64,000 nucleotides of DNA from Isurus oxyrinchus (lineage: Eukaryota): positions 4,588,001 through 4,652,000 of the forward strand of contig JANJGN010000041.1 of NCBI GenBank assembly GCA_026770705.1. Direction: 5' to 3'. Both the position numbers and the translations under genes were made by a program. Position 1 is the stretch's first letter; each line of letters begins with the position of its first letter. This document shows positions 1 to 64,000 of this stretch, in pieces. A model generated the notes under the pieces. That model was not told where the DNA came from and searched no databases. It was given only the letters and a program-made list of their open reading frames with translations.

Positions 1-704
1 AAGCTTTGGTTGCCATGGAGCACTTTGCCAATCTGTTAAATATTTGCTTGGAACACGGAGGTGACCAGTTGCCATCCTTTCTGAGAGCCTTGAACAAGAT
101 GTGAATATCTGGCATTAATGAATCACCCCAGGATAGGTGGCATCAGCTCACTGCCCGTCTGTGTGGACAATACGCTGACTGTCCACTCCTGAGTCTCCAA
201 ATGCCGCTCGATTCAATCAATAAACACGCTGGATTTTTGTTATAGTAACTTTTACAGCGGAACCGCAGGAGATTCAGCTACAGATCACAATCTTTTATTA
301 GAGAAATTGCAAGCAGAGTTTGGTAAAGGTGTGTGTGCCCGATTCTTTCATTGGACAGCAGACGGTATATTGGTACAGGTATGTGTGTAATTCTGGCATT
401 GTCCAGCAGAGAGTAGATTGGTAAAGGCAACATGAGCTAGCACCATGGCAAACTACAAGCAGACAACTTATTTTATACACGTACAGGAACAATCTTCAAA
501 TTCCAATCTTGTCACCTTATTGATTACATTACAGATGTGCTTTCACGCCAGCAGAGACCTCTCCCTCTATCTAGCCTGGGACCATCTGCCCTTTCCTTAC
601 CTGTTGAAGAGCACAACGAATCTCTGCTTTTGTCATCCTTTGACTCCATTCCGGCTCCCGAGGCCTTTCTGTTTTTTTTTTTTTGCAGGCCCTAAGGACC
701 GAAT

Positions 705-1515
705 AATCACACACACACACACACTTTAACCGATCTACCCTCCACTGGACAATGTCAGAATCAAACACAAACTTTAACCAATGAACCCTCCGCTGGATAA
801 TGTCAGAATCACACCCAAACAAATCTGCACTCTGCTGGCCAATGTCAGAATCACACACTCCTCTGTACCAATCCACCCTCTGTGACAGAATTTCAACATC
901 ACACACACACCTTTAGCAATCTACCCTCTGCTGCACCAGCACAATATCAGAATCACACACACATCTTTACCAATCAACCCTCTGCTGCACAATCACAATA
1001 TCAGATACACACACATATATTTACCAATCTACCCTCTGCTGCACAAGCACAATATCAGAATCACACACACAACTTTAGCAATCTACCCTCTGCTGCACAA
1101 GTACAATATCAGAATCACACACACACATCTTTAACAATCTACACTCAGCTGGACAAAGTCAGAATCACATGCATACCTTTACCAATCTACCCTCTACTGG
1201 TCAATATCAGGTTCACACACATACCTTTACCAATCTACCCTCTGCTGCACAAGTACAATATCAGAATCGCACACAAACACATCTTTAACAATTTACCCTC
1301 AGCTGGACAAAGTCAGAACAACACACAAACTTTATACCAATCTACCCTCTGCTGGTCAATGTCAGAATCACACACATACCTTTAACAATCTACCCTCTGT
1401 TGGACAATATCAGAAGCACACACCGGCCTTTACCAATCTACGCTCAGCTGGACCATGTCAGAATCACACACACAACTTTAACAATCTACCCTCTGCTGGA
1501 CAATATCAGAATCAG
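705..1515. repeat. minisatellite, 48-60 bp unit (aatcacacac...tttaccaatctaccctctgctggacaatatcag)
   Basis: About 15 tandem copies; inverted copies at about 320-430. Confidence 0.9.
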
Positions 1516-2757
1516 AAACTGCTGAAATTGAAAGGAAAAGTTAAAGCTTTTTCCAAAGCTGCGAGCAGGTGATGAAGCTATGAACAAAACATTTGGAGAA
1601 TTGAAAGAATTCACTTGTCAACGGAGTCTGGCCTGGCCAACAGTGAAACCTACATGAAGGACAAGGATAGCGACTGGTGACAGCACAGTTCCGTTTCAGA
1701 GGCAAACATTTAACCAAAAGAAGAAGTCTTAAATTTAGAAATATATAACTAATGGGGCTAATTTATAATTTAGGAGAGGAAGACACTGACATTAAGATGC
1801 AGGATGAGATGGAGAAATAAGGATAATATACACGGTGGAACAGACAAACGGAGTGAGACGGAGATTAGAGAATATCATCGAGTCAAAGACAGGTAGAGAG
1901 TGAGCGAAGGAAGTGGGAGAGAGATGGCAGAGAGGGAGATGCAGCGAGAGAGTGAGAGGAAATTCTGATAGAGAGAGAGGCAGAGAGACTTATCTAGAAC
2001 CGGATAGAGAAATAAAAGGAGAGGGAGAGAGGGAGAGAGAAGACGGGAAATGTTATAAAAATGAACAAGTGAAATGAGTAAACCCCTGAAGAGCCTTCCG
2101 CTTCTCGGTCTTCCCCAAAGCTGGGAACAGACAAACATTTACTACTGAAAGGTCGACAATGTTTCAAGCAACATACTTCATCATCGAGTTAATAACAAGG
2201 TCGTCTGTTTTTTCTGATACTGCTCAACTGAACAATATCACTTCCTGCGTCCCAGGGAGAACGCTTCATTTATTGTCACAATTGACGCAGCCGGAGTGGG
2301 CTTTTGGAAGATTGTAAGAAACAGATTGAACATAATTGGCAGAGGAACCCGATGACATATGTGGGAAAATGTATTTTCACATAGCCTGACTATGTGATCT
2401 GTAAGGTTCTTCCTGAAAGGGGAATGGAGGAAGGTACGATGGTGAATTAAAAACGAGGAGATGTGGACATAATTGAACGGGTAAACAGAGCGATGACAGA
2501 GCAATGGGGAAAGTGAAAAGATCGAGTGGGCAGCATTCGGTAGATATTTCATAACACCCAGCAGAGGCTCAATGGACCAAATCGTGCTTTTCTCTTCTGA
2601 TTGGCTCTTACTTTAAACACCGTTCTGAATTATTTTGAACCTTCACTATGTCACTCATTGCACAGATATGTCTCTCTATTGATTAACAAGTATCTGGCTT
2701 GGGAGACTGTCTCTTTCACATGCTCAAAGTGGACAAAATCGTCATGGTGCGTGTGTT

Positions 2758-2793
2758 ATTATTAACTACTGAACAGTCAGTCAGTTCCTATAA
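2758..2793 (+). promoter_or_regulatory. promoter of defensin A: ATTATTAACTAC box + TATAA
   Basis: Box at 2758-2769, TATAA at 2789-2793, 19-nt spacer; the same arrangement occurs in copies C, D and E. Confidence 0.6.
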
Positions 2794-2843
2794 CGAGCAT
2801 CCGTACTCCTGTTATCGCATTGGCACTCTGAGGAGATCAAATG

Positions 2844-3857
2844 ACGTAGAAATCTCTGTTTTTGTGCTTGGATTAATGGCCATGGCAGGGCCGCTTTACA
2901 GCCACAATCATTATACTACCCGAGGTCAGTGTATTTCACATTAATCGCTATAGATCAATATTGAATGGAAAAGGAGGTGTCCATTCAGCCCCTGAAGCCT
3001 GTATCTCTGATCAGTTGACAATTGGCTGATGTGCACTGACCATCATCGCTCCAATTTATTTCCATAACCATTAAAACACTTATCAAATGTAAACCTATCA
3101 ATTTCGGTTTTGGATCAATTCAACTAAAATGTATTGATGGCATTTTATTTATTGTAGGTTTGTCCAGTCTCCATCAACATCATGCAATAATCTGCCTGTA
3201 ACCCCCTCATGTGTCTCATTCACATGCTGTCCCTCAGCGATTTATTACATTCACTCTATACCATGCTGTCAACACGCACCTTATTCACCATCGTATGATA
3301 TTGTCTTGTCTGACAACCTTGCAAGATAAGTGGGCACCACAATTCTGCCTGATTCTGTATGCCCTGATATCAGTCGTTTCCTCATTGACGGCTGTGTCTT
3401 CTGTGGCTGGGGACAGATTCTTCAGCATTCCACTAAAACCCCCATGATTATTTTTCTCTATGGAAATTATTTTTCCTTATGCTACTGCTGAATCGCTCGC
3501 TTATCTCTAGATTTTGAATGCACGATACGAGTTGTTTCCATTTTCGCTGTGCACAGGCAGGGTAACTGTATCTCTTGCTTTGACCTCTCTTTGAGCACAG
3601 TGCCCAGAAGTAATCTACAAATCCCTCGGGTAGACCACAGTAAGAACACTGTTCACTATTCTGGTATCAATGTTCCACTGTTCGTCCACACTTGGAACAA
3701 TGATGGTCATCAATGAATTGTTCCTTTCACTTCGCCGGGCCTCACCATAGAACGTGACCTGATTGGAGGGAGACACGGACTTGACAACTGTAAGGCTGTC
3801 AGGACCCGCGTCGGACAATGTTGTTGTCTGACATTCGACTGCTACAAGAGTAAGTGA
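2844..3857 (+). pseudogene. beta-defensin-like pseudogene A (exon 1 2844-2924, exon 2 3739-3857)
   Basis: Exon 1 reads ACG TAG AAA TCT CTG TTT TTG -TG CTT GGA..., i.e. [M][W]KSLFL-VLGLMAMAGPLYSHNHYTTRG, with start ATG>ACG, TGG>TAG and a 1-nt deletion; phase-1 donor G|GTCAGT at 2925. Exon 2 follows a mutated acceptor (CAG>CGG, 3736-3738) and reads GLTIE[R]DLIGGR[H]GLDNCKAVRTRVGQCCCLTFDC[Y]KSK*. This fits canonical C-x6-C-x4-C-x9-C-x6-CC spacing with C1=CGT, C2=CAC, C6=TAC. Confidence 0.8.
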
Positions 3858-6016
3858 GTTACTACAACTAAATGTTTATCATTTGAGAGTTGCCTGAGGC
3901 CTTGTCTGAAGCTCACTGTAATTTCTGCAATTCATGATCTGCCAAATTGCTTAGATCTGATGACCCATTGCTCCCTGTTTCCTAAAAACTGTGAAGAAAA
4001 CACAGTGCCTTGCACAATGCTTCTTGTCCAGCAATAAAGTCTCACTTGGATCGGTGTGTTGCCATATTGACAGGTTTGGACGGGAGGTCAGAAAATGGCA
4101 GGGCGGCAGTGACATCATGCAGCGGCAATATAGTCATCTGTGCAGAACACAAAACTTCCAAACAATGCCAGAGGAATGTTTTCCACCATCACTGATATGC
4201 CTTCTGATACTATGATACTAGCAGGAAAGATACTCTAGGGATGATAATAAAGTGGCTAACAGCCAAGACGGGATGACATTGAAAGGCCCCAACATTGACT
4301 ATAGGCACTACAGTGTCTCAAACAGCATCAGGACAAACACGGAAGATTCCTGCTTCATCCCATCTCCCATTCTCTGTAAGCAGATGAATATTTAGGTCCC
4401 CACCCTCCATCACATTTTAGACACGACTTGAAAGAAAACATGGCTGCGAAAAATGCACCCTGAATGTCAGTCTTGAATGGCAATTTTCAAGTATGACACC
4501 GAACACCAGTACAGACGAGTTAGGCCAGGACTAAAAGGATAGACTGTAATGGTTCTAGAAGGCAGCTCATGATGAACTACTTCAAAAATATGCCCAGAAA
4601 TGTGTAAGTGGTTGATGTATCTCGGCCTCATCCTGAGTCGTCCAATATCACAGGTATCAAAATTTAGCCATTTTATTTCACAATGGTGTCATTGAATGAG
4701 ACAAATTGAATGCACACAACCTCCGTGCAGTAGGACTGAAGACGTGAATTGCCCCTCAGACAGACAGTCTTTTCAATTTGAAGAGCAGCATGCTGATCAC
4801 ACTGTCTTAAAGGGTGTCACACGGGATTGTTTGTTTCACACATTCTCTCAAACAGAGTCCACGCACCACCAACTTCTGCCCTTCCCAAATGCCTCCAAAC
4901 CAGCTTTGGAGAATATCATGCAAGAGTTGGAGTGATTAACAGTTTAGTGATCAATGTTTGAACGTCGCCATGTGTACTCATTATAAGACCTAGATGACCT
5001 TGAAATGGAAATTACACATGGAGCTTCCAGGAGAGACGGATGAAAACTCTGAAATTGGCCAGGAAATCCCTCAGAAAGGATGGCAGCAGCCCAGAGATAA
5101 ATATGCAGCAAGGTTATCCTCATAAATATTTAGCCATCTGGGCAGATGGATATGAAGTTTGAAAGAGACAAGGAGATATAGCACAGGAGAAGGTTGGAGA
5201 AGCAATGAGAAAATGAGTAGCCGAACAGGGGGCTGTAATGCAATCCGGTTTTCAGAAAGAGGAATGGTGATAATAGGGAAAATATCTACTTTCAAACAGG
5301 GAGCTTTTAGTGTCTGGAATGAACTGACTGAGAGTTAGCAGCAGACAGATTCCATCGTCGCTTTTTGAAGGAGATTCAATCACTATCTAGAAAGGAAAGA
5401 TGTACAGGGCCACGGTGAATTCGGGTGGTTAGAGCCTCGGTGAGAGTCCCTCGCTGAGTGGCAGCTCAGTGACGAAGGACAATGTTTACCTTCTGCTCGG
5501 GAATCATTGGATGATTCTATGGGGGAGAGGATGAGTGTGAAATGGGGCAAGAGAAAATAATCGTGACACAGTCACGGCAAAAATAACAACAGGTTTAGAA
5601 AGGTTAAGGCTGCGGGAGAAATGGATTCAGACAGAGAAAAACAGAAAAGGACAATTGAGTGAGAGAGAGTTTGATAACAGTTCAAGGTAAATGCGATTTT
5701 TCATTTACTGAATGAAACACAAATGCACAACACGATATAACAGTTTTCTTCAGAAATGTGCAAAAACAGCAGGATCAGCACCAAAAATAAAGGAAAATAC
5801 CTTAGGTAGCTTATACTTTAAGTTATGAAACATGATCGTTCACTTAATACTTGTAATGAAAACCAGGAATATAAATAAACAAACAAATATAAAAGCAAAA
5901 ATATGAATACAGCATAATTAAATAAGTAAATAAATGGGTACATGAATAAAAATATGACTAAATCAAAATAAATAAATATAGATTGATTCCTTAATACGTA
6001 AATATAAAGGTAGGTA

Positions 6017-7270
6017 NNNNNNNNNNNNNNNNNNNNNNNNNNNNNNNNNNNNNNNNNNNNNNNNNNNNNNNNNNNNNNNNNNNNNNNNNNNNNNNNNNNN
6101 NNNNNNNNNNNNNNNNNNNNNNNNNNNNNNNNNNNNNNNNNNNNNNNNNNNNNNNNNNNNNNNNNNNNNNNNNNNNNNNNNNNNNNNNNNNNNNNNNNNN
6201 NNNNNNNNNNNNNNNNNNNNNNNNNNNNNNNNNNNNNNNNNNTGGAAATCCAAAACAAGAACAGAATTATAGTTCAACAGTTCTGTTGAAGGGTCGTGAG
6301 GACTCATAACGTCAAATGTATTCTTCTCCACCGATGCTGCCAGACCTGCTGAGTTTTTCCAGGTCATTCTGTTTTTGTTGTAGATAGATANNNNNNNNNN
6401 NNNNNNNNNNNNNNNNNNNNNNNNNNNNNNNNNNNNNNNNNNNNNNNNNNNNNNNNNNNNNNNNNNNNNNNNNNNNNNNNNNNNNNNNNNNNNNNNNNNN
6501 NNNNNNNNNNNNNNNNNNNNNNNNNNNNNNNNNNNNNNNNNNNNNNNNNNNNNNNNNNNNNNNNNNNNNNNNNNNNNNNNNNNNNNNNNNNNNNNNNNNN
6601 NNNNNNNNNNNNNNNNNNNNNNNNNNNNNNNNNNNNNNNNNNNNNNNNNNNNNNNNNNNNNNNNNNNNNNNNNNNNNNNNNNNNNNNTGGAAATCCAAAA
6701 CAAGAACAGAATTACACTTCAACAGTTCTGTTGAAGGGTCGTGAGGACTCATAACGTCAAATGTTTTCTTCTCCACCGATGCTGCCAGACCTGCTGAGTT
6801 TTTCCAGGTCATTCTGTTTTTGTTGTAGANNNNNNNNNNNNNNNNNNNNNNNNNNNNNNNNNNNNNNNNNNNNNNNNNNNNNNNNNNNNNNNNNNNNNNN
6901 NNNNNNNNNNNNNNNNNNNNNNNNNNNNNNNNNNNNNNNNNNNNNNNNNNNNNNNNNNNNNNNNNNNNNNNNNNNNNNNNNNNNNNNNNNNNNNNNATAG
7001 ATAGATAGTTATATAGATAGATGGAATGCTATATAGATAGATAGATGGAATGCTATATAGATAGATAGATTGATAGCTAGATAGATACATAGGATAGACA
7101 GACAGGCAGNNNNNNNNNNNNNNNNNNNNNNNNNNNNNNNNNNNNNNNNNNNNNNNNNNNNNNNNNNNNNNNNNNNNNNNNNNNNNNNNNNNNNNNNNNN
7201 NNNNNNNNNNNNNNNNNNNNNNNNNNNNNNNNNNNNNNNNNNNNNATAGATATATGGATAGGTAGATAGA
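6017..7270. other. N-runs (6017-6242, 6391-6687, 6830-6996, 7110-7245) within a (GATA)n-rich region; another at 9009-9185
   Basis: Ns abut tagatagata tracts, so they are gaps or masked microsatellites. Confidence 0.85.
6243..6829 (+). mobile_element. two near-identical Penelope-type pLTR fragments with a short inverted 5' segment, separated by Ns
   Basis: 6243-6390 and 6688-6829; the leading aaaacaagaacagaat is an inverted repeat of the distal attctgtttttgttg. Confidence 0.65.
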
Positions 7271-7721
7271 TACATAAACAATTTGTTCAATTATTAGAAA
7301 CGCAATTAATTAATTTGCCAATCGGTCAACCTATCAAGCGATTGATTAATTGCACATGCTCCCACACAGACCCATGAAGTTTCTGCTGGAAAAAGTATAG
7401 AGGAGCAGTGACTCTTGTACCAACAGCGTATAAGAACACAACAACATCCTCCTGTGCCTCTCCTGCTACACCAGCTGATTTGTTTTCTCATCCTGGCCTC
7501 ACTCTAACCCCTCCCCCACCCCCACGTTCATTGTACAGAGAAGAGCAACGTTCGAAGATGCCTTTGATTAACAAGTCCGTTTCCCATTACAATTCTAACA
7601 GACGCTCAATATAGCCTAGCAGCACAACACTCGTTACTTTTGGTGATGTCCGTTTGAGGCTCTGATTAAATTCCTCTAACCAAGATATCGCCAGAGGCTA
7701 AATGAGGGCTTAACTGGTGCC

Positions 7722-8931
7722 TCAGTTCAATCTTCCATAATGGCTACAGCAGAGGGTCATGAAGCCCAATTCACTTCTTCTGAACTCTCTATCGCATTTA
7801 TCAGTGACAAAATTACACTGATGAGCCCTCGATTTGGCTAGACAAAATCAAGGGGAAACATCTTCCCTACACCCACACAATCAAAAGCTTCTATGGCATG
7901 TACAACAACAGCCACTTTTATTTAAAGGCGCCATTATCCTTCTGAAGCATTCCATGGTGCCTCACATTATTCTCCTCAAAGCGATATCGCCATCGGCCGA
8001 TAGGGGGAGACACTGGAACGGACGACAATGTATTTCTTAAACGTCATAGGGTTGAAGGAGCGTCTTACAGGATGAACAAGAGATGGAACAATATAGGGTA
8101 GGGGTGTGTTGGAATTCAAGCGCTTGGGGCCCAAGCATAGAAAGGCAGAGCCGCTAAAGTTAGGATACATTGTTATGGAGGCTTGTAAGTGCGAGACCAG
8201 TAAGGTTCGGGTTCGAATAGACAAGTCCGGATTTAAAGCATGTCTGGTGGAGTGTTTCAATAGGCACGCGGTGTTACGTAGGTCGAACAGTATGGATTAC
8301 ATAGATTATGTGGCATGAATCACAACTTGTGCTCCAATATGACAACAAGTTAGTGAAAGGTTCCACCATTGATATTCGCCAAGGGCTGAGAGATTTTAGT
8401 GATATTTATTTAAGGCAAATATTTCCACATCCATTGTTGGTTGGTGGATAAGCAGTCCGGCAACTGAGAGACAGTGGAACAGTTGATAGGTGTAATAGTG
8501 AGCTAGGGCTTAGCGCCATACTTGTGAACAATAACACTGTGTTATTGACTGATGTCCCCGAGGGGCACCACAAATGGAGGTGGGGGGAGTACCGTAATTG
8601 AAGTGCAGGGCAAAGCGGGAGACTGTGAGATATTCAAAATAATGCACTGTTGAATATTTTACAATTACACAGCCGTGAGGTTGTGGCGTCTTTTGATGAA
8701 AAGATGTTCAAAGTCCAGAAACAAAGTGGGTAAACGTTGCTGAGGTGCAGGTTAAAAAACTGCAGTTCTATGTTGGAAGAGCCCCGGCGTTCCAGTTCCT
8801 ATCTATAGCGCTATGTGTTGGATACTGAGAGATATACTGAAGTGCCAATTCTGAGGGTACACTGAACATCCGACAGTAAATGGCTGTATCAGCACCAAGA
8901 CACCAAATACCAAGAGCAGCCTTTTCACCGT
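7722..8931 (-). pseudogene. beta-defensin-like pseudogene B (exon 1 8931-8842, exon 2 7837-7722)
   Basis: Exon 1 reads [ACG]VKRLLLVFGVLVLIQPFTVGCSVYPQNWH, homologous to the other exon 1s; the donor position reads TTCAGT (GT lost). Exon 2 follows a good acceptor (tttccccttgattttgtctag) and reads AKSRAHQCNFVTDKCDRE[F]RRSELGFMTLCCSHYGRLN* (C-x6-C-x3-[TTC]...CC). At 116 nt it is the same length as exon 2 of copy C. Confidence 0.72.
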
Positions 8932-10149
8932 TTTCTGCTGAGTTCCTCAGAGTCACTATGAGACGATTGGAATATGGAACAATTTCGATTGGCTCAGGAA
9001 GCATCTTGNNNNNNNNNNNNNNNNNNNNNNNNNNNNNNNNNNNNNNNNNNNNNNNNNNNNNNNNNNNNNNNNNNNNNNNNNNNNNNNNNNNNNNNNNNNN
9101 NNNNNNNNNNNNNNNNNNNNNNNNNNNNNNNNNNNNNNNNNNNNNNNNNNNNNNNNNNNNNNNNNNNNNNNNNNNNNNNNNNNNNGGATTGTTTACATCT
9201 TTGACGTATAAGAAGAGCCCAGGGATGGAGATCAAGAGTGACTTAATCAATGATTAAATGTGTTGCCAAAGCTGTTTTTTTTAATTAAAATCCATCAGTA
9301 AGTCATATTAATCATTCTCCTTGGGAGAATTTATAAGAATCACCGGTTGAAATTTAATAAATTAAAAACATGTAAAATTAAATCCTTGTTGCCTTCCACT
9401 TAGTTCATTTTCCAAATATCTTTATTGTGTTTTTACTGGTTACCTAACCTCCTACTCTCTAAGATAACCCACAGCGTCTGTGAGCTGAATACTTGGCTGG
9501 GACATTTATTTGTCCACCTGACATAACTGAACGAGGTGATCAGGTCATTACCTCTTCAGTGGGAGCTTTCTGTACACCGATTGGCTATCACACTTTCCAC
9601 ATTACATCATTGATGACACCTAAAGATTTTTTCGGGAAAACTTCCGGAAGTTCTGACGCTGCCAATTATGGTACAGAAATGCAATATTATTTTTTCTAAT
9701 TCTATTTGCACCTCTCCATCCATCTTCGTCCTAATACTCTCCCTCCTGCCTCCCTGAGATTATGTTAAGTTTCTCATTCTCTATCTCGCTCTGCTTCTCT
9801 AACTTATCATTTGCCTCTCCTTCTTCACCCATTCCATTCGCCATCTTCCATTCACTACCTCTCCGTTAAATATTTCTAAATATAAGTCGTTGGTGTATGG
9901 TTAAATATTTCCCTCTGAAACGGAAATGTCCTGTCACCAGGTGCAATCCTGTCTGACACCCTTTTTGCGAATAGAAAGGAATGAGCTGTACCTGAATATG
10001 AAGCAGCAGCTCACAGTCTGTCTGTGGAGACAGTACACAATCTCTTAACTAATGAGTTTTCAAATCCCATCACACTACTTTATTAAAACCTCTGCATTAT
10101 TCTAGGTTTAATGTTGTCTGGGTCGAAGTATCCACAGACAGAAGGAGAC

Positions 10150-10560
10150 TGGGAAAGAAAGCTGGTGAGTGGGGAGAGAGAGAGAGTCAGGGCAAGACAG
10201 TTTGTGCAGAGTGAGAGAGGGAGAGAGTGAATGAGACAGGGCAAGAAATCTGGTGAGAGAGAGCAAGATACGGGGCAAGAAAGCTGGCTAGAGAGAGAGA
10301 GAGAGAGAGAAAGAGAAGGGACAGTGAGAGAGAGAGAGGGCTTGAAACCCGGTGAGGGAGAGAATGTGCGACAGGGCAAGAAAGCTGGTGAGAGAGAGAG
10401 AGGGGAGAGCAAGAGAGAGATAGAGAGAGAGAGAGAGGGCAATAAAGTAAGAGAAAGAGAGGGAGCGAGAGAGAGAGACGGGTAAAGAAAACTATTGAGA
10501 CTGAGAGAGAGACGCAGATAGGGCAAGAAAGCTGATAAGAGAGAGAGATTGAGAAATGGC
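10150..10560. repeat. GA-rich compound repeat (gggcaagaaagctgg(ga)n)
   Basis: Direct reading. Confidence 0.8.
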
Positions 10561-12270
10561 AAAAAATTGCATACATCGATAATCTATACCATCACGGGAT
10601 CCCATATCCCTCACATCTGTTATCATCAAGGAAAGTGATCAGGCCTGGTTCAATCTGGAGTGTAAGAGAGAACGTTAGGAACAGCATCACCCACATTTAA
10701 ACTCCGGCACCAACTTTCTGAAGCTGCAACACAGGACTACATGCAAGACAAACAGCGAAAGCAGCAAGCGATACTCAGCTAGGCACTCAAAAAAGCAGCA
10801 GTTCAGATCACATCTCTGCGGACCAACCCGTCCAACTTCTAAATGGTGATGGACAGTAGAACAACTAAATGGAGAAGGGGTTTCCTAAAATATCCCCATT
10901 CTCAATGATGAGGTAGGTGAGCTTGAAAATAAAAAAAAAGACAAGGCTTAATTATTTGCAACCACCTTCTGACAGTCGTGCTGATTGGATAATATACATG
11001 GGCCTCCTCCTGTGGCCAACCAAAGCACAAATTCCAGTCTTCAACCGTTTCTCTTCACTCCACAGGTTATACATTATATGGCTGAAGGCATTGAATACCA
11101 TCGTGGATGACGGACTCTGAAAATGTTTTGGCAGTTTCTAAAGACTTTCAACAAAGCTAGTTCCAGCAACCACTTGCATTCAATTTATTTTTACGGTGAT
11201 AATTAGACATTCAGCTTTTGTGAGTTTGTGTTTTGCCTTCATAGATCGACAGTGTTCCGCTGGCACACATTCAGGGACAGCTGATTCTTTAACCGTGCTA
11301 AAGGCTGTCAGACAGGATGGGGACAGGGCAGCTCCTTTTGAGAGGAAAAATGTTAACAAACCGTCAACCCATAAACCTTAGAAATATCTATCCACCTGGG
11401 CAGCTGGGTAAAGCTGGGTGAGAGATTCAGAGAGAGAGCAAGAACAACGGGAAGCTGTGGACAGAGGTTGAGGAAGGGACAGACAAAAATGCAGAAGGAG
11501 ATAGCGTGATATAAGCACGAGGGATCCATTGTTAGCTTGACAGGCAGAGAGGAGAGAGGGGAAAAAAAGGAGATGAAGGAAGAGGTGGAAGCATTTATAG
11601 AATAAAAACAACATTTACATTCGTATAGAGCCCTTAAAACGTAAGACTGTCCCAAAGAATTTCTCCATCAATATTCAAGCGCCATCAGTGATTTAACTTC
11701 CTGGAGACAATTTTCCCTTCGCAGACTACCCCTGATGAATACTAGTTGGCTAATCTTCATCTAAAGGTGGCCCCATACTATTATCCAGACTGGGACATCT
11801 GGTGGTCAGCAGAACGACATTGAAGATAATTGCAGACAACAGCAAACTGAACTATATAGAAGCTGAGGAGACTGCCACTTAACACAGTTAGTTGTTGTGA
11901 TCTAAAATGCTCTCCCTGACAGTAGTTTCAACAGGAACTTTCAGAATATGAGGTGTAATAATAACTGAAAGGAATAAACTGCAGGACAATGTGGAGACAA
12001 CACGTTAAAGGTGCTGGACTTAGTTTGCTGGTTCAAAGAGAAAGCATCTACTCAATGACTCGAAGGGCGTATTCTGTTTATGCTACTTACTAGAAGGACA
12101 GCAAATGCGTTCTTCCTAAATGGGATCATTACCCAAATTGGACCATCAGAAATTAAGTAAATCGAATTTCGTTGTGAGACAAGCTTCTTCTTTGACTCCC
12201 AATACAGTTCATCTAATTTATTGGTTTAATCTTCAATTAAAGTGGAGGCTGTCCGCTCAATGCGAGTGTG

Positions 12271-12307
12271 ATTATTAACTACCGGATCCTTTATGAGCTT
12301 ATATAAA
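12271..12307 (+). promoter_or_regulatory. promoter of defensin C: HNF1-like box + TATA
   Basis: ATTATTAACTAC at 12271-12282 (reverse strand GTTAATAATCAC), TATAAA at 12302-12307, 19-nt spacer. Confidence 0.7.
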
Positions 12308-12359
12308 CAGCATCAGCACTCCAGCTATCACACTGCGTCTCTGAGGTGCTCAGCGGAAG

Positions 12360-14173
12360 ATTAAGACGGTGCTTTCTTGCTACTTGGAGTCCTGGTGATG
12401 ACGCATCCCATCACATCCCAGCAGCTCCATTTCCTTATGGATTTTATTGGTAAGTCTGTCTCTACGTAATCTACATTGTGAAATATTGTCAGGTGCAGGA
12501 GGAGGCCATTTCGCTCCTCATGGTATTTTCAAAATAAAAAGATATTTTTTTTTCAGATCGATACCTCAACTGCATTAGCGAACATTGATTCTGGAAACTT
12601 TAATGATGTTTCCTCATATAAAATATATCAAGGTGAATTTCGACTGATTGAATACTATTGAAATATGCTAATATTTGGATGTATGGGCATTATCTCCAAC
12701 TTTTTGCCATCTTCCAAAGATTCTTCCTTTCTCCCTGTCTGACTTCCCATCTGTTCACAGCCACCGCTAATATCATGTATAAACAAAGCATTGGCTTCCA
12801 TACATCCGCAGAGGAGCCTAACTTGCCAGCTTGTGGTGCAACCTCGCCGTTTCTTCAACATTAACAGGTGACTGATCGAAAACCCGTATCAGCAAAGTTT
12901 TCCACCAAATCGAATATATTTATACACCGTTTGGGACAATGACTTCAAGTCCCAAACCAAACTCCATTCCCTGGATACCAGCGCCAGCCCTGTTCTTGGA
13001 ACCTGTTTGAGGTGCAGACATAGTGAATTCAAAACACTGTTGTCCTGTTTCAAACACAGGCCTGTGTTATTGCAAAGGACTCTTCAATCCACCTCAGTAT
13101 CATCGCCCGACCCATCCTCTGTCTCAGCTCATCTGCAGCTGAAGTACTCATCGACACATTTGACACTTTTATACATGACTATCCCAATGCAATCCTGGCT
13201 GTTCGATCGCATTTTAATCACCATACCCTGAGGCCATTCCAAAGCACTGCTACCTTGGCAACCTAATTCACTTTGGCCCGCATTCATCAATCAAACCCTG
13301 AACTCACTGAATTATATTGGTTCCTCGTTACGCAATAACCAGATTTTAAAACGGTCATTCTTGTTCTCAAATACCCGGTTGGTCATTCCCGTTCTTGCTC
13401 TGGAATCTCCTCTAGGCACACAATTGCTGGAGATCTCTGTGCCCCTCTAGTTCGGGACTCTTGAGAATGCCTGCGTAATATCGCTGCAACATTGGCGGCT
13501 GTTAATTCAGGTGTCAGATACCTGAAAACTGGAATTCCTCCTAATTCCTATCCTGCTCCCTCTTCCTCCTTAATCCTTTCTCCGTAAATAAATGTTTTGG
13601 TCACCTCTCCAGTTCACTCCTCAGGCGGTTAGATGTATGATGCTGTTTGATAGAGCTCCTGTGAAGCAGTTTGGGATGCAATATTGGGTGATCTCAGTTC
13701 CTGTTGTTTTATAAGATACGGAAAGTTCTGCTTGGTAGATGGAGGGAATATACTGTGACTTGTGGTCGGTAGCAACAATCTACGAAACGCCAACATATAA
13801 AAGTCACTCATAAAAGCAAGAAATAACATAGTTGAAACCTTTTCACTCAGTAAGCAATGAATATGTGGAACTGGCCAGCACAGGGAGTGTTTGTGGTAAA
13901 TAGTGTAGATGTATTTAAGATGAAACTGGATAAGCATGTGATAGGGAAAGTATTTCTATGCAACATCACATTCATCATGTGAGTCTAACATCTTATTGCC
14001 TCACTGTTCTCCTACGCAGTCATACAGAGTGATTAATTTTCTGTTGCTACGTTTCAGGTCAATTATTCGGTTGCACAAAATATGGTGGGAAATGCCGAGA
14101 ATTGTTGTGGGGGCCACGCGAGCCTCTGCTACCTCAAATATGTCTCTGGAGTCGTCTCTGCTGCAGGAGTTAG
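12360..14173 (+). pseudogene. beta-defensin-like gene/pseudogene C (exon 1 12360-12449, exon 2 14058-14173)
   Basis: Exon 1 reads [ATT]KTVL-FLLLGVLVMTHPITSQQLHFLMDFIG (start ATG>ATT, 1-nt deletion). Canonical donor G|GTAAGT at 12450 and acceptor tttcag at 14057. Exon 2 is open: GQLFGCTKYGGKCRELL[W]GPREPLLPQICLWSRLCCRS* (5 of 6 Cys, C3=TGG). TATA at 12300-12307, AATAAA at 14298-14303. Confidence 0.88.
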
Positions 14174-14297
14174 TCATCTACCATAATGCATTAAGATGTG
14201 AACCCGTCTGAGGCTGAGGCAGAAGACAATATTTAATCAGGGTTCACTTGATAATAGAGGCCCCGCGATTCCAGACCCACTGCTGTATGGAAATGTG

Positions 14298-14303
14298 AAT
14301 AAA
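14298..14303 (+). terminator. polyadenylation signal of defensin C
   Basis: AATAAA about 125 nt after the stop codon; the homologous position is degenerate in copies A (AAGAAA) and D (AATAAC). Confidence 0.6.
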
Positions 14304-15049
14304 TGTTGCTGCATTCATCATCACCTTTATTCATGGTCTCATTTATCACTCTGATCAGCTGATGGTCATGTTGAAATGGAGAGGTTCGGGGAGAGCGGGG
14401 TGTGGGCCATCAGAGAATGGCAGGGTCACATTGTCATTTCATAGCTCCAACATAGCCTCACACACACAGAATATCACCCGTCTGCCAATTCCACAACGTT
14501 ACAGACCCCACATGCCTCGTATGGTCAGTTTCCCTGGGAGGGTGGAAGTAATTGAACACTGGCATTCAGGCCGGCGGAGAAGATCGGAGAGCCCTTAACA
14601 GTTAGTACAGATACCACCCTGCATCATGGCATCAGGACAAACATGATTTTGGGATCTCCATGTCAGTAATCACATTCTGTCCTCCTGATGCAGAGTGGCT
14701 CTGCCATTATAATTAGGGGTGAAAGCTAGCTGTGTGATATGTTAATGAGACACAGTATACATCATAACAGGAAGTGAGGCAACGTTTAATGATCTTGCAT
14801 TTTCTTTTCGACTTCATGGCAGGTAGAAGCTACAGTAAAGATATTTCTCAATTAAAACTTAATGTTTTGAATACATCAGTAGAAATTGTAAATATTCTGT
14901 GCAGTAATCACGATACCGTTTACATTATATGATGGCAGTGAGAGAACGGTCAAACACAGGAAGTCCTAGCAGGGGCAGAAAGCTAAGAGCAGGCGGTAAA
15001 TCTGAACCAGGCAGACACTTGGCTGAGTTGGCGCCTGTTTTTTGGCATA

Positions 15050-15800
15050 TCTTGCAAGATTTGGTGTCTCCCTGAAAAATATAGCTTTTGGCAGGTCAGT
15101 ACGATATTAAAGATTGTTGGTGGCTGTGCAGATAATATCTTCGACTGGAAAGGGAGTGAAGCAGAACAAATATGTTGCAATGAAGTAATAAAAACACCCA
15201 ATGCCTACTTCTGCCTTTTAAATAATACCAATATACTGCCACTTAGATTTAAGAAGCAATCACAGCAAAAAGGGAAATGAATGAATACACTTAACGACGG
15301 CCTGCATGGACTTGCAGAGAAATGTGAACATGGCAGCTTAATGCTGAACAAAGCAAGAACAGATTAGGCCTCGGAGTCTAGGATGTAGCATTGCTTCACC
15401 AATTGCAGTGTGTGGATGATTGTACCTTAACGCAGGCAATTCATCCCAGCAGAGAAGCTGAGTTCAAGATATAGAATCAATCCATGATTGGAGCTGTCAG
15501 GGGGAAATATGCCGCTAAAGTAAACATAGTTTCAGTGAAATAGGTTAACCTTAAAAACAGAGAGGGAGCCCTGAAAGAAAAGAATGGAAGGCAGGAGGAT
15601 CGTACAGCAACTTCCCAGCTAAATGTTTCAGTGTGGTGGGAAGGAAGGGAGAGCGGGTGAAGTGTGGAAATTATCCCTCCAAAGAATTTGGAGGACAGTT
15701 GTTCCAGAAAGAGTGGTGACTTTCAGTTGCAAGTCACAGTCAGATGCTAGGACAGAATAATTGAAATGAAAAGAAAAAGTAAACATCAAAAGAGAAATCA
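15050..15800 (+). mobile_element. degenerate Gypsy gag remnant
   Basis: GLHGLAEKCEHG near 15300-15335 resembles the LxxLAxxCEFG gag motif. Confidence 0.4.
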
Positions 15801-16009
15801 ATTTCACAGGACATGGCGTCACGTCTTGTGATAATGCATACTGCCTCTCATTCGAAAGGGAGATGCTGGGACAAATTCAGGGGCAGCAGACGCCTCAAAC
15901 CAGGCTGGTGTGTCAGAAATGATGGGAGCTGTTACAGCGCAGTCCTGCATCAGATGCAAATAATTAGGAAACCGAAAAGGAATGTGTTTTTTATTGTAAA
16001 TCCGTTCAC

Positions 16010-17300
16010 AGAATGTGGCCCCCTTGGCGAGGCCAGCACTTACTGTCCATCACTAAATCTCATTGAGAAAGCGCCGGTGAGCTGCCTTCTTGAAGCACTG
16101 CAGTCCATGTGTTTTAAGCCTCATTTCGGTTAGACAGGGGGTTCCAGTGTTTTTATCCAGTGACAGTGAAGCAACAGCAATATTTTTTAAATTAGAAAAG
16201 GCGAGTGGTTTAGATTGGATCTTACAGCGGGTGGTGCCTCCATGCAGCAGCATCCATTGTCCTTGTAGGTAATCTTGGATTTTAAGGTGCTTTCCACAGA
16301 ATCGTGCTGGGTTCCTGAAATGCATCTGGTAGATCGTAGATAAGACTGCTACTCTGTGTCGATGGTGGTGCATCATTCGCCAATAAAGCAGCTTGCATTG
16401 TCCTGGATGGTGTCAAGCATCTGTAGTGTTGTGAGACAGGCATTCATCCGGGCAATTGCATCACACTCTTGACGTCCGTCTTCTTGATACCGGACCTCAT
16501 CTGGGATGTCAGGAGTCTAATAACTCGCCGCGGGATTCCTGGAATCTGATCAGACCTTAGAGCCATCGAATTTGCATGGCTGTTCCAGTTCACTTTCTCG
16601 AAAAGGGAAATCCCCAGAATTAGGCGATGATAAATTCATTGAGTGTCAATTGGAAATGCTTGTGGGAATATTCATTCCCTGGCACTTGTGTGGCACAAAT
16701 GATACTTGTCTCTTTAGCCTTTGCATTGTCCAGGTCTTGCTGCATATGTTCATGGACCGCTTCAGTTCCTGAGGATTCACGAACGGTGCCTAACATTGTT
16801 CAACCATCCTTCTGTGACCTTATGATGTATAGTTGGTCTATGATAAAGAAGCTGAATGTGCTTCTCCCGCATCCCCGATTCCCAAATAATCCATTTTTGA
16901 GGTGTCACTGATGCCGCATTTGGTCAAATGCAGCCTTGATTTTAAGCACCCTGTCTCCCATCTGAACTCTGCACTTTCGCCTTTTTTTCCATGTTTGAAC
17001 CAAGGCTGTAACATGGTCAGGAGCTCAGTGGCCCTATTGGATCCCAAACTGAGCGTCTGTAAGCAGGTTATTGCAGAACAAGTGTCGTTTGATTACACTA
17101 TTAATGACACCTTCCACGACTTTGGTAATCGAAAGAAGTTTAATGCGGTGGTTATTGTCTTGGTTGGATTTGCTTTGCGTTTTGTGGACAGGTCATAGCT
17201 GCGCAATTTTACCACAGCCGGTAGAGACTACTGTTTTGGCTGCACCAGAACATGTTGGCTGGTGGGAAATCAGAAATATTTAACTGTATGTGCAGATGGA
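16010..17300 (-). mobile_element. 3' part of a second LINE family (non-CR1-type tail)
   Basis: The reverse strand carries RT remnants and the tail gcagtgcttcaagaaggcagctcacc...gctggcctcgcc. Related fragments at 10560-11170, 24770-25210, 30700-31340, 32700-33600, 35740-36460 and 36960-37330. Confidence 0.65.
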
Positions 17301-17599
17301 TCTGACAGGGTGAGAGAGACAGGGACCTTGAGAATAGGATGCAGAATTAGATGGCTTATCGAGCAGGAACAATTACTGACAAAGAGGGATAGGGCCAGAT
17401 AGGGCAAGGTAAAACCATCAACAACTAGAGAAGAGGGAGAGTGAGAAAAGATGGGGAGATTAAGGCTCTCATTTTTTTTATTCTGAGATGAAGAGAGTGA
17501 TTTAAGTAAATGTTTGCATTGTTATAACACCTTTCACAGGCTGAGAATTTCCAACAGTCATTACAGTCAATGACTTAGTACAGGATTGTGGTCACTGTG

Positions 17600-18590
17600 T
17601 GTCATCGCTCTCTCTTTCTCTGTCAGTCTGTCTGTCTGTCTGTCTCTCTCTCCCAGTCTCTCTCTCACTCCGTATCTACATATCCCCTCTCCATATAACT
17701 GTCTTCCCCACGATATACGGCTTTGACTATCCATTCTCTGTCACATTATTTATTTTTCTCGCTTTCTCTCTCAATTTCTGTTCCTGATTCATTCTCTCTC
17801 TCAAGGTATCCATATTTACACCCCTCTGTAACTCAATCAGTCTTGTCTGTCACTCTCTCTCTGTATCTTTTCTCCCGTTTGTATCTATTTCTGTAACCCT
17901 CTCCAAATGTGCCTCGCTCCCTCTGCATCTCTCACTGCCAGTCTCTCTCCGAATCTGCATTTCTCCGTGCAATCCTCCCCTGCTGTGTATATCTTTCTCT
18001 TTTTTCCCCCGTCTCTCTCTTTCCCTTTTTACATGTTTGTAACTATGTATTTATTGCTCTCTCCTTCTTTGAATCTTGGTATAGGTGCCTATCACATTCA
18101 GGTCATCTGTCCTAATGCATCCATGTCTGCTCCATTGGTTTTCTCTTTCCGTTCTGTGGCTCTCTCACTCTACCTTTCTGCCCCACGATACTTGTGTGTT
18201 TCCTCTTTTTCTCGCATTCTGCCTGTGCATATCTCTCCCTCCCTCCCACACACACACACATGTGCTTGCACAAGCAGCTGCACACATACTCAGGCATGCA
18301 CGCATGCACACATTCGCGCATGCATAAAAATTGCACCATAGGCTCAATGCCTCTGTGCCCCTTCCAAATTGAGACTGTATGTTTCAGTAATGCAACTCCC
18401 ACCTCCTCTGTGTCTTTCTTCCTCTTCCAAACATCTTTTCTGTTTGCTTCTTCTGAAAAACATCTCCCACTGTTTTGCTCACCCCATATGTGCCTCTCTC
18501 CCCCTATATTTCTCCATGTGCATGAGCATTTCTCCCTCTGTGTCCCTCTCTGGTCCGAGTCTCTCTGCTTACCTTCCTCCTTCTGTCAAT
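17600..18590. repeat. CT-rich low-complexity tract
   Basis: Direct reading. Confidence 0.75.
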
Positions 18591-18804
18591 TTCGTGGTCG
18601 ATGTTGAATTAGTTGGTGGTTTCCAAATGTTGAGGCTGTTGAAGTTGTTAATGTTTTTCAATGTTGATGTTGTTGAATTTGTTGGTGTTTTTCAAATGTT
18701 GAGTTTGTTGAATTTGTTTGAGTTTATGTTTGGGTGTGTGTATGTGCGTGCATACATGAGTGGATCATTCTCTCAGTGTATGTTTGTGTGTATGTACGTG
18801 TACT

Positions 18805-21800
18805 AGATACGAACAACCACAGTCGTTGGGACAGTGAGCTGGGCCATCCCAGGGACCAGAGCCGATCACACCCAGATCTCGGGACAATGATGTAGTCCAG
18901 ACAACGATCTGAACACGATGAAAACCAAATGTCGGAAAACGGAGCTGAACCAGAGCAGGGACTATACACGAAAACCCCAAGACCTCGGGTACAGTGAGCT
19001 TATACAACCCAGGGTCTAGACACGAGCAACCCAAGACCACCGGACACTGAGGTGGCCCAGTCCAGTGACTAGTCCCGCACACCCCCAGGCCACAGGGCAG
19101 TGATTTGGCACAACTCAGTGATCAGACCTAGATACCTCCAGAACAAAAACAGAATTACCTGGAAAAGCTCAGCAGGTCTGGCAGCATCGGTGGAGAAGAA
19201 AAGAGTTGACGTTTCGAGTCCTCATGACCCTTCGACAGAACTAGACACCTCCAGACCTCTTGTACAATGAGCGAGCCCAGCCAATGGACCAAACATGAAA
19301 ACCCCCAGACCTCAGGACAGTGAGCTGGTGCAGCCCAAGAACTAGATGCAAAAACCCTACAACTTGGGGGAGTGTGCTGACCCAGCCCAGGGACGCGATC
19401 CGAATGAACACAGAGCTCGGAGTAGTGAGCTGGCCCAGATCAGGGATTAGACACGAACATCTCCAGACATTGATTCAGTGAGCTGGCCCAGTTCTGGGAC
19501 TAGACCCGAACACCCTCAGACATCGGGACACTGAGCTGGCTGAGCTCAGGGAATAGACCCAAACACCCTTAGACCTCGGGACACAGAGGTGGCCCAGCTC
19601 AGGGACTAGACACGAACAACCCCAGGCCTCAGGACAATGAGCTGGCCCAGCTCAGGGACTAGATGTGAACACCCTCAATTCTTGGGACACTGCTCTGGTC
19701 CAGCTCAGGAACAAGAAACGAACACCCCCAGACCTTGGGACAGTGAGCTGGTCCAGCTCAGGGACTAGACACATAAACCCGCAGACCTCGGTAATGTGAG
19801 CATGATGAGCTCAAGGACTAGATCTTTATGCTCCCAGACCTCGGCAGAGTGAGCTGGCCCAGCCCGGGGTCCTGAATCGAGCACCAAAAGACCTCAGGAC
19901 AGTGAGCGCACCCAGCCCGGAGATTGGATATGAACATTCTGAGGCTCAGGTGCAGTGAGCTGGGCCAGACCAAGGACCAGAAACAATCACCCCCAGACCT
20001 CAGTACTGTAAGCTGCTCCATCCCAGTGACTAGAGGCGAACTCCCCTAGAAAACGGGACAGTGAGCTGGACCAGAACAATGATCAGACCCAAACACCATC
20101 ACACCTCAGGACAGTGAGCCTGCCCAGCTTAGTGACCAGATCCAAACACCACCAGACCTCGGAACAGTGAGCAGAGCCAGCCCAGGGACTAGCTGTGAAA
20201 AAACACCAGACCACTTCTAGATTGAGCTTGCCCAGCCAAGGTACTGGACGCGGACACTCCCAGAAAATGGGACAGTGAGCTCACCCCGAAAAGGGACTAG
20301 ACCCAAACACCATCTGACCTCGGGACAGTGAGCTGAGCCAGGCCAGGGACTAGACGCAAAAAAAAAAAAAAGCAGACCACTTGTATCTTGAGTTTGCCAA
20401 GCCCAGGGACTGGACGCGGATACTCCCAGAAAACGGGACAGTGAGCTGGGCCAGAACAGGGACGAGACCCAAACACCCCTTGAGCTCTGGACAGTGAGCT
20501 TGTATAGAACAGGACCAACACCCGAACACCGACAGACCTTGAGTATAGTGAGCTGGCCAGACCAGACTCTGGAACAGGACACCAAAGAACTTTGGGACAG
20601 TGAGCTGGACCAGTCCACGGACTAGACTTGAAGACCCACAGAGGTCAAGTACAGTGGGCAGGCCCAGCCCAGGGACAGGACAGGAACAATCCCAGACCTA
20701 AAATCAGTGATCTGACCCAGCCCAGGGACTAGACCCAAATACTCCCAGAGTATGGGACAGTGCTCTGGCAAAGTTCAGGAACTGGAACTGAACACAACTA
20801 AACATCGGGACATTGAGCTTATATAGAACAGGGACTAGACAAAACACCAACAGACCTCGAGTACAGTGAGCTGGCCCAGACCAGGCTCTGGAACAGGGCA
20901 CCAATGTACTTTGGGACAATGAGCTGAAAAAGTCCACAGACTTGAACTGAATAACCCCACAGGTTGGGTACAGTGAGTAGGCCCAGGCCAGGTGCAGGAG
21001 ATGAACCATCCCAGACCACGGGGCAGTGAACTGACCTAGCCCAGTGACTAGACGTGAACACCCCAAAACCTTGGGACAATAAGCTGGACAACTTCAGGGA
21101 CAAGAGACGAAATCCCCCAGGCCTCGAGTACAGTGAGATGGTCCGCACCAGGGACCAGACTCGAAAAGCCCCAGAACTCAGGACAGTGAGCTGTTCTAGC
21201 CAAGGGACCGGACAAGAACACCCCCAGAACTCAGGACAGAGAGTCGTCCCAGCCCAGGGACTGGACTGGAACACCCACGGGCCTCGGGACAGTGAGCTGG
21301 CCCAGCACAGAAGCGAGGCCAGAGCACCACCTGACCTGAGGACAGTGTGGTGACCCAACCCCTTGACCAGACACAGACACGCTCAGTTCTCGGAACAGAG
21401 AGCTGACCTAGCCCAGTGTCTAGACCCGAAAAAACACAGACCTGCTTTACAGTGAGCTCGCCCAGCCCTGGTACTAGACCCGAAGACCCGCAGTGCTTGG
21501 GGAAGTGAGAGGGCCCAGCCAAGGGACCAGACCCAAACAAAAACAGTCATCAGAGTAGTGAGCTAGTCTAGCCCAGGAGCAGGACTCGAACACACCCCAG
21601 TCCACGGGACAGTGAGGTAGGCCAGCCCAGGGGCAGGACTCGAACACACCCCAGACCTCGGGACAGTAATCTTGCCCTGCCCAGGGACTTGAATCGAGCA
21701 GTGAGCTGGTCCATGCAAGGCTCTATTACCAAACAACTCAAGACCTCGGGTACAGTGAAGTGGCCCAGACCATGGTCTAGATCCCAACACCCACAGAACC

Positions 21801-21870
21801 TGAGTCCGTGACATGGCCAAGTGCAGTGAGCAGACCCGAACAATACCAGACTCTGGTCAGTGAGCTGACT
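18805..21870. repeat. 53-bp satellite array (gggacagtgagctggcccagctcagggactagacacgaacacccccagacctc)
   Basis: Over 50 diverged tandem units; period measured at 19575 to 19628. Confidence 0.92.
19143..19240 (-). mobile_element. Penelope-type pLTR fragment inserted in the 53-bp satellite
   Basis: Same family as 6243-6390, 6688-6829 and 30339-30475; flanked by a 15-bp direct repeat ctagatacctccaga / ctagacacctccaga (19128-19142, 19241-19255). Confidence 0.7.
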
Positions 21871-21909
21871 AAAAATGTCATAGAGACATTAGCATAAACT
21901 TTATCATGC

Positions 21910-22560
21910 AGCAGGTTGTTAGGATCTGGAACGGGCTGTCTGAGAGTGTGGAGGATGGCGGGTGAATCGCGGGGTTAGGATCTTAAATGTGCAGCCTGAG
22001 AGTGTGAGGGAGGGAGGGTATATCGAGGGATTGGGATTTCACATGCGTGGTCTGGGAGTGTGTGGCCAATCGGGGGATTAGGATCTGGAATATGCTCCCT
22101 GAGACTGTGGGGGATGGAGGGTCAATCGAGGGGTCAGGATTTGGAATGCACTGCCTGAGCGGCTGGGGGAGGAAGGGTTAATCAAGGGGTTAGTACCTAG
22201 AACGTGCTGACTGGGAGTGTGGGGAGGGAGCATCAATCGAGGGGTTAGGATCTGGAACGCACTGCCTGAGATTGTTGGGGTAGTGGGTCAAACGAGTAGT
22301 TAGGATCTGGAATGCCCTGCCAGAGATTGTGGGGGAGGGAAGGTCAGTCAAGGCGTTAGGATGTGGAACGCAATGCCTGAGACTGTCTGGGAGGGAGGGT
22401 GATTTGCGGTGTTAGGATCTGGAATGCATGGCCTGAGAGCGTTAGTGAGGGAGGAACAATCGATGGGTTAGGATCTGGATTGCAGGGCCAGAGAGTGTGG
22501 ATGAGGGTAGGTCAATCGAATGGTTAGGAGGTGGATTGCGCTGCCTGAGAGTGATTTGGA
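21910..22560 (+). repeat. about 58-bp minisatellite derived from CR1 ORF2 3' end
   Basis: About 11 copies of ggttaggatctggaatgcactgcctgagagtgtgg...tcaatcgagg, followed by the remaining CR1 tail to about 22710. Confidence 0.85.
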
Positions 22561-22970
22561 AAAAGGGCCTACTGAGTGGTTCCAGAGGAAATCGGTTTGT
22601 TATCTGCGAAGGAGGACTGTGCTGGGTTGACGGGATCAGGGGGGCATATTGATTATTTCCTCACTCACAAAGTCAGCACAGATACGACGGGCCAAGAGGC
22701 CTCCTTCGGCACGGCAACTGGAACAACAGGGTCTGCATTGGAATCTGTGCTGTCAGAGGTTCTATTTTTAGAAGCAGGCACAAACTGAAAACAGAAAGTG
22801 AGAACGTAAACTGGAAATGGAATAAAAATATAAAACAATGAAAGGAACTAGTCCCTGCACCTTACAAGAAAATGAAAACGAAAAAAGAAAGTTGTGGGGA
22901 AACGGAATCCGATTGAGTCCATATCCAGCGTCGCAGAGCCATCCAATACCAGTACCGGCTGATCAGGAGT

Positions 22971-23722
22971 GTTATGAAGCACTACTAATATAGGTAATAT
23001 TATCAGAAGTGTTTTTCATTCAGAATGGAGGTTTAGTCAGTGGGTGTGTCTTAACTGGATTAAAGCCAGCTGGTGATCTGCAGTAGTTTTGATACAGAAG
23101 TGAGGTAGAGTGAATTTGCATTTTTCTGAATGAAGCATTGAAGAAGTGGAGTGAGAGCTGACACCTGCCCAGCAGCTACAAAGCAATATTGTTTATATTA
23201 CTGATAAAATCGGCACTATGAAAGGGGTTTTATTTGTTAAAGGAGTTTGGTTCAGATTTTGTTGATGATATATGAATGCACAATCAATGGGGTGGTGAGT
23301 GTAACTTCAGCAGTTTTCGGTTGTGCAGGGCAGAGGTAATGGGAGATGAAAAGGCAGCTGTGAGCCTCCAATTGGCTCCACTGGAACCAAAGTGAATAGA
23401 ACCTCATTTTGAATTCGCAAGGTGAAAACGTTTTGCCTGTATCTCGTTGATTCTAATGGTTGCTGTTACCTTATTGGAGATTGGTTTGGGAATTTGCTAT
23501 AAGTTATGATAGTATCAATTTTTAATCATGTCTTTTAACTAGTGCAAAATAATAAAATGTTTCATTTAGTTTAGTGTGAAATCTCGAAAACTGGTTGTCC
23601 AATTCATGAATTTAGTGTCGTATCTTAAACATAACACTTAAAATTGCAGGTAATGACAGTTGTTTAAAGTTTGCCGCTGGGATTTTGAAATGAATTCATT
23701 TTACCAACTACATCGGTCGAAA
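22971..23722 (+). mobile_element. probable solo LTR
   Basis: Starts TGTTATGA, AATAAA near 23551, LTR-like composition; 3' terminus eroded. Confidence 0.4.
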
Positions 23723-26071
23723 TGAGAGTCCAGCGGTGCATAACAAGCGGGCTGAAGAAAAGTCGAGGTGGAAAATGAGCAAGCACAAAAAATGCTTCCA
23801 GGGATGAGCAACTTCAGTTCCATGGATCGATTGAAGAATTTGGGACTGTTGTCCTCAGAGATGAGATGGTCGGGAGGAGAGCTGCTCAAAATCATGACAG
23901 TTCTGGGCCAGAGTGGATCAGGAAAAGCTGTTCACATTGGGGGAAGGATGAAGAATCAAAGGGGCACAGGTGGAAGAGTACAGACTGACCCCAAGTCCTT
24001 CACATCCTCCCAAACCAAACGTGTCAACTATTGACGTGTGCCTTATTGCATGTGTAATGCATAGTTTTCAATGAACCATAATTCAATTGAAAATTCATGT
24101 TTAATTTAGACTCATTTTGCATTGCAGGCTACCAATGGTAGCTACGTCAGTTTTTAGTGTTTCCTTAGCTTGATTCTTGTATGGGGCCAAACATCATTGG
24201 CTGAAAAAATATTTTTTGAAACTCCTGATCCCATTAAAGTCTCTTCAAATATGCAGAGCTTGCATTCATTATCTCTGCCTCGCTATCAGCCTGTGTCTTG
24301 ATACTTGCTGTTGGAGTGTGTCCTCAGTGCAAAGAGCGGACTTCACCTGCATTCATACTGAGAGGCGGTCACTCCTAATAAAACAGTTGTCATGGGCAGA
24401 TGAACGTGGGTTGGTGAGGATGATGCTAAGTAGGTTTTGTTGCCCCTGTCAGCAGGAGACACCAGCCCAAATTTTCGGGACTATCCTTTAAGAACAAAGT
24501 GCCTAGGAGCAGAAAACGGTCATTAGTTCCATCGATGAGATCATGGCTGACCTGATAATCCTGAAGACCATTTTCCCGGCCTTTCCCCCATAAAACTTGA
24601 TTCACTTACTGATTAAAAATCTATCTGTCTCAGCCTTGAATATTCTTATCCATCCAACCTCTACATGCCTCTGCGCTAAAGACTTCCACAGATTGAATAC
24701 CTTCCTCCTCATCTCTCTTTTACTCTGAGTTTATGCCCTCTGACCATAAACTCTCCCACAGGGCGATACAACCATCCTGGGCAATGCAGCCCACTTTAAT
24801 GGCACCACGTCTAAGAACATTCACTTCCTCCACCAGCGAGACACAGTAGCATCAATGTGTACCATCCAGAAGATGCACTGCAACAACTGCCAAAAGCTCC
24901 TTCGACAGAGTCGCACAAATCCTCACCCACTACCATCTAGAAGGACTAGGGCAGCAGCCTCATGGGAAATCCACCAGCTGGAAAATCCCTTGTGAGCAAC
25001 GCACTATCCTGGCTTGGAAATATACCGGCCATTCCTTCACCGCCCCGAATCAAAATCCTGGAACACCCTCCCTAACAGCACATTGAGTGCACCTACAGGA
25101 CAGCGACTGCGGCATTTCAAGAAGTTGGCTCATCACAACGTTCCCCAGAGGCAATTAGGAAAAGGCAATAATTGTCATCCCGGCCAGTGAAGCACATATC
25201 CTGTAAATAAATACAAATGACATCTACCATTTCAAGCACCATATGAAAGTTTTATCTTGCAATAAGACCGCCTTGAATTCTTCTAAACTGCAGTGAGTAC
25301 AGGTCCAACCTACTCAACCACTCCTCACAAGAAAATCCCTCCATCCTCAGGATTAGCCAAGTGTACATTCTCTGGACAACCTCCAATGCCACTATATCTT
25401 ACCTTAGATAAGGGGGGCAAAACAGTTCACCGTTTTCCACGACTCAGTCAGCTCACTCAATGGTGGTGCTAACAATCCTGTCTTCATGCTAGGCATTGAT
25501 AGCATTGACCCAGATTGCTCTCAGTAATCCTGCTCCCCCGAGTGCTTCTTCCAGCTGTGCATCAGTGTGGTATATTCATTCATCAGCTGAGGTGGGACCA
25601 GGAGGCGTTAGCATGCTGGTGCCACCAATTGCCATATACGCCCTGTTGCTATGTGGTATTGGGATCCAGGAGGACTGTTTAGGGTGTCCAGGACCACATA
25701 CCTGCTGGATGTGGTGGATCTTTCGTGTGGATGGGGGACAAAGGCGGTGATGAATGAGCCTGGGATGTAGAGCGGAATTAAATCACAGCATTGTTGAATC
25801 CACCAGTTGGAAAGCAGACTCTGTTGCTCCCTGTTCCCCACTCTCCCCACCATCCTCTCCGGCCTTGCCTATATGGCAGCACATGCCAGTTCACCCGAGA
25901 AATGAGACATGGACAGGAGGCGGTGAGCAATGCAATGAGACGTTATTCACATGGTTCAGTAAAGCGGTGGGATCGGGTTCAAGGGGATTCTCCGCGTCTG
26001 AATGAAACAGCAATCAAGATTAGCTTCTGTCGGAGCCTCGGACATAGGTGCATCCTCCATGGCCTTGGGCC

Positions 26072-27683
26072 TCATTTAGACATGCATCAGTGAAAGTCTC
26101 TGGCGCACTTGTTAGCAATCTCGTCTGATCGCTTTTGCAGGGGCTCGATTTCCAATACCCAACATGTATGCATCCGAATGCGAGGGCTGGAAAAAAGCAG
26201 GGAAAATCTCATAAGTCATTGTTTGTGGTTCAGGGGTGGTCGTGTTGTGGGGGGATGGGTAGTTCTGGGGTTGGTAGAGAGAGTGAGCATCGAGTCACCT
26301 CCATTAAAAAGTATGAGGATGAAAGTTGGCAGCTACATAACATTCAAGGTATGTGTGAAGTGTTAGTAAATGGAATTAGGTAGGTAAGGAAAGTTGTTTC
26401 TCAAGTGTCGATGCAGACTCGATGGGCTAAAAGATCTCTTCCACACCGTGTGATCATATGATAAAGAAGGTAGTTCTGTCTGTCACTCACGGGAGGGTGG
26501 TGGACCACATGGTCTTACACGGAATCTCATGTCTCCCGCTTTTCTTTAGTCAATAGTTCCTTTCAACGTGTTGACACTATTCACCTCAACCCTTCCCCTC
26601 TTATAGAAATTCCCACGTCATCACCTCTCTTGTGTGCTGATGTTTATCCTGATTTACCTATTCGATCGCCTTTTGCATCTCTTATCCTGCTGGACACCTA
26701 GATATGGCTCACGGCAACAGGTGGGAACATCTTCCTACATCTACCCTATCGAATTATCCATGTGTCACACAACAAAAACACGAATTATTCATATCTCTGT
26801 GACCGAGGGTAGACCCCCAGCAAGCTTCAGAGGAGTGTTATCAAATTGCATCAATCATCAACTCACAAGGGATACACTGGGGGAGTGACCAATTGCTAGG
26901 TCCATGGTAGGATTTTATTGAGCGACTGAAAGTTGGAGAGACGGCGTGGAAGATGTGGAGAGGTTTTGTGAATGAATTCTGGGGTTCGATTCCCAGGCGG
27001 GTGGAGACAGGGCCACGAATGTAGCATGGAATGAAATGGGTGAATGTCCAGGGGCCGGAAATGGGGTAATGGAGAGATCTTGGAGGCTGGATGGTTGGAG
27101 GGAATTACAGGGATAGGGAGGGGGCAAGATACTGGAGGGATTTGAAAACCAGAAACTGACGTCAGAAATAGATAGACCGGTTGTTTAAAGGGGATCAGAA
27201 GTAAACTTCCGGGCACAAGGTGATCAGTGAGTGTTAGGACTTAGGCAGCAGAGTTTTGTGTGCCTTCACTTTATGTAAGGTGGAATGTGGGAGAAACAGC
27301 CAGAGTTATATTGGCATAGGGAACTCAAGAATAACCAATGTTTATATGAAGATTTCACTGTCAGGTCCGATGAGACAAGGTCACTGTTGGGTGATGTTTC
27401 CGTAGTGGATATAGGTAGTCTTTGAGGTGGCAAGGATATATGGCAGGTATCACATTTTGGGATCAAATCCACACAAGTCTCTGTCTCGCAGACTTCCCAG
27501 GGACAGGGATGAAGTAAGCAGAGAGGGAACATTTGTAAGTCCAGGGCTGAAAACAATGGTGTGAATCAAAGAGTTCTCAGAGACACACTCAACTCCGCTA
27601 CCATCAGGCAGGGCTCTTGCTTGGGCAGTGGTGGTCTGCACCAGTAGCAGGCCACCAAGAACCAATAGCAGTGCTTTCATCAT
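26072..27683 (-). pseudogene. beta-defensin-like pseudogene D (exon 1 27683-27593, exon 2 26186-26072)
   Basis: Exon 1 has an intact signal peptide, MMKALLLVLGGLLLVQTTTAQARALPDGSG; the homologous donor is mutated (G|TTGAGT). Strong acceptor ttttccctgcttttttccag. Exon 2 reads ALAFGCIHVGY[W]KSSPCKSDQ/fs/EIANKCARDFH[*]CMSK*, with a 1-nt deletion near 26120 and C5=TGA at 26089-26087. Confidence 0.85.
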
Positions 27684-27735
27684 CGTCTGCCAATCTCCTC
27701 CCAGTCACAATGAGATGATCGGAGTAAGGGTGGTA

Positions 27736-27772
27736 TTTATACAAATTAAGAAAAAAAATTGTAGTTAATAAT
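27736..27772 (-). promoter_or_regulatory. promoter of defensin D: HNF1-like box + TATA
   Basis: ATTATTAACTAC at 27772-27761, TATAAA at 27741-27736, 19-nt spacer. Confidence 0.7.
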
Positions 27773-28711
27773 AATACTCTTCTGGTGGAGATTGGCTAGC
27801 ACCACGTCGTGTTAAATTAGTCATTCAGAAATTGGAAACAACAATAAATTGAATCACTGATTAAAGTGGTCTTCAAGGCAAGTTTTCATTAATCAGTAGC
27901 AGTAAAACCTCAGCAATGATTAAAATGGGGTTAGTTTATAGAATCACTGTGCTGTGATTAAACTGAAGACGCACAGTAAAGGAAGAGCCCATTGACCAAT
28001 CACGCCAGTCCTGCCTCTTTAAATGTACCATCCAATTCTAGCCCCTTCCTCCCCGAACTTTCCCCAGTTTTGTATCTCCTGATCCACTTCCCCTTCTGAA
28101 AGATAACATTGAACCTGCTTCAACTGCCGTTTCTGTCAGCGGGGTACAGTGCAAAATAACTCGCTGCTGCCAAAGAAATTTCCACATCTACTCACGAGCC
28201 CTTTGTAAATTCTCTTAAATCTGTTTTCTCTGGATCCATGACCTCCAAATTTCTAAAATATCACACACAGAAAGTTGGAAGAGGAGTTGAAGCATTCGCC
28301 CCTCGTCTCATGTTTTACCTCTCAAGAAACACAGCTAAAGCTGGTCATCAAAAAATGCTGTTTGATGGATCTTTCTGTGCCCTACTTTCAGTGGCAGTCC
28401 CCTACATTATGCTTGTAGCTACAACTCAGCACCGTACCACAGGCAGTGGGGCGTGTGTTCATCTGTCCTTTAGTGGTGAACGGTGCTATATAAATGAGTC
28501 TTCGCCCTTGCTACATTGAATCCACACCCCATTGTATCTTGTGGAATCAGACGCAATAGGGCACCGGAAAAAGAAATCCTGCACAATTCCTGCTAACACC
28601 ATTCCTCACTCGATGAATCCAAGTTGAACAACACCTGGTGGAGACACTGTTATTCGCAAAGGCTGTAATCTAATTGAGATAGTCTAAATGAGTTGTTTTG
28701 TTGAATGTAGG

Positions 28712-29914
28712 TGTTACAATTGCATATTAGCTTTAAGGTTTAAGTTTGATTTGTATTCTTGTACCTGTGTGTTAGAAAATGTCAAACAGAGATTCAGTTT
28801 CACTTTAAAATGGTACCAACATTTGTAATGAGGCATTGTCCGACCGTTGCAGCTAAGGGAATCAAACATGAGTGGAAGATTTGGGCCTAATGGCATTAGA
28901 AAGTTAGGCCCGCTCACAGGCACACACACAAAAAACCTTGACACAGCAGTTTTCATTTGGAAGCAGTTGGATTTTAGCAGGTTTTTAAGGTAGCTGCCAT
29001 GCAGGAACAGCCTAGAAGAGGTCGGATAGCCCAGCCCAAGCAGAAGGAACCCTCAAGAATCCAAGGAAGCGGAACATGAGAAAGCCCCAAACAGAACTTC
29101 GTGTTAAAGGGAGGACAGAATCCTGGAAAAGCTCCTGTTAGGTGGCGCTAAGAGTGAGGGTTTGAGAAGGACTTCATGCTTCAAGTTTAAAGTGTGAAGA
29201 CTCAGAAAGCAGATGTAAAGTGAGAACAGCTTACAAGAGCCAAGAGGGTCAAAAGAGGCAACTGAGGCTCTGTAACACTTTGCTCTCGGCAATTGAAGGA
29301 GTAGTTCTTTTTTTGGCGGAGTATTTGTGAGACAATTCATTACAACAGTTTGGATGCATCTTGTGGCCCAGAGGAGAGGAAGATCAGAAGGAGAGTCACT
29401 GAAACGAACATTTGTGGAAGGTTTCTGGTTTAGCAGATGATTCCAAGCAGAGAGAAAGAGTTTGGAAGCCCTCGTGTGAAAGATGGGGCTCACTGAGACC
29501 AGACTTCTCACTTTGTGACAAGCGTCGGGCCGATTTGAGGAAAGATTCATTGCATCTGGTTGTGTGGCATCTGCCACATGATTTCACAGTGTTGTGTACA
29601 TGACTGCATTTTGCCTACTGGACATTCTACTTACTGTGAAAATTGGAGTGTAAGATAGCTTTTGTATCTTGTGTTATCTTTACAAACGTATATATAACTG
29701 TAGTTGTGGGTGAAGAAATATTGTAATATATTTGACATTTTATTCTTTAATAAATGTTGTGCTCTTTTGCTAAACGTTCCTCAGCTGACTCCAGTGACTC
29801 TTCAGTAGCCCCATCTACTTATCTTAAGAAACAAATAAAAGTGAGGGTCTATAAAGTTGGGTTTCAACTTGGTATCACGTTTGTACAGGGGTAAACTCAG
29901 CTGGGATGGCAACA
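28712..29914 (+). mobile_element. solo LTR
   Basis: Termini TGTTAC...GCAACA, internal AATAAA, flanks TAGG/TAGC (near-perfect 4-bp target-site duplication). Confidence 0.6.
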
Positions 29915-30338
29915 TAGCACATGATGTAAACTAGGTGTAAGGGGTCTCTAAGGCCGAGGAGTAACAGTGACTTAGCAGCAACATTGTTGAACGAATTTGC
30001 TGAGTCCTGATGGATATATCAAACGGGCTGGAAGGGAAGGAAGGTTCCTGTCCTTCCATTAACTCGAAAGCATGATTGAGACTTCCTACATTTCCATTCC
30101 CTTCGACTCTTGGAGACCTTCTTTAGCTTGGAACTGACTATCTTCCCCCTTTTAGGCTTTTCACACTGGCAACTATCTTGAAAACTTGCTGAATTCCAAC
30201 AGCCTCCAAAACTAACTAGTTTTTTTGTTTTTATCTCTGTGTTTAATTGACTGCCACTGCTCTTCAAGAAATGCCTACCTCCTTGAAGAAGTTCTGTTCC
30301 TCTCTGCGACAAGATTTCCATATCTCTACTCGAAATCA

Positions 30339-30475
30339 AGTTCTGTCGAAGGGTCATGAGGACTCGAAACGTCAACTCTTTTCTTCTCCGCTGATGCTGC
30401 CAGACCTGCTGAGTTTTTCCATGTAATTCTGTTTTTGTTTTGGATTTCCAGCATCCGCAGTTTTTTGTTTTTATC
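30339..30475 (+). mobile_element. Penelope-type pLTR fragment with minimal hammerhead-like motif
   Basis: AGTT CTGTCGA A GGGTC atgag GACTC GAAA CG TC AACT followed by gatgctgccagacctgctgagtttttcc... Confidence 0.7.
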
Positions 30476-32699
30476 CAAAACTAACCTGCTGTTCCTAGCT
30501 TTTGCGTGCGTTTCTGAGAGAGGACCTGCCTTTCTAAGCCCCCATGAGCAGGCAATAGCCAAAAACCTCCATTTTATACCACTTCCATCTCTCAGTGGCA
30601 GGCGGTGAGAGAAGCAACAACAGGGGTTAACTTGCTTGCCCCTGTCCTCACTGATCTACCCTGGAGCAGATGAATTTGTCTATGGCGGATATCAGCAGGA
30701 CTAACTGGCACAAACTCTTTGTAGGGGCACAGTGCAGTCTTCACTACGATGACACCTTCCATCGTGATGTCTGTCACTCTCAACTGTGTCCGGCAGCGCA
30801 AATACAGGCATCCTTGGGGCACTGTGGGGCATCTGCTGCAGAGGCAGGATTGAGCACAAAGGTAATCTGTAATCTGATGTCCTGGCACAAACTTCACTCT
30901 CCCACTGAGCTGTGTGTTTACAGACAAATCATGCAAGGTAGCGGTACAGGGAAATAGAACGCAAGCAATTTCTCATGGGCAGTTCGGAGTAGTCAAGAAA
31001 TGTTCACATCGCAGGTGGGGCACATTTTCGAAGAATGGAGAGGTGAAGGATATGGAAGAGGGTGGAATGCCTGTTGGGGTTCACCGTGCACCAATTTTGG
31101 ATACCATTTTGCCAACCTTCCAAAGTGTAGTGCTGGTGTCGGGCTGCTTATCAGCCTGTTAAACATTTGCCTTGATCACAGAACTGACTGGTCATCAGTA
31201 GCTGTACCGTATGACAGCCTTGGACAAGGGCACCAGGATCTCGAAAACGATTCGCCCCGGCACAAGGCCCCAGCTGCTTCCCTGCCGTCTGTGTGCAAAA
31301 TGCACAGGCTGGAATTCCACAAGGTTGTGAAAAATGTGTGATCTGAATCCAGGGGCACACCATTGCCCGGGGAACTTAATACCTTTGGGCCACAGAAATC
31401 TGTCAATTCTACAGTTAAATATTAGAAATAGATCTCGCACCTGTTGCTTTTGAAAGAAAGGAGTTACTAATGTGTATCACCCCTTGTGTATGGCAGTGTT
31501 GTACAGAGCAGCCTGACTAGGCCCTTTGGACTCTGTCACATAGCCTGAGTGTCGTCAACCAGTGAATATAATTTTTCTTTATCAGCCTTATATGTTCCAC
31601 TTAACACCTTAAATACTTCAACCCAACCACTCTGGAACGTTCCAAATTCCAGGGAGTACATGGATTATTTTTGTAATCTCTGCCAGTCTATTTTCCCTTG
31701 CCGCCCAGGTATCATTTCTGGTAAACGTGCCCAGCATTCCCTTCACGCCTGACAACTCACATTAGGGAAAATTGTCAATAGTTGATTCGTCTCCATCTCC
31801 CTATTTCTCTCTCTCCCTCTCTCTATCTCATTCCATTCTTAAGCAAGAGAGTGGCTTTCAGAATTACGCAGCCTCAACAAATAATTCTAGTATGGATGGA
31901 AATCCGGGAAATTATAGACTGGACATCCGCAATTTATCAGCTGTTTCCTTCAATCGCTGGCATGAAAACTATCTGACCCTGTGTTTTCGGCATCCAAATG
32001 TCCCATTATTTTCTCCACGTCCATTATGTTGTTAATTCTAGGTCTTTATGAGCATTATCTTTCAAAAAAATCAGGCTATATGTTATCTTCACTGGAAGGG
32101 CCAGAACATCTCTGCAAACCTTCGTGATTCTCAACCAATTGTAAGAATGCTTCCCTCCAACATAGCGATCTTAGCTAGTGCCCTAGTCTGACCATTCTCG
32201 ACCAATAGAGAGAGAGAGTTTGACTTTCCTACAACAATATAGCCTTAACTTGTGCCAGTTCCTAACAATTCTAGCTCTCAGTCCACAATTCTCGCCATCG
32301 GCATCCAGTTTTGGCTTGTGGTGAATGAGAACTCTGGACCCTCCGGAGCCAAAGGTCAAAATGCTTCCCAGCTCCAACTCAGTTCCATTCTGTGCTGCCT
32401 TTTCTCCTTAAAGCTAATTTACAACACTTTGTCATTTATAGAGCTGCCAACTATAGGTCAACTTAACAACATTCCAAAAGTGGATAGGAATTGCGATCTT
32501 ACGTTCCTCAGCTGATACGAAGCACCGTTCGTAACCTGAGCCTGGACAAATAGCGCAATACGTCAATGCATTGACGGACCAGAAGGTTGGAAACTCAGGT
32601 ATGCCTGCTGCTGGTTTTGAAATCGTCTCCTGCAGTCTGGAACTGCGTTTGTAATTGGGAAACATTTTGCTTTTGATCTTTGGAGATTCTAGAATTATC

Positions 32700-33600
32700 A
32701 TTCAACAGATGCCAAAACTGAATGCCAATTGGCTAAAAGGGTAGACTGAGGTGTAGAATTGTAAGGAACGTGCACAATTTAAGGCTAGATTGTTGCAGAA
32801 AAAATCAGATGTTCTCATTCCATTGTCCGAGAACCATGCTTGATTCCTTGTTTTAAAGGTCATGGTAGGATGAAGAGTATGCCGGGCCATGATCTTGCAG
32901 ATTATGTCTGAATTTAATTTTGCTGCTGCTGATGTCCCAAAGGGCCTCATGGATATTGAGATTTGAGCTGCGTGAAATGTTTTGAATCTATCCCATTTAC
33001 AGTAATGCACGTAGCACAACACACTGAAGTGTCTCCCCAGTTTGAAGACAGAGGTCTATTGTCACAAGGAGTGTGCGGTGGCCATGCCTACCAGCACCTT
33101 CAGAGACAGATGCATCTGCAGCAAGTACATTGGTGATGATGAGGTCAAGTACAATATTCCCTCTGGTTGGTTCACCTGTCTCAGGTCTATTTTGCCTATC
33201 GCGGCTCATCCACCTGGGTCTGTTGTGGTGACCAAGAGCCACTCTTGGTGATGGGCATGCAGGTCCCCCAGTAGAGAACATTCTGTGCCCATGATACGCT
33301 CAGTGTTTCTTCCATAAGGTGTTTCGAATTGATCAGATTCTGCAGAGTGATAAGTGGGAATCAGCAGCACGTTCTCATTCCCGTGTTAGCCCTCATGCTT
33401 TGTCACATAATAGAGACTGTATTTAATGCTGAGCCCTCCCAATGGGAACCCATACCTATTGTATTTCCCTGTGCCGCCATCCTGGTACCTTCCTCCTATC
33501 AGCGGGGCATCACAAACATAAGAATATGGGTGGCAAACCATTGCCATTGGCTGTGAAGTTCTGATTCTGATAGCATGACAATTCAGGAGCTACAAGATCC
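32700..33600 (-). mobile_element. LINE endonuclease-region fragment
   Basis: EPTRGNIVLDLIITN in ORF 32997..33281 is an APE endonuclease motif. Confidence 0.7.
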
Positions 33601-33896
33601 CAATGAGAAAATGCCGTGTTCTACACGTATGGCTAAATTGGAGCTGAAAAATGACAATATGACTCTTGCATTTTCTAACCTCTCCTCTCTGCCTGCTGGT
33701 CGATATGGTGACACAGCGATCCGAGTGAGAAATTACACATGGAGAAGAGGCGGTAATCAATGCAGCCATTTTTATGCAAATGATTCAAAAAGCAGCGTGG
33801 AAGGGGTCATTGGAACCATGCAATGAAAAAAAGAAATTAAAGTCAATCTCAGCCAAACCCACAGGTTGACCTGGCAGTACGATATATTCACTTTTG

Positions 33897-34493
33897 TCAA
33901 CCCCATTCAGCCTCACAACACTTAAAAATGAATCAGCACTTCCAGCGCATTAAGGCCTCTTCGTCATTGCATCCTCCCATTCTACTTGCCACTGCTTCAT
34001 CGCGAAATGGAACGGGTAGAGTGAGAAATTGGTGGGACGCAGGTATCTGGAAGATTTTTTGGGCTCGAGGAGATTACAGAGTGTCGGAGGTTCGTGATAA
34101 TGTTGGGATTTAGAAACGATTAATACAAAATATCACCGATGGACAGCATGTGGATGGGAAATTCGAGGAGAATGAGGATAGCTCTTCGGCGGATAATAGG
34201 TGAGGTTGGATTACAAAAAAAAAAACACCCAATTTTTGAAGAAGGCTAAAATAGAGACCGACAGCTTCATCTTTGGAAAGGTTTATAATGATAATGGAAC
34301 AAAAATTGTCCAATGGGCTTAAGACACATATCAGCAAAGAGCAAATTGAAATATAAAACTGGCTTGAGGGGCTGAATGGCCTCCTCCTGTGGTAATGACT
34401 GCTTCTGAGAGATAACCTCCGTGGATAACAACCGATAAGCATGGACTCCACCACCATCAGCAATCCAAGTACCAAGAGCAGTGCTTTCCACAT
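33897..34493 (-). pseudogene. beta-defensin-like pseudogene E (exon 1 34493-34417, exon 2 about 34000-33897)
   Basis: Exon 1 reads MWKALLLVLGLLMVVESMLIGCYPR with an eroded donor (GTTATC). The exon 2 remnant reads DEAVASRMGGCNDEEALMRWKC*FIFKCCEAEWG* (C-x10-C-x5-CC, internal TGA, N-terminal Cys segment lost). Its 3' flank 33700-33830 aligns by eye to the polyA region of copies C and D. Confidence 0.75.
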
Positions 34494-34545
34494 CTTCCCC
34501 TTAGCTCCCCAAAGTCACAGTTGGATGAGTGGTGTACACATGATC

Positions 34546-34582
34546 TTTATATCAACTGAGAGAGAATTATTTCGCTAATAAT
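34546..34582 (-). promoter_or_regulatory. promoter of defensin E: degenerate box + TATA
   Basis: ATTATTAGCGAA at 34582-34571, TATAAA at 34551-34546, 19-nt spacer. Confidence 0.6.
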
Positions 34583-35739
34583 CGTTGGCACCGTGAGGGC
34601 TGGATGTACGTTGGGCAGGTTAAAGGAACATTTCACTAAATGAGGACGGCTGTAACTGTAATCCCCGGCTAAATGTCTCTCCCAGGCCGGATTTTATTAA
34701 TCAACAGGTAGACTGATCTGTGTAAAGATTGAGCATGTGAAGGGTTAAAGGAATTGTTCTCTGCGTTTAAAATAAGGAACAATCTTCAGATTAAGGGGGC
34801 CATTTGGCCCACGGTGTCTCTGTTGGCTCTGTGAAAAGGGTGCTGAATTATGCCCCTTCAATCTCTTCTCTTTCCCGATTGCCACGCTATTATTTTTACA
34901 GTGCCCCATTTGAAAGTTACCATTGAATATGCTCCAATATCTTTTTGGCAGCGCATTCCAGATCACAAAAGCTTTCTGTCAAGAAGACATTCTCTTCACC
35001 TTCTCTCCACTTCCTTTGTGAATTATTTTCAAACTATTTGAACTGATTTCCAGATCTGTGCACCGTCTGAAATATCCCACCACATCTATTGGAAGTAGAA
35101 CTGAGGAGTTCGTGATGCGATTGTCCCAATATTTATCCATTGACCACTATCAAAAAACCAGGTTCACCAGCCATTATGCCGTTGCTGCTTGTGGGATCTT
35201 GCCGTGCACACGTTGACATTCATTTTCGCCACTTCACAAAAGTGGGCAAATGTCAACATTATTTCACTTTCTGTGGAAACTCTGGGATATGCCGGGGCTC
35301 TGAAATGTATGATAGACAAGTCTGCCTTTCATTTTGTTAGCATTTCCTCTCATTTCCCTCTCATCCTCTCCGCCCCCACCCACCCCTCTCTCTCTCCCTC
35401 CCTCTCTCTCTCTTTCTTTCTATCTCCGTATTTCTCACCCCCAGTTTCTACCTCGATTGCTCCCTCACTCCTTCTTATTCGCCCTCTCTCCCCCTCTCTC
35501 TCTTTCCCTCCCAATCTCTGTCTCTCCCTCTGCCTTCCTCCAACCTTCATTTCTCCATCTTTAAATTGCTGCTTCTAGATTAATATTTCTTGCTTGGACA
35601 GGTTCTATTAATATTTCATATTATTTGTGTCTCCTTTTCATTCGCTCTATTTCTGCATCTTCCTCCCATCCTATCTTTCTGAGTCCCTCACCTCTGCCTT
35701 ATCAGTGTCTTTCTTAAATTGTGTGCGATGGGCTCACTG

Positions 35740-36460
35740 GTTAGGACAACGTTAAATGCAAATTGCTCTATGCTCTTGAGAAGGTGGTGGTGAGCTGCCT
35801 TCTGAAACAGCTGCAGTACATCTGGTGCAGGTGCACCCACATTGCTCTGAGGGTGGGAGTTCCACGATATTGTCCCAGCGACAGTGCAGTAACGGAATAC
35901 ATATTTCAATAGTAGTATGCTGAGTGGCTCGGAAGGGGACATAAAGGTTCCCATCTGCCTTTTGCCCTCCCCATTCTAGATGGTAGGGGTCATGGGTCTG
36001 GGGGCGCCTTCAAAGGACGGTTGGTGGGTTGCTGCTGTGCATCTTGTAGATGGTACATACACTGCTGTTGCTGTGCGTTGGTGGCGCTGGGAGTTAATGT
36101 TTTTGGCTATGATGCTGATCAAGTGGGGCTGCTTTGTCTTGAATCGTGTCGAGCTTCATGACTATTGTAGGAGCTGCACTCGTTCAGGCAAGTGGGGATG
36201 ATTGCGTTGCACTCCTGACTTGTCCCTTTTAAATCTTCCTCTTGTGATGTCAGGAGGTGAGTTACTCCACGCAGCATTCCCAGCCTCTGACCTGCTCTTG
36301 TAGCCACATTATTAAAATGAATGTTCCAGTTCAGATTCTGGTGCATGGTAACCCCTGGATGTTCACAGTGAGGATTTCCGTGATGGTAATGGCATAGAAA
36401 GTCAAGGAGCGATTGTCAAATTCTCTCTTGTTGGAGATGGTCATTACCTAACACTCTTAA
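35740..36460 (-). mobile_element. LINE 3' fragment
   Basis: QNLNWNIHFNNVATRAGQRLGMLRGV and WNSHP...LQLFQKAAHHHLLK on the minus strand. Confidence 0.7.
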
Positions 36461-37544
36461 ATACAAGTGTTGGGTACAAAATCAGGTGAGGTTTCTCTGA
36501 ACAATAGTTAATTCCTGTTTAGGCCGTGGCTAGATTAATACATCCATCGCTGATCACCAGGCCATTGCCTGTGATTGGGTTGGGGCGAATGATTTGGTTT
36601 TGCTGAGTCTGGAGATGAGTTACGCAGGTGGTTAAATAATTCTAATTTCAGGCCGCTGTCGGTTTGTTAGATAATTGCCCCTAACGCAGAACTAATCTTT
36701 CCCCTGTCGCTATCCTGTCTGACTCCTTTTAAGAATGACCTGTCCCTGGATTTGATCCAGCAGACCACTGCCTACCTGTGGGGACAATGCACAATCACTC
36801 AAGTATTTAGCGTCCACCTATCATCAGATTAATTCATCTAATACTGTGTTATACTGTGTGCAGATGCCTCATTAGAAGTGTATATATATAGAGACAAAAA
36901 TACACGTGCAAAATGTCATCGTAACCTTCGTTAGGGTTGTGAAGATGATGTGGGAATATTGTGGGAAAAGGCAAGATTAATTGCCCATCTCTATTTGCCC
37001 CATGAGAACGTGGTGTGTGAGCTGTCTCCTTGAGCCGCTGTCTTCCCGTGTGCTTTAGGTACTCCCAAAGAGCTGATAGGGAGCGAGTTCCAGGATTTGA
37101 GACAGAAGATGTGCAGTAATTGTGGTATAGTTCCAATCAGAATGGTTTGGTGCTTGGAGAGGTACCTTAAATGATTATAATCCCCTGTGCCCACAACTCT
37201 TGTCCTAACAAGCAGTGGGGATCATCTGTTTGGAAAGCTGTGCTGAAGGATCCTCGGTGTTTTATTGCAGCGCACCTTGGTGATGATATACACTGAAGCC
37301 ACTGAGAGCCATGTGGAGACATCCTCCTCATTTTTGATCAGATGCCACGAGGTTTCACGGGATGTGGAGTGAACGTCGAGTGCTCCCGGAAACATACCTT
37401 TGTGACGCAGGTGAGACTGCCCTGCCACGGTGGATGATAATTCCCAGGGACAGTGAATTGGAAATCTGGGCTTGTGGCTTCAAGCTATGATTGGGTGCGG
37501 GATGCTAAGTCAGCCAGTTGATCGATTCGTCTGTGGGACAGCTC

Positions 37545-39085
37545 TTTCAATTCAGAGTGGGCTCTGTGTTCAGCGAGGTCTCTGTGTTCAGCGTGGATCC
37601 TGTTTTGAATGTGGGCTCTGTGTTCAGCGTGGTCTCTGTGTTCAGCGTCTGCTCTGTGTTCAAAGTGGGTTTTGTGTTCAGTGTGGGCTCTGTGTTAAGT
37701 GTGTGTTCTGTGTTCTGACTGTGCCCACTTTCAGTGTAGGCTCTATGTTCAGAGTGGGCTTTGTGTTCAGTGGGTGCTCTGTGTTCAGAGTGTGTCCTGT
37801 GTTCATGTGGGCTCTGTGTTCTGTGTGGGTCCTCTGTTCAGTGTGAGCTCTTTGTTCAGTTTTAGGTTTTCTGTTCACTGTGGGCTCCGTATTCAGTGTT
37901 GTCTCTGCGTTCAGAATGGTCTCTGTGTTCAGTGCGATCTCTGTAAGCAGTTAGGGCTCTGTGTTCAGTTTTGGCTCTGTGCTCAGTTTGGTCTCTTCAT
38001 TGCAATATTTAAACCTGATGGATGTTGATAAACGTAACCACACAGCAGCTGTGGTCAGTGTTTTTGTCAGTATTTAGTGTGGGCCCTGGATTCAATGTGG
38101 GCCTTCTGCTCAGAGTGGGCCCAGTGTTCGAGTTGGCCCTGTGATCAGATTAGCACTTTGTTCAGAGAAGGCCTTGTGTTCAGAGTGGGCCCTGTGTTCA
38201 GCGTGTGCCCTGTGCTCAGATTCAGCCCTTTGTTTAACGTGGACCTGACTTCAGTGTGGGCCCTGTGTTCAGTGTGAGCTCTGTGTTCAGTGTGGTATGC
38301 CTTCAATGTGGGCCCTGTGTTCTGTACTGACTCTGTGTTCGGTGTGGGTATTGTGTTCAGTACAAGGTCTGTGTTCATTGTGGTCTCTGTGTGCAGAGTG
38401 AGGTGTGTTTTCAGTTTTGGGCTCAGTATTCAGTTTGGGCTATGAGTTCATTCTGGAGCTTGTGTTCAATTTCGGTTCTGTGTTCAGAGTGGGCCCTGTG
38501 TACAGAGCGGGCCTTTTGTACAATGCGGGCCCAATGTTCAGAGTGGACACACTGTTCTGTGTGATCTCTGTGTGCATTTAGGGCTCTATCTTCATTGTGG
38601 GCTCTGTATTCATCATGGGCTTTGTGTTCTGTGTGGGCCTCGGAATCAGTGTGGGCTCTGTGTTCAGAGTGGGCTCCGTGTTCAGAATGGCCCCTGAGTC
38701 CCTAATGGGCCCTGAGTTCAGAGTGTGCTCCGTGTTCAGTGTGGGCTCCTTCATCAGTGTGGCCTCCATGTACAGAGAGGGCATGTGTTCATCGTGGGCT
38801 CGGTGTTCAGAGAGGGGTCTGTGTTCTGAGTGGGCTCTGTGTTCAGTGTGTGCTCTCTGTTCATAGTGGGCCCTGTGTTCAGCGTGATCTCTGTGTCCAG
38901 GGTGTGCTCTATGTTCACAGCGGCCCCTTGTTCAATGTGGTCTCTTTGTTCAGAGTAGGCTCTGGCTTCAATGTGGGCTCTGTGTTCATCATGGGCCCTG
39001 TGTTCAGAGTGGACCCTGTGTTCAGTGTGGCCCTTGTGTTCAAATTTCATCTTGTGTTCAGCGTGGCTCTGTGTTCAGTGTTCTA
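37545..39085. repeat. 18-bp minisatellite (gtgggctctgtgttcaga)n
   Basis: Dense diverged tandem array; produces the repetitive NTEPTL/CVQRGL ORFs. Confidence 0.92.
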
Positions 39086-40449
39086 AACACGTGTCCCCTG
39101 CTTTCCCCACATTGCCCAGATGTTTAATCCTTTCAATTATTTATGCACCTGTTTTTTTTGGAACTTCCTACTGATTCCGCTGCCAGGCAGAGCGTTCCAG
39201 ATGACAACATCTCACGGTCTAAAATTAAATTCACCTCAGCTTCGATATACTTCAGTTTCCACTAGCCTAAAATTATTTTCAATGTTCTCCTGTTTATCAC
39301 CAGATCTCGCAGCCTTGAAAGTTCTCTTTGGATAACGAAAAGCCCTGGGAAAAATGTTCCCCACGTCCATAATCAGAAACAGGTTATCCAATTAGTATTC
39401 CTCAGGGCTAAATTGCCAAGGGCAAAGTTTCTCCCTTATGTTACATCAGTGACAACACTTTAATATTGATGGCGAAACTCTTTGGTATATTCTTACACTT
39501 TAAGGGCGCTATGGTAAAGCAAACCGTGTTTTGCTCGATTTTTGCATCCACCTCTCCCTTCATCTCCTTCCTTTCCGTATCAAGCTTGCAATCTATCTTC
39601 TCTTTTCATTTCACGCTGTCTTCCCCTCTGTCAATATTTGTATCCGCCCAGTCCTCAATCACCTTCCCCAGCTTCGTTTCGTTTATTCTCTCTCTTTCTC
39701 TAATTCCCTCACCCTCCCTTACTCAGCTGCCCAGGTGGTTAAATAATTCTAAGTTTTCAGTGTTGTGGTTTTGTGAATAATTTTCCTCTTACACGGAGCT
39801 GACCTGTTACCAGTCGCCATCCTGGCTGACAGCCTTTAGCTGGTTATAGAATGAGCTGTCCCTGAATGTGTGCTATCAGAACACTGTCCCTCTATGAGGG
39901 CGAAGCTCAAGCTCTCAAATTTTTATTAGCATCAGATAAGTTCATTGAATGCAAATCTTTGCTTGTATAAGCCTTGGTGAAATTTTTATAAACAACTGGC
40001 GAAACATTTTCAACGTCCATCATCCATGACAGTGTCCAATGCTTTCAGCCAAATACTAAATATCCTATGGAGTTAAGTGAAACGTTTGAAGAGCGGCACA
40101 TGTGCTTTGGTTGGCTTCAGGAGGTGGTTGATACATATCATTCAATCAGCACGTCTGTCTAAAGATGGTTGCAAATGATTAAGCCTTGCCTTTTGAATAT
40201 ATCCGTATGAACTTACATCGAGACGCGCCTCAATCTTCCCAAGCAAATGTGTGGGAAGATGACATTACTCTAGCAGGTGTGCCAGGAGTGGAAGTCACGA
40301 GGGATGTCGATCCAGGCGTAAAATGGAGCAGTCGAGTTGACATTACGCTCCGTTTCTGCCTTTGATGCAAAACATCTGACTCCCATAGGGTACATCCACT
40401 TTCCCAGAGGAGAAACAGGGAAGCTCATGATTCTCAAGGTGTTGCACTG

Positions 40450-41330
40450 ACAGACATAAGCACAAACACACACGCGCACAAACACAAACACAGATAAACA
40501 GAAACATGCACACACCCACATACACAAACAGAAAGCCTGACACACAGTGACACCATTAGACATAAACACACACACACACACTGTAGCAAACACAGGAACA
40601 CAATCTGAAACGCAGACACATAGACGTTTGCATAGACACATGCAGAGACAGACAGGCACATGAAAACATACAGACACGCATACACAGACACACGCAATCA
40701 CACACAAACACTGGCACACATTCACTTTGATAAACACACACACACAATAACACAAACAGGCACACGGATTCAAACACAGGCACACAATTGCATGCAGACA
40801 CACAGAGAGAGAAACAGACTTGCACACTCACACACGACACACATGCTCAGACTCGCATTTACTCGTCCACATACACAGAGACTAAAAGCACAGACACATT
40901 CACACAAAGAAACACGCACAGACATGCCAAAAGGGTCCCACACTTTCACGCTGACACCCAAACAGGGCATGCACAGGCATGTGCACCTAAACACAGATGC
41001 GAACACACGCATACACATTAGCACATATTATCACTCTCCGACAATCTGTCCCTCTCTCTCTCACACACACACCCACTCACAAACACAGAGGCACATACAC
41101 ACTAACAAAATCATGCACAGACTGAAACACACATGTGTGCACACAACACACATGTCACTCACATGCTGACTTACATATTCACTCATTCACAACTGCTCAC
41201 AAATTCACGCAGACACATCCAGACACCCTCTCTTCTCCACTCTCTCTCTTCCAATCCCTCAGACACACACACACACACACACAAACAGACACACACAGAC
41301 ACAAACATACACTCACAGACCCTCACAGTA
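40450..41330. repeat. CA-rich low-complexity tract
   Basis: Direct reading. Confidence 0.85.
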
Positions 41331-42039
41331 TATATAATGTCTCTGTTGAGAAGCAGGGCAGAGGACACCTCCCCCAAGAGGAAACTGACACACCCACACA
41401 GTCTGAGGTTAGATGTTCCTTGACTAGGTCCCTGAGTAGGTCAGTGAACAATGCCTGTCGTAAAGAAATTTCTCGAGGTTCTAATCTAATGGGTTTAGAA
41501 ACGATCAATATTTTAATGAAAAATCATATCTGAAAAAAATTCTGCAGTTATTTACTAATGAGCCCGCTGTTCAGTGAAGTGAGCTTGATGCCATATATCT
41601 TAACGAAGTGTGATCGACTTCTCATTTAAAGGAATTGTTATGCAACCTGAAACCTATGGATTAAATAGACAGTGACAGGGTGTGTATGATGTTAAAGAAG
41701 ACACAGAGAGCGGAGCGAAGTTGTGGAGGATGGTTATTTAGGCAGTCGGGGAGAGCACAATGATGTTCCTTTTGTGTTCATATCATGAGCACTGCAGCTT
41801 ATGATGCACAAAAACAGCATCACTCTCAACATTTCGTCGCAGTTGACGATTTTCTGAAGGTTTTCTCTGATAGATTCCAGGCCGGCCGATGCCTAATCAG
41901 GCCTGAGCATGATAAGCAGATTCTCCCACAACGGGTTCTAGAGAACATGTAGTCGCAACTGGGGTTTGAGGGAGGGGGGTGGGGAAGGTGAGGGATGGGA
42001 GGAGCTGCTCTTTCCGTCTCCTCCTCTTCTCCGATATGG

Positions 42040-42990
42040 TGCCTTTTTGCTGGATCTCATATGTAACCTTCTGTGCAGAGAGCATTTTTTTCATGTTTGT
42101 AGGTAACAGAAATTAAGAAATATAAACGTTGAGGAGGATAGTAGAAATATTAAGGCAGATATGCATAGACGGGTGAAAGGGAAATACACGGTGCAAATGT
42201 AGTGTAATTGAGGTTAGTGTGAAGAATACGATTGCGAGAGTAAATATAAAATTTAAAATCCATAACTTTAAATGTGTTGAGGGAACAGAGTGGATAGATG
42301 TTCAATGATCATCATCACAAGAAGGGCACATCGGTAAGATTGTTAAGAACACACAGAAGGTACTTGACTTTATAAACACCGGGGTATAGTACAATACTAA
42401 GGATCTTCTGTTAAAAATTTTCCCATCACTGGTTAGTCCTCAGTTGAGCTATTGCACCTCATTCGGGTCACTACACAGTAGAAAGGGTGTGTGGGCCTTG
42501 GAATGGTTTCAGCGAAGATTTAATTGACTGGTGCCAGCGATGGGGAATTTCCGTTTTATCTTGAGGCTGGAGAGATAATATTTTTTCTCCTTAGATCGGA
42601 AAAGGTAACAGGGAATTGAATAGATGTCTCCAAATTAACGTGGAATTTTGACAGAGTAAGGAGAACCATTTTCATCTCGAGCAAGGAACAGTGGCACGCT
42701 TTTCAACAACTTGAACCGGAGAGGATAGAAATAGAAGAATTTTACAGAGAGTGGTTGTAATGAGGAATGTACAGGTTGAAGACATGCTTGAAGCCGATTC
42801 ATTGGACAGTTTCAAAAGGGAACTGGAGAAATGCGGATAATGGGGGGGGGGGGGGGGGGGGTGGGGGGGGGGTGCAGAGGGGCACTTTCAGAGCTCTGGA
42901 CAAAGAGCAGGCAGGAGGGTCCTTAAAGAATAGATGCTTCAGTGATAGCACACAGGCGCTGGGGCAAATGTGTTCCATGCAGGCTGAATT
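42040..42990 (+). mobile_element. CR1 LINE 3' fragment containing a poly-G run (42842-42872)
   Basis: CR1 ORF2 C-terminal signatures (ctggttagtcctcagttgagctattgc; gagagtggttgtaatgaggaatg) and a CR1-type tail. Confidence 0.7.
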
Positions 42991-43329
42991 AATATCCCAG
43001 TCTACAATTACAGAAAACATCATGCCCGAGTCTCCTGAACAGTATTGATGCTCAGTTGCTCGTGGGTGACAGGTTATTCCTCACTTATTCGCTCACAAAT
43101 ACGACAGCAAAACAACAAACACATGTTGAGGCAAGTATTGATGGTAATGTGTTTAGTGGAGAATGCTTATGTCTGTTATTACAGGCCTGTTGTCATTCAG
43201 TGAGTTACAAACACATTGATTTTATTCATGTTTCTGCATATTTGTGTCAGGGTGTGTCTGACTCTGACAATGATGCATTTTTGGATTGGTGCTAACCAAT
43301 GCTTCATCTGCCTGTTCCGGCTGATGTAA

Positions 43330-43560
43330 AAATACTATGACACTAACTCGATGAAGAACAAGGGAACTCTCCCTAGTGTCGCTCAATATTCACCCTGCCA
43401 TCAACGTCAGAATGAAACAGAATATCTGGTCATGAGCACATTGCTGTTTGTGGGAGCTGTTGGGTCTAAAGTAGCTGCCTCTTCCACTGCATCACAGTAG
43501 TGGCTGCACATCAGGGGCCACTTTTCTGATCACCCAGGTCTTTGAAAGTTTTATCTGTGA
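43330..43560 (+). mobile_element. Deu-domain SINE (SacSINE1/AmnSINE-like) fragment
   Basis: gaagaacaagggaactctcc...tatctggtcat...cacattgctgtttgtgggagct; related copies near 9490, 28270, 35070 and 39330 (+) and 11590 (-). Confidence 0.6.
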
Positions 43561-45485
43561 CCTCACGCTCGATTGAGTCAAATGCCTTTGACTGATGAAC
43601 AAATCCGCTGCAGAGAAGTTTAATCAGTTCCAGACAGGACTGTTTGGTATATCCAGTGACAAATATCATGTATGTGGTTCCTCTGCGTGGCTGGTAAACA
43701 CACTGGGTTTCCAGAAGGATGATTTCACTTACGGATAGGAGTCGTTCCAGGAGGATTCATGTGCAAAACTCCTGAGGATGGGCCATGAGGGATAAATATC
43801 TATAGTTGTAAGAGATTGATTATCATCTTTGTTTAAACGTGAAATATTGTTGGAATTGCAGATGAATTGAGGTGGGACCTATTCGTCCCAGATTTTTGTA
43901 AAAACAAGTGTGCGATTTTGAGCGAGGCCAACCGCCCAGTTGATGCCCCAACATTTACATATATCAGTGGTACTGGGTTAACCTAACAAATACACCACCG
44001 GCTGCTGGAGAAATTCCACCAGTGGTATCTCCGCAGGATATTACATTGCAAGTGGGAAGACAGGTGAACCAACTTTTGTATCCTCCCTGAAATCAGTTCC
44101 ACAACATTCTTCCCCCGGATCATGTGAAAACAGCTTCACTTGTCTGGATGCGACACACATATGTCAAATTAAAGTCTCCTGGAACAGATCCGTTTTTAAC
44201 TAATTGAGAGTGAAACCTCATCTCAAGGAGACAGAGTAAATGTTTCATGGACACTCTAACATCCTGAGTTAAACAGAGATCAAGAGATATCGCACTTGGG
44301 AGGAACTTCTCAATAACTGTGCGATGTGGTAGAACCTCATCCAACAAGCCCCACCCCAGTGACCACATCAACTTTGCTGTGGAGAAGTGATCAAAATGGA
44401 AGGGGAGAAAACCAATCTCAAACTCAGGAAAACAACTTTCCTCATGGAATATACTGCTGGTTTTGCCCAATGACCCATGGCTTCAGGATTGGTCTGATGA
44501 GTGATCTGACGATGCAGACTGACAGACTTGATCCCCCTTTCAAGGGGATGACTTTGATGATAATGACGACAACGATTCAGCTCTATATTTAAATATCTTA
44601 ATAAATGTAACATTGAGGAATATTTGACTCCAAGATCATGCTTCACCAACTAGCTGTTGGATGTCTTTACAATAAGTTCACATTAAGGACGCCCTTCATC
44701 ATGTCGTGTGGCACAAACATCTTGCCGATTAGGATTGATTCTGAAGAGATCCAGCAAATCAAACAGAGCATCTATGAGGCCCTGAAGCCCAATCGCAACA
44801 TCACTATTGCATCAAACACAATCTTTAACCTCATGGCCACTCATATGACCCAGCAACCACTCCACAGTACTGCAAATCCTAGTTCATTGACGAGTGCAGG
44901 TGGCCATGACAGGAGCAACAGACACCAAACCTAAAAATGTTTTGAGCTCTCTCTGGTGAACTGTGAGATGCACCTTTCACTGATCCATACCAAATCCCAA
45001 TGAAACTCAATACTCTGAATTATATAGTGAGCTCTCCAGGCAGGGTGAAAACCACTGAGTGTATCCCGCCAACGTAGAAAAGCCATATTATGGCATGTAA
45101 GGTAACCTGGAAAATAATCTGTTTTCAGCAGTGAAATAAGAAAGGAGCGAACTTAATATATCAATTCGTTTCTGAAATAAACCAGGAAGAGTAAATTCTA
45201 AACACGACCTTCCTGTAATTAGATTGGACTATAGGGAGGTACTTCCAAGTTAGACCAGAATATAAGCAATTGGAAAAGGAACTGAAAATGCGGCTCCTTG
45301 AGCCTGCTCCACCATTAGATAAGATAATGGCTGATCCTCCAGTACTTCCATTTCCATATCCCCTTCTAACCCCAATAACCTTTGATTGTTTCCCTATTAT
45401 GCCCTATTATGCTATCTTCCAGAAATTACATTCGGGATGTCGTAAAGAAGATATTAGAAACTGATGAGACAATTGTGTTTAAATA

Positions 45486-46760
45486 GGACAACGGAAGAAC
45501 GTCGTTTGCCTGGCATGTTGTATCGTATACTGTGTGTCACCCATAAAGCAACATTCTTAGAGGATTAATGCAGGGATGTGATGCCTAGTGGAGCATCAGG
45601 TTCATGATGGGAGATGGCATTACTGAAACAAGTCACAGCGCATGGAGCACACTCCTTGCACTGGTACGAAAAAAGTTAGGTCACAATAATTGGGTACTTT
45701 CGATGGCAAAGTTAACATTACATCCGATTCCACGATTGCAAAACTCTACTGCGAATATTGGAAAAGCAAATTTCTTAAGAAATTTTGATTTTATTGAAGG
45801 TTTAGTGCCAAGTTGCGTTGACAGATATGGCTTACGAAACATCAGAGTTACACACCCAGAATGGACTTTTTCAATGTTATATCATGACGGTCGAAATGCA
45901 GAAAGGAGCAGTCACATTTCAAAGATTAACCACCAGGGTTATTGAAGGCTTATGTAACTCTGCTGTATATATTTTGGATTTGGTTGTATTAAACTAATCT
46001 TGGGAGGAACATTTGCAACACTTCAAAGAAGTGTTTCATCGGTTACAAAGAGGCAATTTTGTCATTGATTTGCATCAAGTGAATTTGCTAAAGCGAAAGT
46101 GACTTATTTGGGCCACACTATGTGGAACGCAACGTGATCTCCAAATTAGCAAAAACACGGGCCAACTAGGAATGACAGTGCTTACGACTAAACAGGAGAT
46201 TTTGTGGGCTATCAACATAAGTGGATTTTATCGGAAGTTTGTTCTGAATATAAGCATTGCAGTGTTTCGCCTAAAAAATGTTAAAGGAAAGCATTAAAAT
46301 TAAATGAACAATGGACTGTCGAAGTGCTTTTTGAAAATTTAAATCTGTACTGACCACTGCACCTGTTTTAGCGGCAACAACATGCGTAAACTCATTTCAA
46401 CTGTCTTTTGATGTTAGTGAGTGTTGGCTCAGTTTTACCACAGGGCAGCGAGATGGGGATCGAACGGCCAACCAGTTATTTCGCTGGAAAAATAAATTAT
46501 TGCCAGAGGTAATACTTGGTGTGAAAAGGATAATCTGAATTTAGTGCTGGCTATCAAACAACTTGACGTGTAGTCATCAAAAAGTTCTGCAGAAATTGTT
46601 TTTTTTTTTTGCTGACTGGGTTCCTTTATCTGTACCGGCCAAAAAAGTCGAAACAATGATCTATGACTAGTTTGTTGGGGTTCAATGCTCCCTTATAATT
46701 TAAAACTCAGCCATGTAGCAGGACATTACAATATAATAGCAGATGCATAATCGAGCGCAA
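45486..46760 (+). mobile_element. degenerate Gypsy (Gmr1-like) pol, RT-RNase H, copy 1
   Basis: Broken motifs SAWSTLLALVRKK, HPIPR, GKANFLRNFDFIEG, AVYILDLVV (YIDD site), LTTAPVL and NIIADA; many stops and frameshifts. Confidence 0.8.
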
Positions 46761-46959
46761 AACATACGGCATAAGAAAAAAGATCATGTGTAATATGGAC
46801 TTGTATAGAATATGATTCTTATAGATGACTTCTGTTTAGTTAGTGTAATTGCATTATTACAGCTGCAGTAAATCTGTGCAAGTACGTTAGAAGTAGTAAT
46901 GAGAGGAGATGGTAAGAGGACATGAAAATTTCTCTTCAAATTAACTTTTAATTTATTTT

Positions 46960-47850
46960 TATTTTGCGGGTGAATTCATAGGAACGATAAATAATTTTAA
47001 GTAAGCTACATTTGTACTTGAAGTGTGAAGCCTGGCTTTGGTTTCAGTTTGGAGTTTTGCGAAAATCAGCAGGCCAGACTGCTGCCCGCTTTGAAAGCAT
47101 CCATTTTAATGATGTTTCACAACGACTGCAATGAAGACATTGCTCACCAATGGGGTTGGTCATTAATTGAACAGAAAAAAAAAGTAGAAAAGAAAAGCGT
47201 GCTGTCTACTCGCAACAGGATATCAGAGAGAGTGACACACAGAGGCAGAGATACAAGAGGGCAACCACTTTGCAGCTTGAGTTGGTATGAAAATGCCACC
47301 GAGTCAAGGCTGGATGGAGAGGCCAAGGGCTCTCATTCACTGGACATGATGACAGATTGTTACGTAACTCAAGGATAATGCTCTAAATTTAAAGTGGTTC
47401 TGCATTTAGAGAGAGTTTTCTGGTTATCTCAAGAGTGATACCAATTATGAATGGCTTTCTAGTAAATGCTAAGTTGCCCACTCGAAAATAAACTTCTTTA
47501 CCAAGGAACCAGCTTTATCCTTGCCCAAAACTCCTGGTACCTGTTCACTTGCGACTGCCCGGGACCTGTAAATGTGTTCCTTGAATAGCAGGGATAGCCA
47601 GAGCTTCTGGTGTTTCTGTGCTGAAATCACCCAAAGGTTTAGTTGTTCAGTGTAATAAAGTCATGATTATTGTCAAGTATTTTCTTGTTGCAAAGGCAAA
47701 GCAGACTCCTGTGAATCTGTTTCACTGAGAAACCTCCACGAATTAAAAGTAAACTTCTTTTAACGTAGCTCATCAAGCAAAGCAACATTCTGCTTTTTAT
47801 TTCCATTGTTTCTCCCTCTCTGCTTTTATAAACACGGAGGAGCATTTACA
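46960..47850 (+). mobile_element. probable 3' LTR remnant of the Gypsy element, copy 1
   Basis: Non-coding block directly after RNase H, duplicated at about 62780-63670; LTR identity is inferred from position only. Confidence 0.4.
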
Positions 47851-48077
47851 ACCTTCCAACACTCAGATCCTAAACTAAGGAGGAATTACATATAGTGGTC
47901 AGTCCAGCCACTATTCACATCGTTCCTTCCCTCAGCGAAGTGCATACATCCAATCCAGACCATATGAACGTTGTAATTTATAGCGAAATAATAACTGTTG
48001 GATCGAAAGGAGTTCACTTAATCAATTTGTTCAGTGTGTAACTAATGTCTGTCTCCATGGATGCTAATTGTGTCACT

Positions 48078-48102
48078 GGGGAATTTCCCTCTTCTATTAA
48101 TA
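48078..48102 (+). promoter_or_regulatory. NF-kappaB-like site and TATA-like element upstream of the GPCR
   Basis: GGGGAATTTCCC at 48078-48089 matches GGGRNWYYCC; TATTAATA follows, about 100 nt before the ancestral start. Confidence 0.45.
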
Positions 48103-48194
48103 CCGGGCGTATTACAATGCTTTAGGCCATAGCGTTAGCAGGAGAATCTCATCCAACAGTCACTAGGATCAACGGCTCCTGAGAAAGCGAGAGG

Positions 48195-48365
48195 ATAGAT
48201 CAGACTCTGAAAAAAACAGATTGTAATGTTACAACTATGAATCAGCGTCTGAGAATATTGAATTCGATTGTTGCAACAATGAATCACATTGTGAGGACAA
48301 TATAATTGGATGTTACAACAATGGATCAGAATCTGAGAACAATATATTGGGATGTGACAACAATG
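48195..48365 (+). repeat. four 42-bp coding tandem repeats in the GPCR N-terminus
   Basis: ATA/ATG recurs at 48195, 48237, 48279, 48321 and 48363; the unit encodes approximately MDQNLRTIYWDVTT. Confidence 0.85.
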
Positions 48366-50066
48366 GAACGGAGCTTATCCTCAGGAATTTACTATATTTC
48401 TCAAGATTGGATATCGTTAGCTGATCGGATCAATGGTGTTCTTGCGGTGATTAATTATGGTTACTATCCCATCCTATCTATTGTTGGTGTTTCAGGTAAG
48501 ATGCTCTATTCAGCAATCCTTTCCCTAAACCACAAAACTGCATTACCATTAGTGTCTTTAACATTTATGCAACACTGCAGCCACGTTCGACTGTTACCAT
48601 CATAGAGTTTGTTCCATATCCAGATTCTACACTCCCCTCCGGCGCAAATGTCTGATCCTGAACCAAACAGTCACCCAAGCTGCATTTAATACTGATCTGA
48701 TTTCTGAGCCCAGATCATCTTCATTCTAAATTTTGTCTGCTATCGGTTCCTTTACACCAGCCACCATCACCTCTGCCTCAGCCCAACAATAGTTACACTT
48801 GGCTTTGCCTTTGATAAGGACAGACTCGACTAATCAAATGTTAATTTAAAAACAAAAAAAAAACTGCAGATAACACGCCGGTTATTCACTGGCTCCTCGT
48901 TCAACCCCTTATCTACTCAAAATTCTGGCTCCCCCACCATTCCTGTCTCGCCTGCCCCTGCACCACAGCTCCTGTGTTATTCAATCTGTCCTCCCTTCCA
49001 CAGTGACACAGACCTTCATCTTTCTTCTTTCTGGACCATTGATTTCAATATATTAGAGGAGGCTTTAAAACATCTCAACAGAACCTCGATTTTGCTGGCA
49101 ACTTTGATAACAGTGTGATGTATAATCTTATCGTTTATTTCCATGCTTTGCAGTGAACCTAGTGGCAATTATAGTACTCCAGTGCAAGAGTTGTGGTCTC
49201 TCCGATCGTGTTACCCGTTATCTGGTTGCCATGGCAGTGTCTGATCTACTGATCATTATCCTGGACCTGAACTTGAGGCACATTCCAATTGTGTTTGACA
49301 AATATTTTGTTTTCATGAAATCAATCCCTGTGTGTAATATTCATGCCGTCCTGCTTTATGCAACCACTGACTGTTCTGTCTGGTTTACTGTTGCTTTGAT
49401 CGATTTGTGTCTATTTGTTGCCCAAAGCTGAAAAGGAAATATTGCAGGGAAAAAATGGCAGCTGTGGTTCTGGGCGCCGTGAGTGTGCTGAGCTGTTCAA
49501 AGGACATTTTCTGGTATTTTGTGCTCACAGGTCAGTATCGGCTCATTAACTTCCCCTGGTTTTGTGGTTATACAAATGAATTTCTGTTTTCACCATTCTG
49601 GAGAATTATCGATTTCACCCATCACATTGTAACACCGTGCATCCCATTTGTGCTGATTGTGCTACTCAATATTTTGACCGTCAGGTTCATTTTAGTGGCC
49701 AGCAGGTGCCGCCAGAGACTCCAAGATCGGAGCAGAGGGAAGTGTCCCAGAGACCCAGAGATGGAGAGTCGAAAGAAATCGATCATTTTACTGTTTGTGA
49801 TCTCAACCAATTTCATACTGCTTTGGGCATTGTTAAAGTTTTTTTCTATATGGATCCGGATGTATGATCTTGGCTATAATTCTCTGTATCTACATTATTT
49901 TGTTCTGGACTTGGGTTACATGCTGCAGCTCCTGAATTGCTGCACAAACACTCGGATTTACGCTTGGACCCAGACTAAGTTCAGGGAACAGTTGTGGAGT
50001 ATGTTAAAATATCCCTTTACTCAAATTCTTCAATTAGTTCAATTATTCGGTCGTCCGAATCACTAG
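48195..50066 (+). pseudogene. GPR139-like: class A GPCR, GPR139/GPR142-like shark-expanded family; two exons (to 48495; 49154-50066), frameshifted
   Basis: TM1 YYPILSIVGVS|VNLVAIIVL is split by a phase-1 GT-AG intron (48496-49153). Motifs: TRYLVAMAVSDLL (TM2), TDCSVWFTVA (TM3), DRF..ICC, PFVLIVLLNILTVR (TM5), DPEMESRKKSIILL (TM6), MLQLLNCCTNTRIY (TM7). Frameshift at about 49396-49400 just before DRF (GCT TT GAT CGA TTT). Upstream start ATG>ATA at 48195 and in-frame TAA at 48303. Confidence 0.88.
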
Positions 50067-50699
50067 AATTCCCAGAATTATTCCATTTAATTTCTCATCT
50101 CCAGCACTGGCATGGGTCTGTAACTGAAGGGCATGAAACACTTCAAGTTTCATGATTTTTCACATTGAATTTCGCTTTCCAACGGGCGAAGGGCAATTTC
50201 AACTGGGGGGAATGTATCTCTAGAATATTATGGAATTTTCACGTACAATTTCACATTTCCAATGGGGGCAGGTGTATGTTACAAGGCACAAGTTCAAAAC
50301 AGGCAATGCTCTCAGTCATATCCTTTCCAGAAACAGAGTAGGAGCTCTCAGCATGTGGAAACGTTATTTTTGTCATCCAGTAATTACAGTGTAAGTACAC
50401 GTGTTTGCTCAATTGCTCTGTTGCCCCTCTGGTCATTTAGCTGAGGACATGTGTCTCATTGGAACAGGCAGCTTTCTCAGTGTCCAAAGTGCACTTATAT
50501 CCTCTACAATAAAAAGGTCTCTTCCCAAGAAAGTATCCAAATAATTCAATTTGCTTCCAGTTTTCAAAAAAAGAAATGTATCTAGTAGTTACATACAACT
50601 AAGAATTGGGAAAGAGGAAATGTAACCACAGTTTGAAGAAAAATATGAAGAGTGACTTTTCTCTGTGGAGCTGTTAGCGTAACACCAGTATCAGCAGAA

Positions 50700-51545
50700 A
50701 TGCTGGAATCTATTATAAATTGCGTTGTAACTGATCGTTTTGAAAATAGTTGTAGGATTGGGCAGGGTGAGATTGGGAAAATTGTGTGATTTTATCCACT
50801 TCGGTCAGAAAATCAGAAATGCAGAGTAATTACTGCTAAATAGTCATTGTTGATGAGGATGTTGACTTGCATATGCTTGTTCATCAGTCACGGATAAACT
50901 ATGAGGTAAAGCAAGCAATTAGAATTGCAACGGATATCTTGGCTTTCCTTGCAAGTGGTTTTGATTGCAGGAGTAATTATGGCCTGCAGAATTTGCATTA
51001 AACGTTAGTGAGATAACAGCATGAAGATTTTGCGCAGATTTAGCCACTTGAATTGAGGAAGCATATATGTGCCATCGAGGGGTGCCAGGAAAGTTCTCCA
51101 GGCTGACCTCGTATGGTACGAGTTAAAGGAGACTGGGTCTGTGCCCTCGAGAGTTTAGAAGTATGATAGATTATCTTATTCAAGCATATAAGATTCTTAA
51201 ATTTCTCAGCCAATCAGGTACACAAAGGTTCTAACCCCAGTCTAGGTTTTCAAGATTAAGGGCAAATCCTCAGAATATGAGGTCAAACATTTTGCACAGG
51301 GTTGCAGAGCTATGCCGTCAATTATACTGTGGTGCACCTCTTGAATTCGCTAACCCAGAGGGCTTTGAAAGCTGAGTCATTGAGCATTTCTTAAAACAAG
51401 AACTGATAAATGTGCTGGTATTATAGTATGCAAGGGTTGCTGATGGCACTGGGCAATGGTGGTGAGGTAGAAGATGCCCCATTATCTAACTTAATTTTGG
51501 AGCAGATTCAAAGGGCCGAATGACCTGCTACTCTTGTATCCTAAG
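50700..51545 (+). mobile_element. CR1 LINE 3' fragment
   Basis: Degenerate ORF2 C-terminus ending in aagggccgaatgacctgctactcttgtatcctaagt. Confidence 0.7.
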
Positions 51546-54500
51546 TCCCATTGCTCTTTGCTGCATGAGGAATCTCATTCAGTGATTTATTTTTATCAAT
51601 GCAGCATTCTAATATTGCAGAATATTGACGGGCGCTGTTCGAAGTCGTTTATTAACAAATAAGTTAGCAGAATGTCGAAATATTCACCTCAGGTACACTC
51701 AGGCCAACATTATTCGAACAGTGAACACAGCAAAAGAAAATATTCTGTAGGCAATATAGGGAAACAGCAATTAACAGGATGGATCCAATTGTGTTTATGG
51801 CCTGCAGAGACACCATCGGTCAACAGGTGGCCTTCTATGTTCAAATATCCAAATGAAAGAGTGTTCTAAATAGATTGACTGGCTGCAGATAAACTGTCTT
51901 ACCTATGACTCTATGGGAACTAAAAGGTATTGAGTATCTGAGTAACAATGAAGGATAAATCTGGAATGAATTGCAATGGAATGAATCAAATTCTTAGAAT
52001 GATTCTATACCACTATATTCACCAGTGATCTTTTAGAACTTTGTTATGTAACGGAAAGCTCCATCATATCGCATATGTGCCTATACCTACACAATATTAT
52101 TCCCGTGCTTATGTTCAGTAAATGCTTCATGGTTTTACGCTATTACCACTTGGGTCTGTCTGTATGGATGGACGAGTCAGCTTTCAATGATATGTTGATA
52201 TTTCCCAGGTCTAATTTACACGTGGCATGTGAACCCGTTAATTTTTGAATGGCATTCTGAAGCAAACTCGTTCAACGCACCCTCTGCATTCCTATGAGTC
52301 CACAGAGACTCTGTCCAGGGTTTGTTACAGTTCAGTTCCTTTTCCCTTTTTGCAATTTTGAAATGCCTTCTAAATGCATAGTTCAGTTAATACATGTTGC
52401 AGACTTTCACTATCTGCGCAACTCTTCACATGTTGTAAATCTCCCCTGACCATTGTAGAGGCCGTTTTAGCCCATCTTCACAATGCTGGGAACGATCCAT
52501 GAGATTCTTAACCCTCCTTCTCGAACGCAAAACCCCTAACACCAGCCTTACGAAATGCAAACAAACACACAAATACATGGACACATGCACACACTTACAT
52601 ACACACAACTCCAAGGTATTACAATGATAGAGTCCATATTCTCCATCAGAGATGAGGCTGTGTTGCTTGCCTGTGACAATGACGGTGATACAATATAAGA
52701 CCGTTCCTAGCCCACAACATGTTTCTAGTCAGAATTCCCTGACACAGGTGAGGGACACAGCTATCAGCGTTGGCAGCCATGAGGGTCGTGGCGAGGTATT
52801 TGAATAACCCCTTTGACATTAGCAGCTGAAAGATCTCCCCTTGAGGTCCAGCTAGGCTGCAGTGTATCACTGATTGTCCCTCTTGCTGCAATTCATTCAT
52901 GGGATGTGGGAACCTTGTAAAAATTTCTAAGGGTTAGTTGTTGTTGTGATCCTAGCTGATGTTTTCACTTGACAAGTCAGATTGCAGAATGGAACATGGA
53001 TTGATAGGCCATTTGTTATCTTTGTTAACCTTCCAGTTTACTAACTGAAATAGGTTCTGGTTTATGCTGTGTTATTTTTGAAACAAAAGATAAAATGTTT
53101 ACTAAACAGTAAGCATTGAACATATTGCATGAGGAATCAAAGAGTTTGGAAATATTTGAACACAGGCACCAAGAAGTAACTGGCTCAAAATCAGGATATC
53201 CATTTTAACATTACTGCAGTTACGGCCGTAGACTCCATTGAAGAGATGCCATTATTTCCACATCCAGCGTAAAACCGGCTCAGTTGAAAAGATGGCTCTT
53301 TCCCAGTTGACTTCTGAATAATCACTAGAAGATATTCGACAGTTGGTCTCCCCTTTGGGATGTCTATAAACTAAGTCCAAATCCAGTATTGTTCTAAATT
53401 TAGAGCAATGCATATGAGTTCCTTAACAATCTGGCATGATTTCCCGGAAGACTGAGTCTGAGACATTTTTCCTGTGTTGACTTTGTTGTATCCACATTGC
53501 AATTAACTAAAACAGTTCCTCCCAGTGTCCCAATGCCTCTGTGGGTCTCTCTCCGAACCCCTGTTGCTACAATGCAGCACAGTTTATTTTTCTCTTACAT
53601 TTGCTAAATTACAAACCATTTGTCACTGAGATATTCGCTTCAAGAAATATAAACACTTATTATAAATGCATGTATGCAAACAGGGCCAGAAGACTGCCAC
53701 CTCAGCCTCACGTAATCTTAAAATGAAATCAGACGTAGTTATCACCCTTTTTTAATAAACACATATTAAAAAGATTATAAATTAAACTGAACTTTATATC
53801 CTGTTCCTAACACCCAAAAATAAAAGCAAAACTCACTTAAAACGATACTTGTTCCAAACATTAATTTTCATCAAATCCGAAAGTTCGATTTTTTATTATT
53901 TAACAATGAGCCCTCGGTTATGCTTGACGTAACAAATATCAATGACTCATATTGATGAGTTTGGTAGAATTCCTTAAGTGTGATGTTAAACCTACCTAAC
54001 AGAAATCAGTGAAGGAAGCATGGAAATCTCCTATCATTCAACAGCCTCAGATTCCTTCAATGCTGACAGCAAAATGAAGTCTCCCCTCCTCTGTTTCATA
54101 AGGGGCGTTCAACTCCTTCTCTGAAGAACGACAGTGCTGACGCTGTCAAATTCTGTCTATAATACATCAGAAACTCCAAATTGCATTGCTATTTTTATTT
54201 CCATTTTTGTATCTTAGTTGGAAATAGTCCAAATGACCTATTTCCACTGCTTGCAGATGATGGTCATCACGTGAGCACCACTTTTGCGATTGCTCGCATC
54301 TGAGATAGAGTCTGAAAACAATGGATATTACTTACTCAGTACTCAAAAGATTACATTCTATTTTGAACAAATGATCTATTACTTTAGATACGGATTACAT
54401 GTGCAAATGCAATCCAAATCTGCATATCATAAACACAAAATGTCTTTAACAACTGGCATAAACATTCTACGCCAATTCCATGCAGCCTAAACCAATTCTC

Positions 54501-54959
54501 ATCAAATATTGACAAAGATCCCAAACAAAATTTGAGGAAAGGAATTGATTCCTCTCAAAATGCAGTTGTTCAGTCATACAGATGTGGAAAATAAATTGTA
54601 AGCAGTTAGTCATCCATAACCGAATAATAAATTTTGTTTTTAGTGGCCGTTAGGGATTTACAATAAGTTCAAACAGCTGAGTTGAACATCTGGTTTTATT
54701 CTTCTCTCAAATAATAAAAATAAATTACAACCACTTTATAACGGGTCCCTTGGCACCTTTTAAGAAATTTGGAACGGTTTCTTGGAAGTAGCTACTTTCC
54801 TGTTCTCAGATGGCCTAAGTGATTTACAGTCTCAATGGGAGAAATTCAACCTTGAATTATTTAAAAGGTGCTTCAGATAAAATCCATCAATATTAGTTGA
54901 AACAAAATGCAAAGCACCTAAGAATTTAATATTAAAATTAAATCCATATAAATGAGACT

Positions 54960-57330
54960 GAAGCTTCAAGCTATTCTCCAGGAGCGGTCTCAGCAAGGCT
55001 CTATGCAATTCCAGGAGAGTTCTCTATTCCATTGCACAAATCCGCCTGTGAAAACATCTAATATATCATTTGCTTCCTGGTTTCTTGCTGCAGCTGCATT
55101 TTAGCTTTCAATGACTGAAAAACAACAACGCCCAGGTCAAATTGTGCATCAGCAGGTCCTAATATATCCTCGTTTAAGAAATATGCTGCATTCTGATAGC
55201 TACCAATTTGGATAACTTCTCATTTTCCATATTATATTTCGTCTTCCATGCTCTTACCATCTTACATCGGGTGCATTAGACCCTTTAAGGCTCTTTGCAT
55301 CATCCACACAACTTACAACTTGTGTCTTCTGCAAACTTCGAAATGTCAAGTGCAGTTCCCACATTCAATTCACTGATGCGCATTATGAATGGCAGGGGAT
55401 ACAGGAACTGCTCCTTGCACCACGCCACTAGCCACATCCAGCCAACCAGAGAATGGCACGTTTCCTCCTTACTATCCGTTTTTTGTTCCTTAACCAATTC
55501 TCCATTTTTCAATATAGGCCAGTATATTACCCCAATCACGAGATATCCAATGTTGCATCATAGACTCTTGCATGGAACTATGTCAAAAACATTTTGAAAA
55601 TCCGAATGCACCACATCGAATATTCTCTCTTTCTATTCTGATATTTCAATTCTTACAGAAAATCTCTAACACGTTTGTCAAATACTATTTACCTATAATA
55701 CATCCATGGAACCTCTTCCCAATCCAGATCCATTTACTAACTGTCCAGCTGAAATGTATTTTCCCATATATTCTAAGTTTTTCCATACCACTGATGTCAG
55801 GCAAAACGGTCTGCAGTTCCCCATTTTCTTCGCCCCTCCTTCTAGGGTTACATTTCTTGACCTTCAGAATTGCTGGAGCCATTGCAGAGCCCATGGTATT
55901 TGGCAAGAATAACTCCACTGCAACTATTATATCTACGGCCACCTCTTTCAACACTCTGGCATGTTGGTCATCAGGTCCTGGGAATTTCTTAACCTTTAGC
56001 CCCACTGCTTTCTTAAGTTTTGCTCTTTGGACGCATTCTGGTTACAGGTGCTTATTCTCACAAGTCCCTTGTCCTCTGGTAGTTCTGGGAATTTATTTTT
56101 CTTTACACCTTCCTCCGTAAAGGGAGAAAAAAATAACGTGCTAATTTTCCCTTCTATTTCCTTTCTCTCCGTCTGAAATTCTCCTTGTATTTCCTATAAT
56201 AGACCAATATTTTTTCGCTGCTAGTACTTTAATTTTCTAAGTAAGTATCGAAGTGTATTCATTGTTCTCGCCAACGTAGCTACAATTTTGGTTTTCTCTT
56301 CCTTATCAATGTTTATTTTTTATGTCATTAATTCTCCTTTGCTGAATTCTAAAAGCCTTCTGCTCCTCAGAGTTTTTACTTATTTCTCCACTTTATACAC
56401 CTCCACCTTTTATGTAAAAAAAAAAAATATCATATCTTTTTAGGTGTAATAGATTTCCTGTTCTGTTTTCCTGTGCCCCAAATGCATGTTCAATTGTAGT
56501 AAACAATTTATTCACTCTTTAAATCTACGCTATTACATGGTTAATTTCATCCAATTTTTGTAACTCCCATATGCCACAACCAATTTCCCCTTATATCTTA
56601 GTAGTTGCCTTTGCTTAGATTAAAGACCCTAATTTCAGATTTAAATGCCTCACTTTACAACTAAATATAACATTAGATTTTATTATGGTCACGCCCCCTT
56701 AATGGCCCATTTATAATCAGATAATTAATTTGCTCTTTCTCAATGCAAAGTAGTAGATGTGAACTCTCTGTTCCATAGTTGGTTCCACAAAGCGATGTCC
56801 CAAAATTGCTGATGGATACTACAAGATGAATGCTTTTGTGGCATGGTTAAACAGTAGCATTCTTTTCCCAGTATGTCCGTATGTTGACCTATCTCATGAT
56901 GACTGCATTTTGTTGTTATGTCCATCTTAACTTTCCTTATTAACACTGCACCCTCCATTAGCAGTACTCTTTGTTGCCACCAAGTCCGATCATGCTTGCT
57001 GCCCCTTTCTTTTTCTCAGCTGCACCCAATGTGTTTCTGCCTCCTGATCTTAAGTTCTAAGAACCGCTCATTATTATTCCTCATCCATTATTAACAGCGC
57101 TACCCCAACTCCTTATACTTTTGTCCATCCAAACAAAATGTCGAAAACCCTTGAGCAATCAGGGCCGAGTCGTGGTTGCCTGCGTCTATATATCTGAAAA
57201 GACAAATAAAAATATCATACCAGTTTACTTCTATGTGTGTTATCATTAATTTACCTCATTGGGAATGTTGTTTGCATTCATATAGAGTACATTTAATGAT
57301 GTATGTCCAGAAGCTATTGCCGTATCTGCT
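54960..57330 (-). mobile_element. degenerate CR1 LINE ORF2 (endonuclease start to RT)
   Basis: LNVLYMNANNIPNEVN (endonuclease N-terminus), LKVKKFPGPDDQHARVLKEVA and ISKFAEDT (FADD site) in order on the minus strand. Confidence 0.85.
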
Positions 57331-57399
57331 CGTGCACTCTTAGTTCTGTGCACCCTGACCCTCCCTGCGGCATTCAGATTGTTATTTTCCTTATTGCAA

Positions 57400-59260
57400 G
57401 TGTGAGATATTTTTAACCGAACCAATACTGACATTCGAAACATTAAATATTTAAAAGCTCACTATTTGAGCCAATCAAAAAATTACATTACATGAGGTAA
57501 AAAATAACGGACTTCCATGAAACATTTAAAATCCGACATTTCTAAAACATTATTTAACTGACATCCCTTAAAAATAAATTTATGTGATTTGTTTTAAGTA
57601 TTCGTTAACTGACATTTCATAAATGTGGTGCAACAAAAATTTTTGAAACACAATGTGGCCGATGTTTCTGAAATATTTTTTGATTGGCATTTTCCAAATT
57701 ATGATACATTTGTCTATTTTCGAAAGACTCTGGGCCTTACTTTTGAAAATTAAGATATAATTGCCTTTTTAAAACAAATAAGTAACTGATATTTTAATCA
57801 GTTTTCAACTGACATTTTCAAAAATGCTATATTGCTGTTATTTTTCTCCAAAACTCTATAGCTCATTTTTTTAGCAAACAATCTATAACTGTTTCTTTTA
57901 AATAATCTAAAATTGTCATTTTTGGAAATAATAAGAAATTCCTGTACCATTAAATAACCGAAATTACTGAAAGATTAAATGACTGACATGCTCCAACTGA
58001 AATTTTTGAAGCATTGTAACAGTGACCTTTATGCAAACATTCGGAAACTGATATTATTTGAACCATTCTGTTTCTGTCATTTCTTTCATTTAAATTATAA
58101 ATGACATTTTGGAAAAGCTGTGCAACATAAATTTTTGAAACATTATGTATCTGACTTTTATTTTAATTTAAGGAAATTACATTTTTGAACCATCTGTTAA
58201 TTAGATCTTTGAAAAAGTTAGTAACTGATTTTTTCTGAAACACTAAATAATTGACATTTTTGAAGCAACATATTAGGCATTATATGAAGCGAACTACACT
58301 GAGATTTTTGTGACATTTTGTAACTTATATTTTTGATACATTGTCTGAAATTCTTTGAAGCACTCCGTGACTGATATTTTCTGAAAGCGTCTCAAGCTGA
58401 CCTTTCTTTAAACAATGGACAATTGAGGCTTTTTGCAACATTTGAAAACTGATTTTTTTTAATACATGCTGCAACTGATATGTTTTCAAACAAGCTACAA
58501 AAGACTTTCATGAAAGCTGCACAGCAGACATTATAGAAACATTAAATAACTGACTTTCATAACATTCAATTAATGGATGTTTGTGGAAAAAAGCACTTAT
58601 ATTGATATTTTCTGAATCAAGCAATTGCTGACTTAGAAATAATACTCCACCAGTGATATTTCTTGAAATGTCCATTTCCTTGCACTTCTGGCATCTTCTA
58701 AGGCAGACTTGTTTCAAAAACACTGTAAGTGACATTTTTGCAACATTCACTAAATGACATTATGAAATATTGTCTAAGCTGAGCTATTTTATACATTCTC
58801 TGACATTTTTGAAACTCTCAATTAGTGGGCGTTCTTTGAAAGACTCTATAACAGATATTTTTTGCTTCTAAATACTTTGGAATGCACTGCATGAGACTGA
58901 GGTGGAGGCAGGTACAATCGCTGGAATCATAGTGTTTTAGATGATTAATTGAATCCAATCAATGTGCAGGGGTACAGCAAAAGGCAGGGCAGATGAACGA
59001 GGTCATAATGCTGATTTTGAGAGTTGGAGCAGAAACGCAGGAACAAATGGCCTCTTTCTGTCTCATAAACATTCTGTGTTGCAATAATTGACATTTATAT
59101 TAAGCATTCTAAAACTGACATTGTTTGAAACTTTAAATAACGGATATTTTTAAATTTGTACACCCAATTTTTTTAAAGAAATTTTAACTGACATTTTTAC
59201 AACCTTAAATAACTGACATTTTTAAAACAAGCTTTAAATGAAATTTTTGGACTGCTAATT
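57400..59260. repeat. old AT-rich tandem repeat, period about 31-35 bp (aactgacatttttgaaacatt...)
   Basis: Recurring aactgaca/ttttgaaaca core throughout. Confidence 0.7.
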
Positions 59261-60337
59261 TATCTAAGTTATTTTCCTTCCAGTGATGACATCAAATATG
59301 GAATCATCATTCAGAGAAATAGTCTGTTTGTCTTTCTAGATTATTAAAATCAATATCCAAATAATGTCAGTCGAAGTTTTCAGTTGTTAAGCCACATCCT
59401 GAATTAGAACCTGGCTTGATAGACCCTAACATTCTTTAAACAGTGACGGAAAGTGACTGAACACATTCACAAGAGTCTACTGATACTCTTTGAATGCATT
59501 GACAAAATTACTTATTTGACAAAATAAAATAGACCAGACAAAAAAATTGAAAAATCACAATATGCAGCAGAGGAACATGATTCAAATATACAATCTTCCG
59601 AGTATGGGCAACAGCTTTAAACACACATACAGATTATGAATGATTTTAAATAAATCACAGAATCACACAGGGCATAAGAGGCCATTCGGCCCATTAATTC
59701 TAAGTTCAATCATGAGAAACACCTGACCTAACTACCTAATCCCATTTACCAGCACTTGGCCAATCGCCTTGAAAGTCATAATCCTAATATTCTTGCTAAG
59801 TATGAGTTTTATGTGAATTGGTAGGCGAAATATGATCAGGCACACTGAAGTAATTTATTTAGCTTTTCTGCAGACTTTTGGTTTTGGAAATATTCTGGCT
59901 GAACAATATGTTCCTGCGTGATTAAGGGGTTGTGACTGCTGGTCCCAGGTCAGAGCGCAGCGATAAAGCATCAATTTCTGCGAGTTAGCAGACCGGGCAG
60001 TTTCCAGACCGTCATCCCGTTCAATGAGTGCTGCAGCTTGGGTTGTCCTTTCTGGGAGGCTGCAGGCGGCAACCCAGAAGGAGGGGTGGTATCTTAAGGC
60101 AAGTGGATTTTATGGTCGCACCGAACTTAATGGAGCTAAAAAGGGTCGGCGCATTTTTTGCCTCATGTCCTGCCACACCAGCCCCCCACCCAACCACGCA
60201 GTCCCGCCCCGTCATGGGGTCCTCAATTTCAGCCAAGCTCACGGTCAGCATATTAAAGACCCCCTCCCAAGGGACAGTTTTAGATGACCCATCAGGTGAC
60301 CAATCTCGTGGATTAATTGTGCAGAGAGAAGTTTGCA

Positions 60338-60690
60338 GGGAGGCGTTGGGTTATTATCACTGGAATAGTAATCCAGAAGACCAGGGTAATGTTCTGGGGA
60401 TCCGGGTTTTACAGATGGTGGACTCAGGCGCAGCAGACTGGAATTCGAATTCAATACAAATCTGGAATTGAAAGTCTGATGCTGACCTTGGAACCATTGT
60501 GGATTATTGCAGATATGCATCTGGTCATTAATGTCCTTTCGGAAGGGAAATAAAGCTGTCCTTAACTGGTCGGGCATCCATGTGATTCCAATGTATTTTA
60601 CTGTACACTGTCCTCTGAACAGCATCAATTAGGGATGGATAATAAATATTGACCTGGCCAGCGACGGCCAGATCCATTGAAGTAAAAGAA
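60338..60690 (+). mobile_element. tRNA-derived SINE sharing its 3' tail with the second LINE family
   Basis: A/B-box-like head (ggcgttgggttattatcactgg...gatccgggttt) and tail aattagggatggataataaatattgacctggccagcgacg. Confidence 0.7.
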
Positions 60691-61049
60691 AATCAGTCTG
60701 GCTCGGCAGCCCCTTTAAATTGCAGATATTATGTGCAAAGTGTGTTAGTACCTCATGGATGCGTCATGACTAGATCTCAGGCCCAATGCAACTTCGAAAA
60801 GAAGCGAAGAAGCCATAAAGGAGGGAAATAGCTTAGAAAGGCAATACTTATCCACTAATTTTTGAGAACTAAAGTAAAACGATGAAAGAGAATATAAATG
60901 ATATCTTCACCCCCATCTTCTTTAATCAAAATTCAACAGGCTCATACGAAGTTAAGAAAACTTTATCAAACAGCCCACTCGGAGACTGAATCAATACAAA
61001 ACACCTGAGTGTTGTTATTTAAAATACAATGTGCTAATGAGGAAATAGA

Positions 61050-62600
61050 TACCGCCTCAAATATCAGCCAATAAGCAATGGGTCTTTTTCATAAGCTTCC
61101 ATCTGGGTGTCATAATGTCATTTTACGAGTGGCTCACTGGTTTGCAATGGCACTTCATTTGGTTATTACAAAAACACAGGCCAGCGCACCGAAAATTTTA
61201 TGTATTTACCGTAATGCCAAGGCTAAAGTCTGCCAGACATGTCATACATGTCAGGTAGTGGGGAAATACCGATCATCAATTAAACATGCACCTTGGACAG
61301 CGGAAGAATGTATTTTGCCTTGCATGGTGTAAGGTACGTGGTGTATCACCCATAAAGTAGCATTCTTAGAGGTTTAATGCAGGGAAATTAGACCTAGTGA
61401 AGGAAGAGGTCAGGTTCATGATGGGAGATGGCATTATTAAAAGGAGTCACAGCGCATGGGGCACACTCCTTGTAATGGTACCAAAACCAGTTGTGATATA
61501 ATGATTGTTTACAGTCGATGGCAAATTAATACTGTCACATATGCTAATCAATTTCCAATTCCCCATTCCAAAACCGTATTGCGAATATTTGAAAAGCAAA
61601 TTTCATGACAGATATTGACTTTATTGAAGGAATATTGGCAATTTCTTTGACGGATATGGCCAAAGAAACATCAGATGTGCAAATAAATAATTTACTTTTT
61701 TCAACATTATGTCATGACATTCGGAATGAATAAAGCAGCAGACAAGTTTCAACGATTAACCAACAGGGTTATTGAAGGATTATTGAACTCTGCTGTATAT
61801 ATTTTGGAGTTTGTTGTGTTAAGCTAAGCTTGGGAGGAACATTTGCAACACTCGACTGAAGAGTTTCATCGGTTACAAAGAGACAATTTAGTCATTAATT
61901 TGCACGAAGTGAATTTGCCAAAGTGAAAGTGACTTTTTGGGCCACACTGTGGGGAAGGCAAAGTAATGTCCAAATAAGCAAAAACAGGGGCCAACCAGGA
62001 ATGACAGTGCTTACGACTAAATGAGAGATTTAGGGCTATCAACATCAGTGGATTTCATCAGAAGTTTTCTTCTCAATATAAGCATTGCAGTGGTTGCCCT
62101 AAAGAAAATATGCTAAAGAAAAACATTAAAGCTAAATGGACAAAGGATTGTCAAAGCGCTTTTGAAACATGAAAACTGTACTGACCAGTGCAACTGTTTT
62201 AGGGGCATCAACTTGTGTAAAGCCTTTTGATGTTAGTGAGTGTTGGCTCAGTTGTACCACAGGGCGGCGAAATGGGGATCGAACGGCCAACCAGTTACTT
62301 CGCTGGAAAGATAAATTATTGCCAGAGGTAATACCACGGTGTGAGAAGGATACTCTGAATTTAGTGCTGGCTATCAAACATTTATCGTATAGTTATGAAT
62401 ACATTCTGCAGATATGGTTTTGAATACTGACTGGGTTCCTTTATCCGTTCTGGCAAAGATTCAAAACAATGATCTGCGACTATTTTGGTGGGGTTCAATG
62501 ATCCCTTATAAATTAAAACTCAGCCATGTAGCGGGGAGTTACAATATAATAGCAAATGCTTTATCAAGCGCAAATATGGCAGGAGAACAATATTGTGAGT
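61050..62600 (+). mobile_element. degenerate Gmr1-like Gypsy pol, integrase Zn-finger upstream of RT-RNase H, copy 2
   Basis: ILRVAHWFAMALHLVITKT...CQTCHTCQVVGK (HHCC) at 61078-61270 precedes RT/RH remnants (VLTSATVL, EKDTLNLVLAIKH, HVAGSYNIIANALS). INT-before-RT order is characteristic of Gmr1-like elements. Confidence 0.8.
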
Positions 62601-64000
62601 AATATGGACTTGTATAGAATATGATTCTTATGGATGATTTTTGTGTATTTAATGTAAGTGCATTGTTAGAGCTATTGTAAAGCTGTGCAAGTATTTTAGC
62701 TGTAGCGATGAGAGGAGATGGTAAGAGCACATGCAAATTCCTCTTCAAATTAACTTTTAATTTATTTTTCTTTTGCGAGTGAATTTATGGCAAGCAAAAA
62801 TAATTTTAAGTAAGTTACATTTGTATTTGAAGTGTAAAGCCTGCGTCTGATGTCAGTTTGGAGTTTTGCGAAAATCAGCTGGGAAGACTGGTGCCCTCTA
62901 TGAACGCTTGCATTTTACCGAGGTTTGAGGACGATTGCATTGAAGACATTGCCCACCAATGAGATTGGTCATTAAGTGAACAGAAAAAAAGAAGTAGAAA
63001 AGAAAACTGTGCTGTCCACTCGCAACAGGAGCTCAGAGAGAGAGATGCACAGAGACAGAGAGACAAGAGGGCAAGCACTTTTTAGCTTGAGTTGGTATGA
63101 AAATACGTCCGAGTAATGGCTGGAAGAAAAGGCCAAAGGCTGTCACTCACTGGACATGATGACAGATTATTACGAAACTCATGGATCATGCTCTAAATTT
63201 AAAGTGGTGGTGCATTTAAAGAGAGTTTTCTGGATATCTCAAGAGTGATACCAATTATGAAAGGCTTTCTGACGAATGTTGAGATGCCCACTGGAAAATA
63301 AACTTCTTTACCAAGGAAGGAGCTTTAGTTTTGCCCAAAATGCCTGGTACCTGTTCACTTGCGACAGATCTGGACCTGTAAATGTGTTCCTAGGATAGAA
63401 TGGATAGCGAGAGTTTCAAACAATTCGTTTGGTGTTTCTGTGTTGAAACATTCCCTCCCTTTTTGTTAATTGTAATATGTCCATGATTATTGTCAATTAT
63501 TTTTGTGTTACAGAGGCAAAGCAGACTCCTGTGAATTTGTTTGCCTAAGCAATCTCCACGCATTAAAATAAAATGTTTTTAATATTGCTCATCAAGCAAA
63601 GCCCCATTCTGCTTTGGAGTTCCATTGTTCCTCCCTCTCTGCTTTTAAAGAGGGCTTGAAGCACTTACAACCTTCCAAACCTCAGATAATACCTTGAGGT
63701 AGAATTAAATATAGTGGTCAGTCCGATCACCATTTGCATCGTTCCTTCCCTCAGTGAACTGCATACTCGCCATCCAGACCAGGTCAATGTTATAATTTAT
63801 AGTGACATAATAACTGTTGGATCAAAAGACGATCACAGAATCAATTTGTTCAGTGTGTAACTCATGTCAATCTCCATGGATGCTAATTGTGTCACTGGAC
63901 GATTTCCCTCTTCCATTAATAAAGGGCTCAGTACAATGCATTATGCAAAAGCGTTAGCAGCAGAATCGCATCCAGCAGTCACAAGGATCAACGGCCCCTG
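61295..64000 (+). repeat. segmental duplication of 45486-48180 (Gypsy remnant + GPCR promoter/5'UTR)
   Basis: Collinear similarity with an offset of about 15.8 kb, e.g. 48055 ctccatggatgctaattgtgtcactgg = 63872, and 48166 ggatcaacggc = 63985. Confidence 0.92.

What the first reader, a model, noticed from the sequence alone, without database searches (positions are those of the whole stretch)
2758..34582. Hidden cluster of five two-exon beta-defensin-like genes in a probable shark genome, all damaged
Seen: five homologous signal-peptide exons (77-91 nt; KxLLLVLG-type), each paired with a 104-119 nt exon whose Cys or near-Cys codons follow beta-defensin spacing. Copy A fits C-x6-C-x4-C-x9-C-x6-CC exactly, with GG and G-x-C motifs; C has CTKYGGKC...CLWSRLCC; D has C...CARDFH*C; E has C-x10-C-x5-CC. 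Established: this six-Cys spacing and a signal-exon/mature-exon layout characterise vertebrate beta-defensins, which evolve by birth-and-death. Inference: this is a chondrichthyan beta-defensin locus that automated annotation would miss. To my knowledge the family is thinly described in cartilaginous fishes, and the two-exon layout resembles mammalian genes rather than the three-exon teleost genes. Functional members may lie upstream of the window or in related species.
Basis: partly seen in the sequence, partly recalled or inferred. Interest (0 to 1): 0.88.

Follow-up and report, generated by a model that had tools for sequence, protein, structure and literature searches.

The report
Dead shark beta-defensin-like gene cluster
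Five decayed copies of a small two-exon gene for a secreted, cysteine-rich peptide that looks like a beta-defensin lie together in a shark genome; none can still make the peptide, so they are relics pointing to a family that still needs a live member to be proven.

Summary
The repeated unit is real. Five homologous promoter, 5'UTR and signal-peptide exon units lie at the stated places (A +, B -, C +, D -, E -). Four of them (A, C, D, E) are followed 0.4-1.6 kb downstream by a short last exon and a homologous 3' block with a poly(A) signal. No second exon was found for B, which borders assembly gaps.

Copy C's second exon is an open 37-codon frame reading C-x6-C-x4-W-x10-C-x5-CC. That is five of the six beta-defensin cysteines at canonical spacing, behind an intron that I read as phase 1. 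D and E keep parts of the framework. A fits only if Arg, His and Tyr codons are counted as former Cys.

The beta-defensin reading rests on four things: framework, gene layout, clustering, and a protein-language-model lead for C only. It was not confirmed by Pfam, phmmer (1.84 billion representatives; PDB), word-indexed protein searches or a fold search. No transcript was seen in four runs, and no intact relative could be reached.

The window is from a shark or ray, shown by a neighbouring GPR139-like gene. First readers of this scan noted 11 similar clusters or genes (8 were listed) within about 3.4 Mb on the same piece; the 8 listed had no follow-up.

Verdict: probable beta-defensin-like pseudogene cluster; moderate interest.

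The parts
2758..2924 (+). Copy A: promoter box ATTATTAACTAC (2758-2769), TATA-like TATAAC (2789-2794, 19 nt after the box), 5'UTR and signal-exon remnant 2841-2924. The remnant has an in-frame TAG at the third codon and a 1-nt gap relative to the other copies. A GT donor follows at 2925.
3751..3857 (+). Copy A second exon (107 nt after acceptor ...CACCATAG). It is an open frame, RDLIGGRHGLDNCKAVRTRVGQCCCLTFDCYKSK*, with 5 Cys, of which only 3 sit at framework places in either register.
   Evidence: not recognised by ESM Atlas
3917..4240 (+). Copy A homologous 3' block, with AATAAA at 4033-4038
8715..9008 (-). Copy B exon-1 unit, cut at its 5' side by the gap 9009-9185. The signal-exon remnant is 8931-8842, with ACG at the start-codon place, no TATA, and TT instead of GT at the family's donor place. 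No second exon or 3' block was found.
12271..12449 (+). Copy C: box (12271-12282), TATA (12300-12308), and signal-exon remnant 12360-12449 with ATT at the start-codon place and a 1-nt gap. A consensus donor G|GTAAGT lies at 12450. The intron is phase 1 in the family frame.
14058..14173 (+). Copy C second exon (116 nt after acceptor ...GTTTCAG). It is an open frame, QLFGCTKYGGKCRELLWGPREPLLPQICLWSRLCCRS*, that is C-x6-C-x4-W-x10-C-x5-CC, with net charge +4. It holds 5 of 6 framework Cys, with TGG at the third place.
   Evidence: ESM Atlas lead
14224..14520 (+). Copy C homologous 3' block, with AATAAA at 14298-14303
27602..27772 (-). Copy D: box (27772-27761), TATA (27741-27733), and an intact signal exon from ATG 27683 (MMKALLLVLGGLLLVQTTTAQARALPD). 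The donor is ambiguous. A GT at 27601 gives phase 1. The GT next to the family's aligned place (27593) gives phase 0.
26072..26186 (-). Copy D second exon (115 nt after acceptor ...TTTTTTCCAG). It reads LAFGCIHVGYWK, then a 2-nt remnant where the second Cys codon is expected (frameshift), then EPLQKRSDEIANKCARDFH*CMSK*, with TGA at the fifth Cys place. Three framework Cys codons are left.
25832..26026 (-). Copy D homologous 3' block. The poly(A) signal place reads AATAAC (25947-25942).
34417..34582 (-). Copy E: a variant box ATTATTAGCGAA (34582-34571), TATA (34551-34542), and an intact signal exon from ATG 34493 (MWKALLLVLGLLMVVESMLIGCYPR). The donor GTTATC at 34416 is weak and gives phase 2.
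33897..34007 (-). Copy E second-exon region, reading FRDEAVASRMGGCNDEEALMRWKC*FIFKCCEAEWG*. It has four Cys as C-x10-C-x5-CC, an in-frame TGA just after the second Cys, and an acidic N-half. The family's acceptor place reads CAT; other AGs lie at 33992 and 33982.
33551..33850 (-). Copy E homologous 3' block. The poly(A) signal place reads CATAAA (within 33777-33769).
6017..7245 (.). Four assembly gaps (6017-6242, 6391-6687, 6830-6996, 7110-7245) within repeated sequence between copy A's 3' end and the region downstream of copy B. They could hide B's 3' part.
9009..9185 (.). Assembly gap directly upstream of copy B's exon-1 unit. It hides the place of B's promoter box.

Best explanation
This is a birth-and-death relic cluster of a shark family of small secreted peptide genes, best read as beta-defensin-like.

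Each unit has, or had, five parts:
- a TATA promoter with a conserved 12-nt AT-rich box exactly 19 nt upstream of it;
- a first exon carrying a short 5'UTR and a signal peptide of the M-x-K-A-L-L-L-V-L-G type;
- one intron of 0.4-1.6 kb, which I read as phase 1 in C, D and A;
- a last exon of about 110 nt encoding a short linker and a six-cysteine domain (C-x6/7-C-x4-C-x8-10-C-x5/6-CC) plus the stop;
- a short 3'UTR with a poly(A) signal.

A live member would be secreted, folded by three disulfides and act as a cationic host-defence peptide. That last step is inferred from the family resemblance and is not shown.

The five copies are old duplicates. Pairwise identity is 61% in the promoter and 5'UTR, 54% in the signal-coding part, 55% in the 3' block and about 40% in the mature-peptide exon. 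This uneven divergence suggests the copies were under selection after duplication, conserving the leader and diversifying the mature peptide, before each died on its own. The lesions differ between copies:
- A: early stop, 1-nt gap, lost Cys codons.
- B: start codon, TATA and donor lost; no second exon found.
- C: start codon lost, 1-nt gap, TGG at the third Cys place.
- D: frameshift in the second Cys codon, TGA at the fifth.
- E: in-frame TGA, weak splice sites, lost N-terminal Cys codons.

None can produce a six-cysteine peptide.
For: - Five exon-1 units and four 3' blocks, and no more, are found by profile search. Pairwise blastn between copies is independent of those profiles.
- The box-to-TATA spacing is 19 nt in all four copies where it can be read.
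- The codons of the fourth Cys and of the CC doublet align in all four second exons.
- C's stop-free five-Cys pattern is expected 0.01 times per shuffled window.
- C and E are two of only three placements out of 511,264 with all six framework places Cys or one step from Cys and at least 4 true Cys.
- The reading frames of C's donor and acceptor agree in phase 1. D's acceptor and one of its two donors, and A's acceptor, agree too. A phase-1 intron just 5' of the cysteine domain is the feature shared by big defensins and beta-defensins (PMC7203481, section 9 read).
- For C's exon-2 peptide, the three best ESM Atlas clusters are beta-defensin families: PF00711 at 0.85 with 183 shared features and at 0.82, and PF13841 at 0.77. 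Ten of the ten best share the clan, and recognition is 2964.
- C's peptide has net charge +4.
- Divergence differs by segment.
- The window is from a shark or ray.
Against: - Pfam hmmscan of C's exon-2 peptide and of the D and E signal exons gave 0 families at E<=10.
- phmmer of C's exon 2 against 1.84 billion representatives gave 2 hits at E 5e-4. Both are long repeat proteins and I judge them spurious.
- phmmer against PDB sequences gave 0 hits at E<=10.
- The word-indexed protein search gave no candidate for C's exon-2 frame. For D's exon-1 frame it gave 39 candidates, none at E<=10.
- The AlphaFold2 model of C's peptide is poor (pLDDT 63.2) and Foldseek found nothing at E<=0.001.
- A's exon-2 peptide is not recognised by the ESM Atlas: recognition 1185, no defensin among the best hits.
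- The second exons are not significantly alike pairwise.
- No contig of four putative RNA runs (three samples) lies on C's exons, and there is no joint. The splice model therefore has no RNA support.
- By the Atlas tool's own figures, a score of 0.85 is a lead only, and a third of shuffled proteins also get ten of ten hits in one clan.
Confidence: 0.65

Rival explanations
1. The units are relics of a shark-specific family of small secreted cysteine-rich peptides that is not homologous to beta-defensins. The C-terminal C-x5-CC and the C-x6-C would then be convergent. Its function could be anything a small disulfide-rich secreted peptide does, such as hormone-like, protease-inhibitor-like or liver-expressed antimicrobial.
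For: No profile, sequence or fold search links any copy to beta-defensins. Only one copy (C) shows most of the framework. The promoter box resembles a half-site of a liver-type factor; that consensus is recalled and was not tested. This would be unusual for epithelial beta-defensins.
Against: C's spacing matches the beta-defensin framework at every loop. The intron phase and position match (PMC7203481). The ESM Atlas places C among beta-defensin clusters only. The eight-Cys, three-exon hepcidin layout and the four-Cys LEAP2 pattern (both recalled) do not fit.
Confidence: 0.2
2. The five units are copies of a repeated non-genic element, such as a dispersed repeat or a segmental duplication carrying a TATA-like stretch. 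The second-exon cysteine patterns would then be chance products of reading six frames with 'near-Cys' licence.
For: The second exons are not significantly alike. C-x5/6-CC occurs 23 times in the window's six frames. A chance placement with 4 Cys and 2 near-Cys exists at 49308. A's fit is forced. No transcript was seen.
Against: - The unit occurs only five times in 64 kb and is not a dispersed repeat.
- It has the ordered anatomy of a gene: box, TATA at fixed spacing, ATG with a signal-peptide-like frame intact in D and E, a GT donor, a polypyrimidine-AG acceptor, an in-phase open frame, a stop, and AATAAA within a homologous block.
- C's full pattern is expected 0.01 times per shuffled window and sits exactly where the model predicts.
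Confidence: 0.07
3. One or more copies are still live genes making an altered product. For example, D's uninterrupted frame after splicing would give a four-Cys peptide, and C could be translated from a downstream start. The cluster would then not be wholly dead.
For: D has an intact promoter, ATG and signal peptide. From its acceptor, its second exon stays open for 54 codons in the phase-1 frame. C has consensus splice sites, AATAAA and an open second exon.
Against: D's open frame has no defensin framework and runs past the family's stop place. D's poly(A) signal place reads AATAAC. C has no ATG at the family's start-codon place, and its exon-1 frame is broken. No contig of four runs lies on C's exons.
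Confidence: 0.08

Closest known systems
Mammalian beta-defensin genes (two exons; Pfam Defensin_beta PF00711 and Defensin_beta_2 PF13841)
   Same: They share a signal peptide in exon 1, a single intron, and the whole six-Cys domain plus stop in exon 2. They also share tandem clusters with pseudogenes, a conserved leader with a fast-diverging mature exon (the mammalian pattern is recalled), and the framework C-x6-C-x4-C-x9/10-C-x5/6-CC, seen 5 of 6 in copy C. The two-exon layout of mammals is stated in PMC8231796 (passages read).
   Different: No copy here has all six Cys or passes the Pfam models. The introns are short (0.4-1.6 kb). A conserved AT-rich box sits 19 nt upstream of TATA. No expression or activity is shown.
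Teleost beta-defensins
   Same: Both are fish host-defence peptides with six Cys and a cationic mature peptide of about 40 residues (PMC8231796, passages read).
   Different: Teleost genes have three exons and two introns, with the mature peptide split over exons 2 and 3 (PMC8231796). Here the cysteine domain and the stop lie in one exon (copy C).
Big defensins of invertebrates and amphioxus
   Same: Both have a phase-1 intron directly 5' of the C-terminal six-Cys, beta-defensin-like domain (PMC7203481, section 9 read).
   Different: Big defensins carry an N-terminal hydrophobic domain and a linker. Here exon 1 encodes only a signal peptide and a few further residues.
Hepcidin and LEAP2 (liver-expressed cysteine-rich peptides)
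   Same: All are small secreted cysteine-rich peptides. A liver-type promoter element is possible here (the consensus is recalled). Follow-up notes of this scan report expressed hepcidin genes in this genome (not tested here).
   Different: Hepcidin has eight Cys and three exons, and LEAP2 has four Cys (both recalled). Neither pattern fits copy C's C-x6-C...C-x5-CC.

Membership tests
Vertebrate beta-defensin | Six cysteines spaced C-x4-8-C-x3-5-C-x9-13-C-x4-7-CC in the mature peptide (the ranges are recalled) | tested here: inconclusive
   No copy has all six. C has 5 of 6 at C-x6-C-x4-[W]-x10-C-x5-CC. E has 4 (C-x10-C-x5-CC with a TGA inside). D has 3 plus a frameshifted and a TGA place. A has 3 at framework places. 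B has none. This is consistent with a six-Cys ancestor but is not shown.
Vertebrate beta-defensin | Match to Pfam Defensin_beta (PF00711) or Defensin_beta_2 (PF13841) | tested here: not met
   hmmscan of C's exon-2 peptide gave 0 families at E<=10. The peptide lacks one Cys and is only 37 residues, so this failure is weak evidence against membership.
Vertebrate beta-defensin | Signal peptide on a separate first exon, with a phase-1 intron just 5' of the cysteine-rich domain | tested here: met
   This is read from the sequence. In C, the donor G|GTAAGT and the acceptor CAG|GT agree in phase 1. D's acceptor and its upstream donor are phase 1, and so is A's acceptor. E fits phase 2 only. There is no RNA support. 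The criterion comes from PMC7203481, section 9.
Vertebrate beta-defensin | Tandem multigene cluster evolving by birth and death | tested here: met
   Five units lie in 32 kb in both orientations, with different lesions in each. Unchecked first-reader notes list further clusters within about 3.4 Mb.
Vertebrate beta-defensin | Three-stranded antiparallel beta-sheet fold with C1-C5, C2-C4, C3-C6 disulfides | tested here: inconclusive
   The single-sequence AlphaFold2 model of C's peptide has pLDDT 63.2 and shows a beta-hairpin only. Foldseek against PDB found no match at E<=0.001. Disulfides cannot be tested here.
Vertebrate beta-defensin | Detectable sequence relatives among known beta-defensins | tested here: not met
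   phmmer against 1.84 billion representatives gave only 2 spurious hits. PDB gave 0. The word-indexed searches were blank. The ESM Atlas feature search is the only link (a lead).
Vertebrate beta-defensin | Expression, secretion and antimicrobial or chemotactic activity | not testable with these tools
   No contig of four runs lies on copy C's exons. Activity needs bench work on an intact member.
Vertebrate beta-defensin | Synteny with bony-vertebrate defensin loci | not testable with these tools
   The only neighbour in the window is a frameshifted GPR139-like GPCR.
Big defensin | N-terminal hydrophobic domain before the cysteine-rich domain | tested here: not met
   Exon 1 encodes 25-30 residues of signal peptide and linker only, and exon 2 starts 5 residues before the first Cys.
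Hepcidin | Eight-Cys mature peptide and a three-exon gene (recalled) | tested here: not met
   The genes have two exons, and C's pattern C-x6-C-x15-C-x5-CC holds five Cys.

The most novel reading that the evidence does not exclude
Sharks may carry a large, so far unannotated and undescribed family of two-exon beta-defensin genes spread over several megabases of one chromosome. The genes would be driven by a conserved box-plus-TATA promoter of liver or gut type. If so, the two-exon layout with a phase-1 intron would be ancestral for jawed vertebrates and the teleost three-exon layout derived. That would close the gap between invertebrate big defensins and bony-vertebrate beta-defensins. This window would be one of the family's graveyards.
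Probability: 0.45. Interest if true: 0.65.

Novelty: new member of a known kind. Interest (0 to 1): 0.42.

Why it matters
Beta-defensins are the most widespread vertebrate host-defence peptides, yet the reviews I could read name none for cartilaginous fishes. PMC6795676, section 14 (read), lists only transferrin, squalamine and kenojeinin.

A confirmed shark family would place the origin of the vertebrate beta-defensin gene layout before the split of cartilaginous and bony vertebrates. It would also add a pool of natural peptides from animals with slow-evolving genomes.

This window alone adds little to function, because all five copies are dead. It does give three useful things:
- a clean profile of the conserved leader unit (box, TATA, 5'UTR, signal exon) with which live members can be fished from shark genomes that annotation pipelines seem to miss;
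- evidence for uneven divergence, with a conserved leader and a fast-changing mature exon;
- a warning that single-copy 'near-Cys' fits are not reliable.

Tried and rejected
1. Pfam on C's exon 2 and on the D and E signal exons: nothing.

I repeated it with the same open frame extended by 9 intron-encoded residues, given by reference; no candidate. D's exon-1 open frame, which reads on into the intron (77 aa), gave 39 candidates, none at E<=10. A signal-peptide-only match could not reach E<=10 in a database of that size, so this blank is weak.

3. phmmer against 1.84 billion representatives: two repeat proteins sharing a YGG..G.LLWGP-like motif, rejected as spurious.

4. PDB sequence search: blank.

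5. Structure: AlphaFold2 single sequence, low confidence. Foldseek rows all had E>7 and were unrelated proteins. Rejected as uninformative.

6. ESM Atlas on A's exon 2: not recognised.

7. Exact look-up of three window frames in the 15-billion collection: absent.

8. RNA. The look-up of sequencing runs on 25800-34700 found only DNA holders of one coded organism. Five runs guessed to be RNA hold 1-2% of the words. Read laying of four of them on copy C (12150-14600, likeness 80) placed only 35-74-nt pieces with 4 to 14 differing letters each (of the 66 records laid, 8 were 90-95% alike and 58 under 90%). All lay inside the intron; there was nothing on either exon and no joint. I chose C because its signals are best preserved.

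10. A search for B's second exon by profile and by framework scoring failed.

11. I considered and rejected hepcidin, LEAP2 and big defensin (see the membership test).

12. Literature: five full-text searches found no paper on chondrichthyan beta-defensins. Of the two papers holding both defensin and shark terms, I read passages found by term search of both and one full section (section 14) of PMC6795676. No supplementary file was opened. Subscription journals are mostly outside the library, so 'not in print' is not shown.

13. The spliced exon 1 + exon 2 product was never joined, typed or searched.

Full report
WHAT IS THERE

The window is elasmobranch DNA. A frameshifted class-A receptor gene at about 49.15-50.04 kb has 947 relatives at E<=0.001. 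Nearly all of the 120 listed are named GPR139-like from sharks, and one is from a skate. The best identity is 64-66%.

Within 2758-34582 there are exactly five homologous units of about 300 nt: A 2742-3059 (+), B 9008-8715 (-), C 12254-12594 (+), D 27789-27489 (-) and E 34599-34294 (-). A profile built from the five finds nothing else in the 64 kb below E 0.5. Pairwise blastn, which does not depend on that profile, links them at E down to 6e-8.

Each unit contains, in order:
- a 12-nt box, ATTATTAACTAC, identical in A, C and D, with three changes in E, and hidden by a gap in B;
- a TATA box exactly 19 nt further on, in A, C, D and E;
- a conserved 5'UTR;
- a start-codon place followed by a signal-peptide-like frame, intact in D (MMKALLLVLGGLLLVQTTTAQA...) and E (MWKALLLVLGLLMVV...);
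- a GT donor region.

A second homologous block of 200-300 nt, carrying AATAAA or a one-letter variant, lies 1.0-2.2 kb downstream of the unit in A, C, D and E. There is none for B.

Between intron and 3' block, each of these four copies has a polypyrimidine tract. It ends in an AG acceptor in A, C and D. At that place E reads CAT, with other AGs 13 and 23 nt further on. A frame of about 85-116 nt follows and ends in a stop at the same aligned place.

THE ASSEMBLY GAPS

I tested these first, as asked. The five N stretches lie outside the gene models of A, C, D and E.

Gap 9009-9185 begins 53 nt upstream of the first aligned base of B's unit. The profile match there starts at model position 30, so the place of B's promoter box is unread. 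Gaps 6017-7245 lie in repeated sequence where B's 3' part might be.

THE SECOND EXONS

Copy C is the clear case. After the acceptor GTTTCAG at 14051-14057, the frame QLFGCTKYGGKCRELLWGPREPLLPQICLWSRLCCRS* is open for 37 codons. It reads C-x6-C-x4-W-x10-C-x5-CC and has net charge +4.

A stop-free pattern of this kind is expected 0.01 times per shuffled window. Two are observed, one of them C. The other, at 48362 on the minus strand, lies next to the weaker N-terminal match of the receptor gene (48321-48521, plus strand).

I also scored all 511,264 placements of the framework in six frames. Only three have all six places occupied by Cys or by a codon one step from Cys, with at least four true Cys. 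They are C (5+1), E (4+2) and one chance hit at 49308.

MAFFT aligns the codon of the fourth Cys and the CC doublet in all four copies:
- A: TGT ... TGC TAC
- C: TGT ... TGC TGC
- D: TGC ... TGA TGC
- E: TGC ... TGT TGT

D reads LAFGCIHVGYWK. A 2-nt remnant follows where the second Cys codon is expected. Then comes EPLQKRSDEIANKCARDFH*CMSK*.

E reads ...RMGGCNDEEALMRWKC*FIFKCCEAEWG*.

A reads RDLIGGRHGLDNCKAVRTRVGQCCCLTFDCYKSK*. It matches the full framework only if Arg, His and Tyr codons are taken as former Cys. MAFFT prefers another register, and the ESM Atlas does not recognise the peptide.

The coding parts of the four second exons are not significantly alike pairwise. Between 114 and 388 of 1000 shuffles reach the observed scores. 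Their homology therefore rests on their position between homologous flanks and on the aligned Cys codons.

The cysteine framework is clear in one copy, partial in two and weak in one.

DAMAGE

- A: a TAG at the third codon, a 1-nt gap in the signal exon, and lost Cys codons.
- B: ACG at the start place, no TATA, TT at the donor place, and no second exon.
- C: ATT at the start place, a 1-nt gap in the signal exon, and TGG at the third Cys place.
- D: a frameshift in the second Cys codon, TGA at the fifth, an ambiguous donor, and AATAAC at the poly(A) place.
- E: an in-frame TGA, a weak donor, CAT at the family's acceptor place, and an acidic N-half without the first cysteines.

HOW IT WOULD WORK

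The anatomy is that of a small secreted-peptide gene. The steps are: TATA-driven transcription, a signal peptide on exon 1, one intron, then a last exon with a short linker and a disulfide-rich domain, and a short 3'UTR.

In C the donor (..ATT G|GTAAGT) and the acceptor (CAG|GT CAA..) agree in phase 1 once the 1-nt gap is allowed for. D's acceptor and its upstream donor, and A's acceptor, are also phase 1. E fits only phase 2.

A phase-1 intron directly 5' of the cysteine domain is the gene-structure mark that big defensins and beta-defensins share (PMC7203481, section 9 read). The whole cysteine domain and the stop sit in one exon. Mammalian genes are built like this, whereas teleost genes have three exons (PMC8231796, passages read).

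These steps are read from the sequence. Secretion, folding and antimicrobial action are inferred from the family resemblance only.

HISTORY

Mean pairwise identity between copies differs by segment:

| Segment | Mean pairwise identity |
|---|---|
| Box to start codon | 61% |
| Signal-coding part | 54% |
| Start of the intron | 50% |
| 3' block | 55% |
| Second-exon region | 40% |

The copies are therefore old. The uneven divergence, together with a 12-nt box kept letter-perfect in three copies at a fixed distance from TATA, suggests they were under selection after duplication and died separately. Their different lesions say the same. This is the birth-and-death picture.

IS IT A BETA-DEFENSIN?

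For:
- the framework in C and its parts in D and E;
- the intron phase and position;
- the two-exon layout;
- clustering;
- the cationic charge of C;
- the ESM Atlas result for C: the three best clusters are Defensin_beta (0.85 with 183 shared features, and 0.82) and Defensin_beta_2 (0.77); ten of the ten best share the clan; recognition is 2964. By the tool's own figures this is a lead, not proof.

Against, or blank:
- Pfam: 0 families.
- phmmer against 1.84 billion representatives: two spurious repeat proteins.
- PDB sequences: 0.
- Word-indexed searches: blank.
- Exact look-ups: absent.
- Structure: model pLDDT 63.2 and no Foldseek match.

A 37-residue peptide that lacks one Cys is a poor probe, so these blanks lower the membership claim only moderately.

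EXPRESSION

The only runs holding the D-E stretch are DNA runs of one coded organism. Five runs guessed to be RNA hold 1-2% of its words. Four of them (three samples) were laid on copy C at 80% likeness. They gave only short, diverged pieces inside the intron, nothing on either exon, and no joint. This neither shows silence nor supports the splice model.

CONTEXT FROM THE SCAN

First readers noted 11 beta-defensin-like genes or clusters on the same piece, of which 8 were listed. These lie between 3.4 Mb before and 2.1 Mb beyond this window, and some were called intact. The 8 listed had no follow-up. I could not read those places, so they are leads only. They are the obvious place to look for live members.

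Two further notes concern copy C and the promoter box in this window.

LITERATURE

Five full-text searches found no paper on beta-defensins of cartilaginous fishes. A 2019 review's section on antimicrobial peptides names only transferrin, squalamine and kenojeinin for sharks and skates (PMC6795676, section 14 read). The library lacks most subscription journals, and I opened no supplementary file, so absence from print is not shown.

VERDICT

The repeated gene-like unit is real and far beyond chance. It is most likely (about 0.65) a dead cluster of a shark beta-defensin-like family. The family assignment still needs an intact member that passes profile and fold tests. On its own this window is a set of pseudogenes.

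Noticed in passing
window 48321-50042 (+): A GPR139-like class-A GPCR gene is split by a frameshift near 49395 (parts 49153-49395 and 49395-50042), with a weaker N-terminal match at 48321-48521. It has 947 relatives at E<=0.001; nearly all of the 120 listed are named from sharks, one from a skate, best 64-66% identity. This points to a very large GPR139-like expansion in elasmobranchs. This copy is probably a pseudogene or carries an assembly slip.
   Followed up: partly
window 2758-2769, 12271-12282, 27772-27761, 34582-34571: The 12-nt box ATTATTAACTAC is letter-perfect in copies A, C and D, with 3 changes in E. It lies exactly 19 nt upstream of TATA in all four, although the surrounding promoter is only about 61% identical. 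It resembles a half-site of a liver-type homeodomain factor (recalled, not tested). It is the subject of another first-reader note.
   Followed up: partly
window 2973-2999 (+), 34387-34361 (-), about 12496-12520 (+): A 27-nt element about 50 nt into the intron is shared by copies A and E (3 mismatches) and is similar in C. It occurs nowhere else in the window (0 expected). It may be a conserved intronic element or a shared old insertion.
   Followed up: partly
window 6243-6830: The short read stretches between the assembly gaps are near-identical repeats about 445 nt apart (6284 and 6729). An ATAG microsatellite lies at 6997-7102. The gaps therefore sit in a tandem array.
   Followed up: partly
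window 26186-26023 (-): If copy D is spliced in phase 1, its second exon stays open for 54 codons in the unshifted frame. The frame has four Cys and runs past the family's usual stop. It may be a chance open frame or a neo-product; this was not tested.
   Followed up: no
window 10083-10576, 17907-18806, 20217-21358, 37472-41533: Long low-complexity or repeat-derived open frames (CT-rich, CA/TG-rich, and a GC-rich stretch at 18-22 kb with GC 0.50-0.55) lie between the gene copies. I looked at none of them further.
   Followed up: no
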